From an uncultured beta proteobacterium (GTDB lineage Bacteria > Pseudomonadota > Gammaproteobacteria > Burkholderiales > Burkholderiaceae_C): a stretch of 64,000 bases of DNA. How positions within the stretch are numbered: position 1 is the first letter of the stretch; the number at the start of each line of letters is the position of its first letter. The notes under the pieces were generated by a model. That model was not told the origin of the DNA, made no database searches, and saw only the letters and a list, made by a program, of their open reading frames with translations. The DNA lies in contig CAVZHI010000021.1 in assembly GCA_963775015.1 (NCBI GenBank), positions 38,143 through 102,142 on the forward strand, in the 5' to 3' direction. Shown one piece after another: positions 1 to 64,000 of the stretch. A program made the position numbers and the translations under genes.

Positions 1-31
1 TTCGAACCCGTGTTGCTGCCGGCGCTGGCGG

Positions 32-1753
32 ATGCGGCTCCGGCCGCGGCCGAGTCACGCAAACACGCCCTGGCTGCGCCGGAGTTGCCAGCGCGTCAAC
101 AACGCTCTCGCGGTGCAGACCTTCGGGCCGTCATTCGAGGGGCAGGCCACGGCAAGCAAGATCACCACCTGGCTGTCGGAAAAGGGTTACGCGGCGCACC
201 AGCAGTCTCATGCGGGGGTCGGCGAGATGCGCACGCTCTTGAAGGAACGCCAGCACGGCTTCTTCTACATCAATTCGCACGGCGGCACTGCGGAGCTGCG
301 GCGCCAGGGTTCGCATGAGTACCTGTACTCGGTACAGACGTCGACCGTCGTCAACGCCCTGTTCGACGAAACACCCGAGATCGAAGAGGACGTCGTGGCG
401 ATTCGACTCGCTTACCACACCGGTGCCAACGGCGACGTCGGCATATTCGACGGCAAGCCGAAGTACGACACGCGCTATGGCATGACGACGGAGTTCGTCA
501 AGAAGTATTGGAACTTTGCGCCGAACAGTATCGTCATCATCAACGCCTGCGACAGCGCGAGTGCACGCTATTTCTTTGCTCCCGCCTGCCATGCCGTGAA
601 TGCAGGCGTTGTGCTCGGCTGGACCGGCACCTCCGCGGGCAGCCTGGGCAACAGCAGCGCCTACCGCGCACCGCAGTTCTTTGTCGACCGCATGCTCGGC
701 GCGAACCATGCTGAGCCAAAGGAAACTCATCCGCAGCGCGCGTTCGGTTGGGCGGACGTGATGGCGGACATGCAAAAGAAGGGACTCGACGTCGGTGCCG
801 CCGCGCCGACCAAGTTCGTTGCCCTGCCCAAGCCGGGCGGCGCGGTGCAGACCCTCGCACCGAGCATCGAGTACCTGGAGGTCGATGAATACAACGCCAA
901 GTTGACCTTGCACGGCAGCTTTGGCAGCGTGCCGGGCACGGTGTACGTCGACAAATTCCCGCTGGCGCTGCAAGGAGCGTGGGCGGCAGACAAGCTCGTC
1001 TGCCAGCTGCCGGCCACCGGCCCGGGCTCGATGGGAGCGGCCGAAGTCAAAGTCATCGATCCGAGCGGCGACAAGCGCCAAAGCAACCTGCGCCACATCA
1101 CGGAGTGGAAACTCAAGCTCAAGTACAGCCATACGATGTTCGGCATGCCGCAGCTGGTCGTAGACGGCACGGGCACGATCCGGTTTCGTGCCGACGTCGG
1201 CCGGCGTCGCCAGCGCATCGGCGAAACGCCGACGTTTCCGCTATGCCATGCCCACGCCGCCGCAGACTCCAGCCTCATCCTCAATGCCCACGGCAAGGTG
1301 GCAAGCGGCGGCGGCAGCATCACTTGGATGGGGAACGCCACCTTCCCGGGGATCGTGGCGCCCACCGAGAGCCGTGGCTTGTTGGCTTACCTGAAAGTGC
1401 AGACCGCGGCGAACAACCCCGAAGGTTCGCTCGGGCTACAGCTTCAGGAGCGCGACTCGCCACTCATTTCGAGAGTCTGTGCGCCAGAAGGTTGCAAGGA
1501 CTTGCCGATCGGCGCGAGCATCGGCACGACCGGCCTGGAGCAAGGGCCGATGCCCTTTGCCAACCCCCTGCCGGGCGGGCCGGACGTGTTGTTGAACGCG
1601 CTGAAGATCCACTTCGACAAGAACTACGCGATTGCCGCGGGCGCATTTCCCTCGGCGCAGCACCCCGAGTGGAAGGCCGAAGAGCTGTTCGTGAAGCTCA
1701 GCTGGGACGCGGTGCTGCCCGATTCGCCACCGCAAGATGACGATGAGCTGTAG
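32..1753 (+). CDS. Large hypothetical protein with a clan-CD (caspase/gingipain-like) His/Cys dyad region followed by an IPT/TIG-like segment; 5' end uncertain because the frame stays open to the window edge
   Basis: 573-aa ORF. Motifs FFYINSHGG (His codon about 278-280) and IVIINACDSAS (Cys codon about 548-550) have the spacing and hydrophobic lead-in typical of caspase-fold peptidases. Segment LTLHGSFGSVPGTVYVDKFPL...VCQLPATGPGSMGAAEVKVIDPSG looks like an IPT/TIG beta-sandwich. Confidence 0.6.
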   Translation: MRLRPRPSHANTPWLRRSCQRVNNALAVQTFGPSFEGQATASKITTWLSEKGYAAHQQSHAGVGEMRTLLKERQHGFFYINSHGGTAELRRQGSHEYLYSVQTSTVVNALFDETPEIEEDVVAIRLAYHTGANGDVGIFDGKPKYDTRYGMTTEFVKKYWNFAPNSIVIINACDSASARYFFAPACHAVNAGVVLGWTGTSAGSLGNSSAYRAPQFFVDRMLGANHAEPKETHPQRAFGWADVMADMQKKGLDVGAAAPTKFVALPKPGGAVQTLAPSIEYLEVDEYNAKLTLHGSFGSVPGTVYVDKFPLALQGAWAADKLVCQLPATGPGSMGAAEVKVIDPSGDKRQSNLRHITEWKLKLKYSHTMFGMPQLVVDGTGTIRFRADVGRRRQRIGETPTFPLCHAHAAADSSLILNAHGKVASGGGSITWMGNATFPGIVAPTESRGLLAYLKVQTAANNPEGSLGLQLQERDSPLISRVCAPEGCKDLPIGASIGTTGLEQGPMPFANPLPGGPDVLLNALKIHFDKNYAIAAGAFPSAQHPEWKAEELFVKLSWDAVLPDSPPQDDDEL

Positions 1754-1765
1754 GGTGAGGCGCGC

Positions 1766-2674
1766 TCAGGTCCGCCGCGAGCGCACGCGATCGCGCAGCA
1801 CCTCCAGCGCGTCGAGCAACACGCGCACGCGCGGCGGCAGCAAGCGGCCTGAGGGCACGACGGCGCTGATCGGCATCGGCGCGGGTTGGCAGCCGGGCAG
1901 CAGCGCTATCAGTTCACCTCGCGCCAGCTCGTCGGCAACGATGTAGTCGGGCAGCTGGCACAGGCCGAAGCCGAGCAATGCGGCGCTGCCCAGCGCCTCG
2001 GTGTCGCTGACCTGCACCGTGTGCACCGGATGCAGCTCGACGATGCGTCGGCCCTGGCGCAGCTGCCAGGGCCGGCTGCGCCCGCTGCTGGGCATGCGGA
2101 ACGCGACCGCCTTGTGCGCGGCGAGGTCTTCGATCCGCAACGGCGTGCCGTGCGCTTGCAGGTACGCCGGGCTCGCGACCATCAGCAGGCGCTGCGAGTC
2201 GATGCGCCGTGCCACCAGCGACGAATCGCGCAACTCGCCCATGCGGATCGCGAGGTCGATACCGTCGCGAACCAGGTCGGCGAAACCGTCCTGCAACCGT
2301 ACCTCGAGCGTCAGCGCCGGGTGGTCCGATTGCAGCGCGGCGAGGATCGGCAGTACGAAGCGGCGCCCGTAGTAGATCGGCAAGTCGACGCGCAAGGTCC
2401 CGCTCGGTGCCGCGCGCGTTCCGGCGGCGTCGGCCTGCAGGTCTTCGAACTCGGCGAGAACGCGTTCGCAGCGGTGGAACAGGCGCTCGCCGTCGGCCGT
2501 GAGACTGACCTGGCGCGTTGTGCGGTGAAACAGCTTCACGCCGAGCGTCGTCTCCAGGCGCGAGACGCTTTTGGCGAGCGTCGACGGCGAGCCGCCGAGG
2601 TCGCGCGCCGCTGCCGCAAAGCTGCCGCGGCGTGCGGTCTGTGCGAAAGCGAGGAACTGCTGCAGGCCTTGCAT
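1766..2674 (-). CDS. LysR-family transcriptional regulator
   Basis: 302 aa. N-terminal wHTH FAAAARDLGGSPSTLAKSVSRLETTLGVKLFHRTTRQVSLTADGE. Divergent from the cupin gene, the classic LysR arrangement. Confidence 0.9.
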   Translation of the reverse strand: MQGLQQFLAFAQTARRGSFAAAARDLGGSPSTLAKSVSRLETTLGVKLFHRTTRQVSLTADGERLFHRCERVLAEFEDLQADAAGTRAAPSGTLRVDLPIYYGRRFVLPILAALQSDHPALTLEVRLQDGFADLVRDGIDLAIRMGELRDSSLVARRIDSQRLLMVASPAYLQAHGTPLRIEDLAAHKAVAFRMPSSGRSRPWQLRQGRRIVELHPVHTVQVSDTEALGSAALLGFGLCQLPDYIVADELARGELIALLPGCQPAPMPISAVVPSGRLLPPRVRVLLDALEVLRDRVRSRRT

Positions 2675-2815
2675 CGAGCGCTCCCGATTGCGGAAGAAAT
2701 GTCCTCAATGTTACGGCGTTGCCGCATCTTCTCAAACAGTGGGCGGCGCCAGACACTGGCTTCATCCGAGGCGCCCCGGACCCATCCACCCCCGAAACAC
2801 GAACCGGAGAACCCC

Positions 2816-3193
2816 ATGAACGTGATCGAACAAACCCGCCCCGCAGCGAGCCAAATTCCAGGCGTCGCGCACGCCACCTGGGCGAGCCAGGCCGACGGAC
2901 TGGAGCAACTTTCCGTCTGGCGCCAGACGCTCGCACCCGGCGCGGCGACGCCGCCGCACCGCCACGACTGCGACGAAGTGCTGATGTGCCTGTCGGGCTG
3001 GGGCGAAGTGCACGCCGAAGGTGAGGTGAAGCGCTTCGGCGCCGATTGCACGGTCGTGCTGCCGCGCGGACGCGACCACCAGATCTTCAACACCGGCCCG
3101 CAGCCGATGGAGATCGTCGGCGTGTTCGGCGCGACGCCGGTCGCGACCCGGTTGCCCGACGGCACGGCGCTCGAGCTGCCGTGGCGCAGCTGA
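2816..3193 (+). CDS. Cupin-domain protein
   Basis: Only the last about 125 aa of ORF 1886..3193 look real. ATG at 2816. Cupin metal motif PPHRHDCDEVLMCLSGWGEV and second motif VLPRGRDHQIFN. Confidence 0.8.
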   Translation: MNVIEQTRPAASQIPGVAHATWASQADGLEQLSVWRQTLAPGAATPPHRHDCDEVLMCLSGWGEVHAEGEVKRFGADCTVVLPRGRDHQIFNTGPQPMEIVGVFGATPVATRLPDGTALELPWRS

Positions 3194-3394
3194 AAGCGCG
3201 TGCCTGTCTGGCGGGCCGTGCGTCCCAGCGGCCGCGTCCTGCCACCTCGCGGCGCGAACTGTTTTAGAAGGTTTTAGGCGCTCCCTCGTGCCGTTTAAGG
3301 ACGGCAGAGGAGGGCGCGGCGCACAGTGAGGCACCGCGTCACAGCGCGAGTGCTGCAACGCTGAAACCCACCGCAACACCTGGAGATTCACATC

Positions 3395-4030
3395 ATGTCC
3401 AAGCTCACTTCTGCCTTGCTCTTTGCCGCAGCCTTCTCCGCCGCATCCGGCGCCGGCGCGCAGAACCGCCTGCCGACGCCGAGCAGCGATTACCAGGCCG
3501 AACGCATCGTCGAATCGAGCGCCGGCACCTTCAGCGGCCGGATCTTCTTTTCCGCCGACAAGGAGCGTACTGAGACCGAGATGGGCGGCTTCCAGAACAT
3601 CACGATCACACGCCGCGACCGGAACCTCGTCTGGAACCTGATGCCGGCGCAGAAGATGGTGCGCGAGAACGACTTGCGCGCCGCACGCGACCCCTCCAGC
3701 GCGCCCGGCAATGAGGACGTGAGCGTCAGCGTCGTCGGCAGCGAGACCATCGACGGCGTCGCGACGACCAAGTACAAGCTCATCGCCAAGGACGGTGGTG
3801 CAGGCGGCTTCATGTGGATCACGCGCGAAGGCATCGCGCTGAAGATGGACCTGCTGCAAAAGGAAGGCGGCAAGGCGTCGCGCATGACGGTGACCTTGCG
3901 CAATCTGCAGGTCGGGCCGGTCGACGCGCAGCTGTTCGAAGTGCCCGAGGGTTACTCGAAGATGCCCGGCTTCAATTCGATGTTCGGCTCGGCGACTCCC
4001 GAGACGCTGAAGTCGCTGTTTTCGCGCTGA
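3395..4030 (+). CDS. Secreted hypothetical protein (signal peptide; resembles DUF4412-type periplasmic proteins)
   Basis: 211 aa. N-terminus MSKLTSALLFAAAFSAASGAGAQ is a Sec signal with an AxA site. GGAG-like RBS (ctggagattcacatcATG). Confidence 0.7.
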   Translation: MSKLTSALLFAAAFSAASGAGAQNRLPTPSSDYQAERIVESSAGTFSGRIFFSADKERTETEMGGFQNITITRRDRNLVWNLMPAQKMVRENDLRAARDPSSAPGNEDVSVSVVGSETIDGVATTKYKLIAKDGGAGGFMWITREGIALKMDLLQKEGGKASRMTVTLRNLQVGPVDAQLFEVPEGYSKMPGFNSMFGSATPETLKSLFSR

Positions 4031-4066
4031 GATCGCGCGCGGTTCACTCACACCAGGAGTCGCATC

Positions 4067-5323
4067 ATGAATTCACGCATTGCATCGTTGACGATCGCCG
4101 CGCTGGCGCTGCTGCTGGCGAGCCACGCCGCGCGCGCCGATTGGGGGCTGTCGAAGGAAGAATTGCGGACCATCGAGCAAGCCTACCCCGCCGGGCAAGC
4201 CGCCGAGCGGGCAGGCAGGATGGCCGAAGCGCTGGCGTTCTACATGACGGCTCAGTCCTACACGGGCGGGCCCAACCCGAACGCGGCCAAGGCTGCGCAG
4301 CGTGCGGCGCAAATCGCGCCGGCCATCGCCAGCGCTGAGGAGAAGAACGGGAATCACGCCCAAGCCGCCGCGCTCTACGACCAGGGCGGCCATTTCGCCG
4401 CCGCCGACCGCGCGCTGATGGTGTCAATGCGCGCGACGAAGTTGGATTCGCCGCGGATCGTCGAAGAGCTCCTGAAGCGCTTCGACGAGCGCATGTCTGA
4501 ATCGTTCCAGGCGAACCACAAGCTGCGCCTGGCAGCCGCCGGCCCCTACACGCCCGACGCGGGCTTGATCCAGGAGGTTCGCGCAGCCTTGGCGAAGGGC
4601 CCCGAGCGCACGCTGCAGCGTGAAGCCACGGCGTTCAGTGCGAAGTACTTCGAGGAGCGCGTTGCGGTGGTGCGCTCGCGTCCGGAGTCGATCGACTTGG
4701 CGGTCAACATGGCGGCGGCGAATCGTGAGCGCGACTTCCTGCAAAAGTGGCCTGACGACTTGGTGAAGAAGTCGCTCGGCGAACTCGCGGTTCTGCGCGA
4801 GTGGTCGCAGGTGGAACGCAACCCGACCGTGCAGGCGTCGATCGAGGCCCAGCTTGTGAAGCGCTCCGAAGAACGCGCCGGTGCGCTGATGAATAGCTAC
4901 AGCGGCGCACCCGAATTGCTGGAGGCAGCGAAGGACTACGCCATCGCCGTGCAAGATCTGAAACCCGCTGAAGCACGCATCGCATCGATCAAGGCCGTGG
5001 CCGGCAAACTCGGCGACGAAGCCGAAGCCAAGGCGCAGTTCAACCTGGCGATGAGCTACTTCGGCGTTGCCGGCGATTCGGCGAAGAAGCAGGCGGCGCA
5101 GAATCGCCTGAACCAGCTCATGCAGGCGAAGCTGCAGCCTGACATCGACGCCGGCAAGCGCGCCGCCGAGGCGCTGCGCGCGCAGTACAGCGACCCGGCG
5201 AAAGTGGAAGCGATGCGCAAACAGGCGCTGGCGATGCAAGCCGCGGCGCAGGCGCAGCGCGTGAGCGCCGAGCGTTCCAAACAAAGTGCCGGCGATCTGC
5301 AAAAGGAACTCGGGTTGAAGTGA
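4067..5323 (+). CDS. Secreted alpha-helical hypothetical protein
   Basis: 418 aa. Signal peptide MNSRIASLTIAALALLLASHAARA. Ala/Glu/Lys/Gln-rich helical composition. No family recognised. Confidence 0.65.
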   Translation: MNSRIASLTIAALALLLASHAARADWGLSKEELRTIEQAYPAGQAAERAGRMAEALAFYMTAQSYTGGPNPNAAKAAQRAAQIAPAIASAEEKNGNHAQAAALYDQGGHFAAADRALMVSMRATKLDSPRIVEELLKRFDERMSESFQANHKLRLAAAGPYTPDAGLIQEVRAALAKGPERTLQREATAFSAKYFEERVAVVRSRPESIDLAVNMAAANRERDFLQKWPDDLVKKSLGELAVLREWSQVERNPTVQASIEAQLVKRSEERAGALMNSYSGAPELLEAAKDYAIAVQDLKPAEARIASIKAVAGKLGDEAEAKAQFNLAMSYFGVAGDSAKKQAAQNRLNQLMQAKLQPDIDAGKRAAEALRAQYSDPAKVEAMRKQALAMQAAAQAQRVSAERSKQSAGDLQKELGLK

Positions 5324-5333
5324 GTCGGGCCGC

Positions 5334-5354
5334 GGCCAGGCCACGAGCCTGGCC
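5334..5354 (+). terminator. GC hairpin 11 nt after the stop of the 4067..5323 gene (possible intrinsic terminator, no T-tract)
   Basis: ggccaggc-cacga-gcctggcc, a perfect 8-bp stem. Confidence 0.3.
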
Positions 5355-5449
5355 ATCGGCGCGACGCCTCAGCGAGCGCGTGCGAGCTCGGGTGCTACGA
5401 TTCCAGCGCCCCCTCACGCAGGCGCAACTCCGGCGCCCGACTCTTCCCC

Positions 5450-6238
5450 GTGGAACCCACCGAATCCGAGCACGTGCTCGTGGCGCGCGACGGCGCCGTC
5501 CTCACGCTCACGTTCAACCGCCCCGAAGCGCGCAACGCGATGACCTGGGGCATGTACGAGCGCCTGTTCCAGACCTGCGAAGAAGTCGACACCGACGACT
5601 CGATTCGCGTGCTCGTTCTCAAGGGCGCGGGCGGCAAGGCCTTCGTCGCCGGAACCGACATCGCCCAGTTCGCACAGTTCAAGAGCGGCGAAGACGGGCT
5701 GCGCTACGAGCGCGACTCGGAGCGCTACCTGGGCCGCGTCGCGCAAGTCAGGAAGCCCGTGATCGCGCAGATCCAGGGGTTTGCCGTCGGCGGCGGCTTC
5801 GGCATCGCCGCCGGCGCTGACGTTCGCATCGCCACGCCCGACGCGAGCTTCGGCGTGCCGATCGCGCGCACGCTCGGCAACTGCCTGTCGATGCGCGCGT
5901 ACGCGAGCTTCGTCGACATCCTCGGCGCGTCGCGCCTGAAGGAGATGATGCTCACGGCGCGGCTGCTTTCGGCGGCTGAAGCGCTCACCGCCGGCTTCGT
6001 GCATCACATCGTCAGCGCGGAGCAGATCGAGACCCACGTGCGCGAGTTGGCGCAGCGAATCGCCTCGCACGCGCCGATCACGATGGCGGTGACGAAGGAA
6101 TCGGTGCGGCGCCTCCAGGAATCGCGCGCGCTGCCCGACGGCGACGACCTGATCGTCAAGACCTACGCCAGCGCCGACTTTGCCGAAGGCGTGCGCGCTT
6201 TCATCGAGAAGCGCGCGCCGCACTGGACCGGCAAATAG
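5450..6238 (+). CDS. Enoyl-CoA hydratase/isomerase (crotonase) family protein
   Basis: 262 aa. LTLTFNRPEARNAMT, KAFVAGTDI and GFAVGGGFGIAAGADVRIA are crotonase-fold signatures. GTG start assumed. Confidence 0.85.
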   Translation: MEPTESEHVLVARDGAVLTLTFNRPEARNAMTWGMYERLFQTCEEVDTDDSIRVLVLKGAGGKAFVAGTDIAQFAQFKSGEDGLRYERDSERYLGRVAQVRKPVIAQIQGFAVGGGFGIAAGADVRIATPDASFGVPIARTLGNCLSMRAYASFVDILGASRLKEMMLTARLLSAAEALTAGFVHHIVSAEQIETHVRELAQRIASHAPITMAVTKESVRRLQESRALPDGDDLIVKTYASADFAEGVRAFIEKRAPHWTGK

Positions 6239-6240
6239 CG

Positions 6241-7149
6241 GTGGGCACGCAGGCCCTCACGCCGAAAGCCTTCGTCACGCTGCTGTTCCTCGCGTGCCTG
6301 TTCGGCGCGAACCATGTCGCTGCGCGCGTCGCGCTGGACCATGGTGTGGACGTGACGACGGCGGTGGCGGCGCGCAGCCTCGCGACCGCGCTCGTCGTCG
6401 GCCTGCTCGTGTGGTGGGCGCGAGTCCCGCTCGCGCTGAATCCGCGCCAGCGCCGCATGATGCTCGCGATCGGCCTGCTCGTGACGGTGCAAAGCGTCTG
6501 GCTGTATTCGTCGGTTGCGCTCATTCCCGTCGGCCTGGCGCTGCTCGCGTTCAACAGCTATCCGCTGTGGGCCGCGCTGGCGATCTGGCTGCTCTACAAG
6601 CGCGCGCCGCAGCGCGCCGTGCTGATCGCGATGCCGATCATTCTGGCGGGCCTCGCGCTCGCGCTTGACGTGGCGGGCCTGGCTTCGGGGCTGGGCGCGC
6701 AGGCGCAGTGGGACCGCATCGGCAAGGGCGTCGCCTACGGCGTCGGCGCGGGCGCAACCTTCGGCATGGTGCTCGCGCTCACGCAGCACGAAGTCGCTGC
6801 GCTCGACGGGCGCCTGCGCAGCGCGATCACGATGGTCATCGTCGGCGTGCTGGCGCTGGGCGGTGCGCTCACGCAAGGTGGGCTGCACTGGCCGAATGCG
6901 GCTGCGGGTTGGTGGGGCCTGCTGCTGCTGAGCATCTTCTATGGCACGGCGTTCACGATGCTCTTCACGCTCTTGCCCAAACTCGGCGTCGTCGGCAATT
7001 CGCCGATCCTCAACGTCGAGCCGGTCGCTGCGCTCGGCATGGCGTGGCTGGTTCTGGACCAGCGCGTCGCGCCGATCCAGTGGCTCGGCGCCGTGCTCGT
7101 CGTCGGTACGGTGATGGCTTTGGGGCTGCGCCGGCCGAAAGCGACTTGA
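6241..7149 (+). CDS. EamA/DMT-family transporter
   Basis: 302 aa, about 10 hydrophobic helices in two halves. Starts 3 nt after the crotonase stop. Confidence 0.8.
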   Translation: MGTQALTPKAFVTLLFLACLFGANHVAARVALDHGVDVTTAVAARSLATALVVGLLVWWARVPLALNPRQRRMMLAIGLLVTVQSVWLYSSVALIPVGLALLAFNSYPLWAALAIWLLYKRAPQRAVLIAMPIILAGLALALDVAGLASGLGAQAQWDRIGKGVAYGVGAGATFGMVLALTQHEVAALDGRLRSAITMVIVGVLALGGALTQGGLHWPNAAAGWWGLLLLSIFYGTAFTMLFTLLPKLGVVGNSPILNVEPVAALGMAWLVLDQRVAPIQWLGAVLVVGTVMALGLRRPKAT

Positions 7150-7198
7150 GGAGGCGGGGCTCGCCACAGTCCCCAAGCACTCGACGCGCGAGGTCGTA

Positions 7199-7465
7199 TC
7201 AGGGCCTGGGCGGAGCCGGCAGGTCGCGCTCGCGCAGCATCACGGGTTCGATCGACCCGCCCGCGATGCGGCGCCGCACGGCGGCGTCGATGACTTCGCG
7301 GTTCTTCGTGTAGACGGCGAGCGCGTCGGCGCCGCTGAGTTGAGCGCCAAAACTGTAGTGCAGCGTCTGTTTGCTGATCGTCGCCCCGACTTGTTGCCCG
7401 GCGTCGCTGAGAACCCAGAAGCGAACCGAAGCCGAATCGTCGTGCAGGTGTGGGGCAGGAAGCAT
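7199..7465 (-). CDS. Small conserved hypothetical protein (DUF1488-like by recollection)
   Basis: 88-aa ORF with non-shadow composition, convergent with the EamA gene. Confidence 0.45.
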   Translation of the reverse strand: MLPAPHLHDDSASVRFWVLSDAGQQVGATISKQTLHYSFGAQLSGADALAVYTKNREVIDAAVRRRIAGGSIEPVMLRERDLPAPPRP

Positions 7466-7531
7466 GCGCGCATCATGCGCTTTCCGCGAAGGCCCTACGC
7501 CGCGCTGCGGGTCGCGGCCCGGCGACGCGCG

Positions 7532-8608
7532 CTAATTTGCCGGCAGGCGCGGCGCGTTTTGCAGGAGTTCGGCAAGTTCCTTTTTCCAGAACTTCGCCTG
7601 GCCCGTCGTGCCGTGGCCGGCGGTCAACTCGCTGCCCGGGATGAGCAAGATGCGGCCGTTCTTCACGCGCTTGATCTCGCGCTCCAGAACGCCGTTTTCC
7701 GGCGGGTTGCGCTCGTCGTCGGACGAGTTGATCGCGAGCAAGGTGGCCTGGATCTTCTCAAGCCCCGCCGACGGGTGGTAGTCGCGCGACGCGTCCCATT
7801 GGTAGAGAACGTCGTTCGCATCGGCGGTGAACGGCGCGTTCAGGCGCTGGTTCAGCAGCTGGTCGGCGCGTTCGCGGGTCGGCGCCGACTTGTTCAGCGC
7901 CTGGCTTCCGCCGTTTGTCGCGAGGCCGTAGAACACGGAAGCGAACTGCGCGCTTTTCGGCTGCACCGTGTAGTTGCCGCCCAGCCACTGCGGGTCATTG
8001 CGGATCGAATCCGTGATGAGCCTGCGCAGCATCCAGTTGCGGCTCCCCATTTCGCTCGGCAGCGACGCCATCGGCACGGCGACGTCGAGGTACTGCGGGT
8101 ACTTCTGCGCAAAGATCCAGGTCTCCATGCCGCCCATCGAATTGCCGAGCACCAGGCGCAGATGGCGCACGCCCAGGTGTTCGGTGAGCAGGCGGTAATG
8201 CGCGTGCACCATGTCGTCGTAGTTGTACTTCGGGAAATTGGCGCGTTGGCCGTCGGAAGGTTTGCTCGATTTGCCGTGGCCGATCGCGTCGGGCAGGATC
8301 ACGAAGTAGCGGGTCGCATCGAGCGCCTGCCCCGGGCCGAACAATTCGCCGCCGAATCCGGGCGAGAGCAGGCCCGCGCCGGACCCCGTCGTGCCGTGCA
8401 ACAGCAACACCGCCTCGCCCGTGGGCGCGCCGAGCGTCGTGTAGTGCAGCCGCAGCTCGGGCAAGGTTTCGCCGCTCGCGAAGCGGAAGTCGCGAACGAC
8501 CCACGAACCTTCCTTGGGCGCGGGGAAGTCTGCGGCGCAGGCGCTGCTGCCGAGCAGCGCGAGCAGCAGCGCCGTGGTGAAGTGCTGCAAAGTGGTCGCG
8601 AATCTCAT
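7532..8608 (-). CDS. Secreted alpha/beta-hydrolase
   Basis: 358 aa. Signal peptide MRFATTLQHFTTALLLALLGSSACA. Oxyanion region LLLHGTTGSG. Nucleophile elbow LGNSMGGM (G-x-S-x-G). Confidence 0.85.
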   Translation of the reverse strand: MRFATTLQHFTTALLLALLGSSACAADFPAPKEGSWVVRDFRFASGETLPELRLHYTTLGAPTGEAVLLLHGTTGSGAGLLSPGFGGELFGPGQALDATRYFVILPDAIGHGKSSKPSDGQRANFPKYNYDDMVHAHYRLLTEHLGVRHLRLVLGNSMGGMETWIFAQKYPQYLDVAVPMASLPSEMGSRNWMLRRLITDSIRNDPQWLGGNYTVQPKSAQFASVFYGLATNGGSQALNKSAPTRERADQLLNQRLNAPFTADANDVLYQWDASRDYHPSAGLEKIQATLLAINSSDDERNPPENGVLEREIKRVKNGRILLIPGSELTAGHGTTGQAKFWKKELAELLQNAPRLPAN

Positions 8609-8646
8609 CGTTGTCTCCTTCGTGTCGAAATCGTGTCGATAGCGGG

Positions 8647-9438
8647 TCAGTAGGCACTTCGATCGTCACTATCGCGGTCCCGCGAAGCGTCGCCGAGCAC
8701 CGATTCAATGTCGGCGAGCAGCGCGCTCGCGCCGAACCGCAGTCGCGCCGGCGTGAGCGCTTGCGCGCCGAGTTGATCTTCCACCAGGTCGATATAGCGT
8801 GCTGCGTCGGCGACGCTGCGAATACCTCCCGAGGCCTTGAAGCCGACCCGCGCCGTGGCGCCAGGGTCGTTCGCGATCGCTTGCAGCATCACCTGCGCGG
8901 CGTTCAAGGTCGCGCTCACCGGCGTCTTGCCGGTGCTCGTCTTGAGGAAGTCGGCGCCCGCGTCGAGCGCGATTCGCGCTGCCTGCCGAATCAGCGCTAC
9001 GTCGCGCAGCTCGCCGGTCTCCAGAATGACCTTGAGCAGCAAGCCGTCGCAGGCGCTGCGCACCGCCGCGAGCAGCGCAGCGCAGGACTTGACGTCACCG
9101 GATTGCAAGGCGCGGTAAGGCAGCACGACGTCGACTTCCTGCGCGCCGGCCTGCACGATCCTGCCGGTGTCGCGCATGGCCTGCTGCACGTCGGCCGACC
9201 CGTCGGGAAAGTTCGCGACCGCGGCGACGCCGATTCGCGCCGGCAATTGCTCGCGTGCCAGAAGCGCAAAACGCGGCCAGACGCAGAGCGCGGCGACGCC
9301 GCCGCGCGGGCCGGTGGATGCGGCGGCGCGTGCGCACAGCGCGCCGATTTGCTCCGGCGTGTCGGCATCGTTCAGGCTCGTCAGATCGAGGCATGCGAGC
9401 GCAATCGCGGCGGATTCAGCAGGCGTTCGAGCCATCAC
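8647..9438 (-). CDS. deoC: Deoxyribose-phosphate aldolase
   Basis: 263 aa. LDLTSLND near the N-terminus and the Schiff-base lysine context GADFLKTSTGK. Last gene of the cdd-PNP-deoC string. Confidence 0.85.
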   Translation of the reverse strand: MMARTPAESAAIALACLDLTSLNDADTPEQIGALCARAAASTGPRGGVAALCVWPRFALLAREQLPARIGVAAVANFPDGSADVQQAMRDTGRIVQAGAQEVDVVLPYRALQSGDVKSCAALLAAVRSACDGLLLKVILETGELRDVALIRQAARIALDAGADFLKTSTGKTPVSATLNAAQVMLQAIANDPGATARVGFKASGGIRSVADAARYIDLVEDQLGAQALTPARLRFGASALLADIESVLGDASRDRDSDDRSAY

Positions 9439-9441
9439 TGA

Positions 9442-10269
9442 TCAAACCTCCAGGGCGGCGAGCAACGCTTCGAGCAAGGGCACGGCGTGAGTGCCCGCGG
9501 CCTGCGCTGCGGCGAGCGTGTGTTCATGGCTCAGGTGCGCGTCGTCCAGGCCGCAGCCCATGTTCGTCAGCAGCGACAGCGCGAGCACCTTCATCCCCTG
9601 TTGGCGCGCGACGATCGTCTCGGGAACGGTGCTCATCCCCACCGCTTGCGCGCCGAGCTGCTGCAGCATGCGGATCTCTGCCGGCGTTTCGAACTGCGGC
9701 CCGAGCATCCAGGCGTAAACGCCTTCGTGCAGCGTCACGCCACGCGCTTTCGCGATGCTTTGCGCCGCGGCTCGAAGCGCGGGGTCGTACGCGTCGCGCA
9801 GGTCGACGAAGCGCTGTGCGCCTTTCTCGAACAGCAGCGGCGTGCGCTGCACGAGGTTCAGGTGATCGGCGATCAGCATCAGCTCGCCCGGGCGCATGCG
9901 CCCATCGAGGCTGCCCGCAGCGTTCGTCTGCACGAGCATGCGCACGCCAAGTCGCGCCAGGGTGCGCAGCGCGCCCTTCATCGCTGCCGGATTGCCGTCT
10001 TCGTAGGTATGCTGGCGCCCGCTGAGCACGGCGACGTCACGCTCGCCGATGCGCCCGAGCAGCAGCCAGCCGGCGTGACCTTCGACCCCCGGGCGTGGGA
10101 ACGCCGGCAGATCCGCGTAGGGAATCGTCAGCGCGTCCTGCACGCCATGCGCGAGCGCGCCCCAGCCCGAGCCGAGCAGCACCGCGACCAGCGGTTGCCG
10201 GCGGCCCGAGCGCGAGCGAATCAGCGCCGCGCTGCGCTCGACGGCGTCTTCGAGCTCGTCTTCGTTCAT
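9442..10269 (-). CDS. Purine nucleoside phosphorylase (trimeric PNP/XapA-type family)
   Basis: Start taken at MNEDELE (10269), an ATGA overlap with the cdd stop. Motifs VLLGSGWG, GHAGWLLLG, SGRQHTYEDG and GMSTVPE. Confidence 0.85.
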   Translation of the reverse strand: MNEDELEDAVERSAALIRSRSGRRQPLVAVLLGSGWGALAHGVQDALTIPYADLPAFPRPGVEGHAGWLLLGRIGERDVAVLSGRQHTYEDGNPAAMKGALRTLARLGVRMLVQTNAAGSLDGRMRPGELMLIADHLNLVQRTPLLFEKGAQRFVDLRDAYDPALRAAAQSIAKARGVTLHEGVYAWMLGPQFETPAEIRMLQQLGAQAVGMSTVPETIVARQQGMKVLALSLLTNMGCGLDDAHLSHEHTLAAAQAAGTHAVPLLEALLAALEV

Positions 10270-10715
10270 GGCTTGAGCGCTCCCAGATGTGCTGGCCCGA
10301 AGCTCGCAGGGAGCAATTCGCCGAGCCTGTGCCGCGCCGTTACGGCGTGCAGGTCGGCCGACCAGACGGGGCAGTCGTCGGCAGCAAACTCGCGCAGCTT
10401 CTGCCGGCAGCCGCCGCACGGCGTGACGGGCTGCTCTGCCTCACCGACCACGACCGCGGCGCGCACTTGTCGGCCGCCTGCCAGGACGAGGTGCGCGAGC
10501 GCCGCGGCTTCGGCGCACAGGCCCTGCGGGTAAGCGGCGTTTTCGACGTTGCAGCCGGCGTGGATGCGGCCCTGCTCGTCGAGCAGCGCGGCACCCACGG
10601 CGAAGTGCGAGTAGGGCGCGTAGGCGTGGGCGCGCGCGGCGCGTGCCGCGTCGATCAGGCCTTGCATGGCATCGGCGCTCGGTGCGGTGCTCACCACGCT
10701 TGCTTCTCCCTTCAC
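10266..10715 (-). CDS. cdd: Cytidine deaminase
   Basis: 149 aa. Zinc motifs CAEAAAL and PCGGCRQKL. The GTG start overlaps the yejF-like stop (GTGA). Confidence 0.85.
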   Translation of the reverse strand: MKGEASVVSTAPSADAMQGLIDAARAARAHAYAPYSHFAVGAALLDEQGRIHAGCNVENAAYPQGLCAEAAALAHLVLAGGRQVRAAVVVGEAEQPVTPCGGCRQKLREFAADDCPVWSADLHAVTARHRLGELLPASFGPAHLGALKP

Positions 10716-12319
10716 GCCAAATGCGCCGCGGCGAGCAGCGTGCGCGTGTACTCATGCGCCGGTGCGTCGAACACGCCAAGTGCGTCGCCCTGCTCGACGA
10801 TCTCGCCGTCTTTCATGACGAGCAAACGGTGCGACATCGCGCGCACGACGGCGAGGTCGTGGCTGATGAAGACATAACTCATCGCGTAGCGCTGCTGCAG
10901 TTGCGCGAGCAGGGCGAGCACCTGCTGCTGCACCGAGACGTCGAGCGCGGAGGTCGGCTCGTCGAGCACCAGCACCTCGGGGCGCAGCACGACGGCGCGC
11001 GCGATCGCGATGCGCTGGCGCTGGCCGCCGGAAAATTCATGCGGATAGCGCTGCAATACGCCGGCGACGCCGTGGCGTTCGCTGAGGCCCACTTCGTCGA
11101 GCATTTGTTCGACGAGCTGCTCGCGCTCGGCATCCGGCAGCTCGGCGCGGTGCAGCGCAAGGCCTTCGCCGACGATCTGCCCCACCGTCAAACGCGGCGA
11201 GAGCGAAGCGAACGGGTCCTGGAAAACGACCTGCATGCGCCGGCGCATCGCGCGCAAGGTCTGCCGGTCCGCGGTGTCGATTCGCGTGCCACCCATCTCG
11301 ACGCTGCCGCCCGCCACGTCTTGCAGCGCGAGCAGCGCCATGCCGAGCGTCGTCTTGCCGGAGCCCGATTCGCCGACGATGCCCAGGGTCTCGCCGCGCT
11401 TCAGCGTCAGCGTCGCGTCGCGAACGGCGACGAGGCTGCGTTTTCTGAACCAGCCGATCGGCGTATGGAACTCAACACGAAGCGCTTGCCCGGAAAGCAG
11501 CGTCGGTGCGTCGCTTGGCACCGGTTGAACGACACGTTGCGGCCGGCTCGCGAGCAGCCTTTTCGTGTAGTCGTGCTGGGGCGCGCCGAACACTTGCGTG
11601 GTCGCGCCCATTTCGACGAGCCGGCCCTGCTGCATCACGCCGACGCGATCGCTGAAGCGGCGCACCAGGTTCAGGTCGTGCGTGATGAAGAGCAGCGCCA
11701 TTCCCATCTCGCGCTGCAGCTCGTCGAGCAGCGCCAGGATCTGCGCCTGGATCGTCACGTCGAGGGCCGTCGTCGGCTCGTCGGCGATGAGCAATTTGGG
11801 GCCGCAGGCGAGCGCCATCGCGATCATCGCGCGCTGGCGCTGGCCGCCCGAGAGCTGGTGCGGATAGGCTTCGATGCGCTGCTGCGGATCCGGGATTCCG
11901 GTGCGCGCGAGCAGCTCAATCGCGCGCGATCGCGCTTGCGCCTTGGACAGACCCTGGTGCAGTTCGAGCACTTCGCCGATCTGGTTCCCCACCGTGTAGA
12001 GAGGGTTCAGCGCCGTCATCGGCTCCTGGAAAATCATGCCGATCGCCGCGCCGCGCAACTCCTGCATCTCGCGCTCGGTCTTCGTGCGCAGGTCCACACC
12101 TTCAAAATGGATCGCGCCGCTCGTGGTGGCGGCGTCGACGAGGCGCAAGATCGAGAGCGCGCTGATCGACTTGCCGGAGCCCGACTCGCCGACGAGCGCG
12201 AACTTCTCGCCCGCGGCAACGCTGAACGACACGTCGTCGACGACGCGCGAGTCGCCGAAGCTGACGCTCAGGTGTTCGACCGAGAGCAGGGGTGATCCGA
12301 TCATGTCTGCCGGGCTCAT
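10712..12319 (-). CDS. yejF: Double-domain ABC ATPase of the yejABEF/oligopeptide-like importer
   Basis: 535 aa. Two Walker A sites (GESGSGKS twice), two signatures (LSGGQRQR twice), two Walker B sites (LIADEPT, LVLDEPT). Confidence 0.85.
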
Positions 12320-13387
12320 GATTTACGCGTATCGAAAGCGTCGCGCAGCGCGTCGCCGATGAAGGTGAGCAGCAGCAGCGTCATCACGAGAACGATGAAG
12401 GTCGGAAAAATGATCCACCACGCGTCCAGGTTCGCCTTGCCCTGCTTCACGAGGTCGCCGAGCGACGGTACCGAGGCCGGAACGCCCAGGCCGAGGAAGT
12501 CGAGCGCAACGAGCGACAGGATCGCGCCGCTCATTCGGAACGGCAGGAACGTGATCACCGGCGTCATCGAGTTCGGCAGCACATGGCGCCAGATGATCTG
12601 CCGGTTCGACAGGCCGAGCGCGCGCGCCGCCTTCACGAACTCGAGGCCGCGATTGCGCAGGAACTCGGCACGCACGTAGTCGGACAGGCCGATCCAGCCG
12701 AACAGCGACAGCAGCACGAGCAAGCAGCAGCAGCGAAGGCTCGAAGATCGAGGCAAAGATGATGAGCAGGTAGAGCTCGGGAATCGAGCTCCAGATCTCG
12801 ATCAGGCGCTGCACGCCGAGATCGACGCGGCCGCCGAAGTAGCCCTGCAGCGCGCCCATCGCGACGCCGATCGCCGTTCCCACCGCCGCTAGCGCAAGGG
12901 CAAAGATGATGCTGATCCGAAATCCATAGAGCAGGCGCGCGAGCATGTCCTGCCCCAGGCTGTCGGTGCCGAGCCAGTTCTTCGCGCTCGGCGGCGCCGG
13001 GTTTGGTTCTTTCTGGAAGTAGTCGGTCGAGGTCGCCGAATGCGGATTGATCGTTCCGAGTTTCCAGTTGCCGGGCTTGGCGAACTGCTCGGCGATGAAC
13101 GGGTCTTTCCAGTCGGTGGGCGTGGCGAAGTCGCCGCCGTAAGCCGTCTCCGGCGGGTTGTGAAAAATCGGCAGCGACCAACTGCCGTTGTAGCGCGCGA
13201 GCAGCGGCCGGTCGTTGCTGATGAGTTCGGCCAGTGCGCTCAGCACCAGCAATCCGAGCATGAGCCAGAGCGACGCAGTGCCGAGGCGATTGCGCCGAAA
13301 CCGCGCCCAGGCGCGTTGATTCGGCGACAGCGGCTTCTTCGCCGGCAGGGCGGGCGAGTCCGCCGACGCAAACGTGACGCTCGTCAT
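12316..13387 (-). pseudogene. yejE: yejE-like ABC permease, one frame disruption near 12722
   Basis: The N-terminal about 220 aa lie in the frame of ORF 12323..14635 ([12 protein letters not shown]...IIFASIFEPSL). The C-terminal 146 aa lie in ORF 12316..12756 (...LSLFGWIGLSDYVRAEFLRNRGLEFVKAARALG). The frames join if one base is removed in ctgcttGctcgtg. Confidence 0.7.
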
Positions 13388-14419
13388 TTCGCGACGCTCC
13401 CGAACTGAACCCGCGGGTCGACGACGACGTAAAGCAGGTCGGAAAACAACTTGACTCCGAGACCGATCAGCGTGAACAGGAACAGCGAACCGAGCACGAC
13501 CGGGTAGTCGCGGCGCACGATCGATTCGTACGACAGCAGCCCGAGGCCGTCGAGCGAGAACAGGTTTTCGATCAGCAGCGAGCCGCCGAAGAAGGCGAAC
13601 ACGAACGCTGCGGGAAGGCCGGTGACGAGCGGGATCAGCGCGTTGCGGAACACATGCTTCCACAGCACCGTCTTCTGCGACAAACCCTTCGCGCGCGCGA
13701 CGAGCACGTACTGTTTGCGCAGCTCTTCGATGAAGGTGTTTTTCGTGAGCAAGCGTGACGATCGCGAAGCTCTCGATCACGTAGCAGATCATCGGCAGCG
13801 TCAGGTGCCAGAAGTAGTCGGCGATTCGTGCCGGCCAGGCGAGCTCGGCCCAGTTGTCGGAGGTCAGGCCGCGCAGCGGAAAGACGTCGAAGAAGCTGCC
13901 GCCGGCAAAGAGCACGATGAGGAAGACGCCGAGCACGAAGCCGGGGATCGCGAATCCGATCAGGACGAGCAGCGTCGTCGCCACATCGAACCGCGACCCC
14001 TCGCGCACCGCCTTGGCGATGCCGAGCGGCAGCGACACGAGGTAGGTGAGCAGGAATGCCCAGAGTCCCAGGCTCATCGACACCGGCAATTTCTCCTTGA
14101 TCAGCGTCCACACCTCCTTGTTGTGCAGGAAGCTGCGACCGAGGTTGAACTGGGCGAAGCTGGCGAGCATCTCGACGTAGCGCACGTGCACCGGCTTGTC
14201 GAAGCCGTAGAGCTTCTTCAACTCCTCGAGCTGTTTCGCGTCGCTGTCGCGCCCCGCCTTGTACGCCGAGCCTTCGCCGCTCTTGCCGATGCGCGCTTCG
14301 GCCATGAGCTGCTCGATCGGGCCACCGGGAACGAACTGGATCACGATGAAAGTCACCGTCAGCACGCCGAGCAGCGTGGGCACCATGAGCAGCAGGCGCT
14401 TCAGGATGTAGATCAGCAT
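13384..14419 (-). pseudogene. yejB: yejB-like ABC permease, one frame disruption near 13751
   Basis: N-terminal part MLIYILKRLLLMVPTLLGVL...[11 protein letters not shown], then C-terminal part [23 protein letters not shown] in ORF 13384..13752. The frames join if one g is removed in acgcttGctcacg. Confidence 0.7.
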
Positions 14420-16348
14420 GCGGGGGTCACCTCGTTTCGAGCACGCTTCTTCATCGCTTCGCGGTGCCTTTGAGCCCACCAGGTCGTGATCGGCCAGGCG
14501 AGCTGGAAGTCGGTGTCGGGCGGAAGGTCGGCAGTGAAGAACTTCGGCGCGCACGGCGGGAATGCCGAACTTGTTGCGGTAGGAAATGGGCTCGAAGTCG
14601 CTGTACAGCTCGGGAACCTGCCAGTGGTTCCACATGATCGACGCGGTCGAGCGCGCGGCAAGCGGCGCGAAACTGCTCCAGCGTGGTCGGCGCGGTTCAT
14701 CGCGGCGAGGATAGCGTCCACGGCGGCGCTCTTCACGCCGCGGATATTGTTGTTGCCCTTTTCAGGTCGGCCGACTTGCTGCCGTAGAGCGTTCAGGTAG
14801 TCGGCAGTCGAGGGCAGGCCGAACGCGGGCTCGACGATCGTGACGATGTCGAAGTCGTATTCCTCGAGGCGCCGGCTGTAGAGCGCGAAGTCGACGTTGC
14901 GCAATCTTGAGCGTGATGCCCAGCTTGTCGAGGTTGTGCGCCCAGGCGTTCATGCGCGCGTCGTTGCACGCTGTCGCCGGGCGCGAGGTACTCGAATCTC
15001 GAAAGCCTCGCCCCTCGCGTTGCGCAGTTTGCCGTCGGGCGCCGAGCTTCCAGCCCGCCGCCTCCAGCAGCGCGCGCGCCTGGAGCAGGTTGCGCCGCAG
15101 CGCGTGCACGTCTGCAGTCGGTGCGTGGCGCGACGAACGACTGGGCCGAACACTTCGGCAGGCAAATCTTTGCGGTAGGGTTCGAGCAGCCTCAGTTCGC
15201 CCGCAGAGGGCAGCCCCTGCGCCGCGAAGTCGGAATTGTTGAAGACGCTGTTTGCGCGCTTGTAGCAGGCGGATAACGATTGTTCGTTTCGAAGTCGTAA
15301 GCTCAGGCCGATCGCCTCACGCACGCGGATATCCTGGAATATCGCCCGGCGCGAGTTGATCTGGTACGACTGCAAGCCCTGTCCGGTGCCGACTGCAAAC
15401 GCGTGTTTGACGATGCGCCCGTCGTCCCACTTCGGGCCGCGGTGCTGGCGCATCCAGATGCGTGCGCCGTAGACGCGCACCAGGTCGAACTCGCCCGCCT
15501 TGAACGCTTCGAGCGCGATCGTCTCGTCCTGGTAGAAGCGATAGACGACCCGGTCGAAGTTGAAAAAGCCGCGCCGCACAGGCAAGCTCGCGCGCCCAAT
15601 AGTTCGGGTTGTGTTGCAGCTCGAAGCGGCGCCCCGAGTCGGCGACGGCGATCCGTGTACGGCCCGCTCATGAGCGGATGTTCGTCGACGATCTCGTCGA
15701 AGCGCGTGTGCGTGCCGTCGGCTTTCAAGCCCCATTTGCGCGAGAACACCGGCAGCGCCCGACCTTGAACAGCGTGTCGCTGCTGCGCTCGGTCAGATCG
15801 AAGCGGATCGTTCGCGCGTCGACCACGGTCGCGCCGCGCACGCCGGCGAGCGTGGAGCTGTAGGTCGGCGACGCGTACTTGCCGGCGAGCGACTCGAAGC
15901 TGTACTTCACGTCCTCCGCGGTCACCGGGTCGCCGTTGCTGAAGCGCGCCAGCGGGTGCAGGCGAAACGTGATCGCGCTCAGGTCGGGCTCGATCCGCAT
16001 CTCTTGCGCGAGCAGCCCGTACATCGTGCGCGGTTCGTCGGCGCCGAGAATCGCGAGCGGCTCCAGCATGAAGATGCCCATGCCGGCGGGCGCGTTGCCG
16101 CGGATCGTGAAGGTGTTGAACTTGTCGAAGCTGGTGCGCCGGTCCGGGTTCGGCAGGTAGAGGACCCCGCCCTTGGGCGCGTCGGGATTCACGTACTCGA
16201 AGTGCTTGAAGTCTCTGCCGTACTTCGGTTCGCCGAATGCCGCGTAGGCGTGCACCCAAGGGGCACTACCAGGCTCGGCACTCCACGCAGCGCCGCATGC
16301 GGCGCCGAGCAATGCGAGGCCAATGCGGCTAACGCTGCGCCGGATCAC
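14413..16348 (-). pseudogene. yejA: yejA-like periplasmic binding protein, heavily disrupted copy (at least 8 frame changes)
   Basis: Pieces homologous to the intact neighbour are spread over all three minus frames: 15725..16348, 15303..16259, 14950..15735, 14762..15109 and 14413..14904. Examples are WVHAYAAFGEPKYGRDF, FNFDRVVYRFYQDETIALEAFKAGEFD and NLLQARALLEAAGWKLG. Confidence 0.75.
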
Positions 16349-18236
16349 GAATCCACCACGTCAGAACAGGCCACGCCGGTTGCGCGTCGCTCGGGCTGTC
16401 GATCGAGTAGTACTTCGGCAGCACCTGCGGGCGGCCGAATTTGTTCCAGTAGCTCGTCGGCAGGCGCGAGAAGTACAGGTCCGGCACCTGCCAGTGGTTC
16501 CACATCACGATCCGGTCCAGCGCGCGGCACGCGGTGCGCAGCTCGTCGAGCGTGCGTACCTCGGTCATGACCTGGATCACGTGGTCGACCGCCGCGCTTT
16601 TCACGCCGCGAAAATTGTTGTTGCCCTTGTCGTCGGCGGCTTTGCTGCCGTACAGGCTGAGAAAGTTGCTCGGCTCAGGCAGCGTGAAGCGGCCTTCGAC
16701 GATCGCGATCATGTCGTAGTCGTAGTTCTCCAGGCGCCGCCGGTACAGGGCAAAATCGACCTGGCGCGTTTTCATCGTGATGCCGAGTTTGGCGAGGTTC
16801 TTTTCCCAATCCGCCATGCGCGAGCCTTCTTCGGGCGTCAGGTACTCGAACTCGAACGCTTCGCCCTTGGCGTTGCGCAGTTTCGCGTCGGACCCAAGCT
16901 TCCAGCCTGCGGCTTCCAACAGGGCGCGCGCCTTCAGCAGATTGGCGCGCAGCTTGTGCGCGTCGCCGTCGGTGTCGGGTGCGCGGTAGGGCGGGCCGAA
17001 CACCTGCGCTGGCAGCTGATCGCGAAACGGCTCGAGCAGTTTCAGTTCCTCCGGTGACGGCAGGCCCTGCGCCGCGAACTCGGAGTTGTTGAACATGCTG
17101 TGTGCGCGCCGGTACATTTTGAACCGGTTGTTCAGCGTGTCGAAGTCGTAGCTCAGGCCGAGCGCTTCGCGCACCCGGATGTCGTGGAAGATCGGCCGGC
17201 GCAAATTCAGATCGTAGGCCTGCAGGTGCTGGCCGAAGCCGGTCTCGAAGAGCTCCTTCACGATCCGGCCGTCGTCCCACTTCGGGCCCTTGTGCTGGCG
17301 GTTCCAGGTGCGCGCGCCGTAAACGCGAACGATGTCGTACTCGCCCGCCTTGAACGCTTCGGTGGCCGCGGTGTCGTCCTGATAGTAGCGGTAAACGATC
17401 AGGTCGAAGTTGAAGAAGCCCCGCCGCAGCGGAAGCTCGCGCGCCCAGTACTGCGGGTTGCGCTTGAACTCGATGCGCCGGCCGGGGTCGATCGCGCCCA
17501 ACAGGTACGGGCCGGTCGTGAGCGGCGGCTCGTTCACGATCTGGTCGAACTGTTTCGGTTGGCCGTCCGGCCCCGGGGCCCACTTGCGCGAGAACACCGG
17601 CAAGCCGCCGAGCGTGAACAGCATGTCGTTGCTGCGTTCTTTCAGATCGAAGCGAATCGTCCGCGGGTCCAGTACGGTCGCGCCGGCCACGCCTTCGAAT
17701 GCCGAGCGGTAGGCGGGCGAGGCGAACTTGCTGGTGAGCGAATCGAAGCTGTACTTCACGTCGTCGGCGGTGACCGGGTCGCCATTGATGAAGCGAGCCT
17801 TCGGATTCAGGCGGAATTCGATCGACGACTTGTCGGGCGCGACGCGCATCTCCTGCGCGAGCAGGCCGTACATCGTCTGCGGTTCGTCGGCGCTGAGAAC
17901 GGCCAGGCTCTCGAACATCAGGATCACGAGCCCACCCGGCGAGCTGCCGCGCGTCGTGAACGGGTTGTACTTGTCGAAGCTGGTGCGCCGGTCGGGATTT
18001 TTCAGGCGCAGTGTGCCGCCCTTGGGCGCCTGCGGATCGGCGTATTCGAAGTGGGTAAAGGTAGCCGGATATTTCGGCTCGCCGAACGCTGCGTAGGCGT
18101 GCACCCAGCGCCCGGCGGGTGCGCCTGCCGGGGCCTGGGGCGCGCCGGCGGCCGCGGCACTGCCAGCGCCACAGAGCAGGGCGAGCCCCGCGCTCCAGAG
18201 CCGAAGCGTCAACATCGTGGCGGCAAGTTGACCCAT
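16329..18236 (-). CDS. yejA: yejA-like periplasmic substrate-binding protein (family 5 SBP), intact copy
   Basis: 635-aa uninterrupted ORF with a signal peptide (LTLRLWSAGLALLCGAGSAAAAG). Collinear with the fragments of the upstream pseudogene copy. Confidence 0.85.
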   Translation of the reverse strand: MGQLAATMLTLRLWSAGLALLCGAGSAAAAGAPQAPAGAPAGRWVHAYAAFGEPKYPATFTHFEYADPQAPKGGTLRLKNPDRRTSFDKYNPFTTRGSSPGGLVILMFESLAVLSADEPQTMYGLLAQEMRVAPDKSSIEFRLNPKARFINGDPVTADDVKYSFDSLTSKFASPAYRSAFEGVAGATVLDPRTIRFDLKERSNDMLFTLGGLPVFSRKWAPGPDGQPKQFDQIVNEPPLTTGPYLLGAIDPGRRIEFKRNPQYWARELPLRRGFFNFDLIVYRYYQDDTAATEAFKAGEYDIVRVYGARTWNRQHKGPKWDDGRIVKELFETGFGQHLQAYDLNLRRPIFHDIRVREALGLSYDFDTLNNRFKMYRRAHSMFNNSEFAAQGLPSPEELKLLEPFRDQLPAQVFGPPYRAPDTDGDAHKLRANLLKARALLEAAGWKLGSDAKLRNAKGEAFEFEYLTPEEGSRMADWEKNLAKLGITMKTRQVDFALYRRRLENYDYDMIAIVEGRFTLPEPSNFLSLYGSKAADDKGNNNFRGVKSAAVDHVIQVMTEVRTLDELRTACRALDRIVMWNHWQVPDLYFSRLPTSYWNKFGRPQVLPKYYSIDSPSDAQPAWPVLTWWIRDPAQR

Positions 18237-18392
18237 GCAGGGCGTTCCCTAAGAAGTATCGGCGCGCCAGCATGGGCGCTGCACGCGCAGGCCGCCATTC
18301 TGCGGGACGCCGGGGCAAACGCAATTTGGCAAACGGGCCGGGCCACACGAGCCCACGCCCTCGCGCGCGGCTCGCGCCGCGCCGAGTCAGGC

Positions 18393-19363
18393 TCAGCGCT
18401 CCTTGACATAAGGCACACCGAGTGCCTTTGGCGCATGCGCCCGACCGATGAAACCGGCGAGCAACACGACCGTCATCAAATACGGCAGTGCTTGGATCAA
18501 TTGCACCGGCACGCTGCCGATCAGGGGCAGAACACTGCCCTGCAAACGGATCGCCGCGGCGTCGAGAAAGCCGAACAGCAGGCACGCCCAGAGAGCGCCG
18601 ACCGGGTGCCACTTGCCGAAGATCATCGCCGCGAGCGCCATGTAGCCGCGCCCGGCCGTCATGTGCGGAATGAAACTCGGGTTCTGCGCCAGCACCAGGT
18701 AGGCGCCGGCGAGCGCGGCGAGTACGCCGTTGCCGGCGAGCGCGGTGTAGCGCAGGCGCACGATCGACACGCCCGCCGCGTCGACCATCGCCGGGTTTTC
18801 GCCGGCGGCGCGCAGGCGCAGGCCGAAGCGCGTGCGGTACATGAACCACCACACCGCGGGCACGAGCGCGAGGCTGAGGTAGACGAAGCCGTTGTGGCCG
18901 AGCAATCCGAGCGCGAGCAGAGTGCCCGACGACGCGGAACGTCGCGCAGCGCGCCGGCGATTCCTGCAAACCAGTTGCTCAAGCGGACCGTGTCGGGCAG
19001 GGGCGGCGTCTGCCCGCCCTGCTGGAACCAGGCGATTCCAAGCACGACGGTGAGGCCGGCTGCCGTCATCGTGATCGCCATGCCCATCACGACCTGGTCG
19101 CCGCGGTGGCTGACGCAGGCGTAGCCGTGCAGCATCGACAAGAGCACGCCGACGATCACCGCGGCGAGCAGCGCCAGCAGCATCGAGCCGCTGAACGCGC
19201 CGACGCTGCCGGTGGCGAACGCGCAGAGCAGCATCTTGCCCTCCAGGCCGAGGTCGATGACGCCGGAGCGCTCGGCGAGCGTTCCGGCAAGCGCGCACAG
19301 GATCAGCGGCACCGAGACGCGCAGGGTCGACGCGAGCAGGGTCGCTAGGCCTAGTTCGTCCAT
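18393..19363 (-). pseudogene. BMP-type (nucleoside/simple-sugar) ABC permease, one frame disruption near 18948
   Basis: N-terminal part MDELGLATLLASTLRVSVPLILCALAGTLAERSGVIDLGLEG in ORF 18659..19423. C-terminal part GTLLALGLLGHNGFVYLSLALVPAVWWFMYRTRFGLRLRAAGENP at the end of ORF 18393..20243. Confidence 0.7.
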
Positions 19364-19386
19364 TTGGCGGTCGCGATGATCGGCCG

Positions 19387-19413
19387 GTGGATCCCGGCGT
19401 GCGCCGGGATGAC
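19387..19413. repeat. REP-like 27-nt palindromic unit (gtggatcccggcgtgcgccgggatgac)
   Basis: Internal hairpin cccggc-N4-gccggg. Lies between the two permease genes. Same family as the other REP units listed. Confidence 0.85.
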
Positions 19414-19444
19414 AGATACGCACGGTGTGCGGGGGTGCATTCGG

Positions 19445-20575
19445 TCAGCCTTGCGCCGGGAGGGCACGTGGGTCGCGCCGGCTCTGCCACGCGCCCCAAG
19501 CGCGCGCCAGCCGGGGCGCGGCGACCTGGCCGAGCGCGCCGCAGAAGAGAACGATCAGCCCCTGCAGCGTGAACACCATGTCGCGGCTGAAACCGGGGAT
19601 CTCGAACGCGAGTTCGGCGCCGCCCTGGTACAGCGCACCGAAGAGCAGCGCGGCGAGAACGATTCCCAGCGGGTGATTGCGCCCGATCAGCGACACCGCG
19701 ATCCCGGCAAAACCCGCGCCGACCACATAGTCGAGCAACAGCCGGCCGTGCACGCCGGCGACTTCGTTGATCCCGACGAGCCCGGCGAGCGCGCCCGAAA
19801 TCGCCATCGACAGCAGCACCTGGGCGCGCGGGCGGATTCCGGCGTAGCGCGCCGCTTCCGGCGCGTGGCCCGCGGCGCGCAGCGCGTAGCCGGGTTTGGT
19901 CTTCCACAGGAACCCGCCGACGCCGAGTGCGGCGAGCACGGCCAGCAGCACGCTCAAGTTCAGCGGCGAGCGCGGCCAGTCGATCCCGAACCAGGCGAGC
20001 ACTTCGTGCACGCCGGCGACATGCGCGGCAGCGCCGAAGCTGCGGCTTTCCACCGTCATGTTGCCCGGCTCCTTGAGCACGTCGATGAGCACATAGGCGA
20101 GCAGCGCCGAGGCGAGAAAATTGAACATGATCGTCGTGATCACGATGTGGCTGCCGCGCCAGGCCTGCAGCACCGCGGGCACGCTCGCCCAGGCGGCGCC
20201 GGCGAGCATCGCGGCGATGACCATCGCCGGCCAGACGAGCCACGCCGGGTAGTGGTCGCCGAGCGCGAGCGCGGCCAGCGCCGTCCCCAGGCCGCCGAGC
20301 ATCGCCTGGCCTTCGCCGCCGATGTTGAACAGCCCGGCGTGGTAGGCGACAGCGACCGCGAGGCCGGTGAAGACAAATGTCGTCGCGTAGTAGAGCGTGT
20401 AGCTGAGGCCGATGCGGCTGCCGAACGCACCTTTGATGAGCAGGGCGAGCACTTGCGCCGGGCTCTGGCCGACGATCAAGACGACGACGCCGCAGGCGAG
20501 AAGCGCCAGCGCGAGGTTGAACACGGGTAGCACGAACAGGTCGAGCCAGCGTGGCATGTCCAGGGGTTGGCTCAT
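19445..20575 (-). CDS. BMP-type ABC permease
   Basis: Start at MSQPLDMPRWLDLFV (20575). The 37 upstream codons of the ORF are a REP translation (VIPAKAGIH...VDPGFRRDD). Multi-TM protein with the GLFNIGGEGQ motif. Confidence 0.85.
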   Translation of the reverse strand: MSQPLDMPRWLDLFVLPVFNLALALLACGVVVLIVGQSPAQVLALLIKGAFGSRIGLSYTLYYATTFVFTGLAVAVAYHAGLFNIGGEGQAMLGGLGTALAALALGDHYPAWLVWPAMVIAAMLAGAAWASVPAVLQAWRGSHIVITTIMFNFLASALLAYVLIDVLKEPGNMTVESRSFGAAAHVAGVHEVLAWFGIDWPRSPLNLSVLLAVLAALGVGGFLWKTKPGYALRAAGHAPEAARYAGIRPRAQVLLSMAISGALAGLVGINEVAGVHGRLLLDYVVGAGFAGIAVSLIGRNHPLGIVLAALLFGALYQGGAELAFEIPGFSRDMVFTLQGLIVLFCGALGQVAAPRLARAWGAWQSRRDPRALPAQG

Positions 20576-20587
20576 GGTCTCCCCCGC

Positions 20588-20802
20588 GTCATCCCGGCGA
20601 AAGCCGGGATCCACCGTCTGAACGGCGAACAGGGGCCCACAGTGGATCCCGGCTTTCGCCGGGATGACGGTCGGTGCAGCGCGCATCGGCCCACAGTGGA
20701 TCCCGGCGTTCGCCGGGATGACGGTCCGCGTGGCAATGGTGTCTCACGCGACTGCCCGGCGCGCATCGGCCCACGGTGGCTCCCGGCCTTCGCCGGGATG
20801 AC
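20588..20802. repeat. Cluster of four REP-like units (20588-20614, 20642-20668, 20696-20722, 20776-20802)
   Basis: One unit is in gtcatcccggcgaaagccgggatccac orientation. Three are inverted, each preceded by gcgcatcggcccacVgtgg. They fill the whole ATPase-permease intergenic gap. Confidence 0.9.
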
Positions 20803-20812
20803 GATGCGCGCC

Positions 20813-22369
20813 TCACGCCGCCGCCTTGTCCGCCGGCGAGCCGCCCATGAGGCGCCCCAATTCGGCTTCGTTGCACAACGCGATCGGCAACTCGCCGGTG
20901 ATGCGCCCGTCGCACATCACGAGCACGCGATCCGACAGCGCGAGGATTTCGTCGAGCTCGGAACTCACGACGAGCACCGCGCCACCCGCGTCGCGCATGG
21001 CGCGCAGCCGGCCGTGGATGAACTCGATCGCGCCGATATCGACACCTCGCGTCGGCTGGCCGACGAGCAGCACCTGGGGCTGCGGCAGCGCCTCGCGCGC
21101 GAGCACGAGCTTTTGCTGGTTCCCGCCGGAGAACTTGGCGCAGCGCAGTTCGGCGTTCGGCGGGCGCACGTCGTAGGTCGCGAGCATCGCCTCTGTGTCG
21201 GCGTGCATCGCCGCATCGTTCAGCAGCAGCGCGCCGCGGCCGTAGCGCGTGCGCTCGTGGTAACCGAGGACCGCGGACTCCCACGCAGCGAAGGGCAACA
21301 CCAGGCCACGCCGGTGCCGGTCTTCGGGAACATGCGCGATTCGCAAGGCCCGTGCGCGGTCGGGAGTGAGCCAGCGCTTCGCAGTGAATCGACGTTCGCC
21401 GATCTGCAACTCGCCTTGCTGCGGCGCGAGCAGGCCCGCCAGGGCGTCGAGCAGCTCGCTCTGGCCGTTGCCCGAGACGCCGGCGACGCCGACGATCTCG
21501 CCGGCACGCAGTGCGAGCGACACGTCGCGCAGGCGCAGCACGCCGAACGAATCGCGCCAACTCAAATGGTGCGCTTCGAACAGCGTCGCGCCGGGCGTTG
21601 CATCTTGCGCGCCGGCGCCGCGCCCGGTGTGAACGCGCCTGCCGACCATCGCCAGCGCCAGGTCATCGACGCTCGTGTCGGCGATCGCGCAGTCGAGGAC
21701 GACGGCGCCGCCGCGCATCACCGTCACGGCGTCGCACAGCGCCATGATTTCCTTCAGCTTGTGCGTGATCAGCAGCAGCGTCACTCCCTGCTCGCGCAGG
21801 CGGCGCAGCGTCGCGAAGAGCTGTTCCGTCTCTTGCGGCGTGAGCACGGCGGTGGGTTCGTCCAGGATCAGGATGCGCGCCCCGCGCACCAGCGCCTTGA
21901 GGATCTCCAGGCGCTGCCGTTCTCCCAGCGGCAGATCTTCGACGGCCAAGTCCAGGCGCACATGCAGGCCGGTGTCTTGCATCAGCGCTTCGAGCCGGGC
22001 GCGAAGCTGGGCGCGTGCCGGCGCCAGGCGCCAATCGCCCTCGGCGCCGAGCAGGATGTTGTCGAGCGCGCTGAAGTTCTCGACGAGCATGAAGTGCTGG
22101 TGCACCATGCCGATTCCCAGCGCAATCGCGTCTTTCGAGTTCTGAATCCGCACCGGCGCGCCGTTCACCTCGATGCGGCCGGAATCGGCACGGTAAAAGC
22201 CGTACAGCACGGCCATCAGCGTGCTCTTGCCCGCGCCGTTTTCGCCGACGATGCCATGGATCGTTCCGGCGCCAACCGTCAGATCGACGTCCCGATTCGC
22301 CTGCACCGCACCGAAGCGCTTGTGAATGCCGCGCATCACGACGGCTGGCGCGATGCGGTTTGAAGTCAT
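20813..22369 (-). CDS. Double-domain ABC ATPase (RbsA/nucleoside-importer type)
   Basis: 518 aa. Walker A GENGAGKST, second-domain P-loop-like GVSGNGQSEL, and signature FSGGNQQK. Confidence 0.9.
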   Translation of the reverse strand: MTSNRIAPAVVMRGIHKRFGAVQANRDVDLTVGAGTIHGIVGENGAGKSTLMAVLYGFYRADSGRIEVNGAPVRIQNSKDAIALGIGMVHQHFMLVENFSALDNILLGAEGDWRLAPARAQLRARLEALMQDTGLHVRLDLAVEDLPLGERQRLEILKALVRGARILILDEPTAVLTPQETEQLFATLRRLREQGVTLLLITHKLKEIMALCDAVTVMRGGAVVLDCAIADTSVDDLALAMVGRRVHTGRGAGAQDATPGATLFEAHHLSWRDSFGVLRLRDVSLALRAGEIVGVAGVSGNGQSELLDALAGLLAPQQGELQIGERRFTAKRWLTPDRARALRIAHVPEDRHRRGLVLPFAAWESAVLGYHERTRYGRGALLLNDAAMHADTEAMLATYDVRPPNAELRCAKFSGGNQQKLVLAREALPQPQVLLVGQPTRGVDIGAIEFIHGRLRAMRDAGGAVLVVSSELDEILALSDRVLVMCDGRITGELPIALCNEAELGRLMGGSPADKAAA

Positions 22370-22426
22370 GGGGGATTCGGATCTACGCGCTCGCTATGCG
22401 GCGACACCGATTCGCCGCGACATGCG

Positions 22427-22500
22427 GTCACCCCGGCGAAAGCCGGGGTCCACCGCACCGGGCCGCGCTCCCGGTGGATCCCGGCCTGCGCCGTGGTGGC
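22427..22500. repeat. REP-like pair, degenerate (gtcaccccggcgaaagccggggtccac at 22427-22453; weaker inverted copy 22474-22500)
   Basis: Same architecture as the canonical units with a few substitutions. Confidence 0.7.
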
Positions 22501-22548
22501 GCCCTGCGCGAGTCGTGGCTGGCCCGGTGCATGCCGTGGCACCCGCTC

Positions 22549-23541
22549 TCAGTACTTGCAGGCGTTGTCGGCCATGTAGTCGGCGACCTTGATCTTGCCG
22601 GCAATGATGTCGGCCTTCGCCGCGTCAACCTTGCTCTTCATTTCGGCCGAGACGAGCTTGGCGTTGTGCTGGTCCAGCGCGTAGTCGACGCCGCCTTCCT
22701 TCAGGCCGAGCGCCGTCACGCCGGGAGTGCTCTTCTTCGCGCTGTTGTAGATCGCGTTGTCGACGCGTTTCACCATCGACGTCAGCATCGTCCCGGGCTG
22801 CATGTGGTTCTGGTTGCTGTCGACCCCGATCGCAAGCTTGCCGGCGTCCTTCGCCGCCTGGTAAACGCCGGATCCGGTGCCGCCGGCAGCGGCAAACACG
22901 ACGTCGACGCCGCGCGCGAACTGTGCCTTGGCGAGTTCGCCGCCGCGCGCCGGGTCGCTCCATGCGGCCGGTGTCGTGCCGGTCATGGTCGCGCTGACCT
23001 CGACTTTCGGGTTCGCAAACTTCGCGCCCTGTTCATAGCCGCATTGAAACCTGCGGATCAGCGGGATGTCCATTCCGCCGACAAAGCCGACCTTGCCCGA
23101 CTTGCTCGCCATCGCAGCCATCATGCCCACCAGAAACGAGCCCTCGTGCTCCTTGAAGACGATCGATTCGACATTCGGTTGCTTCACGACCGAATCGATG
23201 ATGACGAAGCTGAGTTTCGGAAACTCCTTCGCGACTTTTTCGATCGACGAGCCCTGCGAGAAGCCCACGCCGATCACCGGGTTCGCGCCGCGCTCGGCCA
23301 TGCGCCGCATCGCCTGCTCGCGCTGCGCTTCGTTGGCGATCTCGAAGTCCATGTAGGCCTTGCCGGTCTCCTTCTTCCAGCGCTCGGCGCCGTTGTACGC
23401 GGCTTCGTTGAACGACTTGTCGAACTTGCCGCCCATGTCGTAGACGATCGCGGGCTGCGCGGACGCATGGCCCAGCACCAGGCCCGCCAGCACGGCGCCC
23501 AGGCCGCGGAGAACGATGATGAGTGCGCGAAGGTTAATCAT
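22549..23541 (-). CDS. BMP-family (Med/PnrA-like) ABC substrate-binding protein, likely purine nucleoside-binding
   Basis: Start at MINLRALIIVLRGLGAVLAGLVLGHASA (23541). IVYDMGGKFDKSFNEAAYNGAERW and GVGFSQGSSIEKVAKEFP are typical BMP-family strings. Confidence 0.9.
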   Translation of the reverse strand: MINLRALIIVLRGLGAVLAGLVLGHASAQPAIVYDMGGKFDKSFNEAAYNGAERWKKETGKAYMDFEIANEAQREQAMRRMAERGANPVIGVGFSQGSSIEKVAKEFPKLSFVIIDSVVKQPNVESIVFKEHEGSFLVGMMAAMASKSGKVGFVGGMDIPLIRRFQCGYEQGAKFANPKVEVSATMTGTTPAAWSDPARGGELAKAQFARGVDVVFAAAGGTGSGVYQAAKDAGKLAIGVDSNQNHMQPGTMLTSMVKRVDNAIYNSAKKSTPGVTALGLKEGGVDYALDQHNAKLVSAEMKSKVDAAKADIIAGKIKVADYMADNACKY

Positions 23542-23642
23542 GGTCGGAGGCCCACGGTTGCTGCGGTGACGGCAGGATAGCAAGACTCGCGCCGCTTGCG
23601 CCCCCGGGGCAGCCCGGGGTTGTTGATCTACGATGGCGCCCC

Positions 23643-24691
23643 ATGCACGACGCCGACCTGGACCTCGTCGACCCGCTGTTTCTGAACCTGCGCGCCATGC
23701 CCAAGGTGGTGCTGCACGATCATCTGGACGGTGGCCTGCGCGTCGCGACGCTGATCGATCTGCTGCGAGGGCGTGGCCTGGCGCTGCCGGCGCAGGACCG
23801 GGCGGGCGTCGAGGCCTGGTTCCAGCGCCGCGCGCACGCCGGGAGTCTGGCTGCCTACCTGGAAGGATTTGCGCTGACGGTGGCCGCGATGGCAACGCCG
23901 CAAGGCCTGGCGCGCGTCGCCTTCGAAGCCGCCGAAGACGCGCGCGCCGACGGCGCCGTGCTCGCCGAGTTCCGCGTTGCGCCGCTGCTCTTCGAGGCGC
24001 ACGGCGTGAGCGGCGACGCCGCCGTCGAGGCGCTTCTCGAAGGCCTGGCAAGCAGCGCCTTGCCGAGCGGTTTGATCGTTTGTTCGATGCGCGAACTGCC
24101 TCCCACCGAAACCGAACGTGCGGTGCGCCTGGCGCTGCGCTGGCACGGCCGTGGCGTGGTCGGCTTCGACCTCGCCGGTGCCGAGCTCGGCCACCCGCCG
24201 AGCGAACACGCGCGCGCGCTCGCGCTGGCGCGCGACGCCGGTCTGCCGATCACGCTGCACGCCGGCGAGGCCGACGCGGCGCACCGCGTTCTCGAGGCGG
24301 TGCAACTGGGTGCGCGGCGCATCGGCCATGGCGTGCACTTGGCGCAGGCGATCGGCGACAGCGAAGGCTCGCACTTGGTTGACGCCGTGAAGGCGAGCGG
24401 GGCGCATCTGGAGGTTTGCCCGACGAGCAACGTGCACACCGGCGCCGCCGCGTCGTTCGCCCGGCACCCGATCAAGGCGCTGTGGCGCGCCGGCGTGAGT
24501 CTGAGTTTTGACACCGACAACCGGTTGATCTCGTGCATCACGCACACGGGTGAGGCGGTGCGCCTGGTGCGTGAAATCGGGCTCACGCCCGTCGAACTCG
24601 GTCAGATGATGGCCTTCGCCGCGCAGCATTCATTCCTGCCGAGCGCTCCACGCGACCACGCGCTCGAGCGGATTCGTGCGTGGACGGCTGA
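23643..24691 (+). CDS. add: Adenosine deaminase; 3' end unresolved because the ORF has no in-frame stop until 26042
   Basis: PKVVLHDHLDGG (metal HxH region), ITLHAGE, and LSFDTDNRL (equivalent to the (S/T)xNTDD motif). Homology-like sequence ends near ...ALERIRAWTAEQ. The end given is the first out-of-frame TGA (24689-24691). Confidence 0.75.
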
Positions 24692-24746
24692 GCAACAGGC
24701 TGAGCGAGCCGCCGGCGTGGCGGATCGCTCAGCCCGTAGATGCGGC

Positions 24747-27082
24747 TCAGAACATCGCCCGGAACTGCAGCCCCACAGTGCGCGGTTCGTTGACGAAGCC
24801 GGTCAGGTTGTCGAAGTCGATCCCGCCGACGATGCGGATCTGGTTCGTGATGTTGCGCCCGAACGCGGCGACCTCGTACTTGCCCTTGTCCCAGAGATAA
24901 CCGATGCGCAAGCCGCCTTCGGTGAGCGCCTTGCCCGTGAATTCCGTGGACTCATAGAGGAAGAAGTTGACCTTGCTGCGGTGGACCCAGTCGGTCACGA
25001 CGTAAAGCTCGCCGCTGGCAATCGGTTGTGTGTACTTGAGGGTGAAGTTCAGCGTCGTCTTGGGCGCTTGCGGCAATGGGTTGCCGTCAATCAAGGCTTT
25101 GCCGTTCGAATCGAGCGGATCGTTGACGGTGCAGTTCGGGCGTGGTGCCCCCGGCTGGCCGAAGACATACTGCGCCGTATTGCAAGGCGAAACCGCCAGA
25201 CCCGGGTCTTTGATCTTGGTGTCGTTGTACCCCATGCCCAGGCTCGCCAGCAGGTTGTCGGTCAGATAAGCCTGCAAGTCCAGCTCGAACCCCCGCCCGG
25301 TGGCCTTCTTCGCGTTCAACAGGATGTTGGCGTTGCCGGTACCGCCGACCGCAGTGAGTTGCAGGTCCTTCACGGTGTAGCTGAAGAAGCCGAAGTTCAC
25401 GCGTGCGCGGCCGTCCAGAAGGTCGGCCTTCACGCCGGCTTCGAACGATGTGTTGTTCTCCGGTTTGGCGATCGATTGATCGTTGAACGCACCGGCGCCC
25501 TGCACGCTGCTGGCGCGGAATCCGGCGGCGGCGCGGGCGTACAGGTTCAGGCCTTTTTGCAGCGTGTAGGTGCCGCTCAAGTCCCAGCTGACCTTGCTGT
25601 CGCTCGTCGACGCGGTCAACGGGCCAAACGAGCCGAGTTGCGTCAGCGTATTGCGCGGGCCTGGAGGATTGGTCGTCGTGGTGCAGTTGAAGGTGGCGCA
25701 GTCGTAGGCCTCGACGTTGAAGTCCTTCTTGTCGTGGGTGTAGCGCAGGCCGCCGCGCACGTTGAACGAAGGCGTCACGTGCGTACGTCAGGGCGCCGAA
25801 AACCGCGTACGCGGTGTTTTTCTGGCGTACTCGCTCATAGGCATCCTGGGCCCCGCCATTGGCCGAGTCGTAATCGAAACTCTCGACCTTGTAGTCTTCC
25901 TGGAACAGGTACACGCCCGCCTGCCAGTTCAGCGGGCCGGAATGCGCCGACTCGACGCGGAATTCCTGCGTCAGCTGCCGGTGCTTGGGCATCCCGTCGG
26001 CGGTTTCGGAAAAGAACGGGATCGAGCCCGCGCCGCCACTGAAGACATAAGGCGGCGAACCGCCGTCGATGTCGCCGCGACTGTACGCGTCGACCGATTC
26101 GTAGCCGGTGATGGAATGCAGCGTCACGTTGCCGAGCCCGAACCGCAGCCGCAGGCTGGCGCCGAGGTTCTTCAACGTCTGCTCGTTCTTGCCGTCGGTT
26201 GAAATCTTGCGCTCGTCGAACCCGGCAACGAAATCGTTCGTCCCCGGCTGGATGATGTTGGCGCGAAACAAGCCGCGCCGAGCCGTCGTAGTCGCGTGCG
26301 TGCAGATTGATCAGGGCGCTGAAGTCCTTGTTCGGTTGCACCAGCCATTGGGCGCGCACGGCGCTGTCGCGGTAGCCCTCGAAGTCTTGCGTCAGCCCGG
26401 CGGGGTTGGTGTTGTGCACCCAGTCGTCGCGCGTCTGGTTCAGCAGCGAAATTCGCAGCGCCGAGTCGTCGCTCGTCGGCACATTGACTGCGCCTTCGGC
26501 GTTGATCGTCTTGAACGTGCCAAACGAGAGGCTGCCGTAACCTTCGAGCGCCTTCCCCGGCCGCACCGATTCGAACTTCACCACGCCCGCCGGCGTGTTG
26601 CGCCCGAACAAGGTGCCTTGCGGACCGCGCAGCACTTCAATGCGGTCCAGATCGAACACCGGGAAACCTTTCAGGATCGGGTTTTCCTGAACCACGTCGT
26701 CATAAACGAGTGACACCGGCTGCGATGCGTTGAGGCGGAAGTCGGTGTTGCCGTAGCCGCGGATGTAGAAGCGCGGGAACGCGCGGCCGAATGACGATTC
26801 GATGTTCAGGCTCGGCACGCGCCCGGAGAGCACGCGAACGTCTTGGCCGCTGGTACCGATCACTTCGAGGATTTCGCTGCCCAGCGTGCTCACCGAATTG
26901 GGGACATCCTGAACGTTTTCGGTGCGGCGCTCGGCCGTCACGTTGACGGGCGCGAGCTTGCCCATTTCGGGGGCCGGCTGCTGCGCCGACGCCGCCCCCC
27001 ATCCGGTCGCGGCGAGCGCCGCGGCAGCGGCAATCCGGTGCGCCGCAAAACGAGTCCGCCGCAGGGTGGTGCTGTGGGTCAT
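24747..27082 (-). pseudogene. TonB-dependent outer-membrane receptor, two frame disruptions (about 26275 and about 25775)
   Basis: Signal peptide and plug (MTHSTTLRRTRFAAHRIAAAAALAATGWGAASA...VPNSVSTLGSEILE...DLDRIEVLRGPQGTLFGRNTPAGVV) lie in ORF 25835..27745. The middle lies in 25087..26271. The C-terminal barrel lies in 24747..25778 and ends in the canonical terminal Phe (...GLQFRAMF). Confidence 0.8.
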
Positions 27083-27196
27083 GGTGATGTCGTCTCCTGT
27101 GTCAACGTTGTTGTTCGCGAAGACCGGCGCTGGCGGGCGCGGACTCGCCAAGTCTTGGTATATCGTGCAAGCGTCGTGCCAAGAACTCAGACGCGC

Positions 27197-28027
27197 ATGT
27201 TGACGGATGCCCAAAAAAACTTCTACCGTGATCAGGGTTTCCTCGTACTCCCTGACTTTCGCTCGCCGGCGGCGGTGCGCCGCCTGATCGCCCGGACCCA
27301 AGAAATCATCGCCGCCTTCGAACCCGCGGGTGCACCCAGCGTCTTTCACACGGGCGGCTCGGCCGACGTGGAGTTCCTCGCCTCGGGCGACAAGATCACC
27401 TGTTTCTTCGAGGAAGAGGCGTTCGGTCCGGACGGAGCGCGGCGCCGACCGCAGGCCGAATCGATCAACAAGATCGGCCACGCGCTGCATGACCTGGACC
27501 CGGTGTTCGACCGCTTCTCGCGCGGCGCCGATTTGGCGGCGCTGGCGGCGGACCTGGGCTTGGCGCAACCGCAACTGCGTCAATCGATGGTCATCTTCAA
27601 GCCGCCGCGAATCGGCGGCGAAGTCGGCTGGCATCAGGACGCGAGTTTTCTGATCACGCAGCCGGCGAGCGTCGTCGGCTTCTGGTTTGCGCTGGACGAC
27701 GCTACGCTCGAAAACGGTTGCCTGTGGGTCGAACCGGGCGGGCATCGCGGTCCCTTGCGCCAGCGCTTCGAGCGCAGCGGCGACAGCGTGCGCATGCAGC
27801 CACTCGACGCCACTCCTTGGCCCAGCGCAGCGAGCGCGGTTCCGCTGGAAGTGCGCTCAGGCTCCCTGGTGTGTTTGCACGGCCAACTGCCTCACTACAG
27901 CGGAGCGAATCGCTCCGAGCGTTCGCGCATCGCCTACACGCTGCACGCGACCGACGCGACTTGTGCCTGGTCGGAGCTGAACTGGCTGCGCCGCGCGGCG
28001 CAGTTGCCGCTGCGCGGATTCAGCTGA
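27197..28027 (+). CDS. Phytanoyl-CoA dioxygenase (PhyH) family Fe(II)/2-oxoglutarate oxygenase
   Basis: Start at MLTDAQKNFYRDQGFLVLPDF. HxD triad context VGWHQDASF. Distal His/Arg context LHGQLPHYSGANRSERSR. Confidence 0.85.
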   Translation: MLTDAQKNFYRDQGFLVLPDFRSPAAVRRLIARTQEIIAAFEPAGAPSVFHTGGSADVEFLASGDKITCFFEEEAFGPDGARRRPQAESINKIGHALHDLDPVFDRFSRGADLAALAADLGLAQPQLRQSMVIFKPPRIGGEVGWHQDASFLITQPASVVGFWFALDDATLENGCLWVEPGGHRGPLRQRFERSGDSVRMQPLDATPWPSAASAVPLEVRSGSLVCLHGQLPHYSGANRSERSRIAYTLHATDATCAWSELNWLRRAAQLPLRGFS

Positions 28028-28217
28028 GGTTGGCTCGGCTCACTCAAACTCTCGCCAGCCGCGGTTTTGTTCTTGCCTGCGCGACAACGCGCACAAGCTG
28101 GCCGGCAAAGCGGGTGCTTCTGGCTCGACCGATCCGAGCGCCGGCGCCGTAGCATGGGCACGCGGTCGCTGGCCTTTTGGGGCAGCGTGCGAGACGACAT
28201 TCAGTCGAGGGCCACCC

Positions 28218-29042
28218 ATGAATCGAAGTGAAACGAGTCACATCGCGCGCATTGCCGAGCTCTACCTCAGCCTCATGGAGCGCGTCCTGCTCGGCGTGAT
28301 CTACGAGGACCCGCCGATCGACCCCTGGTCCGGCGGAGTCTTCGACGCGGGCCTTCGAGCCCAAGGCAGAGACTGGCCTGCCACGGCGCACACGATGATC
28401 GGCTTCGAGCGCTTGCGCAACCTGCGCTCCCTGATGACCGACGTGATCAGCGACGGCATCCCAGGCGACTTCGTCGAGACCGGCGCGTGGCGCGGCGGCG
28501 CGTGCATCTACATGCGTGCGGTGCTGAAGGTCTTCGGCGTCGTCGACCGAAAAGTCTGGGTCGCCGATTCGTTCGAAGGTTTGCCCGTTCCCGATGCCGT
28601 GCGCTACCCGCGGCAGGATCTGGGCGACCAGCACCACACGTTCAAGGCACTGGCGGTCTCCCTCGAAGCCGTGCAGGAGAACTTCAGGAAATACGATCTG
28701 CTCGACGATCAGGTGCGGTTCCTGAAGGGCTGGTTCAAGGACACCTTGCCCGGCGCGCCCATCGAGCGCATCGCGGTGCTGCGCCTGGACGGCGACATGT
28801 ACGCGTCGACCATGGACGCGCTGCTGGCCCTGGCGCACAAGGTGAGCCCGGGCGGCTACATCATCGTCGATGACTTCGGTGCCGTGGAGGGTTGCCGCAA
28901 CGCGATCGCTGACTATCGGAAAGACAGGGGAATCGACGCACCGATCCACAACATCGATGGGATCGGCGCTTTCTGGCGCGTTGCACCGCTCAGCTGCGCT
29001 GGTGTCGGCGTCCAGCCTGAATTGGCGCTTCGCGCCGACTGA
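28218..29042 (+). CDS. TylF/MycF-type SAM-dependent O-methyltransferase
   Basis: 274 aa. GDFVETGAWRGGACIYM (SAM site) and VLRLDGDMYASTMDAL (metal DxD..) match the macrocin O-methyltransferase family pattern. Confidence 0.85.
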   Translation: MNRSETSHIARIAELYLSLMERVLLGVIYEDPPIDPWSGGVFDAGLRAQGRDWPATAHTMIGFERLRNLRSLMTDVISDGIPGDFVETGAWRGGACIYMRAVLKVFGVVDRKVWVADSFEGLPVPDAVRYPRQDLGDQHHTFKALAVSLEAVQENFRKYDLLDDQVRFLKGWFKDTLPGAPIERIAVLRLDGDMYASTMDALLALAHKVSPGGYIIVDDFGAVEGCRNAIADYRKDRGIDAPIHNIDGIGAFWRVAPLSCAGVGVQPELALRAD

Positions 29043-29058
29043 TTCCCAGCCGTCGTGT

Positions 29059-29812
29059 TCAGGCGGTCGCGAGGCGCGCGCGTTTTTGCGTCTGCGCGAT
29101 GTAGTGCTGCAAGTTGCGCAGCGAGCTGCTGTTCGGGTTCACGAACTGGCAGCCGATCTTCATGCCGCCGTTGCCCGATGTTCAGCGATGACACATGCTG
29201 CACGCGCAGGTCGGTCTGGACGCGCACGTTCACTTCCAGGTCGAGCACGACGCCGTGCACCACCGTTCCGGCCTCGACCGGCGGCACGTCTTCGGGCAGG
29301 AACAGCGCGCAGCCACCCACGCTCACGTCGATGATGCGCAGCAGCGCGGGCAACCCCGGGTGCGTGATGCGCGCCGCCGGCGCGTTGCGCACCGGCGGCC
29401 GGACGCGGAAGTTCTCGCGCCGCTGGAAGCGGTAGATCTCGCGCGGCAGGGTGCAGCGCAGGGCCGCCGAGTTCGGCCCCTGCACGAGCACCAGGCCTTG
29501 CACGTCGAACTGGATTTTCACGTCGTCGATCACGCCCACCGCGATCACCTGGGCGCTCTCGAGAACAAGCTCGAGCTTCGGGTCCGCCTTATCACCGTCG
29601 AACGTCATGCTGATCGCCGCGCGCGCCGAGTCGATGACCCAGGGTTTCACGTCCCAGCTGGTGCCGTCGCTCGCGTTCAGGATCAGCGTCACGTTGGCGC
29701 TGCAGATGCGGTTCAGCAGGGCCCGGATCTCGACCGCCGACGTCATGCGAAAGTCGTGCAGTCCGCCATGCGCGGCGGCCAGCGAATCGAGCGACATCGG
29801 CAACGTGTCCAT
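29059..29812 (-). pseudogene. ycgR: YcgR-like flagellar brake protein (YcgR-N + PilZ), one frame disruption near 29172
   Basis: PilZ motifs QRRENFRV and DVSVGGCAL are present. After ...VQHVSSLNIG the frame breaks. Removing one g in atcgGgcaacggc restores GNGGMKIGCQFVNPNSSSLRNLQHYIAQTQKRARLATA-stop (stop at 29059-29061). Confidence 0.7.
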
Positions 29813-29859
29813 CGGGTCGGTGCTCGGGTCGGTGGGTGGGCCAAGCGGGTGGCGAGAGC

Positions 29860-30195
29860 TCAGTGCACGGTGCGATTGCGCCCGGCGAGAAGCCGGTCCA
29901 GGTCGTCGAGCCAGGGCTCGGCGAGCTGGCGAATCTCGGCGTCGTTGATCACGATGCGCTGCATGATGCGCGACTTGAGTTGCGCTTCGTCGGGGGCCAG
30001 CGCCTTCTTCGTCGCGGCGTGCTTGAGGTGCGAGATCAGCAGCGCGCAAGCGCCTTCGAGCTTGACGACGCGGTCCCAATCGCCGTCGCGCGCCGCCTGG
30101 AGCATGTCCTGGCTGGCCTGTTCGATGGCCTCGTAGTAATTCAGCAGCGAAGCGGGGGCGGGGATGTCGAGCGGCATGGCTGCGCTGGGTTTCAT
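29860..30195 (-). CDS. fliT: FliT-like flagellar export chaperone
   Basis: 111 aa, helical (LLNYYEAIEQASQDMLQAARDGDWDRVVKLEGACALLISHL). The ATGA start overlaps the fliS stop. Position after fliD-fliS is canonical. Confidence 0.65.
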   Translation of the reverse strand: MKPSAAMPLDIPAPASLLNYYEAIEQASQDMLQAARDGDWDRVVKLEGACALLISHLKHAATKKALAPDEAQLKSRIMQRIVINDAEIRQLAEPWLDDLDRLLAGRNRTVH

Positions 30196-30632
30196 GGCTG
30201 GGTGCCCGCCGCCCGCGGCTGGAGCTGGGGGCCGATGGCGCGCCAGGCGCTGCGCACCGGTTCGATCAGCCTTGCACACTCGGCCAGCGCCGCGTCGTCG
30301 TTGTTCAGATTGGCGTGCGTCAGGCGCACCGTGATGTACTGGTAAAGGTCGCGCAGGTCCAGCGCCAGGGTGCCGCCGCCTTCGCTGTTCAGCGCGCCGT
30401 GCAGGCCTTCGTCGACGATGCGCAGCGCGCGCGCGATGGCGCGGCTCTTGGTCGGAATGTCGCGCGCCTGGATCGCGCCGCGTGCCTGGGCGATCGAATC
30501 CTGCACGCCGTCGAACAGCATGCACACGAGCTGATGCGGCGATGCACCCGACACGCCGGTTTCGATGCCGACATGCCGGTACGCGCTGGCGATGGCGTCG
30601 GGCTTGTGAGGGCGAGCGTGGGTCGCTTGCAT
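30192..30632 (-). CDS. fliS: Flagellin-specific chaperone FliS
   Basis: 146 aa. SPHQLVCMLFDGVQDSIAQARGAI...KSRAIARALRIVDEGLHGALN...LYQYITVRL matches the FliS four-helix family pattern. Confidence 0.9.
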   Translation of the reverse strand: MQATHARPHKPDAIASAYRHVGIETGVSGASPHQLVCMLFDGVQDSIAQARGAIQARDIPTKSRAIARALRIVDEGLHGALNSEGGGTLALDLRDLYQYITVRLTHANLNNDDAALAECARLIEPVRSAWRAIGPQLQPRAAGTQP

Positions 30633-30720
30633 GGCTGTCGGGGCGCCTGGAGTTGAGTCTGTGCCGTGGATATCGACCTGTGCCGGAGCGACTTGAGGCG
30701 CCCGGCTCCGACAATGCCCG

Positions 30721-32166
30721 CTAATTCGAGTTGCCGCTGTTAAAAACAGTGAGCTGTTGCGTGATGTAGCCCGACAGGCTGTTCAGCTGCGCCATCTGCC
30801 GGTCCAGCGCCGTGTACTGCGCGCGCAGGCGCTTCTCGACCTGGGCGATGCGATCCGTCATGCGGTCCTGGCGGTCCCGGTTCAGGTCGATGTTGCGGCG
30901 CAGGCCTTCGCTGCGCGTGCCAATCGTTCCGTCGGTTCCGAGCAGGTCGTTCGCCATCTTGCGAATCCGGGTCGCGATGCCGTCGTTCGCGGCGACGAGT
31001 GTGTCGACATTGCCGAACAGCTTCTGCGCTTCGACCGGATTGGCGAGCGCGCTCGTGATCTTTGTTTCATTGAGGCTGATCGAGCCGTCGCGTTGCACGT
31101 CGAATCCGGCCTCCGACAAACGCGTGAACGTGCTCGACGCGGCACTCGTCGAGCCGAGCAACTGGCGCAACTGGCTGCGTATCGTCAGCGCCGCGCTGTC
31201 GCCGTGCAGGCTGGTCGCGTTCTGCTCGGCGCTTCCCAGTTTGGTCTGATCGGCGAGCATCTTGTTCATGTCGTTGTACGCGCTCACGAAGGCGTCGATC
31301 GACTTGCGCAGCGCCGGCGTGTCGAGCGCCGCGCTCAGCTGCACCGGGCCCGATGTGACGCGGTTCAGGTTGATCGTCATGCCGTCGAGCACGTTCGTCA
31401 GCGTATTGCTTTCCGACGTGATCGGCAGGTTGTTCAGCGTCGCCGACGCGTTCGCCGCGGCGAGCGCCTGCGCCATCGTCAGGATCCCGACGGACGGGTC
31501 GTAGGCGAGCGCTGACAGACCCACACCGTCGCTGTCGTTGCCGTCGCTGTCGGCCACCGTGACCCGAAATGCGTTGGACGCACCCGACAGGCTCGAGCGC
31601 AGCACGAGCCGCGCACCGGTCGAATCGGTGAGCACCGAGGCGATCACGCCGGCACCCGAAGCGTTGATCTTGTCGCGCAGTTGTGCGAGCGACTGCGCCG
31701 GCGGGCCGGCGCTGATCTGCACCGCAGTGGCGCCGACCTTGGGCGTGAAGCTGCCCTGGCCCGGCCCCCACGTGCCGAGCTCGATCGTCAGCGTGCCTTC
31801 GCCGACCGGCGCGTCGGCGGAGGTAAAAACTCCGCTCGCGTTCGACTGGGCCGCGGCGAGCTGGTGCACCTGAATCGAATAGCTGCCCGCCTTCGTGTTC
31901 GCGCCGGTCGTGACGGTGGCCGCGCTCGGGTCGCTCGTGGCACCGGTGGTGCGGCTCCAGGTGTCGCTGCGCGTCAGCGCCGACGCCGCGTCGCGCAACG
32001 CGGAAATCGCCGACTTCACCTTGCCGTAGGTCGAGAGCTTGGTTTCTAACGCCTTCGCTTCGGTCTCGAGCTTGGTGAGCGGGACGCGTTCCACCGCCAC
32101 CAACTGGGTGATGATGCTGTTCACGTCCAACCCGCTGCCGACGCCGGGAGAAGAGATGCTGGGCAT
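30721..32166 (-). CDS. fliD: Flagellar filament cap protein FliD
   Basis: 481 aa. N-terminus GSGLDVNSIITQLVAVERVPLTKLE. C-terminal heptad region ...RLRAQYTALDRQMAQLNSLSGYITQQL. Confidence 0.9.
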   Translation of the reverse strand: MPSISSPGVGSGLDVNSIITQLVAVERVPLTKLETEAKALETKLSTYGKVKSAISALRDAASALTRSDTWSRTTGATSDPSAATVTTGANTKAGSYSIQVHQLAAAQSNASGVFTSADAPVGEGTLTIELGTWGPGQGSFTPKVGATAVQISAGPPAQSLAQLRDKINASGAGVIASVLTDSTGARLVLRSSLSGASNAFRVTVADSDGNDSDGVGLSALAYDPSVGILTMAQALAAANASATLNNLPITSESNTLTNVLDGMTINLNRVTSGPVQLSAALDTPALRKSIDAFVSAYNDMNKMLADQTKLGSAEQNATSLHGDSAALTIRSQLRQLLGSTSAASSTFTRLSEAGFDVQRDGSISLNETKITSALANPVEAQKLFGNVDTLVAANDGIATRIRKMANDLLGTDGTIGTRSEGLRRNIDLNRDRQDRMTDRIAQVEKRLRAQYTALDRQMAQLNSLSGYITQQLTVFNSGNSN

Positions 32167-32192
32167 GGGAGTGATCCTTTGTCGTCATCCGA

Positions 32193-32219
32193 CTTTCGGC
32201 AGGATTGCGGGCGACTTGA
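32193..32219 (-). promoter_or_regulatory. Candidate sigma-28 (FliA) promoter for fliD
   Basis: The minus strand reads TCAAG-N14-GCCGAAAG (E. coli consensus TAAAG-N14-GCCGATAA; TCAAG is the pseudomonad-type -35). The -10 lies about 27 nt upstream of the fliD ATG, with AAGGA RBS between. Confidence 0.4.
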
Positions 32220-32390
32220 GGCGGAGCGCGACGCGGCTGTGCACAACTGCGCAACGCCGACGCGAACCGGCGCGCGCCGGCGCGGCGCAGGCAGCCGCAA
32301 GGCGATGCCGCAGGGCACGGGTGGACCCCGGCGTGCACCGGGGTGACGTCAGTGGAGCGTGGACGCCGGATCGGCCGGCGCGGGGCGTGA

Positions 32391-33197
32391 TCAGCTGCGC
32401 AGCAGCTGCAACACCTGCTGCGGCAACTGGTTCGCTTGGGCGACCATCGCCGTGCCGGCCTGCTGCAAGATGTTCGCGCGCGACATGTTCGCGGTCTCGG
32501 CGGCGAAGTCGGCGTCCATGATGCGCCCGCGTGCCGCAGATTGGTTCTCGCCGGTGACTTGCAAATTGGTGATCGCAAACGCAAAGCGGCTCATCGCCGC
32601 GCCGTAGGTGGCGCGATCCGTGTTCACCGCGTCCAGGGCCGCATCGATGTCGGCCATCGCCGTGGAGGCGTTGGCTGCCGTCGTGACGTCGCCTGCGACC
32701 GCAGTGACGGTCACCGTGGTCATCGTCAGTGTGTCACCGTTGTTCGGCCCGACCTGGAACGTTTGCGCGCCTGCGCCGGCACCGACGATGGCCACGCCGT
32801 TGAACTTGGTCTGGTCGGCGACGCGTTGAATTTCAGCCGAAAGTTGCTGGTACTCGGAATCAAGATTCGCGCGGTCCGAAGTCCCGTTCGAGCCGTTCAA
32901 CGCCTGGATCGCGAGTTCGCGCATGCGCTGCAGCGCGTCGGTGATCGTGGACAGTGCGCCTTCGGCGGTCTGCGCCAGCGAGATGCCGTCGTTGGCATTG
33001 CGAATCGCCACATTGATGCCGCGAATCTGCGCGTTCATGCGGTCCGCGATCGCCAGGCCGGCCGCGTCGTCACGCGACGAGTTCACGCGCAGGCCCGACG
33101 ACAGGCGCTCCATCGACGTGGCGAGCGAGGTCTTCGACGTCGACAGGTTGCGCTGCGCGTTGAGCGAGGCGATGTTGGTGTTGATCGTCTGGGCCAT
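32391..33197 (-). CDS. fliC: Flagellin (short, about 268 aa), copy 1
   Basis: Start at MAQTINTNIASLNAQRNLSTSKTSLATSMERLSSGLRVNSSRDDAAGLAIA. C-terminus ...QANQLPQQVLQLLRS. Short Thr/Ala-rich central region. Confidence 0.9.
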   Translation of the reverse strand: MAQTINTNIASLNAQRNLSTSKTSLATSMERLSSGLRVNSSRDDAAGLAIADRMNAQIRGINVAIRNANDGISLAQTAEGALSTITDALQRMRELAIQALNGSNGTSDRANLDSEYQQLSAEIQRVADQTKFNGVAIVGAGAGAQTFQVGPNNGDTLTMTTVTVTAVAGDVTTAANASTAMADIDAALDAVNTDRATYGAAMSRFAFAITNLQVTGENQSAARGRIMDADFAAETANMSRANILQQAGTAMVAQANQLPQQVLQLLRS

Positions 33198-33412
33198 GCC
33201 GGCACTCCTTGAGAATCCACTTGGCTGCCGGCGCACGAGCCGGTCGGGTCAGACTCGAGAGAGCGGGTCTGCTGGGTGGATTCTTGAGCAGGGCTGGGGC
33301 TGCGGATCGCCCGATAAGGGAGGCGAAGCCGGCTCAGTTCGGCGCGGTGCGCGGTGCCGCTATCGAGTGAGAAGTCCGCCGTCAAAGCAAGGATGCAAGA
33401 CTCACAAGGGAG

Positions 33413-33436
33413 AAGGCCGCCCTGAAGGGCGGCCTT
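33413..33436 (-). terminator. Perfect 10-bp GC hairpin about 45 nt downstream of the flagellin copy 2 stop
   Basis: aaggccgccc-tgaa-gggcggcctt. The T-tract is weak on the minus strand. Confidence 0.4.
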
Positions 33437-33482
33437 GACGGCTTTTGGGCACCTCGTTTGGCGAGGGCCCGTGCTCCGCGGT

Positions 33483-34286
33483 CTAACGAAGCAGCGCCAG
33501 CACCTGGTTGGGCAACTGATTTGCTTGCGCCACCATCGCGCTGCCGGCCTGCTGCATGATCTGCGCTCGAGACAGATTCGCCGTTTCCGCGGCGAAGTCT
33601 GCGTCGATGATGCGACCGCGCGCCGCCGATTGGTTCTCGCCTGTCACTTGCAGGTTGTTGATCGCATACGAGAAGCGGCTCATCGCGGCACCGTAGGTCG
33701 CACGATCCGTGTTGATCGTCGTGAGCGCAGTGTCGAGTGCGTCCACGGCAGTTGACGCGTTCGCCGCCGTGGTCAGGTCACCGGTCACGGTCGCGACTGC
33801 GTTCGTCGTGATCGTGAGCGTGTCGCCATTGTTCGGGCCGATCTGGAAGGTCTGACCGCCGGCGCCGGCGCCGACGATGGCTACGCCATTGAACTTGGTC
33901 TGCGAGCCGATGCGCGTGATTTCTGCGGAGAGTTGCTGATACTCCGTGTCGAGGTTGGCACGGTCGGTGGTGCCGTTCGATCCGTTCTGCGCCTGAATCG
34001 CCAGCTCACGCATGCGTTGCAGCGCATCGGTGATCGTTGCCAGCGCGCCTTCAGCGGTTTGCGCCACTGAAATGCCGTCGTTGGCGTTGCGGATCGCGAC
34101 GTTGATGCCGCGGATCTGGCCTTCCATGCGCCCGGCGATGGCCAGGCCGGCGGCGTCGTCTTTGGCCGAATTGACCCGCAACCCCGAGGACAAGCGCTCC
34201 ATCGAGGTGGCGAGCGACGTTTTGGACGTCGACAGGTTGCGTTGCGCGTTCAGCGAAACGACGTTGGTGTTGATGGTCATTGCCAC
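33483..34286 (-). CDS. fliC: Flagellin (short, 267 aa), copy 2
   Basis: MAMTINTNVVSLNAQRNLSTSKTSLATSMERLSSGLRVNSAKDDAAGLAIA...QANQLPNQVLALLR. Paralogous to copy 1 along its full length. Confidence 0.9.
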   Translation of the reverse strand: MAMTINTNVVSLNAQRNLSTSKTSLATSMERLSSGLRVNSAKDDAAGLAIAGRMEGQIRGINVAIRNANDGISVAQTAEGALATITDALQRMRELAIQAQNGSNGTTDRANLDTEYQQLSAEITRIGSQTKFNGVAIVGAGAGGQTFQIGPNNGDTLTITTNAVATVTGDLTTAANASTAVDALDTALTTINTDRATYGAAMSRFSYAINNLQVTGENQSAARGRIIDADFAAETANLSRAQIMQQAGSAMVAQANQLPNQVLALLR

Positions 34287-34365
34287 GGTAGGGGCTCCTT
34301 GCGGTTGATGTGACTCGGCTGCCTGGGCGGCCTACGCGCCCGGATTTCCAGTTGCGTTGCTCTCG

Positions 34366-34393
34366 TTATCGGTGTCGGTCCGACTTGACTTGA
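34366..34393 (-). promoter_or_regulatory. Candidate sigma-28 (FliA) promoter for flagellin copy 2
   Basis: The minus strand reads TCAAGTCAAGTCGGACCGACACCGATAA. The distal TCAAG gives TCAAG-N15-ACCGATAA (7/8 match to GCCGATAA). It lies about 80 nt upstream of the ATG. Confidence 0.5.
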
Positions 34394-34480
34394 GGGTGAA
34401 TTTGGATTCGCGTGAAAAATTCATCAAACATGTCAAGAGACCCGGTCGACGAATAAGAAGGCATTGAGCCCGGCTTATCG

Positions 34481-35771
34481 GTGCTTCGGGCGGCAACTGA
34501 AGTGATGCCATCACGGCCTATGCAACGTGTCGCCGAATTCGCCCGCACACCCGGCTCCAAGGCGCTGGCAGAAGCGCCGCAGCGCCAATCCATCGCACTC
34601 GTGATGATCGTTCGCGACGAGGCGCGCTGTATAGAAAGGTGCCTGAACAGCGTGCGGCCCTGGGTCGATCAGATGCTCGTTCTGGACACGGGCTCGCGCG
34701 ATGCGACGCCGCAGATTGCGCAGCGCTGCGGGGCGCTGGTCAAGCAGTTCTCCTGGGTCGACGACTTTTCGGCGGCGCGCAACGCCGCGCTCGCGTTCAC
34801 CGACGCGCCATGGCGGCTCGTGCTCGACGCCGACGAGTGGCTCGTCGGCGGCGGTGAAGCGCTTGCCGAGCTGCGTGGTGATCCTCCAGCGTTCCTCGGC
34901 CTGATCCAGGTGGCGAGCCGAATCGACCCAGGGCAAACCGACGCGCCGAGCTGGCTGCCGCGCTTGTTGCCCGCCGGCGTGCGCTACTCCGGTCGCATCC
35001 ACGAGCAGCCCGAATCAGCGCTGCCCCGGCGCCGCCTTCGGCTGCGCGTGGCGCACGACGGTTATCTCGCCGCACAGCGCGCCGCCAAGGCGGGGCGCAA
35101 TCGCAGGCTGCTCGAGATGGCGCTGGCGCAGGATCCGGACGACGCCTATTGGAACTACCAGCTCGGCAAGGACCTGGAGGTGAACTCGGAATTCGCGCAG
35201 GCAGAGCCCTGCTACGCCCGGGCCAACGCCGGCGCCGCAGCGGATGCCGCGTGGCGCCACGACCTCGTCGTGCGCTGGCTGTTCACGCTGAAGAAACTGG
35301 GCGCAGGTCGACGCTGCGCTGCGCATCGCCGGCGTCGAGCAGGCGTCTTGGGCGCGTTCGCCCGACTTCCACTTCACGCTCGGGGACGTGCTCTTGGAGT
35401 GCGCCATTCGGCGTCCGCAACAGGCGCCCGAGCTGTTGCCGAAGATCGAGGCGGCGTGGGAACGCGCGCTGCAGATCGGCGAGCGGCCCGACCTGCCCGA
35501 CACGGTGCGCGGCCGCGGCAGCTTCCTCGCCGCGCACAACCTGGCCGTGTTCCATGCAAGCCTCGGCCGCGCCGAAGAAGCGCGGCGCTGGGAGCAGCGG
35601 GCGCTGCGGCTGCGACAGGCGCCGACCTGGAACTCGAACTGGCGGGCTGACGCAGGCGTATTTCGCGCTTCAGCGCCTCTGCCTCGCCCTAGATTAGCCG
35701 AGCCGCCACTTCGCCGTGCCGACCCTGCTGCCCGTTCGCGGGGATCGCGCCTGCCCCGCCATGCCTCTTGA
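34481..35771 (+). pseudogene. GT2-family glycosyltransferase with C-terminal TPR-like region (GmaR-like architecture), frame disruption near 35303; both ends uncertain
   Basis: GT2 strings IALVMIVRDEARCIERCLNSV, VLDTGSRDAT and LVLDADEW (DxD). After ...WLFTLKKLG the sensible sequence continues in another frame (VDAALRIAGVEQASWARSPDFHFTLGDVLLECAIRRPQQAPELLPKIEAAWERAL...). Confidence 0.65.
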
Positions 35772-37713
35772 CCTGCCCGCCCCCTCAACGCCGACTGCGC
35801 CGCATGCGGCGGCCAAACACGCGCGCGCCTACCGCCATTGGTTCGCAGGCCAGGGTCACGCCGAGCGCGACGACTGGCGCGGCGCAGTGCGAGCGTTCGA
35901 GCAGGCAGACACCTTGTGCCGTGACAGTGCCTACGCGCTCGCCGCGATCCACGCCTTGATCAAGGCCGATCGCTCCGAAGACGCGGCGCGGCGCGCGCGC
36001 GAGTTGCGCGAGCGTGAGCCGCGCAGCGCAATCGCACACATCCTCGAGTCGCACGCGTTGCTGAATCTGGGCCGTCCGGAAGAAGCGGTCGAATGCCTGC
36101 ACGCCTTGCCCGGAGATGTGCCGCGCGACCATCAGCATCTCGTCGCGCTCGCCGTCGCGCTACAGCGTTGCCGGCGCCACCAAGACGCGATCCGCGGTTT
36201 TCTCGGCGCGCTGGCGCTGAAGATCGACGATTCGATTTCGCACTTCCGCCTCGGAATGTCGTTCAAGGACATCGGCATGAAGGCCGAAGCCGCGGAGTGC
36301 GTTCGCACCGCGGTCGTGCTGGGCGTGGGCAGCAGCGACTTGGCAGCGCGCGGTCAGCTCGCGTTTTACGAGCGCGAGGCGTGCCGTTGGCGCGAAGCGC
36401 AGGACGCTTTCGCTGCGCTGCGCGAGCGGGTGATGGCGCTGCCCGACGCGACGCCGATGGAGGCCGCGCCATTCGTCCACGCTGTGCTCTGCGCCGACCC
36501 GCAGGAGCAGCTCAAGGTGGCGCGGCACCACATGCTGCACATCGAGCGCAGCGTGGTCGCGCTGCCGCGCCGCGTGGCGCGGGCGCACGCGGGGCGTTTG
36601 CGTGTCGGTTATTTGTCGGCCGACTTCCACCAGCACGCGACGTCGCAGCTCGTCGCCCAGGCGTTCGAGGCGCACGACCGGGAGGGCCTTGAAGTGACGC
36701 TGTTTTCCGCCGGCCCGGATGACGCGAGCCCGATGCGCGCGCGCATCCGCAGCGCGTGCGAACACTTTGTCGAGTTGCGCGGGATGGGCTTTGCGGCGAT
36801 GGCGCGGCGCATCCGCGAAGCGAATGTCGATATCCTCGTCGATCTGAAAGGCGCAACCCATGACACACTGCTGCCGGTTCTCGCGCACCGCCCGGCGCCG
36901 CTGCAGGTGAATTGGCTCGGCTTCCCGGGAACCTCGGGGGCGCGGTTCATCGACTACATCGTCGGCGACCCGGTCGTGACACCGCTCGCCGATGCCGCCG
37001 ATTTCAGCGAAAAAATCGCTCAGCTGCCGCTGTGCTATCAGCCCAATGATTCATTGCGCGATCGCCCCGCTGCGAGCGGGCGCGCGCAGTGGGGCTTGCC
37101 CGAGGGCAAGGTGCTGCTCTGCGCGTTTCACCAGTCGTACAAGATTTCGGCCGAGGTCTTCGAAGCCTGGTGCGGATTGCTCCACGAATTGCCCGACGCC
37201 TGCCTGTGGCTGCTGGAATGGAACCGCAACGTCGGGCTCGCTCTGCAGCGCGCGGCGCAGGAGCGCGGCATCACGCCGAACCGGCTCGTGTTTTCGCCCG
37301 TCTTGCCCCTTGCGCAACACTTGAAGCGTCTCGCCGAGGCCGATCTCTATATAGACGCATGGCCGTGCAACGCCCACACGACCGCCAGCGAAGCGCTGTG
37401 GCTGGGCGTTCCGGTGGTCAGCCTGCGCGGCAAGACCTTTTCCCAGCGCGTCGCGGCGAGCGCGCTGAACGCCGTGGCGCTGCCGGATCTCGCGTGCGCC
37501 GACCTCAACGCCTACCGCGCGACGATCCTCGCGCTCGCCGGCGACGCGCCGCGCCGCGCAGCGCTGCGCCAGCACCTCGAAGTGCAGGCCGCACGGAGCC
37601 CGCTGTTCCAAGGCGCCGGATTCGCGCGCGAGCTCGAGAAGCTGTATCGGCGCATGTGGGAGCGCGCGGTCGCCGGCCTGGCGCCTGAGCACCTGGAAGC
37701 AGCGCACGGTTAG
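35761..37713 (+). CDS. TPR + GT41-family (OGT/SPINDLY-like) glycosyltransferase, copy 1
   Basis: N-terminal TPR-like helices. The catalytic part LRVGYLSADFHQHATSQL...ILVDLKGATHDT...RPAPLQVNWLGFPGTSGARFIDYIVGDPVVTP...KIAQLPLCYQPND is collinear with the eukaryotic OGT catalytic core as recalled (RVGYVSSDFGNHPTSHL...RPAPIQAMWLGYPGTSGA..DYIITD). Confidence 0.85.
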   Translation: MPLDLPAPSTPTAPHAAAKHARAYRHWFAGQGHAERDDWRGAVRAFEQADTLCRDSAYALAAIHALIKADRSEDAARRARELREREPRSAIAHILESHALLNLGRPEEAVECLHALPGDVPRDHQHLVALAVALQRCRRHQDAIRGFLGALALKIDDSISHFRLGMSFKDIGMKAEAAECVRTAVVLGVGSSDLAARGQLAFYEREACRWREAQDAFAALRERVMALPDATPMEAAPFVHAVLCADPQEQLKVARHHMLHIERSVVALPRRVARAHAGRLRVGYLSADFHQHATSQLVAQAFEAHDREGLEVTLFSAGPDDASPMRARIRSACEHFVELRGMGFAAMARRIREANVDILVDLKGATHDTLLPVLAHRPAPLQVNWLGFPGTSGARFIDYIVGDPVVTPLADAADFSEKIAQLPLCYQPNDSLRDRPAASGRAQWGLPEGKVLLCAFHQSYKISAEVFEAWCGLLHELPDACLWLLEWNRNVGLALQRAAQERGITPNRLVFSPVLPLAQHLKRLAEADLYIDAWPCNAHTTASEALWLGVPVVSLRGKTFSQRVAASALNAVALPDLACADLNAYRATILALAGDAPRRAALRQHLEVQAARSPLFQGAGFARELEKLYRRMWERAVAGLAPEHLEAAHG

Positions 37714-37865
37714 GCCACGGCCAGGCCAGTTCACACTGCGCTGCCGGTGCGAGCCGGGCCGGCAGGGCGCAGGGCCAGTGCAGAGTTGGCGAAAAGCTCG
37801 TGTGTCTTGGCCCGCCATGCGCTGACAAGTCACGAACCGGCCGTTCGATCCGGCTCAAACGCGGC

Positions 37866-37892
37866 TCAAGTCGATTCGGCCCGCACCGATAT
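37866..37892 (+). promoter_or_regulatory. Candidate sigma-28 (FliA) promoter upstream of giant repeat gene 1
   Basis: TCAAG-N14-ACCGATAT (tcaagtcgattcggcccgcaccgatat), with canonical spacing and a 6/8 match in the -10. About 184 nt upstream of ATG 38076. Shares the extended TCAAGTCG with the fliD and fliC candidate sites. Confidence 0.4.
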
Positions 37893-38075
37893 CCCGACTG
37901 AACCGTAAGGGTGGAACGTTGGCGGTAGGGCCTCGAGCTTTGCCGTGGGCGCTCGACCGTTCGAGACACACCATGACATTGCCTGTTCAAGCGTCGAGCA
38001 CAACCCGGCCACCGCGCCGGCTTGTCGCGCTCGCCTCGAGCGGCGCCGCCGAACACTGAGAACAAGGAATTTCCC

Positions 38076-41000
38076 ATGGCCACCATCATCCCGAATCTGT
38101 CGACCGCGATCATCGCGGGCCTGTCCACAGCCACCATTGCGGGCCTGTCGACGGAGGACTGGGCGGCGTTCAGTACGGCGCAGATCGCTGCACTGACGAC
38201 GGCGCAGGTCGCGGTCATCGGTACCGCAGCGGTGCCGGCGCTGAGCTCGGATCACATGGCGGCGTTCGAGACCGCCGACCTGCGCGCGATCAATTCTGCG
38301 GCGCTGCGCGCGTTGTCTAGCGACCAGCTCGGCGCGCTGTCGTCGAACCAGATCGGCGCGCTCACGACGGGCCAGGTCGCCGTCCTCACGACGACCCAGG
38401 TCACGCAACTCGCGAGCGATGACCTGAATGCCCTGACAACACAGCAGTTTGCAGCACTCACCAGCGCCCAGGCGATCGCCCTCACCACAGACCAGATCGC
38501 CGCCCTGGAAAGCGCTGACCTCCGGTCGCTGAGCAGCGCAGCGCTGCGTGGCTGGAGCACCGATCAGCTCGGAGCCTTGAGTTCAGACAACATGGCGGCG
38601 CTGACCACAAGCCAGGTCACGGCGCTCACAACAGCACAAATCGCCAGCCTGGCGAGCGACGACCTGAACGCATTTGGAACGACGCAATTCTCTGCGCTGA
38701 CGACAGCCCAAGTCGCGAGCCTGACGTCGAGCCAGATCAGCACCCTGGAGAGCGCGGATCTGCGGGCCTTGGGCACGGCGCAGTACGCCGCGCTGAACAG
38801 CGCCCAGGTGCAGGGCCTCGGAACGGATCAGATGGCGGCTCTGGAGAGCGCTGACCTGCGCTCGATCAACACCGCGGCATTGCGCAGCCTGAGCACCGAC
38901 CAACTCGCCGCCTTGAACAGCGACCAGATGGGCGCGCTGACGACGGGCCAGGTCGCAGCCCTGACCACAAGCCAGATCGCCGGTCTGGGAAGCGACGACC
39001 TGAACGCGCTGACCACAGCACAGTTTGCGTCCCTGACCAGCGCCCAAGCGATTGCGCTCACGACAGACCAGATCCCGAGCCTGGAGAGCTCCGACCTGCG
39101 AGCCCTGAGCACCGCAGCCCTGCGCGGCTGGAGCACGGAGCAGCTCGGCGCGCTGAGCTCAGACAACATGGCCGCGCTGACCACAAGCCAGGTCATCGCA
39201 CTGACCACGGCTCAAATCGCCAGCCTGGTGAGCGACGACCTGAACGCGTTCGGCACGACGCAGTTTGCTGCGCTGACGACAGCGCAAGTCGCGAGCCTGA
39301 CCTCGAGCCAGATCAGCACCCTGGAGAGCGCCGACCTGCGGGCCTTGGGCACGGCGCAATACGCCGCGCTGAGCAGCGCCCAGATGCAGGGCCTGTCGAG
39401 CGACCAGATGCTGGCTCTGGAGAGCGCTGACCTGCGCTCGATCAACACCGCAGCGCTGCGAAGCCTGACCACCGACCAACTCGCCGCCTTGAGCAGCGAC
39501 CAGATGGGCGCACTGACGACGGTGCCAGGTCGCCGCCCTGACGACAAGCCAGATCGCCGGTCTGGGCAGCGACGACCTGAACGCCCTGACGACGCAGCAG
39601 TTTGCATCGCTGACCAGCGCCCAGGCGATCGCGCTCACGACAGACCAGATCCCGAGCCTGGAGAGCGCTGACCTGCGAGCCCTGAGCACCGCAGCGCTGC
39701 GTGGCTGGAGCACGGACCAGCTCGGCGCGCTGAGCTCAGACAACATGGCGGCGCTGACGACGACGCAAGTCGCAGCCCTGACGACCGCTCAAATCGCCAG
39801 CCTGGTGAGCGACGACCTGAACGCATTCGGAACGACGCAATTCTCTGCGCTGACGACAGCCCAAGTCGCAAGCCTGACATCGAGCCAGATCAGCACGCTG
39901 GAGAGCGCCGACCTGCGGGCCTTGGGCACGGCGCAATACGCCGCGCTGAACAGCGCTCAGGTGCAGGGCCTGTCGAGCGACCAGATGGCTGCTCTGGAGA
40001 GCGCTGACCTGCGCTCGATCAACACCGCAGCGCTGCGAAGCCTCACCACCGACCAGCTCGCTGCACTGAGCAGCGACCAGATGGCCGCACTGACGACGGT
40101 GCAAGTCCCCGCCCTCACGACAAGCCAGATCGCCGGCCTGGGCAGCGACGACCTGAACGCCCTGACGACGCAGCAGTTTGCATCGCTCACCAGCGCCCAG
40201 GCGATCGCCCTCACCACAGACCAGATCGCCGCCCTGGAAAGCGCTGACCTGCGAGCCCTCAGCACCGCAGCGCTGCGCGGCTGGAGCACCGACCAGCTCG
40301 GAGCCCTGAGTTCAGACAACATGGCGGCGCTCACGACGACGCAAGTCGCAGCCCTCACGACCGCCCAGATCGCGAGCCTGGTGAGCGACGACCTGAACGC
40401 ATTTGGAACGACGCAATTCTCTGCGCTGACGACAGCCCAAGTCGCGAGCCTGACCTCGAGCCAGATCAGCACGCTGGAGAGCGCCGACCTGCGGGCCTTG
40501 GGCACGGCGCAATACGCCGCGCTGAACAGCGCCCAGGTGCAGGGTCTGGCAGCGACCAGATGGCGGCTCTGGAGGCTGCTGACCTGCGCTCGATCAACAC
40601 CGCAGCGCTGCGAAGCCTGACCACCGACCAGCTCGCCGCCCTGAGCAGCGACCAGATGGCCGCACTGACGACGGTGCAAGTCCCCGCCCTCACGACGAGC
40701 CAGATCGCCGGCCTGGGCAGCGACGACCTGAACGCCCTGACGACGCAGCAGTTTGCATCGCTCACCAGCGCCCAGGCGATCGCCCTCACCACAGACCAGA
40801 TCGCCGCCCTGGAAAGCGCTGACCTCCGGTCGCTGAGCAGCGCAGCGCTGCGTGGCTGGAGCACCGACCAGCTCGGAGCCCTGAGTTCAGACAACATGGC
40901 GGCGCTCACGACGACGCAAGTCGCAGCCCTCACGACCGCCCAGATCGCGAGCCTGGTGAGCGACGACCTGAACGCATTTGGAACGACGCAATTCTCCGCG

Positions 41001-44000
41001 TTGACGACAGCCCAAGTTGCAAGCCTGACCTCGAGCCAGATCAGCACCCTGGAGAGCGCCGACCTGCGGGCCTTGGGCACGGCGCAGTACGCCGCGCTGA
41101 ACAGCGCCCAGGTGCAGGGTCTCGGAACGGATCAGATGGCGGCGCTGGAGAGCGCTGACCTGCGCTCGATCAACACCGCGGCATTGCGCAGCCTGAGCAC
41201 CGACCAACTCGCCGCCTTGAACAGCGACCAGATGGGCGCGCTGACGACGGGCCAGGTCGCAGCCCTGACCACAAGCCAGATCGCCGGTCTGGGAAGCGAC
41301 GACCTGAACGCGCTGACCACAGCACAGTTTGCGTCCCTGACCAGCGCCCAGGCGATTGCGCTCACGACAGACCAGATCCCGAGCCTGGAGAGCTCCGACC
41401 TGCGAGCCCTGAGCACCGCAGCCCTGCGCGGCTGGAGCACGGAGCAGCTCGGCGCGCTGAGCTCAGACAACATGGCCGCGCTGACCACAAGCCAGGTCAT
41501 CGCACTGACCACGGCTCAAATCGCCAGCCTGGTGAGCGACGACCTGAACGCGTTCGGCACGACGCAGTTTGCTGCGCTGACGACAGCGCAAGTCGCGAGC
41601 CTGACGTCGAGCCAGATCAGCACCCTGGAGAGCGCCGACCTGCGGGCCTTGGGCACGGCGCAATACGCCGCGCTGAACAGCGCCCAGATGCAGGGCCTGT
41701 CGAGCGACCAGATGGCGGCTCTGGAGAGCGCTGACCTGCGCTCGATCAACACCGCAGCGCTGCGAAGCCTCACCACCGACCAGCTCGCTGCCCTGAGCAG
41801 CGACCAGATGGCCGCACTGACGACGGTGCAAGTCCCCGCCCTCACGACAAGCCAGATCGCCGGCCTGGGCAGCGACGACCTGAACGCCCTGACGACGCAG
41901 CAGTTTGCATCGCTCACCAGCGCCCAGGCGATCGCGCTCACAACCGACCAGATCCCGGCGCTGGAGAGCGCTGACCTGCGGCCGCTGAGCACCGCAGCGC
42001 TGCGCGGCTGGAGCACCGACCAGCTCGGAGCCTTGAGTTCAGACAACATGGCCGCGCTGACGACGACGCAAGTCGCGGCCCTCACGACCGCACAAATCGC
42101 CAGCCTGGTGAGCGACGACCTGAACGCGTTCGGAACGACGCAATTCTCTGCGCTGACCACGGCCCAGGTCGCGAGCCTGACCTCGAGCCAGATCAGCACC
42201 CTGGAGAGCGCCGACCTGCGGGCCTTGGGCACGGCGCAATACGCCGCGCTGAACAGCGCCCAGATGCAGGGCCTGTCGAGCGACCAGATGGCGGCTCTGG
42301 AGAGCGCTGACCTGCGCTCGATCAACACCGCAGCGCTGCGAAGCCTCACCACCGACCAGCTCGCCGCCCTGAGCAGCGACCAGATGGCCGCACTGACGAC
42401 GGTGCAAGTCCCCGCCCTCACGACGAGCCAGATCGCCGGCCTGGGCAGCGACGACCTGAACGCCCTGACGACGCAGCAGTTTGCATCGCTCACCAGCGCC
42501 CAGGCGATCGCCCTCACCACAGACCAGATCGCCGCCCTGGAAAGCGCTGACCTCCGGTCGCTGAGCAGCGCAGCGCTGCGTGGCTGGAGCACCGACCAGC
42601 TCGGCGCCTTGAGTTCAGACAACATGGCGGCGCTGACCACAAGCCAGGTCACGGCGCTCACGACCGCCCAGATCGCGAGCCTGGTGAGCGACGACCTGAA
42701 CGCATTTGGAACGACGCAATTCTCCGCGTTGACGACAGCCCAAGTTGCAAGCCTCACATCGAGCCAGATCAGCACCCTGGAGAGCGCCGACCTGCGGGCC
42801 TTGGGCACGGCGCAATACGCCGCGCTGAACAGCGCCCAGGTGCAGGGCCTCGGAACGGATCAGATGGCGGCTCTGGAGAGCGCTGACCTGCGCTCGATCA
42901 ACACCGCGGCACTGCGAAGCCTCACCACCGACCAGCTCGCTGCACTGAGCAGCGACCAGGTGGCCGCACTGACGACGGTGCAAGTCCCCGCCCTCACGAC
43001 AAGCCAGATCGCCGGCCTGGGCAGCGACGACCTGAACGCCCTGACGACGCAGCAGTTTGCATCGCTCACCAGCGCCCAGGCGATCGCCCTCACCACAGAC
43101 CAGATCGCCGCCCTGGAAAGCGCTGACCTCCGGTCGCTGAGCAGCGCAGCGCTGCGTGGCTGGAGCACCGACCAGCTCGGCGCCTTGAGTTCAGACAACA
43201 TGGCGGCGCTGACGACGAAGCCAGGTCGCGGCGCTCACGACCGCACAAATCGCCAGCCTGGTGAGCGACGACCTGAACGCGTTCGGAACGACGCAGTTCT
43301 CCGCGTTGACGACAGCCCAAGTTGCAAGCCTCACATCGAGCCAGATCAGCACCCTGGAGAGCGCCGACCTGCGGGCCTTGGGCACGGCCCAATACGCCGC
43401 GCTGAACAGCGCCCAGATGCAGGGCCTGTCGAGCGACCAGATGGCGGCCCTGGAGAGCTGCTGACCTGCGCTCGATCAACACCGCAGCGCTGCGAAGCCT
43501 CACCACCGACCAGCTCGCTGCCCTGAGCAGCGACCAGATGGCCGCACTGACGACGGTGCAAGTCCCCGCCCTCACGACGAGCCAGATCGCCGGCCTGGGC
43601 AGCGACGACCTGAACGCCCTGACGACGCAGCAGTTTGCATCGCTCACCAGCGCCCAGGCGATCGCGCTCACAACCGACCAGATCCCGGCGCTGGAGAGCG
43701 CTGACCTGCGAGCCCTCAGCACCGCAGCGCTGCGCGGCTGGAGCACCGACCAGCTCGGAGCCCTGAGTTCAGACAACATGGCCGCGCTGACAACGACGCA
43801 GGTCGCGGCCCTCACGACCGCCCAAATCGCCAGCCTGGTGAGCGACGACCTGAACGCGTTCGGAACGACGCAATTCTCTGCGCTGACGACGGCCCAGGTC
43901 GCGAGCCTGACCTCGAGCCAGATCAGCACCCTGGAGAGCGTCGACCTGCGGGCCTTGGGCACGGCGCAATACGCCGCGCTGAACAGCGCCCAGGTGCAGG

Positions 44001-45835
44001 GCCTCGGAACGGATCAGATGGCGGCTCTGGAGAGCGCTGACCTGCGCTCGATCAACACCGCAGCGCTGCGAAGCCTCACCACCGACCAGCTCGCTGCACT
44101 GAGCAGCGACCAGATGGCCGCACTGACGACGGTGCAAGTCCCCGCCCTCACGACGAGCCAGATCGCCGGCCTGGGCAGCGACGACCTGAACGCCCTGACG
44201 ACGCAGCAGTTTGCATCGCTCACCAGCGCCCAGGCGATCGCCCTCACAACCGACCAGATCCCGCCCTGGAAAGCGCTGACCTGCGAGCCGCTCAGCACGC
44301 AGCGCTGCGCGGCTGGAGCACCGACCAGCTCGGAGCCTTGAGTTCAGACAACATGGCGCGCGCTGACCACGAGCCAGGTCGCGGCGCTCACGACCGCACA
44401 AATCGCCAGCCTGGCGAGCGACGACCTGAACGCGTTCGGAACGACGCAATTCTCTGCGCTGACGACAGCCCAAGTCGCGAGCCTGACCTCGAGCCAGATC
44501 AGCACGCTGGACAGCGCCGACCTGACCGCACTCACGACAGCTCAATACGCCGCGTTCTCGACCGCCCAGGTGATCGCGTTCACGACGGATCAGATCTCGC
44601 TCATCGAAACCGCCGATCTGCGCGCGCTCACGTCGAGCTCGCTGCGCGCCCTCACCGACGCGCAATTGGCCGAATTGACGACGACGCAGATCACCTCGCT
44701 CGGCGGCCAGGTCGTGAACCTGACGACGTCGCAGCTCGCCGGCCTCGCGTCGGATGACCTGAACGCGATGACCCAGGCGCAGTTCTCGCTCCTCACGAGC
44801 GCGCAGATTTCGCACCTGACGACATCGCAGGTGTCGACGCTGGAGACCGCCGACCTGCGCGCCATCAGCACGGCCAGCCTGCAGGCGATGACGACGGACC
44901 AGATCGTCGCGATCACGACGGACCAGTTCCAGGCCTTGAGCTCGGCGCAGATCGTCGCCTTCACGACGGCACACGCCGCGGCGTTGACGACAGACCAGAT
45001 CGTCGCCTTCACGACGGACCAGATCGTCGCGCTGCAAACGCAGGACATCGCCGCGATGTCGATGACGCAGGTGTCGGCGTTCGAAGGCGCGGACATCTCG
45101 GTCATGACGGCGTCGCAGATCGACGCCATCTTCGCCGCGTCGCCGATCATGCTCGACCTGGACGGCCACGGCGTGAACACGACCGCCGCGGCGCAGGGCG
45201 TGAACTTCGACCTGAACGCGACCGGCAGTGCGCACAAGGTCGGCTGGGCGTCAGCCGGCGACGGCCTGCTCGTGATGGACCGCAACGGCGACGGCAAGAT
45301 TGGCGACGGCAGTGAGCTGTTCGGCACGGCGACACGCCTGGCCGACGGCACGCGCGCCGGCAACGGCTACGAAGCGATGGCGCAGCACGACAGCAACCAC
45401 GACGGCGTGCTCTCCGGCGCCGACGTCGACTTCCAGAAGCTGCAGCTGTGGGTCGACGCGAACGTCGACGGCAAGACGGATGCGGGCGAGCTGCACAGCC
45501 TGGCCGAGTTCGGCGTCGCGTCTCTGGACCTGAAGGGTCTGGCCGGAACGCAGGTGGACAACGGCAATTTGCTGGGTCTGACGTCGACCTACACGACGAC
45601 CGACGGCGCACAACACGCCACGGCCGACGTCTGGTTCGCGAAGGACACGCCGGCGGTGCCACCGAAGCTCGACGAGTTGCTCGCGGCGCCGTCCGCCGAG
45701 TTGCTTGCTGCAGCGCCGGTGGGCCACGCCGCGCCCACACCGGTGGCCGCGAGCCATGTTCCCACGGCGGCGCCGGCAGGAATCGACCGGAACCTGTTGC
45801 CGATCGACGAGAACAAGCACCAACCGCTGATCTGA
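38076..45835 (+). CDS. Giant octapeptide-repeat protein 1 (about 2,585 codons if repaired); interrupted as sequenced by six 1-nt indels (about 39526, 40548, 43215, 43455, 44262, 44358)
   Basis: AAGGA RBS 7 nt before ATG 38076 and no signal peptide. About 290 consecutive 8-aa units L-[ST]-[ST]-x-Q-[IVLMF]-x-[AS] with no register break. Pieces are ORFs 38022..39671, 39745..40620, 40560..43526, 43261..43464, 43538..44341 and 44570..45835, and each junction is repaired by a single-base change relative to sister repeats. The C-terminal Ca-loop module ends ...GIDRNLLPIDENKHQPLI. Confidence 0.8.
38097..45140 (+). repeat. Hierarchical coding tandem repeat: 24-nt unit, 576-nt (24-unit) higher-order repeat present about 11 times, with a further 2,304-nt recurrence
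   Basis: The anchor gacaacatggc recurs at about 38586, 39162, 39738, 40314, 40890, 41466, 42042, 42618, 43194, 43771 and 44347 (576-nt steps, +1 after indels). Variant marker gaacggatcag lies at 38821 and 41125 (2,304 nt apart). Confidence 0.9.
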
Positions 45836-45841
45836 GCGAAA

Positions 45842-45874
45842 GCCGGGCTGCCTGCAACTTGCGGGCAGCCCGGC
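45842..45874 (+). terminator. 11-bp perfect GC hairpin 7 nt after the giant gene 1 stop
   Basis: gccgggctgcc-N11-ggcagcccggc. No T-tract. Confidence 0.4.
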
Positions 45875-45913
45875 CGCACTGACATGAGTCCCTAGCGCCG
45901 TCCCGGTGGGCCG

Positions 45914-48900
45914 ATGAAGATTTCGCTTCCGAAGTGGTTCTCGACCTCGATCATCTTCAACGCGGTCAGGTCATGGATGGGGCAGCTGGGCCAGAACCAC
46001 TCGCAGGGCCCGGGACCGGGCGGTGGGTTCACCGACGCGCAGGCGCGTGCGCTCACGCCGTCGCAAATTGCGGCGTTGAGTCCTGACGAGTTCAACGCGC
46101 TCAGCGTCGCGCAGTTCGCCGCCTTCAGCGTGGCCCAGATCGGGGGGATGACGTCGGCGCAATGGGGCGCGCTGCAGGCGGACTACCTGCAGTCGCTCAG
46201 CACCGCGGCGATGAACAGTCTGTCGATCGCCCAGGTCGGCGCGCTGAACCCGGCGCAGCTGGCGTTTCTCAGCGGCGCCCAACTGAGGGCGCTCTCGCCA
46301 GGCATCGTCGGGCGCCTGGGGCCGAGTTACGTGGAGGCGCTGAGCAGCGACCAACTCGCGGCACTGAGCACGTCGCAGATCGCCGAGTTGACGGGTGCGC
46401 AAATTGCGGTGCTGAGCAGCAGCGACCTCAAGGCGCTCGGCACGACACAGTTTGCCGTCATGTCGACGGCGCAGGTGGTCGCCCTGAGCACGGCGCAGGT
46501 CGCTGCGCTGGACAGCGCCGACCTGAGCGCCTTGAGCAGCAACGCGCTGCGCGCCATGAGCACGGCGCAGCTTGCCGCCCTGGGCAGCGACCAGATCGTG
46601 GCGCTGAGCACGGCACAGGTCAAGGCGTTCAGCACCGGTCAGGTCGCAAGCCTGACCACGGAAGACCTGAACGCGCTGACGAGCGCGCAGTTCGCAGCGC
46701 TCACGTCGGCGCAGGGGCTGGCGCTCACCTCGGCCCAAATTGCCGCGCTCGAGACCGCTGACCTGCGTGCTTTGGGAACCGCCGCGCTGCGCGCCTGGAG
46801 CAGCGCCCAGCTCCTGGCGCTCGGCTCGGACCAGCTGGCGGCGCTCAGCACGGCGCAAGTTGCCGCCTTGACGAGCAGCTCGATCGCACTCCTCAGCCCG
46901 GCTTCGATCGACGCGCTGACGAGCTCGCAGCTTGCGGCGCTGACGACAGCGCAAGTGACGGCGCTGACGACGGCACAGCTGGTGGCGCTGTCCACAGGCG
47001 ACCTGAATGCACTGCGCACCGCGCAGTTCGCGGCCTTCACGACCGGCCAGGTGGCGGCGCTGACGACGGCGCAGGTCTCGGCGCTGATCGACAGACGACC
47101 TGCGTGCGCTCGGCACGGCGCAGTACGCGGCGCTCGGCACGGCGCAGCTGCGATCCCTCACGACCGACCAGATGCCGGCACTGGAGACGAGCGACCTGCG
47201 CGCCCTCGGCTCGGATGCGCTGCGGATCCTGTCGAGTGCGCAATTCGACGCCCTGACCTCGGTGCAGATCGCGGCCCTGGGCTCATGGCAGATCGCCGCG
47301 CTGACGACGAGCCAAGTGGGGGCGCTCGGCACCGACGACATCCGCGCCCTGGGCAGTGCCCAAGTCGCCGCGCTGTCGACAGCGCAAGTCTCGGCGCTGG
47401 CGCCGTTGCAGGTGGCAGCGCTCGAAACTTCCGACCTGCGTGCTTTGAGCACCGCGGCGTTGCAAGGATTGAGCAGCGCACAACTCGACGCACTCGGCGC
47501 GGCGCAGTTCGCCGCTCTGACGACGACGCAGGTGCGGTCGCTCCTGCCGGGCCAATTGGCAGAACTGGCGACGCAAGACCTGAACGCCTTCACGACAGCC
47601 CAGTTTGCCGTGATCGGCACTGCGCAAGTGGTGGCGTTCACGACCGAGCAGGTGGCGGCGCTGGAAACGGCGGATCTGCGCGCGCTGAGCCAGGCGGCGC
47701 TGAACGCGATGACGCCGCAACAGATGAATGCGCTGACCGCCGTGCAGCGCGCTTCGCTGTCGACGGCGCAGGTCGCCGCAATGAGCACGGCGCAAATCGC
47801 GGCGCTGCGAACCGACGACTTGAACGCCCTGGGAACGAACCACTTCGCGGCGTTCAACAGCGCCCAGGTCGGCGCCTTCACGCCGGAGCAGATCGGCGCG
47901 CTCGAAAGCGCCGACCTGCGCGTCCTCGTCGCTTCGGGCCTGGGCACCTGGGGCGCAGCGCAAGTCGGTGCGCTGGGCACCGCCCAAGTGATCACGCTCA
48001 CGTCGACCCAATTCGCCGGCTTCGGCAGCGCTCAAATCGCTGCCCTCAGCACCGAGCAGATTGCCGCGATCGAAACCCTCGACCTGCGCGCCTTGAGCAG
48101 CGCGGCGTTGCAGGGGCTGTCGCTGGCGCAATTCGAGGCGCTGGGAACGACGCAAATCGTCGCCCTGACGACGGCGCAAATCGCGGGGCTCGGCGGGAGT
48201 CAGCTCGCGAGCCTCGGCAGCGCCGAATTGAACCTGCTCAGCAGCGCCCAATTCGCAGCGCTCACGAGCGCCCAGGTGAGCGCGTTCAGCACCGAGCAGA
48301 TTGCGAATCTCGAGACCGTCGACCTGCGCGCGCTCACGACGCTCGCGTTCCAGGCGCTCGGCACCGAGCAGATCGTCGCGTTCACGACGGAGCAATTCGC
48401 CGCGCTGCGCACAGCGCAGATCGCTGCGCTGACGACGGAGCAGGCGGCGGCGCTGACCACCGCCGAGATCGCCGCCTTCACGACGGCACAGATCGTGGGT
48501 CTGGAAACACGCGACATCGCGGTGATGTCGTTGACGCAAGTCTCCGCGTTCGAGGCCGCCGACGTGGCCGTGATGTCGCCGGCGCAGATCGACGCGCTGC
48601 TCGCGGCCACGCCGATCATGCTCGACCTGAATGGCGACGGCGTGCGCACGCTCGCCGCGAGCGAAGGCGTGCGTTTCGACTTGAACGGTACGGGCCATGT
48701 GCAGCAAGTGGGCTGGGTGTCGGCGAGCGACGGCCTGTTGGTGTGGGACCGCGATCACAACGGCCGGATCGACGACGCAGGCGAACTCTTCGGAGGCGCG
48801 ACGCGGCTTCCCGACGCAAGCCGCGCCGGCAACGGCTACGCCGCATTGGCCGCGCTCGACAGCAACCAGGACGCAGCGCTGAGCGGCGCCGATCCGAACT

Positions 48901-49298
48901 TCAAGGACTTGCAGTTGTGGGTCGACGCGAACCACGACGCCGTCACCGACGAGGGCGAGCTGCACAGCCTGGGCGAGTTCGGCGTCACGCAGCTCGGCCT
49001 GCACGCCCAAGCCGGGAGTGCCATGGACAACGGCAACCTGCTCGGCCTGGTGTCGACTTACACGACTGCCGACGGCGCGCAGCATGCGATGGCTGACGTG
49101 TGGTTGGCGAAGCACGTCGCGCCTTCGGCGCAGCCGCCGCTGCACGACTTGCTCGCGACGTCGGCGCCGGCGCTGTTGGCGGAAGCAGCGTTGCATCCAC
49201 CGGCGCCGCCTCCCGCGACCTCTGCCGCCGCCCCGGCAGGTGGCGTCGACCGCAACTTGTTGCCGATCGACGAGAACAAGACGCCGCCGCTCATCTGA
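45914..49298 (+). CDS. Giant octapeptide-repeat protein 2 (about 1,127 codons if repaired); one frame disruption near 47095
   Basis: ORF 45914..49096 carries sensible sequence up to ...TTAQVSAL. It continues in ORF 47172..49298 (MPALETSDLRALGSDALRIL...). About 105 diverged octads are in the same register. The C-terminal module and tail (...GVDRNLLPIDENKTPPLI) are paralogous to gene 1. Confidence 0.8.
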
Positions 49299-49308
49299 CG
49301 CCCGCGTT

Positions 49309-49414
49309 GTCATTCCGGCGCAAGTGCCACCCCGTACTCGATACGGGGCCGGGATCCACGGCGTCGAAGGTCGCTGCTCCCCCGTCGGTGGATCCCGGCT
49401 GTCGCCGGGATGAC
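49309..49414. repeat. REP-like pair: long variant 49309-49359 with an inserted inner hairpin, plus canonical inverted unit 49388-49414
   Basis: gtcattccggcg-caagtgccaccccgtactcgatacgggg-ccgggatccac, then gtggatcccggctgtcgccgggatgac. Confidence 0.85.
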
Positions 49415-49444
49415 GAGTGCGCGAATTGAGGGTCAATCGCCGCG

Positions 49445-50197
49445 TCAGAACGCGCGCAGGTGCAGATCCGGCAGTTGCGGCACGTTCGGCCGGTCCAGCG
49501 GCCCGGGGATCGGCTCCGCCGAATGGCCGTGGAACGACGCGCTGGTCTTGCGCATGAAGGTCAGCTCCAATAGGCGCGGAAACGGAATCCCGCCGAGCAT
49601 GATCATGCCGCCGGCGTTGTTCGCGTGCATGTGGATCACGCGGTGCGTGCTGCAAAGCTTTTCGAACACGGCGTAGACGCGGTCGAAGTGATCCCGGTTC
49701 ACGAGGCTCTGGAAGTCGTGGAACTCGCCCGTCAGCACTTCGAAGCGCGCCAGATCGTCGCTGCTCGCGCCCGCCAGGCATTCCCATTCGGCGCCTTCGG
49801 TGTCGAACTTGAGGATCGCGTGCTTCGCCTGCGACCAGTCGATCATCTTCACCATGCTCGCCAGGCTCACGAACGGACCTTCGTCGCGCGCGCCCCAGCC
49901 CTTGCGGTGGAACTGGACGTTCGGGTGCACGCTCGGGCTCGCCTCGATGGTGTGATCGAACTGAATGACGCGTGCGCCGAGCTGCGCCAGATCGTTGTCG
50001 AAGCTGACCTCGTCGCCGATGCCGATCGAGAGCACGGTGTTGCTGCGCCGCGAGCTCGAGGGCATGAGGTAGCCTCCATCAGCGTCCGAGCCGATTCTGA
50101 CTTTCACGTCGCTGATCATTTGCCAGGGGCGGATCAGGTTCAGCAGGTTGAACAGTTCGGGTTGGGTGACGGGGCGTTCGGTGACGATGGCGTTCAC
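49445..50197 (-). CDS. FkbM-family methyltransferase
   Basis: 250 aa. ILKFDTEGAEWECL matches the FkbM K(I/F)D(I/V)EGAE signature. Confidence 0.75.
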   Translation of the reverse strand: MNAIVTERPVTQPELFNLLNLIRPWQMISDVKVRIGSDADGGYLMPSSSRRSNTVLSIGIGDEVSFDNDLAQLGARVIQFDHTIEASPSVHPNVQFHRKGWGARDEGPFVSLASMVKMIDWSQAKHAILKFDTEGAEWECLAGASSDDLARFEVLTGEFHDFQSLVNRDHFDRVYAVFEKLCSTHRVIHMHANNAGGMIMLGGIPFPRLLELTFMRKTSASFHGHSAEPIPGPLDRPNVPQLPDLHLRAF

Positions 50198-50228
50198 GGT
50201 GCGTTCCTCGGTGGGGCTGGGAGCCGGC

Positions 50229-50903
50229 TCATGCGGGAAGCTGGCACACGCACACCGTGAGGAAGGGTGCGGCCTGCTGCGTCTGGGCCAACGTGGGCGT
50301 CACATGTTCGAGCGTGAAGTGCGGCGGCCATTGGTACAGCGTCTCGACGATCGCCAGGCCCTGGCCGAGCAAGGTCGCTTCGAACTGCTGGTAGCGGAAC
50401 TCGTAGGGGTGGTAGCGCGTCAGCAGGCCGAACTTGTCGCCGCGGTAGATGGGGGTCGAGCAAAGGAACCGCCCGCCCGGGCGCAGCACGCGTTTCACTT
50501 CGGCGAAGTACTGCCCCACTTCGCCGGGCTGGATGTGTTCGATGGTCTCGAACGAGATGAAGGTGTCGATGCTGCGGTCGGGCACCGGCAACTCGAGAAC
50601 GCTGCCTTGCAGGTAGCGGCCCTTCCCGGTCATCGGCAGGTAGACCTCGTTCGCGAAGGCGACCATGTTCGGGTCGATGTCGACCCCGGTGTAGCTCTTG
50701 CAGTTGAGCAGCAGCGACGCGTAACCGCAGCCCATCGCCGCGTCGAGAACGTCGGCGTTGTAGCAAAAGCCCTTCGCGAACGCGTAGCGGTACAGGTGGT
50801 CCAGGTTCAGCGTCTGCAAGGTGCCGTAGGGGCGCGGGATGAGGTGTTCGTTTTCGTCGACTTGCGACAGGTCGAACTTGCGGGCTTCGAGGGGAGCGTT
50901 CAT
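50229..50903 (-). CDS. Class I SAM-dependent methyltransferase
   Basis: Start at MNAPLEARKF (50903). Motif I VLDAAMGCGYAS. Motif post-II VLRPGGRFLCSTP. Confidence 0.8.
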   Translation of the reverse strand: MNAPLEARKFDLSQVDENEHLIPRPYGTLQTLNLDHLYRYAFAKGFCYNADVLDAAMGCGYASLLLNCKSYTGVDIDPNMVAFANEVYLPMTGKGRYLQGSVLELPVPDRSIDTFISFETIEHIQPGEVGQYFAEVKRVLRPGGRFLCSTPIYRGDKFGLLTRYHPYEFRYQQFEATLLGQGLAIVETLYQWPPHFTLEHVTPTLAQTQQAAPFLTVCVCQLPA

Positions 50904-50924
50904 GGGGGAGGCTTTCGGCTGAGG

Positions 50925-51062
50925 GTGGATCCCGGCGTGCGCCGGGATGACGTGAGGCGAGGCGGCTGCGGGTGCGCTTCCGTCATCCCGGCGAAGGCCG
51001 GGATCCACCGCTGGGGAAGGTGCATCTGCGGCGCAGTGGATCCCGGCGTGCGCCGGGATGAC
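50925..51062. repeat. Three REP-like units (50925-50951, 50982-51008, 51036-51062) lying in frame between two coding regions
   Basis: gtggatcccggcgtgcgccgggatgac / gtcatcccggcgaaggccgggatccac / gtggatcccggcgtgcgccgggatgac. No stop codon in the reading frame that links the flanking genes. Confidence 0.9.
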
Positions 51063-51926
51063 GCGGTGGGGAGGGGCGGCTTGGCTGAAGAACCCGGCCG
51101 CCTGGAACAGACGCGCCATCGCGAGGAAGGTCGAACCCGAGGTGACGCGCATCTCGGTGCGCGACAGGATCAGCAGGTCGATCAGGCCTTCAATCACCGA
51201 TTGCGCGCCGCGTTCGATGTTGTAGGGGAAGTTGCGGCCGTCGGCATCGGTCGTCCAGTGCAACCAGCCGGCGTGCGCCTGCACTTTTTCGGGGTACGCC
51301 GTCTTCTCGAACACGTCGCAGTTCGGCAGCTGGGTGAAGCGCCGATTCACGTCGGCAGAATCGCTGCACACGAAGTAGCGCTGCTGCGTGCTGCGCGAGA
51401 CTTCATCGAACAGCGCCTCATCGTCGATGCGGTCGCCGAAGTCGGTTTTGCGGATGTGCAGGCCGATCACCTGGCGGTCGATCGCGTGCGTGTCGCAAAA
51501 GGCGCGCGCGCGCTGCGCGACATCGGGTGCCAACTCGAGCGATCGCACTGCTGCGTGCACGTCGGCGGCGTCAGCCCACACCGGGATCAGGTTGTGGAAA
51601 TAGACGCTCTCCTGCGGCCGGTTCAACAGCTCGGCGTACGCATGCAGGCCCGGCAGGTGCTGGTGCAGGACGAGTCGCGGCTTCGGGAAGTCGAGCTGGT
51701 TCTCCTGCATCAGCATCAGCGCGCTGCTGCGTTCCCGGTAGTGCTTAAGGGAGTGGGAGTCGACCGGTAGCGGCGGAACGAACAGACTCTCGAGCGGCGC
51801 GCCGCACCAGTTGTTGATCGGCCACGAGATCGACCAGTCATGCTTGAAGTGACGCTTCAGCACGAGCGCAAAGAGCAAGGCGTTGAGGCGATTCGACAGG
51901 CCACCGTCGCAAAGCACACGGTTCAT
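51063..51926 (-). CDS. Putative glycosyltransferase, fucosyltransferase-like (GT11/GT23/GT65-type HxRxxD motif); no own stop codon because it reads through the REPs into the methyltransferase
   Basis: Start MNRVLCDGGLSNRLNALLFAL (compare the GGLGNQ-type N-terminus). IGLHIRKTDFG resembles the fucosyltransferase HxR(R/K)xD motif. The ATGA start overlaps the upstream gene's stop. Confidence 0.55.
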
Positions 51927-53368
51927 GCCGGGACACCCTCGTCGCGCGGCGCCGCGTGCGGGTTCGCTTGCGCGGTCGTGACCGGCTGCCATCCGATACC
52001 GACCACGGTGTTGGGCAGGCTGCCGCTCACGTCGTCGTGGCGCGAGGCGTGCAAGGCGGTGTGCGCATCCGCGCCGAACTGCGCGCGCAGCCATTCTTCG
52101 GCCTGCGCGGCACCCTGCAATGCGGCCGGCGTTGTGAGTGCGGCGACGAAGCTGCCGCGTTGCGGGTGCATCAGGCGCTGCATCTTCTGCACCGCGCTGA
52201 CGAGCTGCGCGCCGCTCGCGCCGAGAACGATCACCAGATCGTAAGGCGGCTGCGCCGTCGTGTAGACCTTGCCGTCGGGGTTCAGGTCCGCAGCCGGCCA
52301 GTCGATGAGCGCGCCTTTGGCCGGGCTCAGGTACGCCGAAAGCGCCGCCGCGGCGGCTTCGAGTTCGGCGCCGCTGAACGCCTGCGGGCCGCTGCCGCCC
52401 TGGGCGCGCGCGAGCAGGTAGCGCTGATTCGCGCGGCGGTGCGGCGCGAGCAGCGCCTCGAGGGCATCCGCCATGCAACGCCGCGGCGACACGAGCGCCC
52501 CCAGGCTGCTCTGCTGCGCGTGGCAGATGAACTCGAGCAGCGCCGCGGGCTTCAGGTAGGGCGCGTCGTTGCCGCCGCCCTGCGCGAGGAAATGCGCCTT
52601 CGGATCGCGCAGCGCGAGCGGATCGTCGCGGTGCCGCCAGGCGTAGCGCTTGGCGTCGAAGCTCGCCTTCACGCGGTGGGGCGAGACGCCGCCGCTCCAG
52701 GTGATGAATGAATTGGCGTCGGTGAAGCCGTCGAAGTAGTCGACGCCGCAGCCACTCTCCTGCAACGCGAAGTCGAACGAGAGCTGATCGCGCTTGCTGA
52801 ACGCAAGGATGCTCTCCCACCAGGTGACGCCGAAGCGCTGCACCGGGGCAGCGTGGTGCGAGCGCAGCAGCACGGTGGCGGTCGTGAGCGGCGTGATCGA
52901 TTCGAGCGGCCGGCGCGTCGCGTAGAAATCGAGCTGGTTGCAGATCACCGACACGTCGTCATAACCGAGGGCGGCGATCGCTCCCGCCTCTTGCTGCGGA
53001 TTGACGCGTGTCGCGTGGCGAAAGGCGCGCAAGAGGTAGGGGCGGGTCGTCGCCAGGTCGGCCGCCTGCGGCAGGCGCTTGAAGCTCACCGTGTTGTCGA
53101 CGTAGAGGCTGAATTGCGCGGCGGGAAAGTATTCATGCGGCAGCGCTTTGGGCCGGCGCGAGAGCTTTTCCGGCGGCAGGTGGTTGCTCGGAATGAGCTG
53201 CATGCGCCAGACGTCGGAGCGCAGCTGCGGGTTGTCGGTGAGGCAGACGAAGTCCAGGTCCAGATCGGTCGCGGCCGCGACGGGCAGGTTGGCGAGCGGG
53301 TTTTCGAGCTGCTCTTTCGGGCCGATCAACGCGGTGTAGATGACGAGGCGTTGTCGTGGCGCCGACAA
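51923..53368 (-). CDS. DUF616-like (TOD1/MUCI70-type) putative glycosyltransferase; start uncertain (TTG at 53368 proposed)
   Basis: LVIYTALIGPKEQLENP...DLDFVCLTDNPQLRSDVWRMQLIP...SRRPKALPHEYFPAAQFSLYVDNTV follows the DUF616 pattern (YTAxxG..., FxCFTD, W, R..K..PH..FP, S(L/I)(Y/W)xD). It is formally the C-terminal half of ORF 51923..55258. Confidence 0.6.
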   Translation of the reverse strand: MSAPRQRLVIYTALIGPKEQLENPLANLPVAAATDLDLDFVCLTDNPQLRSDVWRMQLIPSNHLPPEKLSRRPKALPHEYFPAAQFSLYVDNTVSFKRLPQAADLATTRPYLLRAFRHATRVNPQQEAGAIAALGYDDVSVICNQLDFYATRRPLESITPLTTATVLLRSHHAAPVQRFGVTWWESILAFSKRDQLSFDFALQESGCGVDYFDGFTDANSFITWSGGVSPHRVKASFDAKRYAWRHRDDPLALRDPKAHFLAQGGGNDAPYLKPAALLEFICHAQQSSLGALVSPRRCMADALEALLAPHRRANQRYLLARAQGGSGPQAFSGAELEAAAAALSAYLSPAKGALIDWPAADLNPDGKVYTTAQPPYDLVIVLGASGAQLVSAVQKMQRLMHPQRGSFVAALTTPAALQGAAQAEEWLRAQFGADAHTALHASRHDDVSGSLPNTVVGIGWQPVTTAQANPHAAPRDEGVPA

Positions 53369-53374
53369 GCCGGC

Positions 53375-53467
53375 GTCATCCCGGCGAACCGTTGCCCCGT
53401 GCCCGACACGGGGGCCGGGATCCACTCTTGGATGACCACCGTGGATCCCGGCTTTCGCCGGGATGAC
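53375..53467. repeat. REP-like pair (long variant 53375-53425; canonical 53441-53467) lying in frame between the asnB-like and DUF616-like coding regions
   Basis: gtcatcccggcg-aaccgttgccccgtgcccgacacggggg-ccgggatccac ... gtggatcccggctttcgccgggatgac. Translated as ...VIPAKAGIHGGHPRVDPGPRVGHGATVRRDDA... Confidence 0.9.
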
Positions 53468-55258
53468 AGGCAATGCGGTCGCCGGCAAGGCTGCAGGTGC
53501 CGGGCGCGCACGGAGAGCTGGGTAAACATCGGCCCACCAGAACAGCAGCACGGCGACGTTCCACATCTTGAATACGGGTGTCGGCGCGCCGCGGTAGAAA
53601 CCGCGTACGAGCTCGGCGATCGCGTCCAGATCGAGAACTTCGGCGACCGGCTGTTCGCGCAGCGCTTCAATTGCGCCCAGGAGACGCGCCTGCAACGGCT
53701 GCAGAAAGAACGCCGGTGGCACCGTGAAACCCATCTTGCGCCGCTCGATCACGGAGCGCGGCAGTTGCGGCGCCATGAGACGGCGCAGCACATGTTTGCT
53801 GGAACCTGCATGCGGCAGTTTCATCGCCTGCGGCAGGTTCGAGGCGAAGCGGTACAGGTCGAGATCGAGGAACGGAAAGCGCCCTTCGAGCGAATGCGCC
53901 ATCAACACCTTGTCCGCCTTCATCATCAGGTTTTCCGGCATCCAGGTGTGCAGCTCGAAAGCCTGCATGCCGTTCAACGCCGTGTCGGCGCGGTCGTAGT
54001 GCGGGCGAAAGCGCAGGTGTTGCTGCGGCGGCAGCGCCTTGTCGCGCAGCCACTCGTTCGCGTCGAGGTTGTTCGCGCTCTGGTGGAAGAAGTGCGCAAA
54101 GGTCTGCTCGCGCCCGAGCGTCGGGTCGAGCGCGAGCGTGTGGTGCCCGTAGCCGGCGAACATCTCGTCGCCGCCTTCACCGGAGAGAACGACAACGACG
54201 TCGTCGCGGATGCGCCGGCACAGCCGCGACAGCGCAAAACACGCCGGGTCGGCGATCGGCTCGTCGAGCTGGTGCAGCACCTCGTCCATGCCGGTGCGCA
54301 ACTCGTCTTGGGTCATCGTCACCTCGACGTAATCGAGGTCGAACTGGCGCGCCACGTCGCGCGAAAACTGAAATTCGTTGACTTCGGGAAAACCGATGCT
54401 GTACGCCGTGAGCCGTGCCCCGGCGCGCTGCACGTAGGCGGCGATCGCGCTCGAATCCAGGCCGCCGCTGAGCAAGAGGCCGATCGGCACTTCGCCCATC
54501 AATTGCGACTTGACGGCGTTGCCCAGCAGTTGGTCGAGCTCGGCGACGTAGTCGGCCTCGGGGCGCGCCCGCCCCGGTTCCATCAATCTCACCTCGGCAA
54601 AACGCGCGATCTCGCTTCGCCCCTGCGCAAAGCGCAGCCGGCAGCCTGCGGGCAGCTTTCGAATGCGCGCGAACAGCGTGTGCGGCGCGAGGTTGTAGCG
54701 GTAGCTCAGGTAGTCCTGGAAGCCCACCGGGTCCAGGGCATGGTCCAGCCCTTCCAGACCGAGCAGCGTGCGCAGCTCGGAAGCGAAGGCGATGCACGAG
54801 TGATCTTCGTAGACGTAGAGCGGCTTGGCGCCGAAGCGATCGCGCGCGAGCTGGAACGAGCCATCGCGGTCGTCCCAGATGCACAGGCCGAACATGCCGT
54901 TGAGTGACGCCAATCCCGCGTCGCCTTGCGCGAGCACGGTCGCGAGGACGACTTCGGTGTCGGCTTGGGTCGTGAACGGGTAGCCGGCTTGTAGCGCCTT
55001 GCGCAGGTCCTGCCAGTTGTAGACCTCGCCGTTGTAGACGATGCCCCGGGCCGGGTCGGGGGCGTAGATCGGCTGATTGCCGCCGCTGCGGTCGACGATC
55101 GCCAGGCGCAGATTGGCGTAGACCGCGCGGGGCGTGAAGTGCGCGCCAAAGGCGTCCGGGCCGCGGTGCTTCAGGCTGCCGGCAAAGTGCTGCGCAGCGC
55201 GTTCCAGCACACTGCGCTGCACGTCGTGCTTGAAGTGAATTCCTGCGATGCCACACAT
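53468..55258 (-). CDS. asnB: Asparagine synthetase (glutamine-hydrolysing)-family amidotransferase; no own stop codon as sequenced
   Basis: Ntn nucleophile MCGIAG. PP-loop LLSGGLDSSAIAAY. About 590 aa of collinear AsnB-like sequence before the REP read-through. Confidence 0.8.
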
Positions 55259-55544
55259 GGAGGGCCTTCCTGCGGCGCGTGGTGATGGAGTGATGGGTTG
55301 ATCGATTCAGCGCCTTGGCATTCTGGTGCGCGAGGTGGACCCGCTTGGCACCGATAAGCAGCGTGTTCGGGGCTCAGTTGTGCATGGGTGTGGGGCAGCG
55401 CAGCGCGGCCGCGCTTCGAATTGGCGCCGAATCGCTGCGCTGATGCGCAGACCCAGGCGCGACGGCGCTGCCCACAATGGCGACGCGTCCGGCTGTGACA
55501 CCGGCGCAGCTGCGATTCCTGTGTCAACAGACCCTCGTGAGCCG

Positions 55545-57389
55545 ATGAAAAAACCGACCTATCCGTCAGTCGCAGCGAATCAGACACTGAGCCAACCGAG
55601 CGAGCGCGAGCGCGACCTGCTGCTCGCGCGCTCGGGGAGCATGGCGCTCACCGAGCTGATGCGCGCCGCCGAAGCGCTCACCCAAGCCGGCCAGCCCGCA
55701 GCGGCCGCCGAGCTTTACGAGACCTGGATCACGCACACCGTCTCGCCGATGCAGCATGTGGCGTGTTTCAACTGGGGCACGGTGCTCGGCAGCCTGTCGC
55801 GCCATGTCGAGGCGGAACGCGCGTACCGCAGAGCGCTCGCACTGAGCGACGGCTTCCTGCACGCGCGCCTGAACCTCGGGCATCAGCTCGAACACCTGGG
55901 CCGCCCCGCTGAGGCGCTGGCCGAGTGGCAGGCCGTGAACGACGCGAAAGGCGTCGCGCTCGAGCTGCGCCTGCACGCGCTGAACAACATGGCGCGGCTG
56001 CACGAACAGGAGCGCCGTTACGAAGAAGCCGAAGCGTGCATGCGCGCGAGCCTGACGCTGAAAGCGGCGCAAAGCGATGTGATCCAGCACTACGTGCACC
56101 TGCGGCAGAAGAAGTGCGCCTGGCCGGTCTACGAGCCGGTGGGCGCGGTGACGCAAAACCAGTTGCTCACGGGGACGTCGGCGCTCGCGATGCTCGGGGC
56201 GAGCGACGACCCGGCGCTGCAACTGCTCGCGGCGCAGCGCTTCGTCTTTGAGCGCGTCCCCAAGCCGCCTGCGCTGCCGTTTCACGCGAGCGGCGCGAAG
56301 CGCGAAGGCAAAGTCAAGGTCGGCTACCTGTCGGGCGACCTTCACATGCACGCGGTGGGCTTGCTCAGCGTCGAATTGTTCGAATTGCACGACCGGAGTC
56401 GTTTCGACGTGCACGCGTTTTCCTGGAGCCGCGACGACGGAACGCCGTTGCGCGCGCGCCTGCGCGCTGCGATTGAGCATTACCACCCGGTGGCTCTGCT
56501 GGACGATGCGAGCGTGGCGCGCCTCATCGCTGCGCAAGGCATCGACGTGCTCGTCGACCTGCAAGGCCTGACGAACGGCGCGCGCCCGGCCATCGTCGGC
56601 ATGCGCCCGGCGCCGGTGCAGTTGAGTTACCTCGGCCTGCCGGGGACCTGCGGTTTGCCGGGCGTCGACTGGATTCTTGCGGACCGCTTCGTCATGCCGC
56701 CGGAGCTGCTGCCCTACATGACCGAGCAGCCGATTTACGTGCCGCACTGTTATCAGGTGAGCGACCGCAAGCGCGAAGCCGCAGCACGGCCGACGCGAGC
56801 CGCTTACGGCTTGCCCGAAGACGCGTTCGTGTTCTGCTCGTTCAACAACTCGTTCAAGTTCACGCCCGAGGTCTTCGGCGCCTGGCTGCGCATCCTGAGC
56901 CAGGTTCCGAACAGCGTGCTCTGGCTGCTTGCGGACAACGATTGGGCGCACGCGAACCTGCTGCGCCACGCCGACGCGCAAGGCATCGCACGCGAGCGCC
57001 TGATCCTGGCGCCGCGCGTCGCGCCGCCCGAGTACCTGGCGCGCTTTCAGCTCGCCGACGTGATGCTCGACACGTTCCCGTACAACGCCGGAACGACGGC
57101 GAGCGACGCGCTCTGGATGGGCCTGCCGATCGTTACCTGGTCCGGGCGCAGCTACATCTCGCGCATGGCGGGCAGTCTGCTGCACGCGGTGGGACTGCCG
57201 GACCTCGTGACGCACTCACTCGCCGACTACGAGCGCCTGGCGGTTCAGCTCGGCCAGAACCCGCCGCGCGTCGCGTCGTACAAGCGTTTCCTGGCCGAAC
57301 ATGGGCGGCAGTCCAAGCTGTTCGACGTGCCGGGGCTGGTGCGCGATATCGAGGCTGAGTTCGAGCGCTTGGCTTGGGCGTACCGCTGA
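55545..57389 (+). CDS. TPR + GT41-family (OGT/SPINDLY-like) glycosyltransferase, copy 2
   Basis: Start at MKKPTYPSVA (55545). VKVGYLSGDLHMHAVGLL...VLVDLQGLTNGAR...RPAPVQLSYLGLPGTCGLPGVDWILADRFVMPP...YVPHCYQVSD is collinear with copy 1. Confidence 0.85.
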   Translation: MKKPTYPSVAANQTLSQPSERERDLLLARSGSMALTELMRAAEALTQAGQPAAAAELYETWITHTVSPMQHVACFNWGTVLGSLSRHVEAERAYRRALALSDGFLHARLNLGHQLEHLGRPAEALAEWQAVNDAKGVALELRLHALNNMARLHEQERRYEEAEACMRASLTLKAAQSDVIQHYVHLRQKKCAWPVYEPVGAVTQNQLLTGTSALAMLGASDDPALQLLAAQRFVFERVPKPPALPFHASGAKREGKVKVGYLSGDLHMHAVGLLSVELFELHDRSRFDVHAFSWSRDDGTPLRARLRAAIEHYHPVALLDDASVARLIAAQGIDVLVDLQGLTNGARPAIVGMRPAPVQLSYLGLPGTCGLPGVDWILADRFVMPPELLPYMTEQPIYVPHCYQVSDRKREAAARPTRAAYGLPEDAFVFCSFNNSFKFTPEVFGAWLRILSQVPNSVLWLLADNDWAHANLLRHADAQGIARERLILAPRVAPPEYLARFQLADVMLDTFPYNAGTTASDALWMGLPIVTWSGRSYISRMAGSLLHAVGLPDLVTHSLADYERLAVQLGQNPPRVASYKRFLAEHGRQSKLFDVPGLVRDIEAEFERLAWAYR

Positions 57390-57576
57390 GTGGAAGGGGG
57401 CGGGTCTTGCCTGTTGTGCCCTCTCCCTGCGCCGAGGACAGATTCGTCGACGAGAGGGGGCCGGAGGCAAAACCTGACCTCCTTTCCCTGACCCCTTTCC
57501 CGCTTCGGCTGCGACCCAATTTGCTCGCGCGCGGGTCTGAAAGAGGGGCGCCATTCAAAGGACCAGGGAATCCATC

Positions 57577-57720
57577 ATGAAGAGCGCGCTCTTTGTCGAT
57601 TTCGACAATGTCTTTTCGCAACTGCGCCAACTGCAGCCCGACGCTGCCGAGCGTTTCGCGCGTCACCCGTCGGCATGGATCGCGTGGCTCATCGACACGC
57701 TGGCCATGCCTGAGCCGCAC
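57577..57720 (+). pseudogene. 5' fragment of a NYN/LabA-like (PIN-fold) gene, truncated after about 47 codons
   Basis: MKSALFVDFDNVFSQLRQLQPDAAERFARHPSAWIAWLIDTLAMPEP looks like the N-terminus of NYN-domain proteins (xALFxDxDN). Beyond about 57720 the ORF is merely antisense to the toxin gene. Confidence 0.35.
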
Positions 57721-58239
57721 GAAGGCGCCGCCGAAGATCGCGCGCGCGGCCGCGAGGCCGGCGGGCAGGCTGACGCCTGCGTCGATCATCGCCGCAAGGT
57801 CCCGGTAGTCCTTGGCCTCCGCCCTTTGAAGAATCACCTTCAGCTTGGTGGCCATCAAGTCGTTGAGCGACGCGACCTGCGCGACACCATCGTCGGTGAG
57901 TCCCGGCTCGCCGACTCGACCGAATCCGATCGTGCCGAAGAATGAAACCTTCACGTGTCCGGATTCGCTGCGCGGAACAAGAACCGTCAAGGTATTTCGC
58001 TCGTCCTGCAAGACTGTCGCCTCGGCCATGAAAGGGAACGCTGCGCGAATCGAATCGCGATCGAGCGGCGGGTCCGAGAAGAAGTCGAAATCGACCGAAA
58101 CGCGATGCCCGAGGCGCAGTGCGATCGCGGTGCCGCCGTACAAGACGAAGCCGAGGTCGGCGGCCGATTTGAGTTCCGGCCAGAGCCGCTGTTGCGCGGA
58201 TGGCAGGATCTGCAAGCAGGGCCTGAACACGCGCGTCAT
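57721..58239 (-). pseudogene. AbiEii/AbiGii-family nucleotidyltransferase toxin, 3'-truncated
   Basis: MTRVFRPCLQILPSAQQRLWPELK...FVLYGGTAIALRLGHRVSVDFDFFSD (NTase GG...DxD), ...LMATKLKVILQRAEAKDYRDLAAMIDAG. Family-like sequence stops at ...AARAIFGGAF, about 35-40 aa short of typical family members. The rest of ORF 57133..58482 is low-complexity read-through. Confidence 0.6.
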
Positions 58240-58565
58240 GGAAACCTGCGCACCGGCGTCGCGGGAACCTGGCCTACGCCGGCCAGACCGAGCCGGTAGT
58301 GCCAGTAGGCCCAGGAGCGTTCGTTGAACTGCCCGGCCTCGGCGTGGATCAGCACTTCGCGCAGGGCATCGTCGCCAACGCTCGCGGCAAGCGCTTGAAC
58401 ATCGTCGTAGTCGCCGATGTTCATGACCTGGGCGATCACTCGCTCGGGCGTGCCAAGCGCTTCTTCGGGCGATTTCCACCATACATATTTGCTCGCCAAC
58501 CGCTTCAACGCGTCGCGCTCAACGTGGCCCACGGCATCTTCTCCGACTCGCTGCTGCGAGTCCAC
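58236..58565 (-). CDS. Small cognate partner (putative antitoxin) of the AbiEii-like gene
   Basis: 109 aa. Its stop overlaps the toxin start (ATGA). WWKSPEEALGTPERVIAQVMNIGDYDDV... is a type commonly found upstream of such NTases (recollection). Confidence 0.55.
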   Translation of the reverse strand: MDSQQRVGEDAVGHVERDALKRLASKYVWWKSPEEALGTPERVIAQVMNIGDYDDVQALAASVGDDALREVLIHAEAGQFNERSWAYWHYRLGLAGVGQVPATPVRRFP

Positions 58566-58645
58566 TTTGATTGTCGCACCGGCTCAGCGCGACATTGGGA
58601 AGGGTTGGCATCGAACCGCCGCACGGATCCGACCGAACGGCGAAG

Positions 58646-60010
58646 TCACTCCAGCCAAGCCGATACCCCCAACCCCAGCGAGCGCAGCAACGCCGACGCC
58701 TGCTGGCCGTCGTGCAAGGCGTTGATGTAGGCGACCCTGAGGTTGTAGTGTTCGCTCTCGGCTGACATCACGTCAAAGAGCGAGCGCCGCGCCAGCTGCT
58801 GCCATTGCTGGAGCGTGAAGTTGCGCACCTGGTTGCTGTCGCGAACGATGGCGCTCGTCTGGCGTGCGCGGTCGAAACTCGACGCCGCCTGTTCGTGGAC
58901 TTCGGCGATGCGTGACCTTCGTGCCTCCAACGCGTCCTTGCTTTGCAGGCGCGCCGCTTCGGCGCGCTTCTTCGCCGCGTCGATGCCGTAGTCCGCCCCC
59001 TGGTTGATGAGCGGCATGCTGAAGCTGATGCCGGCGAGCACGGTTCCGGGGTGGTTCCCGCCGCCTGCCTTGGAGCCCGTGAGCACCCAGTTGAGCTGCG
59101 GTTTCTGCGCCGCGACGACGGCGCGCGAATAACTCTCGAGCGCCTTCGCCTGCGCCTCGAGCTGGGCGATTTCGCTCGCTCGCGCCGCTTGCGCTTCCAT
59201 GTCGGGCAGCGGCGGAACGTCGAGCAGTAACGCCGTCATGCCCTCGCTGCTGGGCATGCCGTCGCCGATGAAGCGCTTCAACCTTGTTTCCGCCTGGCGC
59301 AATTGCGACACCGACTGCGACTGTGCCAGATCGGCCTGCGCAAGCGTCTTGCGCGCCTGCACGAGCTCGCTGGTGCGGCCGCGGTCCGCCTTGACGATCT
59401 GGTCCAGCACTTCGACGAGGCAAGCCATCTTGCGCGAAAACTGCTGATAAATCCGCGCCTGCTGGCGATGCCGATTGCGCTCGAGCGCGAGCGACACGGT
59501 CTGGAACGCGACCTGTTCCTGTGCCGTGAGCTGCCCCTGCCGCGCCGCCTCCGACAGGCTCGCGCGCCAGCCGGTGATGGAGGCGATGCGGCCCGAGTCG
59601 TAGAGCGGCGCGCTGACGTTGATGCCGATCTGCGCCTGGCCACCCGATTGCGAAACGACGTCTTTGGCCGACGCCGCGGCATAGCCCGTCGTCGCGGTGA
59701 CGGTCGCCTGCACGAGGCGTGCCGCGCGCGCTTCTTCGACTTCACTCGCGGCAGCTTCGGCGAGCAGCTTCGCCGCGCCGACGGCGTTGCTGCGCCGGAT
59801 CGCCTCTTGCACCATCGCTTGCAGCGTCAGGCGCGGCGCGTTCGCGTCGCTCGGAGCGGCGCCCGGTGTGCCGGCTGTGGCAGGGAGGGCGACGTCGGGG
59901 GCGTCTTCGTCGACGCAGCGTTGCGCCTGGGCGGGGAGAGCGAACAGCAGCAGCACCAGCGCCGCGGTGCAGCGGCGCGTGCGCGAGGAGGGCAGGGAAG
60001 GAACGGTCAT
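58646..60010 (-). CDS. TolC-family outer-membrane factor of the type I secretion system
   Basis: Start at MTVPSLPSSRTRRCTAALVLLLFALPAQA (60010). Two tandem helical-hairpin halves. Last gene of the ABC-MFP-OMP string. Confidence 0.85.
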   Translation of the reverse strand: MTVPSLPSSRTRRCTAALVLLLFALPAQAQRCVDEDAPDVALPATAGTPGAAPSDANAPRLTLQAMVQEAIRRSNAVGAAKLLAEAAASEVEEARAARLVQATVTATTGYAAASAKDVVSQSGGQAQIGINVSAPLYDSGRIASITGWRASLSEAARQGQLTAQEQVAFQTVSLALERNRHRQQARIYQQFSRKMACLVEVLDQIVKADRGRTSELVQARKTLAQADLAQSQSVSQLRQAETRLKRFIGDGMPSSEGMTALLLDVPPLPDMEAQAARASEIAQLEAQAKALESYSRAVVAAQKPQLNWVLTGSKAGGGNHPGTVLAGISFSMPLINQGADYGIDAAKKRAEAARLQSKDALEARRSRIAEVHEQAASSFDRARQTSAIVRDSNQVRNFTLQQWQQLARRSLFDVMSAESEHYNLRVAYINALHDGQQASALLRSLGLGVSAWLE

Positions 60011-60193
60011 GGTCAGGGTCGGATCGCCGGCGCAAGACATGCCGCGCCAAGCCGTTTTTGAGAGCCGCAACCTTAACCGCGAGGTCTCACCAGCTTGCCG
60101 AGGGGCGATGCAGAAGGGCCTGAATTCGGGCCGGTCGCGTGGCAAAGTGCCGAAATCAGGGCTTCAGTTTGTGATGCTGCAGCCGAGCGAGTT

Positions 60194-60274
60194 TGTCATC
60201 CCGGCGAAAGCCGGGATCCAGTGCTGGAGTCCCGTGCCCTGGCCCGCAGTGGATCCCGGCTTTCGCCGGGATGA
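60194..60274. repeat. REP-like inverted pair (60194-60220; 60248-60274) in the MFP-OMP spacer
   Basis: gtcatcccggcgaaagccgggatccag ... gtggatcccggctttcgccgggatgac. Confidence 0.9.
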
Positions 60275-60404
60275 CGGCCTTGGCGACCGGCGCAAGGCTG
60301 TCCGCAGGGACGGCCTTGCGTCCAGCCTCCTCCGGCCTGGCCGCTCGTATGGCGGCCAGGCCTTCGCCAGCCGTGAAGCGCCTTCCGGCGCTTCACGCGC
60401 GGGC

Positions 60405-61637
60405 TCAGCCATCCTGAAACGCCTCCTTGGACTTGAGCATCGGCCGCAGCAAATAGCTCATCACGCTGCGCTCGCCGGTCCGCACTTCGACCGAGCCCGT
60501 CATGCCGGGCATCACGGGCAGCGGCTTGCCGTGCGCCATGAGCGTCGACGAGTCGGTGCGAACGAGGGCGCGGTAGTAGGTGGCGTCGGCGGCGCTGCCG
60601 CGTTCCGGGTCGCCGAGCGCGTCCGGGCTGATCGTCTCGATGCGGCCTTTCAGTCCGCCGTACATCGCGTAGTCGTACGCAGAGAGTTTGATCTCGACAC
60701 TCTGGCCGACGCGAACGAAGCCGATCGACGCGGGTTTGATCCGCGCCTCGATGAGCACCCGGTTGCCGAGCGGCACGATTTCCATCACCGGCGCGCCCGG
60801 CGCAATGACGCCGCCGATCGTCGCGATGCGGATGTTCTTCACCAGGCCGCGCACGGGGGACTTGAGCACGGTGCGGCGCAGCACGTCGGCGCGGCCGCTG
60901 ATCTGCTCGTTGACTTGCGCGAGCTCGGTCTGCACGCGAACCAGGTCGCTGCTCGCGTCCTGGCGAAAGCGGTTCACGCGCTCGGCGACCTGGAGCCGCA
61001 GGTCGTTCACCTGGCGCCGCAGGCGGATCACTTCGACGTTCGACATCAAGCCCTTGTCGGCCATGTTCTGCGCCAGGTCGAGCTCGCGCTGCAGCAGCGC
61101 AACGCTCAACTGCGTCGACGCGACCGCGTCCTGCAAGGAATGGCGTCGCGCCTGGTACGACGCGGTTTCGCCTTGCACGATGTCGGGGAGCGCCGCCACT
61201 TCGGGCGGGAACTTGAGCGCTCGCCCCGACGCTTCGGCGGTGAGGCGCGCGATCGTCGCCTGCAATGCGAGGCGTTTCGCCTGGCCTTCGTTCTGCTGCG
61301 CCTCGAAGCGCGTCGGGTCGATCAGCGCGAGGTCCTGGCCGGCGTCGACCTGCATGCCCTCGCGCACGAGCAGTTCGCGCAGGATGCCGCCCTCCAGGCT
61401 CGCGATCACTTGCTCGCGGCCGTCGGGAATGACGCGGGCGTCGGCGCGCGTGATGTCGTCGACGCGCGTCAGGCTCGCCCACGCGAGCGCTGCTCCGAGA
61501 ACGAGCGCGAGCAGGATCAGCGCCCAGCTCGTGCCCGGCGTTGCGTCGAGCACTTGCGCGGCGCGCAGCGGCGACAGGTAAGGCGCATCGCTGCGCAACG
61601 GTGCGCGTTCGGCATTGGACTTGTCGCGCCAGAACAT
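60405..61637 (-). CDS. HlyD-family type I secretion membrane-fusion protein
   Basis: Start at MFWRDKSNAERAPL (61637). A single N-terminal TM helix (WALILLALVLGAALAWASL), long coiled-coil segments, and a C-terminal beta-barrel region (...GMTGSVEVRTGERSVMSYLLRP). Confidence 0.85.
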   Translation of the reverse strand: MFWRDKSNAERAPLRSDAPYLSPLRAAQVLDATPGTSWALILLALVLGAALAWASLTRVDDITRADARVIPDGREQVIASLEGGILRELLVREGMQVDAGQDLALIDPTRFEAQQNEGQAKRLALQATIARLTAEASGRALKFPPEVAALPDIVQGETASYQARRHSLQDAVASTQLSVALLQRELDLAQNMADKGLMSNVEVIRLRRQVNDLRLQVAERVNRFRQDASSDLVRVQTELAQVNEQISGRADVLRRTVLKSPVRGLVKNIRIATIGGVIAPGAPVMEIVPLGNRVLIEARIKPASIGFVRVGQSVEIKLSAYDYAMYGGLKGRIETISPDALGDPERGSAADATYYRALVRTDSSTLMAHGKPLPVMPGMTGSVEVRTGERSVMSYLLRPMLKSKEAFQDG

Positions 61638-61688
61638 GGTCAGGACCTCGGCCCTTGAAGGCGATGCCGACCCTGACCCTCGAACCCC

Positions 61689-61860
61689 GTCATCCCGGCG
61701 AGTCCCGTCATCCCAGCAAGTCCCGTCATCCCGGCGAAGGCCGGGATCCACTGCCCGCCCTGGCGCAGTTTCCCAGCAGTGGATCCCGGCGTTCGCCGGG
61801 ATGACGGGGAACGGCGCGATGATGGGGAATGGCGCGATGACGGGGAATGGCGCGTTGACG
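61689..61860. repeat. REP-like inverted pair (61725-61751; 61779-61805) flanked by two 18-nt triplicated micro-repeats
   Basis: gtcatcccggcgagtccc / gtcatcccagcaagtccc / gtcatcccggcg... on the left. ggggaaYggcgcgatgaY three times on the right (61806-61860). Confidence 0.85.
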
Positions 61861-61916
61861 GCGGATACCGGTACGAAACTGGGGCCGGGATGAGAAGCGA
61901 GTCGAGCATGGCGTCA

Positions 61917-63998
61917 TCAAGCGGCTGCGTGCACAGGGACTTGTGCCGGCGCAGGCGCGCCGGGCCGGGGGGGTGCGATCGGTGGTGCGGTCGCTGGCGC
62001 GACGGGCGGCGCGGCGCCCGACAGCGCAGCGAGCACCAGGCTCTTCGGCCCGTCCAACGCCACCTTGCCGGCGTCGATGACGATCACGCGTTGCACGAGT
62101 TCGAGCACGGCAGGGCGGTGCGTCACGACGATCAGCGTGCGCTCGCCCACTGCCTCTTTCAACTGGCGCAGGAACTGGACTTCGCTTTGTGCGTCCATCG
62201 AGCTCGTCGGCTCGTCCATGAGCAGGATCTGCGGCCGCGTCACGAGGCAGCGCGCGAGCGCGACGAGCTGGCGCTGCCCGCCCGAGAGCATGCCGCCCAT
62301 TTCGCCCACGCTCAGGTCCCAGCCCCGCGGGTGCGCCGCGACCACGCGGTCCAGACCGGTCAGGCGCGCCACATGCGCGAGCTGCGTCGCGTCGACATTC
62401 GCGCGGCCCATCAGCACGTTGTCGCGCAGGCTGCCGTTGAACAGGCGCGGCTCCTGGGAGACGAAACCGACTCGGGCGCGAAAGTCCGCCGGGTCGATCT
62501 GCCGCAGGTCGATGCCGTCGGCCTGCACCATGCCTTCGGTGGGTTGGTAGAGCGATCCAAGCAGCCGCAACACGGTCGACTTGCCGCTGCCGATGCGGCC
62601 GAGGATCGCGACGCGCTCGCCCGGCGTGAACGCGAGGTTGACGTTTTTCAGGACGCGTGGCGACACGTCCGCGCCGACGTTCGGGTAGGCAAAACTCACG
62701 TCGTGCAAGGCGATCCGTCCGGTGATCTTGTGCTGCGCGACGTAAGCCTTGCCGGGTTCGCGCTCGGTCGGCAGATTCATCAAATGGTCGAGCGCGAGCA
62801 TCGCCGCGCGTGCGCCCTGGTAACGCGTCGCGAGGCTCACGACGCTGCCCAGGGGCGCGACGGCGCGGCCCGCGAACATCACGGCGCCGATCAGCGCGCC
62901 GGCGCTCACCGCGCCATCGCGGATCAGGTACACGCCCCAGACCAGCATCACGATCGTCACGAGCTGCTGCGCCGCTGCCGACAGGTTGTTCGTCCAGCTC
63001 GAGAGGAATCGCGCGCGCAGCGCAGTTTCGGCGGCCGCCGCGGTCGCGTTTTCGAAGCGGAACAGGAAGCTGCCTTGCGCGCCTGCGGCCTTCAGGTCTT
63101 CGAGTCCTTCGACGGCTTCGACGAGAACGCCTTGCAGGTCCGCCTGCTGCGCCATGTTCGCGCTCATCGTGCGGCGCAGGCGACCCTGGATCACTGCCGC
63201 CATGCCCAGGATGAGCGGGATCGCGATCACCATCACCCAACCGAGCGGCCCGGCGATGAGAAAAATCATCACGACGAAGAGCAGCACGAACGGCAAGTCG
63301 CTGATCGCCGAGAGCGTGGCCGAGGCGAAGAAGTCGCGCACGGTCTCGACTTGCGCCAGGTGGTGCGCGTAGGAACCGGCCGACGCCGGGCGGTGCTCCA
63401 TGCGCACGCCCAGGGTCTGGCGGAACATCAGCGAACCGATGATGAGGTCGGCCTTGCGCCCGGCGAGATCAATCAGGTAGCTGCGCAACTGGCGCGCGAG
63501 CAGGTCGAAGAGCAGGGCGAGCAGCGCGCCGCTCGCGAGCGCCCAGAGCGTGACGAATGCCTGGTGCGGAATCACCTTGTCGAACACGACCGAGGTGACG
63601 AGTCCGATGACGAGCATCAGCACGTTGCTGATGAACGCTGCGAGCAAGGCCGAGCGGTAATACGGAACGAAACGGCGCAGCGTTCCCCACAGCCAGTGGC
63701 TGCCGGGGTCGCGCAAGCCGGCGTCGCCAAAGGCCCCAGAAGCCGGCGCGATGAGAGGCGTGGCGACGAAGGCGAAGCCGGTGTACTCGGCCTGCAGCTC
63801 AGATTCATGCGCCTGCACGGCGACGTAGTGCTCGCCGGGCATCATCACTTCGTAGTGATCCGGCGCGCCGTCCAGGCGCCGCACGACGATGCACGCGTCG
63901 CCGTTTTTCAGCAGCAACACGGCGGGCAGCAGCAAGGAATGGATTTCGCCGATGCGGCGCTGGATCAGCCCGGCGTTGAAGCCGGCCTCGCGCAGCAC
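61917..63998 (-). CDS. Type I secretion ABC transporter (permease + ATPase) with N-terminal C39-peptidase-like domain; 5' end lies beyond the window
   Basis: 693 aa visible. The C39-like tail is ...LLPAVLLLKNGDACIVVRRLD. It has a six-TM core. Walker A GRIGSGKST, signature LSGGQRQL, Walker B LLMDEPTS. Confidence 0.85.
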   Translation of the reverse strand: MLREAGFNAGLIQRRIGEIHSLLLPAVLLLKNGDACIVVRRLDGAPDHYEVMMPGEHYVAVQAHESELQAEYTGFAFVATPLIAPASGAFGDAGLRDPGSHWLWGTLRRFVPYYRSALLAAFISNVLMLVIGLVTSVVFDKVIPHQAFVTLWALASGALLALLFDLLARQLRSYLIDLAGRKADLIIGSLMFRQTLGVRMEHRPASAGSYAHHLAQVETVRDFFASATLSAISDLPFVLLFVVMIFLIAGPLGWVMVIAIPLILGMAAVIQGRLRRTMSANMAQQADLQGVLVEAVEGLEDLKAAGAQGSFLFRFENATAAAAETALRARFLSSWTNNLSAAAQQLVTIVMLVWGVYLIRDGAVSAGALIGAVMFAGRAVAPLGSVVSLATRYQGARAAMLALDHLMNLPTEREPGKAYVAQHKITGRIALHDVSFAYPNVGADVSPRVLKNVNLAFTPGERVAILGRIGSGKSTVLRLLGSLYQPTEGMVQADGIDLRQIDPADFRARVGFVSQEPRLFNGSLRDNVLMGRANVDATQLAHVARLTGLDRVVAAHPRGWDLSVGEMGGMLSGGQRQLVALARCLVTRPQILLMDEPTSSMDAQSEVQFLRQLKEAVGERTLIVVTHRPAVLELVQRVIVIDAGKVALDGPKSLVLAALSGAAPPVAPATAPPIAPPRPGAPAPAQVPVHAAA

Positions 63999-64000
63999 GC

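What the first reader, a model, noticed from the sequence alone, without database searches (positions are those of the whole stretch)
34481..63998. Composite locus: giant Ser/Thr-rich T1SS-type substrates embedded in a flagellin-linked glycosylation/methylation island bracketed by two OGT-like GT41 enzymes
Seen, in gene order: fliC-fliC, GT2-TPR, GT41-TPR, giant 1, giant 2, FkbM methyltransferase, SAM methyltransferase, fucosyltransferase-like, DUF616-like, AsnB-like, GT41-TPR, (TA remnant), TolC-HlyD-ABC. Established: GT41 enzymes act in the cytoplasm. One bacterial branch (HMW1C/NGT) glycosylates giant adhesins before export. Listeria GmaR (GT2+TPR) O-GlcNAcylates flagellin. T1SS exports unfolded cytoplasmic substrates. 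V. cholerae FrhA is a flagellar-regulon T1SS adhesin. Inference: the tailoring enzymes may decorate the octad proteins as well as, or instead of, flagellin. Those proteins would then leave through the nearby T1SS as a flagellar-regulon-coupled glycosylated fibre or adhesin system. The canonical octad unit contains no N-x-S/T sequon (the Asn contexts are NAF, NSA, NTA, NAL and NMA), so any glycan would have to be O-linked.
Basis: inference. Interest (0 to 1): 0.8.

Follow-up and report, generated by a model that had tools for sequence, protein, structure and literature searches.

The report
Flagellar-regulon glycosylated giant fibre export locus
Next to its flagellin genes this bacterium carries two giant repeat proteins, their own export pump and sugar-adding enzymes; related genomes show the proteins share the flagellar on-switch and are probably sugar-coated before export, which gives a bacterial OGT-type enzyme a candidate target.

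Summary
The "fucosyltransferase-like" call has no profile support. In this error-prone assembly, single-base indels break both giants, the GT2 gene and a PilZ gene.

The giants are ALTTAQ-repeat proteins (PF20080). They have no signal peptide and no RTX repeats. Each ends in a FrpC-type self-processing module (SPM) whose scissile Asp-Pro is replaced by Ser/Thr-Pro.

Comparative genomics splits the island into two modules.
- **Module A:** fliC-fliC plus GT2 and GT41a. This recurs next to flagellin in genomes without giants.
- **Module B:** ALTTAQ-SPM giants plus a GT41 and an LssB-type T1SS. This recurs without flagellin: 0 of 79 loci have flagellin, and 44 of the 68 loci with ≥3 kb downstream carry glycosylation genes.

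GT41b orthologs sit directly next to the T1SS in 18 of 18 informative loci.

A sigma-28-type promoter like those before fliC, fliD and fliS lies before giant 1. It also precedes 24 of 31 ALTTAQ genes elsewhere, where about 0.6 would be expected by chance.

It is not shown biochemically, and the "single island" view needs refining.

The parts
30195..32166 (-). fliS (30195-30632) and fliD (30721-32166). These late flagellar genes give the context and serve as positive controls for the sigma-28-type motif (hits at 30696 and 32219).
   Evidence: Pfam FliD_N/FliD_C; tblastn with L082 FliS/FliD; motif scan
32391..34286 (-). Two short flagellin genes: fliC2 32391-33197 and fliC1 33483-34286.
   Evidence: Pfam Flagellin_N + Flagellin_C; 94-99% identical to the L082 flagellins
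34366..34393 (-). Sigma-28-type promoter motif TCAAGTCAAGTCGGACCGACACCGATAA upstream of fliC1.
34481..35771 (+). GT2 glycosyltransferase (a TPR is detected only faintly in relatives). It has a frame break at ~35302-35307. It is the flagellin-linked partner of GT41a.
   Evidence: Pfam Glycos_transf_2; frame break; conserved next to fliC in L082, L084 and L085
35716..37713 (+). GT41a: a TPR + GT41 (OGT-like) glycosyltransferase of the flagellin-linked clade.
   Evidence: Pfam Glyco_transf_41, E 2e-81; orthologs sit next to fliC with or without giants; clade a in the tree
37866..37892 (+). Sigma-28-type promoter motif TCAAGTCGATTCGGCCCGCACCGATAT, about 185 nt upstream of the giant 1 ATG.
   Evidence: identical placement in L082 and L083; the same motif class precedes 24 of 31 ALTTAQ genes
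38076..45835 (+). Giant 1 (~2585 aa). It has a conserved N-terminal cap (MATIIPNLST...EDWAAF) and about 300 ALTTAQ octads arranged as ~11 copies of a 576-bp super-repeat. It ends in an SPM-like domain (45143-45646) and an acidic tail ending ...PLI. Six single-base indels break it in this assembly.
45914..49298 (+). Giant 2 (~1127 aa): ALTTAQ repeats, an SPM-like domain (48612-49112) and the same C-terminal tail. It has one single-base insertion at ~47090.
49445..50197 (-). FkbM-family methyltransferase.
   Evidence: Pfam Methyltransf_21
50229..50903 (-). SAM-dependent methyltransferase.
   Evidence: Pfam Methyltransf_11/25; coordinates
51066..51926 (-). It carries an HIRKTDF motif only.
   Evidence: No Pfam, NCBIfam or PDB hit
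51923..53347 (-). TOD1/MUCI70 (DUF616) glycosyltransferase-like domain protein. It is read in frame with AsnB through a REP-like element.
   Evidence: Pfam PF04765; a 49%-identical homolog lies directly downstream of the ALTTAQ gene in L054
53470..55258 (-). AsnB-like glutamine-dependent amidotransferase.
   Evidence: Pfam Asn_synthase + GATase_7; TIGR01536, 416 bits
55326..57389 (+). GT41b: a TPR + GT41 of the T1SS-linked clade, with full-length similarity to Xanthomonas XcOGT.
   Evidence: Pfam; PDB 2JLB, E 5e-84; orthologs adjacent to the T1SS in 18 of 18 informative loci; clade b
57560..58239 (-). AbiEii toxin-like remnant. It is an insertion that is absent from the close relatives L088 and L089.
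   Evidence: Pfam AbiEii
58646..63998 (-). Type I secretion operon: ABC (61917-63998, 5' end off the window), then HlyD (60405-61751), then a TolC-like OMP (58646-60145).
   Evidence: TIGR03375, 760 bits (cut-off 693); TIGR01843, 323 bits (cut-off 209); Pfam OEP

Best explanation
Two glycoprotein-export modules of the flagellar regulon lie side by side, between fliC and, by analogy with relatives, flhDC-motAB.

**Module A.** This holds the two short flagellins and their dedicated cytoplasmic glycosyltransferases, GT2 and TPR-GT41a.

**Module B.** This makes a giant surface or extracellular fibre. Its proposed steps are:
1. A sigma-28-type promoter drives giant 1, and probably giant 2 as well, which lies 78 nt downstream.
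2. The products have no signal peptide. They consist of a conserved 45-aa N-cap, hundreds of 8-residue ALTTAQ units predicted to form a rod of short helices, a Ca2+-binding SPM-like domain, and an acidic tail ending in PLI.
3. TPR-GT41b is encoded with the T1SS in relatives. While the protein is still unfolded in the low-Ca2+ cytoplasm, GT41b is inferred to O-glycosylate Ser/Thr of the octads.
4. The AsnB, DUF616 and methyltransferase operon is inferred to build or trim the glycan.
5. The LssB-type ABC, HlyD and TolC then export the protein C-terminus first.
6. Outside the cell, the SPM-like domain folds on Ca2+. It lacks the scissile Asp, so it more likely acts as a folding nucleus or ratchet than as a clip-and-link device.

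**Shown here:** gene content, homologies, synteny statistics and promoter motifs.
**Inferred:** glycosylation of the giants, the export route, FliA dependence and the role of the SPM.
For: **Domain identities**
- ALTTAQ_rpt, GT41, the T1SS components and the flagellar genes are identified.
- SPM homology: PDB 6SJW, E 8e-36. The AF2 model has pLDDT 81 and Foldseek TM 0.81 to 6SJW.
- The SPM literature states the module is exclusive to T1SS-secreted RTX proteins (PMC7078468).

**The giants as a family**
- They have no signal peptide and share a conserved N-cap.
- The C-terminal tail ending ...PLI is conserved in nearly all of the 26 aligned homologs (three end ...PLL, one each ...PLV...PIL...HLLL), and [S/T]-P is present in all 26.

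**Synteny**
- Among 79 ALTTAQ-SPM loci, 45 have glycosylation genes, 12 a GT41, 15 T1SS genes, 10 both GT41 and T1SS, and 0 a flagellin.
- The block [ALTTAQ]..[GT41][TolC][HlyD][ABC] recurs, for example in L009, L025, L034, L062 and L065.
- GT41b orthologs lie next to ABC-HlyD-TolC in 18 of 18 loci with enough flank.
- GT41 sequences fall into three clades: flagellin-linked (a), T1SS-linked (b) and ALTTAQ-adjacent (c).
- The GT2 and GT41a pair is conserved beside fliC without giants in L084 and L085.

**Regulation**
- Four of the five sigma-28 motif hits in the window precede fliS, fliD, fliC1 and giant 1.
- 24 of 31 ALTTAQ 5' regions carry the motif, against ~0.6 expected (binomial P ~5e-35).
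- flhDC-motAB-cheYZ lies adjacent to GT41b-T1SS in L089, L093, L095, L099 and L103.

**Intactness**
- An intact 2587-aa ortholog is present in L082.
Against: - No experimental data exist for any step.
- In the four GT41b metagenome loci with full 10-kb flanks, no ALTTAQ or SPM gene lies within reach. The GT41b-T1SS operon could therefore serve another substrate.
- Only 12 to 15 of the 79 ALTTAQ loci show a GT41 or T1SS within 10 kb.
- The sugar cassettes next to ALTTAQ genes (DegT, NeuB, FdtA and others) are of the kinds also used for flagellin glycans. They could be shared with flagellin or dedicated to it.
- The giants carry no RTX repeats, and NCBIfam models for T1SS C-terminal target domains do not hit them.
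- In this assembly the giants are frame-broken. If those breaks are real, the system is dead in this strain.
- The sigma-28 assignment rests on a consensus motif and on internal positive controls, not on mapped transcription start sites.
Confidence: 0.6

Rival explanations
1. This is a flagellin-only glycosylation island. Every glycosyltransferase and tailoring enzyme here serves flagellin. The ALTTAQ giants are unmodified, co-regulated neighbours that use the T1SS.
For: - GT2 and GT41a are conserved beside fliC, and in relatives a deoxy-sugar operon follows them.
- The cassette gene types (DegT, NeuB, FdtA, methyltransferases) are typical of flagellin glycosylation islands.
- Both gene sets carry sigma-28-type promoters.
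Against: - GT41b orthologs are operon partners of the T1SS, not of flagellin.
- 0 of 79 ALTTAQ loci contain flagellin, yet 45 contain glycosylation genes, mostly immediately downstream.
- The GT41 clades b and c are distinct from the flagellin-linked clade a.
Confidence: 0.18
2. GT41b modifies something other than the giants. Candidates are a T1SS component, another T1SS cargo or a regulatory protein (an O-GlcNAc-like switch). On this view its proximity to the ALTTAQ genes is circumstantial.
For: - Four GT41b-T1SS loci with full 10-kb flanks have no ALTTAQ or SPM gene nearby.
- The natural substrates of the closest solved homolog, XcOGT, are unknown (own knowledge).
Against: - ALTTAQ-SPM genes are the only recurrent candidate cargo next to GT41+T1SS blocks (10 loci).
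- Contigs tend to break at these repeat genes, so absence within a flank is weak evidence.
- The giants are 18-25% Ser/Thr.
Confidence: 0.12
3. The system is decaying in this strain. The frameshifts in both giants and in GT2 are real, so the locus is a pseudogenised remnant.
For: - At least 8 single-base frame breaks lie within about 15 kb.
- The deposited record itself calls only a 421-aa fragment.
Against: - Each repeat indel sits where paralogous copies carry two variants, and it looks like a hybrid of the two.
- Non-repeat genes such as PilZ, GT2 and the transporter genes are also split. This pattern points to assembly error.
- Removing the indels restores a seamless octad frame.
- The ortholog in L082 is intact.
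Confidence: 0.12
4. The giants are exported by the flagellar type III apparatus as late substrates. The adjacent T1SS serves other cargo.
For: - They carry a sigma-28-type promoter like the late flagellar substrates.
- They have no Sec signal peptide.
- Their N-terminus is conserved.
Against: - The SPM module is known only in T1SS cargo (PMC7078468).
- The extreme C-terminus is conserved, which is typical of T1SS signals.
- A T1SS lies adjacent in 15 loci.
- A length of 2000 to 3400 aa is far beyond known flagellar export substrates (own knowledge).
Confidence: 0.03

Closest known systems
Neisseria meningitidis FrpC and Actinobacillus ApxIVA (SPM-containing RTX proteins; PDB 6SJW; PMC7078468)
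   Same: - The C-terminal ~170-aa domain is a clear homolog (44-46% identity, TM 0.81).
- It starts at the same Pro as in FrpC.
- The four EF-hand-like Ca2+ sites, W451, L475, G477 and D579 are conserved.
- The proteins are large, lack a signal peptide and are encoded near a T1SS.
   Different: - The scissile Asp414 is Ser or Thr in all 26 homologs, and D478 is never Asp.
- The aspartic-anhydride clip-and-link chemistry is therefore unlikely.
- There is no RTX nonapeptide block.
- The SPM sits at the C-terminus rather than internally.
- The passenger is an ALTTAQ helical repeat.
Vibrio cholerae FrhA
   Same: It is a giant T1SS cargo whose expression is tied to the flagellar hierarchy. That matches the sigma-28-type promoter before ALTTAQ genes.
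   Different: FrhA is an RTX/cadherin-repeat adhesin. It is not known to be glycosylated and has no operon-encoded GT41. FliA dependence is predicted here, not measured.
Haemophilus HMW1 adhesin with the HMW1C N-glycosyltransferase (GT41)
   Same: A cytoplasmic GT41 enzyme decorates a giant secreted adhesin before export.
   Different: - HMW1C lacks TPRs and N-glycosylates N-x-S/T sequons.
- GT41a and GT41b score 24 and 18 bits against the NGT model, whose cut-off is 1000.
- The octads contain no sequons.
- Export here would be by T1SS, not two-partner secretion.
Caulobacter FlmG, Listeria GmaR and flagellin glycosylation islands (PMC7591256)
   Same: These are modular TPR + glycosyltransferase enzymes encoded beside flagellin genes. 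They act in the cytoplasm before export, and the TPR part selects the substrate. The GT2 and GT41a pair fits this pattern by synteny.
   Different: - Membership of GT41a in the FlmG family was not tested.
- The window lacks the sugar-nucleotide operon that follows GT41a in the relatives L084 and L085.
- A second TPR-GT41 is coupled to a T1SS rather than to flagellin.
Xanthomonas campestris XcOGT (XCC0866; PDB 2JLB/2VSY)
   Same: GT41b aligns over its full length (E 5e-84), covering both the TPR and the GT41 catalytic lobes.
   Different: No physiological substrate or secretion-system partner is known for XcOGT (own knowledge).
Designed 8-mer alpha-helical screw HeliScrew4 (PDB 9ZEM; bioRxiv 10.64898/2025.12.04.691947)
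   Same: Both have an 8-residue period and sequence similarity (E 1e-14). Both have Ser/Thr/Asp N-caps and short helices. AF2 predicts 21 helices of 5-6 residues in 24 octads (pLDDT 91).
   Different: - The fold match was not confirmed by Foldseek (no significant PDB hit).
- The natural repeats use Thr or Ser where the designs use Pro.
- The natural proteins run to 250-400 units.

Membership tests
Pfam ALTTAQ_rpt (PF20080) | HMM match above the gathering score, in tandem copies | tested here: met
   Scores of 483-892 bits against a cut-off of 26.4, with 16-31 stretches per fragment
FrpC-type self-processing module (clip-and-link) | Sequence and fold homology to the SPM, including the EF-hand-like Ca2+ sites | tested here: met
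   6SJW E 8e-36 and 2.7e-32. Foldseek TM 0.81. The LDLDGxG, DRNGDGxI, DSNxDG and DANxDGxTDxGE motifs are conserved.
FrpC-type self-processing module (clip-and-link) | Scissile Asp-Pro bond (D414-P415), plus D478 and D579 of the transient fifth Ca2+ site | tested here: not met
   Pro is invariant, but the preceding residue is Ser or Thr in 26 of 26 homologs. The D478 equivalent is never Asp. The D579 equivalent is conserved.
FrpC-type self-processing module (clip-and-link) | Ca2+-dependent autocleavage and isopeptide cross-linking | not testable with these tools
   Needs purified protein with and without Ca2+
RTX proteins | Tandem GGxGxDxUx nonapeptide repeats upstream of the C-terminal signal | tested here: not met
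   0 GGxGxD motifs in either giant; no Pfam or NCBIfam RTX hit
Type I secretion system | ABC exporter and HlyD-family adaptor of T1SS subfamilies | tested here: met
   TIGR03375 LssB, 760 bits (cut-off 693); TIGR01843, 323 bits (cut-off 209)
Type I secretion system | TolC-family outer-membrane component | tested here: inconclusive
   Pfam OEP scores 83 bits (cut-off 22), but TIGR01844 scores only 48.8 bits (cut-off 225). The gene is syntenic with ABC and HlyD in relatives.
Type I secretion substrate | No N-terminal signal peptide, a C-terminal secretion signal, and export dependent on the T1SS | tested here: inconclusive
   No signal peptide by inspection. The tail ending ...PLI is conserved in nearly all of 26 homologs. 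A T1SS lies within 10 kb in 15 of 79 loci. Export itself is not testable here.
GT41 (OGT-like) glycosyltransferases | Glyco_transf_41 catalytic domain preceded by TPRs | tested here: met
   E 2e-81 and 1e-76, plus TPR hits. GT41b matches XcOGT at E 5e-84 over its full length. Donor sugar and acceptor are not testable here.
HMW1C-like N-glycosyltransferase | Match to the NGT model, and N-x-S/T acceptor sequons in the cargo | tested here: not met
   NF049992 scores 23.7 and 17.9 bits (cut-off 1000). There are no sequons in the canonical octads.
Flagellin glycosylation island | Glycosyltransferase genes syntenic with flagellin genes across genomes | tested here: met
   Met for GT2 and GT41a only (L082, L084, L085, L086). 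For the giants, GT41b and the T1SS the test fails: 0 of 79 and 0 of 26 loci have flagellin.
Sigma-28 (FliA) late flagellar regulon | Promoter of the TAAA/TCAA-N15-GCCGATAA class upstream of the gene | tested here: met
   The motif at 37866-37892 scores 11 of 11, the same class as before fliC1, fliD and fliS in the window. It precedes 24 of 31 ALTTAQ genes against ~0.6 expected. FliA-dependent transcription is not testable here.
FlmG-class flagellin glycosyltransferases | Homology to Caulobacter FlmG and a pseudaminic-acid donor pathway | not tested
Only the architecture (TPR + GT-B) and the synteny resemble it.

The most novel reading that the evidence does not exclude
ALTTAQ-SPM giants are a widespread, undescribed class of sigma-28-controlled surface fibres in the Rubrivivax-Roseateles-Leptothrix group of Burkholderiales.
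- They would be natural alpha-helical 'screw' rods, 2000-3400 residues long.
- A dedicated OGT-type (GT41) enzyme, encoded in the same operon as their type I exporter, would O-glycosylate them in the cytoplasm.
- Strain-variable glycan cassettes would diversify the coat.
- A Ser/Thr-Pro variant of the FrpC self-processing module would cap them. This variant either has lost cleavage or performs a different Ca2+-triggered chemistry.

If correct, this would supply a physiological substrate class for bacterial OGT homologs. It would also be, as far as I can tell, the first GT41-coupled T1SS.
Probability: 0.4. Interest if true: 0.85.

Novelty: new variant of a known kind. Interest (0 to 1): 0.72.

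Why it matters
- **A candidate substrate for bacterial OGT homologs.** Enzymes such as XcOGT have solved structures but almost no known substrates. Here a TPR-GT41 is an operon partner of a T1SS and a recurrent neighbour of one cargo family. That yields a directly testable enzyme-substrate pair.
- **Glycosylation before type I export.** Glycosylation of T1SS cargo before export is scarcely documented.
- **A larger flagellar regulon.** The sigma-28 link suggests that many freshwater and soil Burkholderiales deploy a giant glycosylated fibre together with flagella. This bears on attachment, on phage or grazer recognition, and on biofilm entry.
- **Protein engineering.** The Ser/Thr-Pro SPM variant and the natural 8-residue helical repeat are relevant to NeissLock chemistry and to 'helical screw' designs, which were thought to be almost absent from nature.

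No paper in the searchable library mentions the ALTTAQ repeat. None combines T1SS, GT41 and glycosylation.

Tried and rejected
- **RTX classification:** rejected, since there are no nonapeptide repeats.
- **HMW1C/NGT-type N-glycosylation:** rejected. The model scores are far below the cut-off and the octads contain no sequons.
- **One coherent flagellin island:** rejected. Two independently conserved modules fit better.
- **'Fucosyltransferase-like' ORF:** no Pfam, NCBIfam or PDB support.
- **Fold-level match of the repeat to 9ZEM:** Foldseek found nothing significant. The best hits were mesothelin, with TM about 0.3-0.4. Only the sequence similarity stands.
- **Exact look-ups to name the source organism:** these failed. 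P0001 carries no name, the window's GT41 sequences are not in the collection, and the look-up of encoding contigs found nothing for P0001 or P0074.
- **The genome scan:** it did not return the window's own genome. The best hit was 64% identical.
- **Literature searches:** searches for ALTTAQ and for T1SS+GT41 returned nothing. The Leptothrix sheath or nanofibril idea was looked at briefly and dropped for lack of any link.
- **Sigma-70 promoter and terminator scans, 45.7-58.7 kb:** no signal above the shuffled controls.
- **Sigma-28 motifs before GT41b-T1SS operons:** inconsistent. They appear only where the operon follows motAB-cheYZ. I therefore do not claim FliA control of the exporter.

Full report
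**1. Observation**

The window is about 67% G+C, so genes were called by third-position G+C and annotated with Pfam and NCBIfam.
- fliD, fliC and fliC on the minus strand
- GT2 (34481-35771) and a TPR-GT41, here GT41a (35716-37713), running divergently from them
- two long repeat genes (38076-45835 and 45914-49298)
- a minus-strand operon: AsnB, TOD1_MUCI70/DUF616, an unassigned ORF, a SAM methyltransferase and an FkbM methyltransferase (55258 down to 49445)
- a second TPR-GT41, here GT41b (55326-57389)
- an AbiEii remnant
- a minus-strand TolC-like, HlyD and ABC operon that runs off the window

The ABC protein passes the curated cut-off of the LssB T1SS subfamily (760 against 693 bits). HlyD passes TIGR01843.

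**2. The giants are broken in this assembly but almost certainly intact in nature**

Giant 1 consists of about 11 copies of a 576-bp unit (24 octads) that are about 90% identical. Its reading frame changes six times at single-base indels.

Several observations point to assembly error rather than real pseudogenisation:
- Each indel lies where paralogous copies carry two alternative variants, and it reads like a hybrid of the two.
- Removing the indels restores a seamless octad frame of about 2585 aa.
- Giant 2 has one such insertion. The non-repeat GT2 and PilZ genes are also frame-broken, and upstream transporter genes are split.
- A relative with 84%-identical GT41a (L082, a 1.85-Mb contig) has the same synteny with giant 1 as one 2587-aa ORF and the same N-terminus.

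**3. What the giants are**

The octads are the Pfam family ALTTAQ_rpt (E down to 1e-276). No paper in the library mentions this family.

AF2 on 24 octads gives pLDDT 91, with 21 helices of 5-6 residues at an 8-residue period. phmmer links the repeat to the designed 8-mer 'helical screw' HeliScrew4 (9ZEM, E 1e-14; preprint read). Foldseek gave no significant PDB match.

- 6SJW matches at E 8e-36 and 3e-32.
- The model has pLDDT 81 and TM 0.81 to 6SJW.
- SPMs are reported only in T1SS-secreted RTX proteins (PMC7078468).
- The alignment starts at the Pro equivalent to FrpC P415. The preceding residue is Ser or Thr, never Asp, in all 26 aligned homologs.
- The D478 equivalent is never Asp. The Ca2+ loops, W451, L475, G477 and D579 are kept.

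The proteins have no RTX nonapeptides, no Cys and 18-25% Ser+Thr. They also have no signal peptide, a conserved N-terminal cap (MASxIxxLxT...EDWAAF) and a conserved acidic tail ending ...PLI.

**4. Comparative genomics of the giants**

A scan of one genome per species with the SPM-tail alignment returned 79 loci. They come from Rhizobacter, Ideonella, Roseateles/Paucibacter, Aquabacterium, Rubrivivax, Leptothrix, Sphaerotilus and relatives. The evidence is tblastn with the window's proteins, ORF clustering, and Pfam on cluster representatives.

| Feature within 10 kb of the ALTTAQ-SPM gene | Loci |
|---|---|
| Flagellin or FliD | 0 of 79 |
| At least one recognisable glycosylation gene | 45 of 79 |
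| The same, among loci with ≥3 kb downstream | 44 of 68 |
| GT41 | 12 |
| T1SS components | 15 |
| GT41 and T1SS together | 10 |

The glycosylation genes include DegT, GT2, GT4, a 4,6-dehydratase, a cytidylyltransferase, FdtA/acetyltransferase, an amidotransferase-like cluster with no Pfam hit, NeuB, DUF5672, a GT4-methyltransferase fusion and DUF616.

The block [ALTTAQ-SPM]...[GT41][TolC][HlyD][ABC] recurs. The cassettes differ even between close relatives, as in L088 compared with the window.

**5. Comparative genomics of the two GT41s**

*GT41a.* It has more than 2000 close homologs. All three independent contexts examined place it, with the GT2 gene, beside fliC-fliC. One context includes the giants (L082). 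The other two (L084, and L085 with its near-duplicate L086) lack giants and have a deoxy-amino-sugar operon followed by flhDC.

*GT41b.* Orthologs from metagenomes (63-83% identity) lie directly next to the LssB-ABC, HlyD and TolC genes in all 18 loci with enough flank. Most form an operon in the order GT41b, ABC, HlyD, TolC.

A neighbour-joining tree of the catalytic halves gives three clades: flagellin-linked (a), T1SS-linked (b) and ALTTAQ-adjacent (c).

The window is therefore a juxtaposition of two modules. One is a flagellin module: fliC, GT2 and GT41a. The other is an ALTTAQ, GT41b and T1SS module. The tailoring operon between them cannot be assigned firmly. Its DUF616 gene has a homolog directly downstream of the ALTTAQ gene in L054.

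**6. Link to the flagellar regulon**

A motif of the sigma-28 class (TCAAG-N14-16-xCCGATA[A/T]) gives five hits in the 64-kb window. Four of them precede fliS, fliD, fliC1 and giant 1. The giant 1 hit is at 37866-37892, about 185 nt before the ATG. L082 and L083 have the same element in the same place.

Among the 31 ALTTAQ genes whose 5' end is present in the genome loci, 24 have such a motif around the ORF start. The background is 0.022 hits per kb per strand, which predicts about 0.6 loci (binomial P ~5e-35).

In L089, the closest relative of the right-hand side, the T1SS is followed by flhDC and motAB. In L093, L095, L099 and L103 the GT41b-T1SS operon follows motAB-cheYZ, or the cheYZ part of it where the contig is short; flhDC precedes motAB in L095 and L099. 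The motif does not consistently precede the exporter operon itself.

**7. Mechanism**

The best reading (confidence ~0.6) is as follows:
- Late in flagellar assembly, FliA drives transcription of the giants.
- The TPR domain of GT41b recognises the unfolded octad array, and the enzyme O-glycosylates Ser/Thr in the cytoplasm.
- The lineage-specific cassette supplies or trims the sugar. Here that cassette is AsnB, DUF616 and two methyltransferases.
- The T1SS exports the protein C-terminus first.
- Extracellular Ca2+ folds the SPM-like cap and the helical rod.

Gene content, homology, synteny and motifs are shown here. The modification, the export route, FliA dependence and the SPM role are inferred.

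The rival readings are: flagellin-only glycosylation; another GT41b target; real pseudogenisation; and flagellar type III export.

**8. Comparison with known systems and novelty**

The system works like a combination of four known systems:
- FrhA, a flagellar-regulon T1SS adhesin
- HMW1/HMW1C, a cytoplasmic GT41 acting on a giant adhesin
- FlmG or GmaR with flagellin, a TPR-directed cytoplasmic O-glycosylation
- FrpC, the SPM

It fails defining tests for three families. It is not an RTX protein, because it has no nonapeptides. It is not clip-and-link, because it has no Asp-Pro. It is not NGT-type, because the model scores are far below cut-off and the octads have no sequons.

I found no literature on the ALTTAQ repeat or on a GT41-coupled T1SS. 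I class it as a new variant of a known kind, with interest 0.72.

Noticed in passing
window 15725-20743, 29065-29797, 34481-35771, 38076-49298: The assembly looks error-prone. Single-base frame breaks occur in the PilZ/YcgR-like gene (~29180), in GT2 (~35302-35307), in giant 1 (six) and in giant 2 (one). SBP_bac_5 and BPD_transp_2 transporter genes are split into adjacent ORFs. Any pseudogene call in this window should be treated with caution.
   Followed up: partly
window ~53380-53466 and ~50945-51062 (minus strand): REP-like intergenic elements are translated in frame as 'IPAKAGIH / IPAHAGIH ... RRDD'. They join AsnB to the DUF616 ORF, and the unassigned ORF to the SAM-methyltransferase ORF, without stop codons. 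The 1111-aa and 863-aa ORFs are therefore probably artificial fusions. The same peptide signature appears in the stop-to-stop extension upstream of HlyD.
   Followed up: partly
window 57560-58239 (-): An AbiEii-type toxin remnant, with no antitoxin, sits between GT41b and the TolC-like gene. It is absent from the close relatives L088 and L089, so it is a lineage-specific insertion.
   Followed up: partly
loci L004-L079, first ALTTAQ ORF; window 38076-38210: The ALTTAQ giants share a conserved ~45-residue N-terminal cap across genera: MASxIxxL(S/T)TxQIAxLSTx(S/T)IAxL(T/S)(T/S)EDWAAF(S/T)T. Its role is unknown. It could be a solenoid cap, a retention element or a glycosyltransferase docking site.
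   Followed up: no
window 40560-41135 (model mfeee2c37dd7e): A 24-octad array is predicted with high confidence (pLDDT 91) as a rod of 5-6-residue helices. It resembles in sequence the designed HeliScrew4 (9ZEM). The preprint that describes that design says such helical screws are almost absent from nature. ALTTAQ proteins of 2000-3400 residues would be abundant natural examples.
   Followed up: partly
window 27981-29042 (+): A TylF-family O-methyltransferase lies just upstream of the PilZ-fliT-fliS-fliD-fliC cluster, and this placement is conserved in L082. It may belong to the flagellin glycan pathway.
   Followed up: no
window 45836-45913: A 78-nt gap separates giant 1 from giant 2. It contains a GC-rich hairpin (GCCGGGCTGCC...GGCAGCCCGGC) with no T-run and has no sigma-28 motif. 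This suggests co-transcription with possible attenuation.
   Followed up: no
L001 15832-21053; L097 7240-9595; L070 ~20933: Some ALTTAQ or GT41b-T1SS loci carry a nonulosonic-acid (pseudaminic or legionaminic type) pathway, with NeuB, CTP_transf_3, DegT and a PseB-like gene. The putative fibre glycan would then be sialic-acid-like in those lineages and different in the window.
   Followed up: partly
L108 15379-16764 (-): A Ser/Thr-rich PEP-CTERM-type protein gene is inserted between HlyD and TolC of a GT41b-T1SS operon in one metagenome locus.
   Followed up: no

Follow-up and report, generated by a model that had tools for sequence, protein, structure and literature searches.

The gene at 38076..45835 of the window (the whole stretch of 64,000 nucleotides from an uncultured beta proteobacterium that was analysed) encodes, once its reading frame is repaired, a 2,585-residue protein of the ALTTAQ family. 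We consider it moderately probable that this protein is a type-I-secreted extracellular rod or fibre, in which an alpha-helical screw is combined with a Ca2+ module and which is probably O-glycosylated by GT41 enzymes, and that the gene copy in the window is probably mis-assembled. This reading builds directly on the repeat itself, the family membership, the predicted secondary structure, the homology of the C-terminal module and the gene linkage. The gene, its parts and its shorter neighbour are arranged as follows.

38064..38069, + strand: Shine-Dalgarno-like AAGGAA, 6 nt 5' of the ATG, read from the sequence
38076..45835, + strand: ALTTAQ-repeat giant gene, repaired coding sequence of 2,585 aa
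38097..45142, + strand: octad array of about 293 units, one helix of 5–6 residues per octad in the AlphaFold2 (AF2) model
38361..44500 (end approximate), + strand: about 10.5 copies of a tandem 576-nt (192-aa, 24-octad) higher-order unit, from TRF and self-alignment
45143..45655, + strand: FrpC-type self-processing-module (SPM) fold, PF26745, from 6SJW homology, Foldseek and residue mapping
45656..45832, + strand: disordered C-terminal tail (pLDDT <50) ending ...DRNLLPIDENKHQPLI, a putative type I secretion signal
45914..49298, + strand: second ALTTAQ gene, a shorter paralogue (about 1,127 aa) that shares the tail and the SPM-like module, here with Thr-Pro

The first-pass annotation had placed an octapeptide-repeat protein at 38076-45835, and both the coordinates and the repeat are correct. 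About 293 octads were counted, and the period-8 hydrophobic power is 98 times the spectrum mean, compared with a maximum of 11 times in 500 residue shuffles. The single unbroken register that had been described holds for the first 275 octads (residues 8–2207), which are perfect, but one 7-residue unit (2208–2214) precedes the last 17 octads, which run up to the C-terminal module. Position 1 of the octad is Leu in 86% of the units, position 2 Thr (41%), Ser (21%), Gly (13%) or Glu (12%), position 3 Thr (55%) or Ser (44%), position 4 Ala (42%) or Asp (31%), position 5 Gln (65%) or Asp (21%), position 6 Leu, Ile, Val, Met or Phe, position 7 Ala (42%) or Arg (20%) and position 8 Ala (60%), Ser (22%) or Gly (12%). 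Copies of the higher-order unit are 95–97% identical at the nucleotide and 81–97% at the amino acid level. The composition reported earlier for one 192-aa unit was reproduced almost exactly: it contains 50 Ser/Thr (26%; 51 had been claimed), one Pro, one Trp and one Tyr, no Lys, Cys or His, and a net charge of -11. The entire rod is acidic and free of Cys, and none of its 2,352 residues is Lys; in most of the 12 homologues examined Lys is scarce (0–19 residues in 10 of 12; exceptions 18 and 33). The RTX nonapeptide GGxGxD is likewise absent from the whole repaired protein, as had been noted.

The DNA of the interval is not a single ORF. It falls into six or more ORFs spread over all three frames, and alignment with intact paralogous copies locates eight single-base indels that split the frame.

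39525, + strand: single-base insertion (+1), frame shift
40551, + strand: single-base deletion (-1), frame shift
43217, + strand: single-base insertion (+1), frame shift
43459, + strand: single-base insertion (+1), frame shift
44263 (-1), 44286 (+1), 44298 (-1) and 44358 (+1), + strand: four clustered single-base indels

The 2,585-aa product thus exists as a repaired translation only, from an ATG at 38076 to a stop codon at 45833-45835. The start is backed by the N-terminus MA[ST]II, which is conserved in homologues, as well as by the Shine-Dalgarno-like element. The paralogue has one frame shift, near 47087.

The Pfam profile PF20080 (ALTTAQ repeat) matches two higher-order units with 406.9 bits (E=6.6e-125), far above its curated gathering threshold of 26.4 bits, and the family model matches over the full length of the array; the C-terminal ORF scores 127.6 bits and the paralogue 269.7 bits. 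The statement that no family could be named is thereby overturned. The first-pass annotation had itself said that a confident match to a characterised repeat family would overturn its claim, and PF20080 supplies such a match in so far as the family has a name. Judged by its sequence, the giant protein is a further member of the known, uncharacterised ALTTAQ family, on none of whose proteins a paper was found in the searchable literature. The search for relatives and their neighbourhoods that had been suggested yielded more than 550 related loci in Burkholderiales. Many of these loci contain intact ORFs (1,500 to >3,500 aa); the intact ORFs with the N-terminus and register seen here span 1,256 to >3,500 aa, repeat number differs among relatives, and 1,607 clusters at 50% identity match the repeats. 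We therefore take the family to be genuine and to be translated at other loci.

A structure prediction of repeat units, also suggested earlier, gave one helix per octad, i.e. an alpha-helical chain rather than a beta-helix. In the AF2 model of 384 aa of repeats (pLDDT 94.0, pTM 0.80) a helix recurs every 8 residues in an uninterrupted chain without strands, and DSSP assigns about 46 helices of 5–6 residues across 48 octads at pLDDT 94. The model of the C-terminal 421 aa (pLDDT 89.5, pTM 0.80) contains 23 short helices at pLDDT above 94. The uninterrupted helix chain agrees with the continuous solenoid or fibre proposed before. Its geometry can no longer be called new, because the alpha-helical screw was described in 2025. 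According to that preprint, 8-mer alpha-helical screws are protein "dark matter" with one natural example in the PDB, form a tight clockwise superhelix of 2.5–4.0 units per turn and include HeliScrew4, a designed and crystallised screw with 8-residue repeats (bioRxiv 10.64898/2025.12.04.691947). HeliScrew4 (PDB 9ZEM) matches the ALTTAQ repeats with E=1.3e-21 for the profile and 1.5e-14 for a single sequence, in a gapless, in-register alignment with 36% identity over 110 aa. The octad profile has the Ser/Thr/Asp/Asn N-cap and the core-clustering apolar residues of the HeliScrews, and the predicted model has a single short helix in each repeat with no other elements between. In 9 of 13 diverse homologues the strongest peak of the spectrum is a conserved super-period of 3.37–3.46 octads, which suggests that one superhelical turn takes up about 3.4 octads. 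In a Foldseek search with the AF2 model, neither 9ZEM nor 7QLR was among the matches listed, the best of which for the repeat was mesothelin (TM ~0.3). The proposed three-dimensional screw geometry is therefore based on the predicted secondary structure and on the likeness to a designed protein.

Each octad, L-[TS]-[TS]-x-[QD]-hydrophobic-x-[AS], would form one short N-capped alpha-helix. The hydrophobic 1/6 spacing, which the first-pass annotation could not place, corresponds to a classical hydrophobic staple (N' to N4), together with a capping box of position 2 (N-cap) and position 5 (N3); position 3 would be N1. About 293 such helices may wind without a break into an alpha-helical screw solenoid with positions 1, 6 and 8 in the core. 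Assuming a rise of about 1 nm from turn to turn, we estimate a rod length of roughly 80–90 nm.

Module and tail together make up about the last 230 residues. The module is a homologue of the FrpC SPM (6SJW: E=6e-57; Foldseek TMt 0.83, 45% identity), with which it shares the Pfam identifier PF26745. Residue mapping shows that this homologue of the ~177-residue fold retains all four Ca2+ sites, namely the equivalents of D419/D421/G424/D456, D462-E474, D499-D510 and D521-E532. The equivalents of Pro415 and D579 are conserved as well. D478, which like D579 is located near the scissile bond of FrpC (transient fifth Ca2+ site), corresponds to Thr in the giant protein and Gly in the paralogue. In the tail that follows the module the ...PLI end is conserved across homologues, and the tail may function as a secretion signal.

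The first-pass annotation was silent on this FrpC-type Ca2+ module and on the following neighbouring genes for glycosylation and type I secretion (T1SS).

35716..37713, + strand: TPR + GT41 (OGT-like) glycosyltransferase, Pfam 2.2e-81, 362 nt upstream of the giant gene
55326..57389, + strand: second TPR + GT41 (OGT-like) glycosyltransferase, Pfam 1.4e-76, XcOGT 6e-84
58646..60145, - strand: TolC-like outer-membrane factor, Pfam OEP, conserved beside ALTTAQ genes
60405..61751, - strand: HlyD-family membrane-fusion protein, Pfam HlyD_3, conserved beside ALTTAQ genes
61917..63998, - strand: T1SS ABC transporter, Pfam ABC_membrane + ABC_tran, about 63 aa missing at the window end

A set of TolC, HlyD and ABC components is encoded nearby (58646-63998), and the ABC transporter is 61% identical to its L043 counterpart from residue 64 of the latter. 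Among the 53 related loci counted for neighbours, all of them flanked by 8 kb or more, 17 have T1SS genes at most 10 kb downstream. GT41 genes are present in 13 of the 53, ten of which also have the T1SS. Both linkages are limited to a quarter to a third of the loci with enough flank. By eye, nothing like an N-terminal signal peptide was seen, and the repeats begin at residue 8. These sequence features suggest that the ALTTAQ protein is a type I secretion substrate. The nearby system would export it C-terminus first, extracellular Ca2+ would fold the module as a folding nucleus in place of the missing RTX repeats, and the screw would fold behind it. A role as an extracellular fibre or adhesin appears plausible for such a protein.

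The upstream GT41 enzyme resembles human OGT (6e-77) and XcOGT (2.5e-73). Orthologues of the other one, with 60–71% identity, adjoin T1SS genes at three ALTTAQ loci (L019, L070 and L071). An HMW1C-like identity of the window's GT41 enzymes was considered and rejected (23.7 bits versus a cut-off of 1000). The GT41 genes in the window also adjoin flagellin genes. It is probable that the OGT-like enzymes modify the displayed Ser/Thr by O-glycosylation while the protein is still in the cytoplasm, so that the ALTTAQ protein is possibly an O-glycoprotein.

If the frame shifts were real, neither the giant gene nor the paralogue would be translated any longer. Eight indels in the one and one in the other, the public annotation of just a 421-aa C-terminal fragment as a protein, and several more broken genes in the window, which could reflect genome decay, speak for such pseudogenes. 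All lesions, however, are single-base changes without any larger deletion, and repair yields a frame of 2,585 codons uninterrupted by any stop. GC3 remains coding-like at 0.81–0.91 in each segment, the octad pattern is kept (position 1 hydrophobic in 100%, position 3 Ser/Thr in 99%) and orthologues with intact ORFs are common. Moreover, the window's genes for a TonB receptor and for OppB/OppC/SBP are also split: unrelated transporter genes carry the same type of lesion at similar density, as expected from indel-prone sequencing with poorly polished repeats. Since ordinary neighbouring genes are broken likewise, we favour an assembly error over decay and regard true pseudogenes as unlikely. For the fold, a leucine-rich repeat (LRR) or beta-solenoid in which three octads make one 24-residue LRR turn is the alternative to the alpha-helical screw, and it seems hardly credible. 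The weak match to LRRTM (2.9e-07 with the profile) is surpassed by that to HeliScrew4 by 14 orders of magnitude, and Pfam LRR_EndoS (2.2e-08) barely exceeds its cut-off. Where an LRR has a LxxLxLxxN/C motif and a beta-strand in each repeat of 20–30 residues, AF2 gives short helices alone at pLDDT 94, the LxxLxLxxN asparagine ladder is missing from the octad profile, which has no conserved Asn position, and the super-period is about 3.4 rather than 3.0 octads.

The function of the neighbouring genes and of the module can be read differently, too. Flagellin glycosylation islands are well known, flagellins being classical glycosylation targets, and in the window GT2, GT41a and methyltransferase genes are located directly beside two flagellin genes, fliD and fliS. 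The GT41 and sugar genes might accordingly serve flagellin glycosylation only, with the ALTTAQ protein exported unmodified. We take this to be somewhat doubtful, because GT41 recurs beside ALTTAQ and T1SS genes where flagellar genes are absent from the surrounding 10 kb, in loci of different gene order from several genera (Aquabacterium, Ideonella, Leptothrix, Sphaerotilus, Paucibacter and Roseateles). Homology of the module to the FrpC SPM in fold, Ca2+ sites, Pro415 and D579 would suit the canonical Ca2+-triggered cleavage that attaches the rod covalently to a lysine of another protein. A lysine-free rod, in mostly lysine-poor homologues, would also avoid self-linking. But the residue before Pro is Ser in the giant protein and Thr in the paralogue, and the nucleophile Asp414 is replaced in all 175 family instances (101 Thr, 74 Ser, no Asp), whereas 69 of 77 FrpC-type matches have Asp at this position. 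D478 is acidic in no family member. The FrpC variant D414A neither cleaves nor ligates (PMC7846742). As Ser/Thr-Pro replaces Asp-Pro in every family member, the sequences indicate that the classical aspartic-anhydride reaction cannot occur at this junction, and canonical clip-and-link is very unlikely. Improbable, too, is a joint reading in which natural screw fibres of >2,000 residues combine the Ser/Thr-Pro module and the lysine-free rod for a non-anhydride, Ca2+-triggered processing or ligation, e.g. by an N-to-O acyl shift or an ester intermediate, that would anchor or polymerise the O-glycosylated fibre outside the cell.

As a secreted screw rod, the ALTTAQ protein would give a giant example from nature of a fold whose structures have mainly been solved for designed proteins to date. 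The in-register match to HeliScrew4 suggests that nature uses the screw architecture widely, in about 1,600 clusters with some arrays of thousands of residues, and on these proteins the stability, length control and mechanics of natural screws could be studied. NeissLock protein-ligation technology builds on the FrpC self-processing module, and a large clade with invariant Ser/Thr for the catalytic Asp would offer either an inactive natural scaffold or a different chemistry. If confirmed, the T1SS substrate with its OGT-like enzymes would show how bacteria can heavily O-glycosylate a fibre that they secrete. These points do not single out the window, whose copy is frame-shifted.

At the family level the giant protein shows no difference from other PF20080 members, and hundreds of Burkholderiales proteins in the databases share its PF20080 + PF26745 architecture. 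With HeliScrew4 it has in common the 8-residue register, Leu at position 1, the Ser/Thr N-cap at position 2, Gln/Glu/Asp at position 5, a hydrophobic position 6, Ala at positions 7–8 and one short (here predicted) helix per repeat. The design has about 14 repeats and Pro at N1; the ALTTAQ array counts about 293 repeats, has Ser/Thr at N1 and forms one part of a putative secreted multidomain protein. Their similarity need not mean common descent. The SPMs of FrpC and ApxIVA (PDB 6SJW/6SJX) share the ~170-residue Ca2+-binding fold with 44–46% identity, the four EF-hand-like sites, Pro415 and D579, and likewise occur in type-I-secreted giants. There, however, the junction is Asp-Pro, RTX nonapeptides follow and the module lies mid-protein, whereas here Ser/Thr-Pro is found without exception, D478 is lost, no RTX nonapeptides follow and the module occupies the extreme C-terminus. 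As with known GT41 substrates (OGT targets; HMW1 with HMW1C), the gene for a GT41 enzyme neighbours that of a large, Ser/Thr-rich and, here putatively, secreted protein; HMW1C is an N-glycosyltransferase, in contrast to the TPR-bearing, OGT-like enzymes of the window. Giant type-I-secreted repeat adhesins of the LapA, SiiE and MpIBP type have Ig-like beta-sandwich extenders, RTX repeats and, at the N-terminus, a retention module. The ALTTAQ protein resembles them in being very long, repetitive and Ca2+-dependent with adjacent ABC/MFP/TolC export, which is putative here, and differs in that its extender is a predicted alpha-helical octad screw without RTX, preceded by an N-terminus of just 7 residues.

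The repeat of the giant gene at 38076-45835 (plus strand; gene 1) belongs to a catalogued family. Two of its 192-aa higher-order units (24 octads each) match Pfam PF20080, "ALTTAQ repeat", at E=6.6e-125, which refutes the statement of the first-pass annotation that no family could be named. PF20080 was also matched by the C-terminal ORF of gene 1 (1.3e-37) and by its shorter paralogue, gene 2 (4.9e-82). NCBIfam gave no match for repeat or module. With the non-repetitive C-terminal 259 aa of gene 1 as query, 576 proteins were found, nearly all short fragments from broken contigs, with PF20080 and PF26745 as precomputed domains; named sources are Methylibium, Rhizobacter, Ideonella, Roseateles/Paucibacter, Rubrivivax, Aquabacterium and Sphaerotilus. 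When 1.84 billion cluster representatives were searched with HMMER, a single 192-aa unit matched 1,607 proteins at E<=1e-3, of which 121 reached E<=1e-30; the longest match has 5,499 aa. At least 552 encoding stretches were confirmed in species-representative genomes. In many of the 80 retained loci the ORF is intact, at 1,256 to more than 3,500 aa; these ORFs share a common N-terminus, an unbroken octad register and a C-terminal module as in gene 1. Gene 1 is a further member of a Pfam-catalogued family abundant in the databases, and its novelty is limited. The family itself is experimentally untouched; literature searches found no paper on ALTTAQ and nothing relevant on PF20080/PF26745 or on a type I secretion system (T1SS) combined with OGT and a giant repeat.

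As deposited, gene 1 consists of at least six ORF pieces across all three plus frames (ORF listing and three-frame scan), and the octad motif jumps between them. Alignment of the frame-switch regions to intact paralogous copies at 40650-43150 located eight single-base indels (39525, 40551, 43217, 43459, 44263, 44286, 44298 and 44358) in sequence otherwise 95-97% identical to these copies. With the indel bases removed or padded, the CDS comprises 7,758 nt without internal stops and encodes 2,585 aa. Its ATG at 38076 is preceded by an AAGGAA Shine-Dalgarno sequence and agrees with the MA[ST]II start conserved among homologues. A sigma-70 promoter scan returned no promoters, and a terminator scan gave chance level only.

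Printed at 96 residues per line, the repeats align in columns. Residues 8-2207 form 275 octads in perfect register, followed by a single 7-residue unit (2208-2214), 17 further octads and the C-terminal module. Thus, of the uninterrupted octads described earlier, the number stands (about 293), whereas the single ORF is broken by the eight indels and the register by the 7-residue unit. Period-8 power is 98 times the spectrum mean, compared with at most 11 times in 500 shuffles. The octad profile (in percent) is L86 at position 1, T41 S21 G13 E12 at position 2, T55 S44 at position 3, A42 D31 at position 4, Q65 D21 at position 5, L, I, V, M or F at position 6, A42 R20 at position 7 and A60 S22 at position 8. 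The composition reported for one higher-order unit (rich in Ser/Thr, net acidic, no Lys, Cys or His) was reproduced on recomputation. The octad array, here called the rod, contains no Lys, no Cys and 57 Arg in 2,352 residues (38076-45142). Homologous rods are mostly Lys-poor, with 0-19 Lys in 10 of 12 examined (exceptions 18 and 33); several (L049, L068, L033) have none over 1,600-3,100 residues, and the L015 homologue has 33 Lys versus only 8 Arg. This Lys poverty is suggestive.

All lesions in gene 1 comprise one base each, the repaired frame has a GC3 of 0.81-0.91, and the repeat pattern is intact (position 1 100% hydrophobic, position 3 99% S/T). Gene 2 has one frame shift near 47087. Ordinary genes of the window are broken likewise:

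24750-27700, minus strand: TonB-dependent receptor, reading across three frames
12300-16400, minus strand: OppB, OppC and family-5 solute-binding protein, each split by a frame shift

Therefore, the lesions are not specific to gene 1, and the split transporter and receptor genes point to a general assembly indel problem or genome decay. Indel-prone sequencing, poorly polished in repeats, is probably responsible for the lesions of gene 1, and true decay is rather unlikely. Neither programmed frameshifting nor phase variation was accepted as an explanation, since the eight indels are independent and none lies in a simple-sequence tract, as judged by eye from the flanks.

For the fold of the rod, a profile of the last approximately 20 octads plus the module was compared with PDB sequences and matched 9ZEM, the designed protein HeliScrew4, at 1.3e-21. 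A single higher-order unit matched 9ZEM at 1.5e-14, without gaps, in register and with 36% identity. HeliScrew4 stems from a December 2025 preprint on "alpha-helical screws" with 8-residue repeats, in which short helices wind tightly round an axis with 2.5-4.0 units per turn; the core is apolar, the N-caps are S/T/D/N and N1 is Pro. The fold was validated at 2.2 Å, and the sole natural PDB example reported is 7QLR (bioRxiv 10.64898/2025.12.04.691947). The paper citing 7QLR does not state the identity of this protein. For 384 aa of the window repeats AlphaFold2 predicts a strand-free chain in which a helix of 5-6 residues recurs at 8-residue intervals (pLDDT 94.0, pTM 0.80). The model of the C-terminal 421 aa, built on an 80-sequence anchored alignment (pLDDT 89.5, pTM 0.80), passes from 23 short helices to a beta-rich domain and ends in a disordered tail.

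The hydrophobic staple and the capping box are established helix-start motifs. The octad motif reads naturally as a combination of both, with N' at position 1 and N4 at position 6 (staple) and N-cap at position 2 and N3 at position 5 (box). Together they explain the 1/6 hydrophobic spacing that the first-pass annotation could not place. Octads carrying Asp in position 5 (xDL[RN]) are spaced at a super-period of 3.37-3.46 octads; in 9 of 13 diverse homologues, this spacing gives the strongest peak of the spectrum. This non-integer value of about 3.4 is seen in most homologues (loci L002-L075) despite differing higher-order repeats and indirectly suggests that one superhelical turn takes about 3.4 units. 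The same octads may form an Asp/Arg stripe along one face of the rod.

Other folds were considered. In a Foldseek search of the PDB with the repeat-only model, 9ZEM and 7QLR were not among the matches listed, which were mesothelin-like alpha-solenoids only, with TM about 0.3. A leucine-rich repeat is contradicted by the all-helical prediction, and its weak matches were 14 orders of magnitude worse than HeliScrew4. RTX and beta-helix readings were rejected on the octad profile, the strand-free predicted repeat and the absence of GGxGxD from the repaired protein, the last as already noted in the first pass.

The C-terminal module gave only sub-threshold EF-hand matches in a Pfam set lacking PF26745, and its identity therefore derives from the PDB sequence search, in which the C-terminal profile matched the self-processing module of FrpC (6SJW/6SJX) at 6e-57. 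Foldseek scores the pair at TMt 0.83 with 45% identity, and FrpC homologues found with the FrpC module as seed are also labelled PF26745. In FrpC, Ca2+ triggers cleavage of Asp414-Pro415; the intermediate is an aspartic anhydride, which becomes linked to lysines. Ca2+ is bound at four sites of the module, with D478 and D579 close to the scissile bond (PMC7078468). D414A abolishes the reaction (PMC7846742). By residue mapping, genes 1 and 2 both keep Pro415, D579 and the full set of four Ca2+ sites. At the Asp414 position gene 1 has Ser and gene 2 has Thr; at the D478 position they have Thr and Gly, respectively. In 175 family instances, Pro is preceded by T (101) or S (74) and never by D, and the D478 position is acidic in none; 69 of 77 FrpC-seeded matches have D before Pro. 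Since the defining Asp is replaced by Ser/Thr, the module would fall outside the functional clip-and-link class; from these residues, the classical chemistry is not expected. The last approximately 60 residues of gene 1 are disordered in the AlphaFold2 model and have a conserved ...PLI end; this tail is read as a putative secretion signal. Gene 2, which encodes about 1,127 aa once repaired, also carries an SPM-like module, here with Thr-Pro, and its tail is near-identical to that of gene 1 (...DRNLLPIDENKTPPLI); the N-terminal regions differ.

Pfam scans of the window gave the following gene order:

30192-30632, minus strand: fliS
30721-32166, minus strand: fliD
32391-33236, minus strand: flagellin 1
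33483-34286, minus strand: flagellin 2
34481-35650, plus strand: GT2
35716-37713, plus strand: TPR-GT41
38076-45835, plus strand: ALTTAQ gene 1
45914-49298, plus strand: ALTTAQ gene 2
49445-50197, minus strand: FkbM-type methyltransferase
51923-55258, minus strand: AsnB fused to a TOD1/MUCI70 GT-like domain
55326-57389, plus strand: second TPR-GT41
57133-58482, minus strand: AbiEii ORF
58646-60145, minus strand: TolC
60405-61751, minus strand: HlyD
61917-63998, minus strand: ABC transporter, cut by the window end

Both GT41 enzymes are OGT-like (35716-37713: XcOGT 2.5e-73, human OGT 6e-77; 55326-57389: XcOGT 6e-84, human OGT about 1e-70). The AsnB fusion (1,111 aa) joins a glutamine-dependent asparagine synthase (GATase and Asn_synthase) to the glycosyltransferase-like domain, an unusual combination. 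The T1SS operon and the second GT41 are separated by the AbiEii-type nucleotidyltransferase toxin ORF, which overlaps the 3' end of the GT41 ORF. Three sizeable plus-strand ORFs (32-1753, 4067-5323 and 50148-51770) have no Pfam match at 1e-5; the first two have coding-like GC3.

Linkage was assessed in those 53 related loci whose downstream flank spans 8 kb or more. T1SS components occur in 17, GT41 in 13 and both in 10. In Aquabacterium, Ideonella and one further MAG, a co-directional GT41-TolC-HlyD-ABC block lies directly 3' of the ALTTAQ gene; in Leptothrix and Sphaerotilus, GT41 lies behind it in the same orientation, and beyond GT41 come a further glycosyltransferase and the ABC gene. The linkage recurs across genera and gene orders and is not universal within the visible flanks. 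An extra glycosyltransferase (Glyco_trans_1_2), located between GT41 and the T1SS ABC gene in several of the related loci (L043 16450-17751, L012 2916-4124, L056, L073), has no counterpart in the window. At 28218-37713, fliS, fliD and two short flagellins (267 and 281 aa) abut a TylF-type O-methyltransferase, GT2 and TPR-GT41; the arrangement resembles an island for flagellin glycosylation that has merged with the ALTTAQ/T1SS cluster. A conserved flagellar association was rejected, since none of the 53 loci has flagellar genes within 10 kb.

Directly shown are the repeat, its family, the homology of the module and the linkage of the genes. We conclude that the product of gene 1 is presumably a Ca2+-dependent rod of the ALTTAQ family, exported to the outside of the cell by type I secretion. 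It would be a continuous alpha-helical screw, probably O-glycosylated by the OGT-like enzymes, and might act as a fibre or adhesin. At least one HMMER repeat match has a type V secretion signal instead (P0165, 4,921 aa, ESPR signal and YDG domain). Consequently, the repeat is not confined to type I substrates. The family offers testable features in a natural giant helical screw, a Ser/Thr-Pro SPM variant and the T1SS-OGT pairing. The most likely role of the module is to nucleate folding when triggered by Ca2+ outside the cell, and not to act as a clip-and-link device. The first repeats of gene 2 (LTPSQIAALSPDEF) have Pro at position 3, as does HeliScrew, and the ALTTAQ module shares the fold of the FrpC module but forms a distinct Ser/Thr-Pro clade.

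Follow-up and report, generated by a model that had tools for sequence, protein, structure and literature searches.

Signs of concerted evolution and six probable consensus errors in a giant ALTTAQ-repeat gene of an uncultured beta proteobacterium

The window analysed here is a stretch of 64,000 nucleotides from the genome of an uncultured beta proteobacterium. It carries a gene of approximately 7.8 kb (gene 1, 38076..45835, +) to which the nested repeats belong and which encodes a giant protein of ALTTAQ repeats with an SPM-like domain at its C-terminal end, as delimited by reconstruction of the open reading frame, by matches to PF20080 and by alignment with the closest available genome, L001. 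As assembled the gene consists of seven reading-frame segments, and its fragments are called as separate proteins in the deposited assembly, one of which (P0001) is the ORF at 44570-45835. Once six single-base indels are taken out it becomes one uninterrupted ORF of 2,585 amino acids (38076-45835) with no internal stops, which agrees with an earlier sequence-only reading of the window that had proposed one large repeat-protein gene.

A gene for a TPR and GT41 glycosyltransferase lies directly upstream (35716..37713, +), and a second gene of the same kind, its paralogue, is found at 55326..57389 (+). Two flagellin genes adjoin the locus. Type I secretion genes (58646-63998) are encoded 13 kb downstream of gene 1 on the minus strand, and comprise a TolC-like OEP (58646-60145), a HlyD-family MFP of the HlyD_3 type (60405-61751) and an ABC exporter with ABC_membrane and ABC_tran domains that runs off the window (61917-63998). 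Among 22 related loci, homologous T1SS genes occur within 10 kb in 10 and a GT41-family enzyme stands beside the large repeat gene in nine. Substrates of type I secretion lack an N-terminal signal peptide and carry a C-terminal secretion signal that is not cleaved. The N-terminus of the gene 1 protein (MATIIPNLSTAII) has no obvious signal peptide, and a C-terminal end in ...PLI is kept in many homologues. We infer that the T1SS exports the gene 1 product.

The array is marked by an anchor, GACAACATGGC, which occurs in 11 exact copies in the window (38586...44347) against a chance expectation of 0.01. The spacings between successive anchors are 576, 577, 576, 575, 576, 576, 576, 576, 578 and 575 nt, much as first described (about 11 copies, one every 576 nt or so). 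They define ten homogenised units of 576 nt, each encoding 192 amino acids or 24 octads, that we call W1-W10 (38586..44346, +; starts at 38586, 39162, 39739, 40315, 40890, 41466, 42042, 42618, 43194 and 43772) and that are 85-96% identical to one another. The units at either end (starts 38010 and 44347) have diverged to 57-71% identity to the rest: the leading unit U0 (38010..38585, +), which holds the gene start at 38076, is 57-68% identical to the other units, and the trailing unit W11 (44347..44922, +) has approximately 70% identity to W1-W10 and 83% to its orthologue at the same position in L001.

Above the single unit there is a longer period of 2,304 nt. Two blocks of four units, W1-W4 and W5-W8 (38586..43193, +), are 95.05% identical over the first 2,304 nt (pS 0.149, pN 0.013), compared with 89-91% at other lags, and the segment 38700-39500 is 98% identical to the sequence 2,304 nt further on. 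Five markers of one unit flavour (GQVAAL, TTAQFAS, IPSLESSDL, STEQ and SQVIAL) are present in two copies each, exactly 768 residues (2,304 nt) apart, while those of the second flavour have five to eight copies each, so that the proposal of two flavours, the first recurring at 2,304 nt, is upheld. The nested repeats and the super-period described earlier are likewise real; the hierarchy has more than the three levels then recognised, since TRF and autocorrelation reveal further periods of 96, 240 and 336 nt. The copies are not near-identical as had been supposed: in addition to the divergence among W1-W10, the units differ from one another at 11-44% of synonymous sites, and the longest exact repeats in the array are 257 and 254 nt.

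The hierarchy exists in the DNA because the protein is built that way. Approximately 290 octads run in an unbroken single register with the consensus [TS][AD][QD][LVIM][AR][AS]L[TS], in which position 1 is Thr or Ser in 94% of octads, position 3 Gln or Asp in 81% and position 7 Leu in 80%. The 24-nt octad would be assembled into sub-blocks of 32, 80 and 112 amino acids (96, 240 and 336 nt), these into the 192-residue unit of 576 nt, and the units into the 2,304-nt level, which would reflect partial duplication of a four-unit block. PF20080 (ALTTAQ_rpt) matches the first 482 residues in 16 stretches (E=7e-150) and the last 498 residues in nine (E=2.7e-59), and by these matches the gene 1 product is an ALTTAQ repeat protein. 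AF2 predicts one helix of 5-6 residues per octad, with pLDDT >90 there and a reported pLDDT of 87 for the model. The octads would thus each fold as a short N-capped helix and stack into an alpha-helical "screw", suggesting that the protein forms a rod.

The SPM-like domain (45143..45646, +) is homologous to the self-processing module of FrpC (PF26745) and to its structure 6SJW (phmmer 1.8e-35, profile 2.2e-61); its AF2 model has pLDDT 96-98, and Foldseek returns a probability of 1.0, a TMt of 0.83 and 45% identity. Calcium-dependent autocleavage and Asp-Lys cross-linking are the activities that mark such a module. In FrpC the scissile bond is D414-P415, the Asp forming an anhydride (PMC7078468). 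When gene 1 is compared with the "clip-and-link" RTX proteins FrpC, FrpA and ApxIVA (6SJW/6SJX; PMC7078468), homology starts at the first residue of the module, Pro415. The Asp-Pro scissile bond is absent from the N-terminal edge of the module in gene 1, where the domain starts with Ser-Pro. Among 120 homologues the residue before the invariant Pro is Thr in 62, Ser in 57 and Asp in one. Gene 1 keeps the DLDG and EF-hand-like motifs of FrpC and an equivalent of D579, but has Thr at the position of D478. Its module also differs in lying near the C-terminal end, with approximately 60 residues after it and no RTX repeats following. Pfam finds no RTX nonapeptide repeats (HemolysinCabind) in the first 482 or last 498 residues and only a weak EF-hand_5, and NCBIfam has no name for the C-terminal domain. 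As in FrpC-type systems a T1SS is encoded nearby, and the domain is predicted to bind calcium. The systematic replacement of the catalytic Asp by Ser or Thr may mean that the module is a non-cleaving folding cap triggered by calcium, or that it processes itself by another chemistry, for example an N-to-O acyl shift.

Proteins that pair PF20080 with PF26745 appear under the names "ALTTAQ repeat-containing protein", "heme utilization protein" or "hypothetical". They share the domain pair and the octad with no essential difference, and gene 1 is a member of this known ALTTAQ-SPM family. The SPM domain is also carried by its homologues, and among the 119 non-self homologues listed all have the pair but one (P0112, SPM without ALTTAQ). 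A literature search for "ALTTAQ" returned no mention of the repeat. A parallel is found in a designed protein, HeliScrew (PDB 9ZEM; bioRxiv 10.64898/2025.12.04.691947), which has the same octad pattern (LTPEQIAA compared with LTTAQIAA in gene 1); HeliScrew4 aligns with gene 1 over 111 residues at E=7e-14, or 3.6e-26 with a profile. The gene 1 protein is natural and approximately 20 times longer, and has Thr or Ser and Ala where the design has Pro at helix N1. The likeness is one of sequence, and 9ZEM is absent from the Foldseek results for the gene 1 model. The locus points to an uncharacterised family, whose repeat matches a recently designed fold and in whose SPM the residue on which the known chemistry depends is missing.

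Other large exported proteins resemble gene 1 in part. In the HMW1 adhesin system the GT41 enzyme HMW1C is likewise encoded beside a large repeat protein, here one predicted to be secreted. The GT41 proteins of the window have a weak NCBIfam match to NGT, the N-glucosyltransferase, but unlike HMW1C they carry TPR repeats, as O-GlcNAc transferases do. Ser and Thr make up 27% of the octads, which contain no NXS/T sequons in contrast to HMW1, and the flagellins next door offer another possible substrate context. Giant T1SS adhesins of the LapA, SiiE and MpIBP/BapA type would also be comparable: they have multi-kilobase arrays of coding repeats that are near-identical, lack an N-terminal signal peptide, bind calcium in their C-terminal region and have a T1SS nearby; their copy number varies between taxa and their genes frequently break assemblies. 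Their repeats are beta (Ig-like) domains of approximately 100 residues, as opposed to the 8-residue helical repeats of gene 1, and the N-terminal retention module and RTX repeats of LapA-type adhesins were not found in gene 1. A broader picture that we offer tentatively is that ALTTAQ-SPM proteins are widespread, unstudied T1SS-exported natural "helical-screw" fibres of hundreds of 8-residue helices, with TPR-GT41 enzymes possibly decorating the Ser or Thr of each octad and with the catalytic Asp of the SPM replaced.

The orthologue of gene 1 in L001 is intact, with 2,587 amino acids, 86% amino acid identity, a gap of two residues and the same 11 anchors. This shared architecture speaks against the suspicion raised earlier over the copy number, the two closest genomes having the same number of units. 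Single-ORF orthologues are also found in L003 and in 12 further complete sequences (1,055-3,690 aa), and ALTTAQ-SPM orthologues in the Burkholderiales range from 1,055 to >3,980 aa. The expected size variation of a surface protein thus holds from genus to genus (Rhizobacter OV335 has 3,385 aa, and elsewhere the length is 2,100 to >3,980 aa) but not between the closest genomes. The 192-residue higher-order unit is specific to the lineage of the window, L001 and L003, and other lineages have units of 136, 217/218 or 57 residues.

Units of 576 nt are more alike within a genome (85-96% in the window, 82-95% in L001) than between the two, where identity is 76-81% at any position, and the block period is four units in the window compared with three in L001. 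This pattern indicates concerted evolution, each lineage having had block events of its own, and not one recent burst of amplification. Of the recent amplification first proposed, homogenisation within the genome and block events remain, while the synonymous divergence between copies speaks against recency. Gene conversion or unequal exchange, with purifying selection acting, would keep the ten units evolving together, making the locus a clean case of concerted evolution with conserved unit number.

The six single-base indels reported previously are all present, at 39525 (+1), 40551 (-1), 43218 (+1), 43459 (+1), 44263 (-1) and 44358 (+1) on the plus strand. Gene 1 as given therefore has six frameshifts, the first leading to a stop at 39671. 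At 39525 in W2 the sequence had been read as a sister "ggtgcaggtc" plus one base, but no such sister exists: the other units have GGTGCAAGTC (seven copies) or GGGCCAGGTC (three), and GGTGCCAGGTC is therefore a hybrid of the two flavours GGTG/CAAGTC and GGG/CCAGGTC. The claim that every break is a sister repeat with one base added or lost is not supported either, as the breaks sit in hybrids of two flavours. The deletion at 40551 in W4 (CTGGC^AGCGAC) has a left flank of W5 type and a right flank of W3 type. In W9 the insertion at 43218 (GACGACGAAGCCAGG) is a hybrid of ACGACG/ACGCAAG and ACCACA/AGCCAGG, and that at 43459 (GAGAGCTGCTGAC) can be read as one inserted T or as a hybrid with the W4-type GAGGCTGCTGAC. 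At 44263 in W10 (GATCCC^GCCCTGG) the left side is that of W6/W9 and the right that of W3/4/7/8, the junction base being lost, and at 44358 in W11 ATGGCGCGCGCTG carries both the G and the C allele of that W1-W10 column.

The offsets of the six indels within the unit all differ (363, 236, 24, 264, 491 and 11). With the indel base removed, the 28-nt contexts of the five in-array indels remain separated from all other units by 2, 2, 3, 1 and 2 nt, against an array background in which 6.9% of positions differ by at least 2 nt and 78% are identical to another unit. The sequence around every indel is thus a local mixture of two unit flavours (p ~1e-5, edit-distance and hybrid-haplotype test). This test replaced an earlier statistic of adjacency to a variable column, which was weak: its chance expectation at each site was 0.32-0.60, according to the radius and threshold chosen. 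None of the six contexts shows a homopolymer or a simple-repeat tract like those behind phase variation, and a homopolymer explanation was rejected on these contexts.

Frameshifts are also found in ordinary genes of the window. A control region of transporter genes (12316..19420, -) contains a DppC-like permease broken at ~12.72-12.80 kb and a DppB-like permease broken at ~13.75 kb, each with its Pfam domain split between frames, a fragmented SBP_bac_5 solute-binding protein gene (14.7-16.3 kb) and a BPD_transp_2 permease broken at ~18.90 kb. The last break is confirmed by >40 reference orthologues, taken from distant ABC-ATPase loci found in a scan of genome contigs. A TonB receptor has its plug and barrel in different frames, and a GT2 glycosyltransferase (34481..35771, +) has a +1 frameshift at ~35303 where the L001 orthologue is single-frame. 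Gene 2, a paralogous ALTTAQ/SPM gene (45914..49298, +), has one +1 frameshift at ~47090, its L001 orthologue being intact at 1,130 aa. Two other candidates were rejected, namely ~10.3-10.7 kb, which holds separate PNP and cytidine deaminase genes, and 29-30.7 kb, where the frame changes between separate small flagellar genes; a break at ~50.23 kb may be a frameshift or two adjacent genes. At least eight breaks are thus documented in the ~56 kb outside gene 1 (at least 0.14/kb), and the density within gene 1, 0.77/kb, is 4-5 times that documented elsewhere.

We consider that the six indels are most probably sequencing or assembly errors, arising in consensus or polishing, and that the gene is intact in the organism, which would make the finding largely ordinary. 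An error-prone assembly would leave +/-1-nt consensus or polishing errors across the window; inside the array, mixing of reads from different units (or strains) would make the errors worse, and where the substitutions that separate two flavours are clustered the consensus would come out hybrid and a base long or short. This reading draws on the frameshifts in ordinary single-copy genes of the window, on the position of the indels in hybrid sequence, on the single stop-free ORF obtained with six corrections, and on the intact orthologues in L001, L003 and the 12 other complete sequences. It draws also on selection, since everything downstream of the first frameshift has a dN/dS of ~0.10 against the intact L001 orthologue, and on the absence of any nonsense mutation, deletion or other lesion in the 7.8 kb beyond the six frameshifts. 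Finally, a second MAG (L104) is fragmented in the same manner, with its giant ALTTAQ gene split into five ORFs in alternating frames and both tandem ALTTAQ genes fragmented. Three points count against it: the intact orthologues belong to other species (~80% nucleotide identity), none being from the strain itself; decay of the entire genome, if it were under way, could make the background frameshifts real as well; and the indels lie outside homopolymers, where simple long-read errors usually concentrate. The excess density in gene 1 leaves room for a real repeat-associated mutational process.

One alternative, that gene 1 (and gene 2) is a genuine pseudogene inactivated very recently by six real frameshifts, possibly within a genome-wide decay, is improbable. 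It would account for frameshifts that are present in the deposited assembly, with fragments called as separate proteins, and for the denser indels of an array whose long diverged tandem repeats are recombination-prone. It sits poorly with a gene that has six frameshifts yet no other lesion and is under selection downstream of the first, and with orthologues that are intact in every complete case; it would also need simultaneous +/-1 indels, with no other decay, in 4-5 ABC import genes and the TonB receptor. Quite improbable too are real indels produced by gene conversion or template switching between flavours, resolved out of register to leave +/-1 nt at tract ends. Each of the six indels does coincide with a flavour-switch point or adjoin one, in a hybrid haplotype that is locally unique, and the array is visibly mosaic and evolves in concert. 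Homologous conversion between alleles of equal length keeps length, however, the frame is preserved at dozens of other flavour switches of the array, frameshifts of genes without repeats are left unexplained, and six independent, unselected disabling events conflict with the dN/dS of 0.10. Breaks that act as phase-variation switches, or as sites of programmed ribosomal frameshifting, to set the output or length of a surface protein are very improbable: surface repeat proteins are often phase-variable and gene 1 adjoins flagellin and glycosylation genes, but the six sites share no slippery motif, have no homopolymer or short tandem tract and fall at six different unit offsets, and the orthologues are plain ORFs.

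The evidence thus favours artefact over pseudogene, a choice that the earlier reading had not made, and is in line with its view that the indels are unreliable. The assembly hazard it foresaw is also apparent, as the gene reaches a contig end in six of the 22 related loci; the 119 non-self homologues listed for the C-terminal query are all fragments (255-698 aa), approximately 99 of them on contigs <10 kb. If the indels are errors, annotation should join the seven ORF fragments of gene 1, and likewise the at least two of gene 2, into one gene each instead of treating them as pseudogenes or separate proteins, and the whole window should be treated as carrying approximately one indel error per 4-7 kb. 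An indel inside a hybrid of two repeat flavours is a usable marker, from sequence alone, of consensus artefacts where tandem repeats have diverged. A CCWGG motif lies within 6 nt of four of the six indels, compared with ~0.17 expected per site; this hint of methylation-linked basecalling errors is post hoc and confounded with variable Gln codons.

The repeat hierarchy of gene 1 is genuine and has a good explanation. There are exactly 11 copies of the 11-mer GACAACATGGC from 38586 to 44347, all of them on the plus strand, compared with 0.01 expected from shuffles; a sequence-only reading had noticed this anchor recurring every 576 nt, about 11 times. The spacings are 576, 577, 576, 575, 576, 576, 576, 576, 578 and 575 nt, and those that differ from 576 already show where the length has changed. 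The anchors divide the array into ten units, W1-W10 (38586-44346), with pairwise identities of 85-96%, flanked by diverged leading (38010) and trailing (44347) units that are 57-71% identical to them. Each 192-aa unit is exactly 24 octads. TRF and autocorrelation detected periods of 24, 96, 240, 336 and 576 nt and a weaker one of 2,304 nt, and therefore the three levels first described (24, 576 and 2,304 nt) are present within a hierarchy of more than three. Two unit flavours had also been described, the first recurring 2,304 nt apart, and its markers GQVAAL, TTAQFAS, IPSLESSDL, STEQ and SQVIAL are indeed found twice each, 768 aa apart; markers of the alternative flavour have 5-8 copies. The first 2,304 nt match the sequence four units further on at 95.05% identity, compared with 89-91% at lags of 1-3 and 5-6 units; for 38700-39500 alone, the match 2,304 nt further on reaches 98%. 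The 576-nt copies are not near-identical as had been supposed, since the longest exact repeats in the array are 257 and 254 nt and synonymous-site differences between units reach 11-44%.

Comparison with the closest related locus indicates that the array is a product of concerted evolution and not of a single recent burst. This locus, L001, is from an uncultured betaproteobacterial MAG (~80% nucleotide identity) and is syntenic with the window over 33.9-56.1 kb. It encodes gene 1 as an intact 2,587-aa ORF, in which all 11 anchors occupy the positions that they have in the window, and gene 2, the downstream paralogue, as an intact 1,130-aa ORF. L001 units are 82-95% identical among themselves, compared with 85-96% for W1-W10, and window and L001 units are 76-81% identical whatever their position; the trailing, non-homogenised unit is 83% identical to its positional orthologue. 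The window has a four-unit super-period (W1/5 96%, W2/6 95%, W3/7 95%, W4/8 94%) and L001 a three-unit one (V3/6 95%, V4/7 94%, V5/8 92%), indicating that each lineage homogenised and block-duplicated its units independently, and despite this the unit number is the same in both. Most differences between units are synonymous (mean pN 0.031, mean pS 0.253), with a pS of 0.149 between the two 2,304-nt blocks and 0.40 between the unique parts of the window and L001. Homogenisation took place after the split from L001, yet not very recently. Of the recent amplification proposed earlier, the block duplication and within-genome homogenisation stand, but the pS values of blocks and units do not support very recent events. 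In having higher-order coding repeats that evolve in concert, the DNA of gene 1 resembles that of giant type I secretion system (T1SS) repeat proteins. Ten homogenised and two diverged units, and lengths of 2,585 and 2,587 aa, are kept in the window (38586-44346) and L001 (4586-10345) although the units are scrambled, and this conservation may reflect a constraint on rod length.

The six single-base indels that had been reported to break the frame are supported by unit alignment, which places extra bases at 39525, 43218, 43459 and 44358 and missing bases at 40551 and 44263. With the four extra bases deleted and the two missing bases padded, gene 1 becomes one 7,758-nt ORF (38076-45835, plus strand) of 2,585 aa without an internal stop, and the corrected protein is 86% identical to its L001 orthologue with a single 2-aa gap. 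The breaks are not, however, sister repeats plus or minus one base. The sequence cited for the first of them, ggtgcaggtc, is absent; seven sister copies at 39525 read GGTGCAAGTC and three read GGGCCAGGTC, and in GGTGCCAGGTC, the broken copy, the left half matches one flavour and the right half the other. Hybrid contexts of this kind also occur at 40551, 43218 and 44263; at 43459 and 44358 they are plausible. After removal of the indel, no other unit comes closer than 2, 2, 3, 1 and 2 nt to the 28-nt contexts of the five in-array sites. Across the array as a whole, 78% of positions have an identical counterpart in another unit and only 6.9% show two or more differences; the joint probability of hybrid contexts at the five sites is of the order of 1e-5.

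On this sequence evidence the six indels are probably assembly artefacts, the frame breaks most likely being errors of the kind that affects this assembly throughout. A consensus built from mixed reads of two unit flavours, or of two strains, would create hybrid contexts at clustered substitutions, and the hybrid contexts point to an artefact. Frameshifts in ordinary single-copy genes (12316-19420, 24747-27745, 34481-35771 and ~47090) point the same way, with at least eight breaks in ~56 kb. The BPD_transp_1 domains of a DppB-like and a DppC-like permease are each split between two frames, the adjacent SBP_bac_5 gene is fragmented but has an unbroken paralogue, the reading frame of a BPD_transp_2 permease shifts at ~18.9 kb (>40 reference orthologues and Pfam), a TonB-dependent receptor has its plug and barrel in different frames, and relative to L001 a +1 is present in both GT2 (~35.30 kb) and gene 2 (~47.09 kb). 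Outside the array the window has roughly one indel per 4-7 kb. At ~50203-50254 on the minus strand, frames 49448-50254 and 50203-51369 are found where L001 has one 603-aa ORF, which may be a further frameshift or a pair of neighbouring genes; the junction has a possible ATG. An artefact is also indicated by a second MAG (Rhodoferax sp., GCA_016708725.1, 2476-18412), in which the giant ALTTAQ gene is in five ORFs (frames 1, 0, 1, 0, 2), each fragment with an out-of-frame tail, and the adjacent tandem paralogue is in three ORFs. Frameshift fragmentation of this family thus recurs among assemblies.

A genuine pseudogene is unlikely, because the six frameshifts are the only lesions in gene 1, dN/dS relative to the intact orthologue is ~0.10 over the whole stretch after the first break, and all complete orthologues are intact, each of which points to an artefact; the frameshifted single-copy genes also count against decay of gene 1. 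Real indels associated with recombination are a little more doubtful still: the density in gene 1 (0.77/kb) is 4-5 times that documented elsewhere (Poisson p ~0.001 to 0.01 by background count), as a real repeat-linked process would give, but equal-length homologous gene conversion should leave length unchanged. Regulated frameshifting is very improbable. No homopolymer or simple-repeat tract occurs at any of the six sites, which argues against phase variation and also sets the indels apart from the simplest long-read errors. Four of the six (39525, 43218, 43459 and 44263) are within 6 nt of a CCWGG motif, with a chance of ~0.17 per site. If the indels are assembly artefacts, this proximity could reflect methylation-linked basecalling error, an explanation that is post hoc and confounded with variable CAG/CAA codons.

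That the gene is an assembly hazard, as first suggested, is evident from related loci, where the ALTTAQ gene runs into the contig end in 6 of 22, and from the database, where the C-terminal 421 aa have 119 non-self homologues, all of them fragments (255-698 aa) and ~99 on contigs below 10 kb. The copy number had been considered unreliable too, but it is corroborated by the identical architecture of L001.

Nested repeats and frame breaks as first stated are an ordinary finding; more interesting are what may be a naturally occurring version of a designed helical-screw fold, an SPM subfamily that lacks the catalytic Asp and a conserved linkage to GT41 and T1SS genes. The gene 1 protein matches PF20080, the ALTTAQ repeat (E=7e-150), and residues 34-2354 form ~290 octads in a single unbroken register, with consensus [TS][AD][QD][LVIM][AR][AS]L[TS] and 27% Ser+Thr. 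An AlphaFold2 model built on 120 homologues (mean pLDDT 87) predicts one 5-6-residue helix per octad in the repeat region (pLDDT >90). The repeats align with HeliScrew4 (PDB 9ZEM; E=7e-14, or 3.6e-26 with a profile), a designed 8-residue helical screw called a novel fold in a 2025 preprint (bioRxiv 10.64898/2025.12.04.691947), and this fold may be shared by the ALTTAQ proteins, which would then form a large natural family of its kind. The natural octad LTTAQIAA (38076-45130) and the designed LTPEQIAA align significantly.

The C-terminal domain is homologous to the FrpC self-processing module (SPM), with a phmmer alignment that starts at the first SPM residue (E=1.8e-35; 2.2e-61 by profile search) and a predicted structure (pLDDT 96-98) matched by Foldseek to 6SJW (probability 1.0, TM 0.83, 45% identity). 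Homologues carry the Pfam pair PF20080 and PF26745 (SPM), and by its domain matches gene 1 is a member of this ALTTAQ + SPM family, for which a literature search found no experimental literature. FrpC/ApxIVA clip-and-link proteins share the SPM fold and T1SS context, but have a scissile Asp-Pro, in which the Asp of FrpC forms a reactive anhydride (PMC7078468). The domain in gene 1 opens instead with Ser-Pro (45140-45145), and the residue before the invariant Pro in 120 homologues (alignment A1) is Thr in 62, Ser in 57 and Asp in 1, so the known Asp-anhydride chemistry cannot operate where Ser or Thr (119/120) replaces Asp. This Ser/Thr position is conserved despite the loss of Asp; gene 1 also has Thr at the equivalent of FrpC D478 and His at D423. 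RTX nonapeptide repeats, another difference from FrpC/ApxIVA, were not found in the first 482 aa or the last 498 aa of the gene 1 protein, and we rejected a clip-and-link assignment on account of the replaced Asp-Pro and the lack of such repeats there.

A complete set of T1SS genes, for a TolC-like protein, an HlyD-family protein and an ABC exporter whose gene runs off the window (58646-63998, minus strand), lies 13 kb downstream of gene 1, and in 10 of 22 related loci homologous genes are found no more than 10 kb from the ALTTAQ gene. A TPR-GT41 glycosyltransferase gene flanks gene 1 (35716-37713) and a second is at 55326-57389. Such a gene is within 10 kb in 9 of the 22 loci (L001, L002, L004, L005, L007, L008, L010, L013 and L018), often directly adjacent, also where flagellin is not nearby, and the 27% Ser/Thr repeat protein may be a GT41 substrate. 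Upstream of gene 1 and gene 2 (45914-49298) are ycgR, fliT, fliD, two flagellin genes and GT2 (28913-35650), and downstream are a methyltransferase and a 1,111-aa AsnB-like amidotransferase (49445-55258), so that the surroundings of the ALTTAQ genes are flagellar and glycosylation-related. Between the second GT41 gene and the T1SS genes is a gene for an AbiEii-type toxin (type IV toxin-antitoxin; 57133-58482, minus strand).

Among more distant relatives, the Rhizobacter sp. OV335 orthologue is intact at 3,385 aa with about four extra units, another 12 complete homologues consist of one ORF each (1,055-3,690 aa), and two more exceed 3,970 aa and extend beyond the examined flank. The higher-order period varies with lineage (L003-L021), being 192 aa here and in Rhizobacter-like loci, 136 aa in Aquabacterium-like loci, 217-218 aa in Pseudoduganella/Rugamonas and 57 aa in Propionivibrio; the first two are exact octad multiples and the last two are not. 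A 350-aa ‘mini’ ALTTAQ + SPM protein is encoded on a 172-kb contig (L103, 10001-11053), and therefore the family also has short members; its gene adjoins a Bmp/BPD_transp_2/ABC operon resembling that at 18-24 kb of the window.
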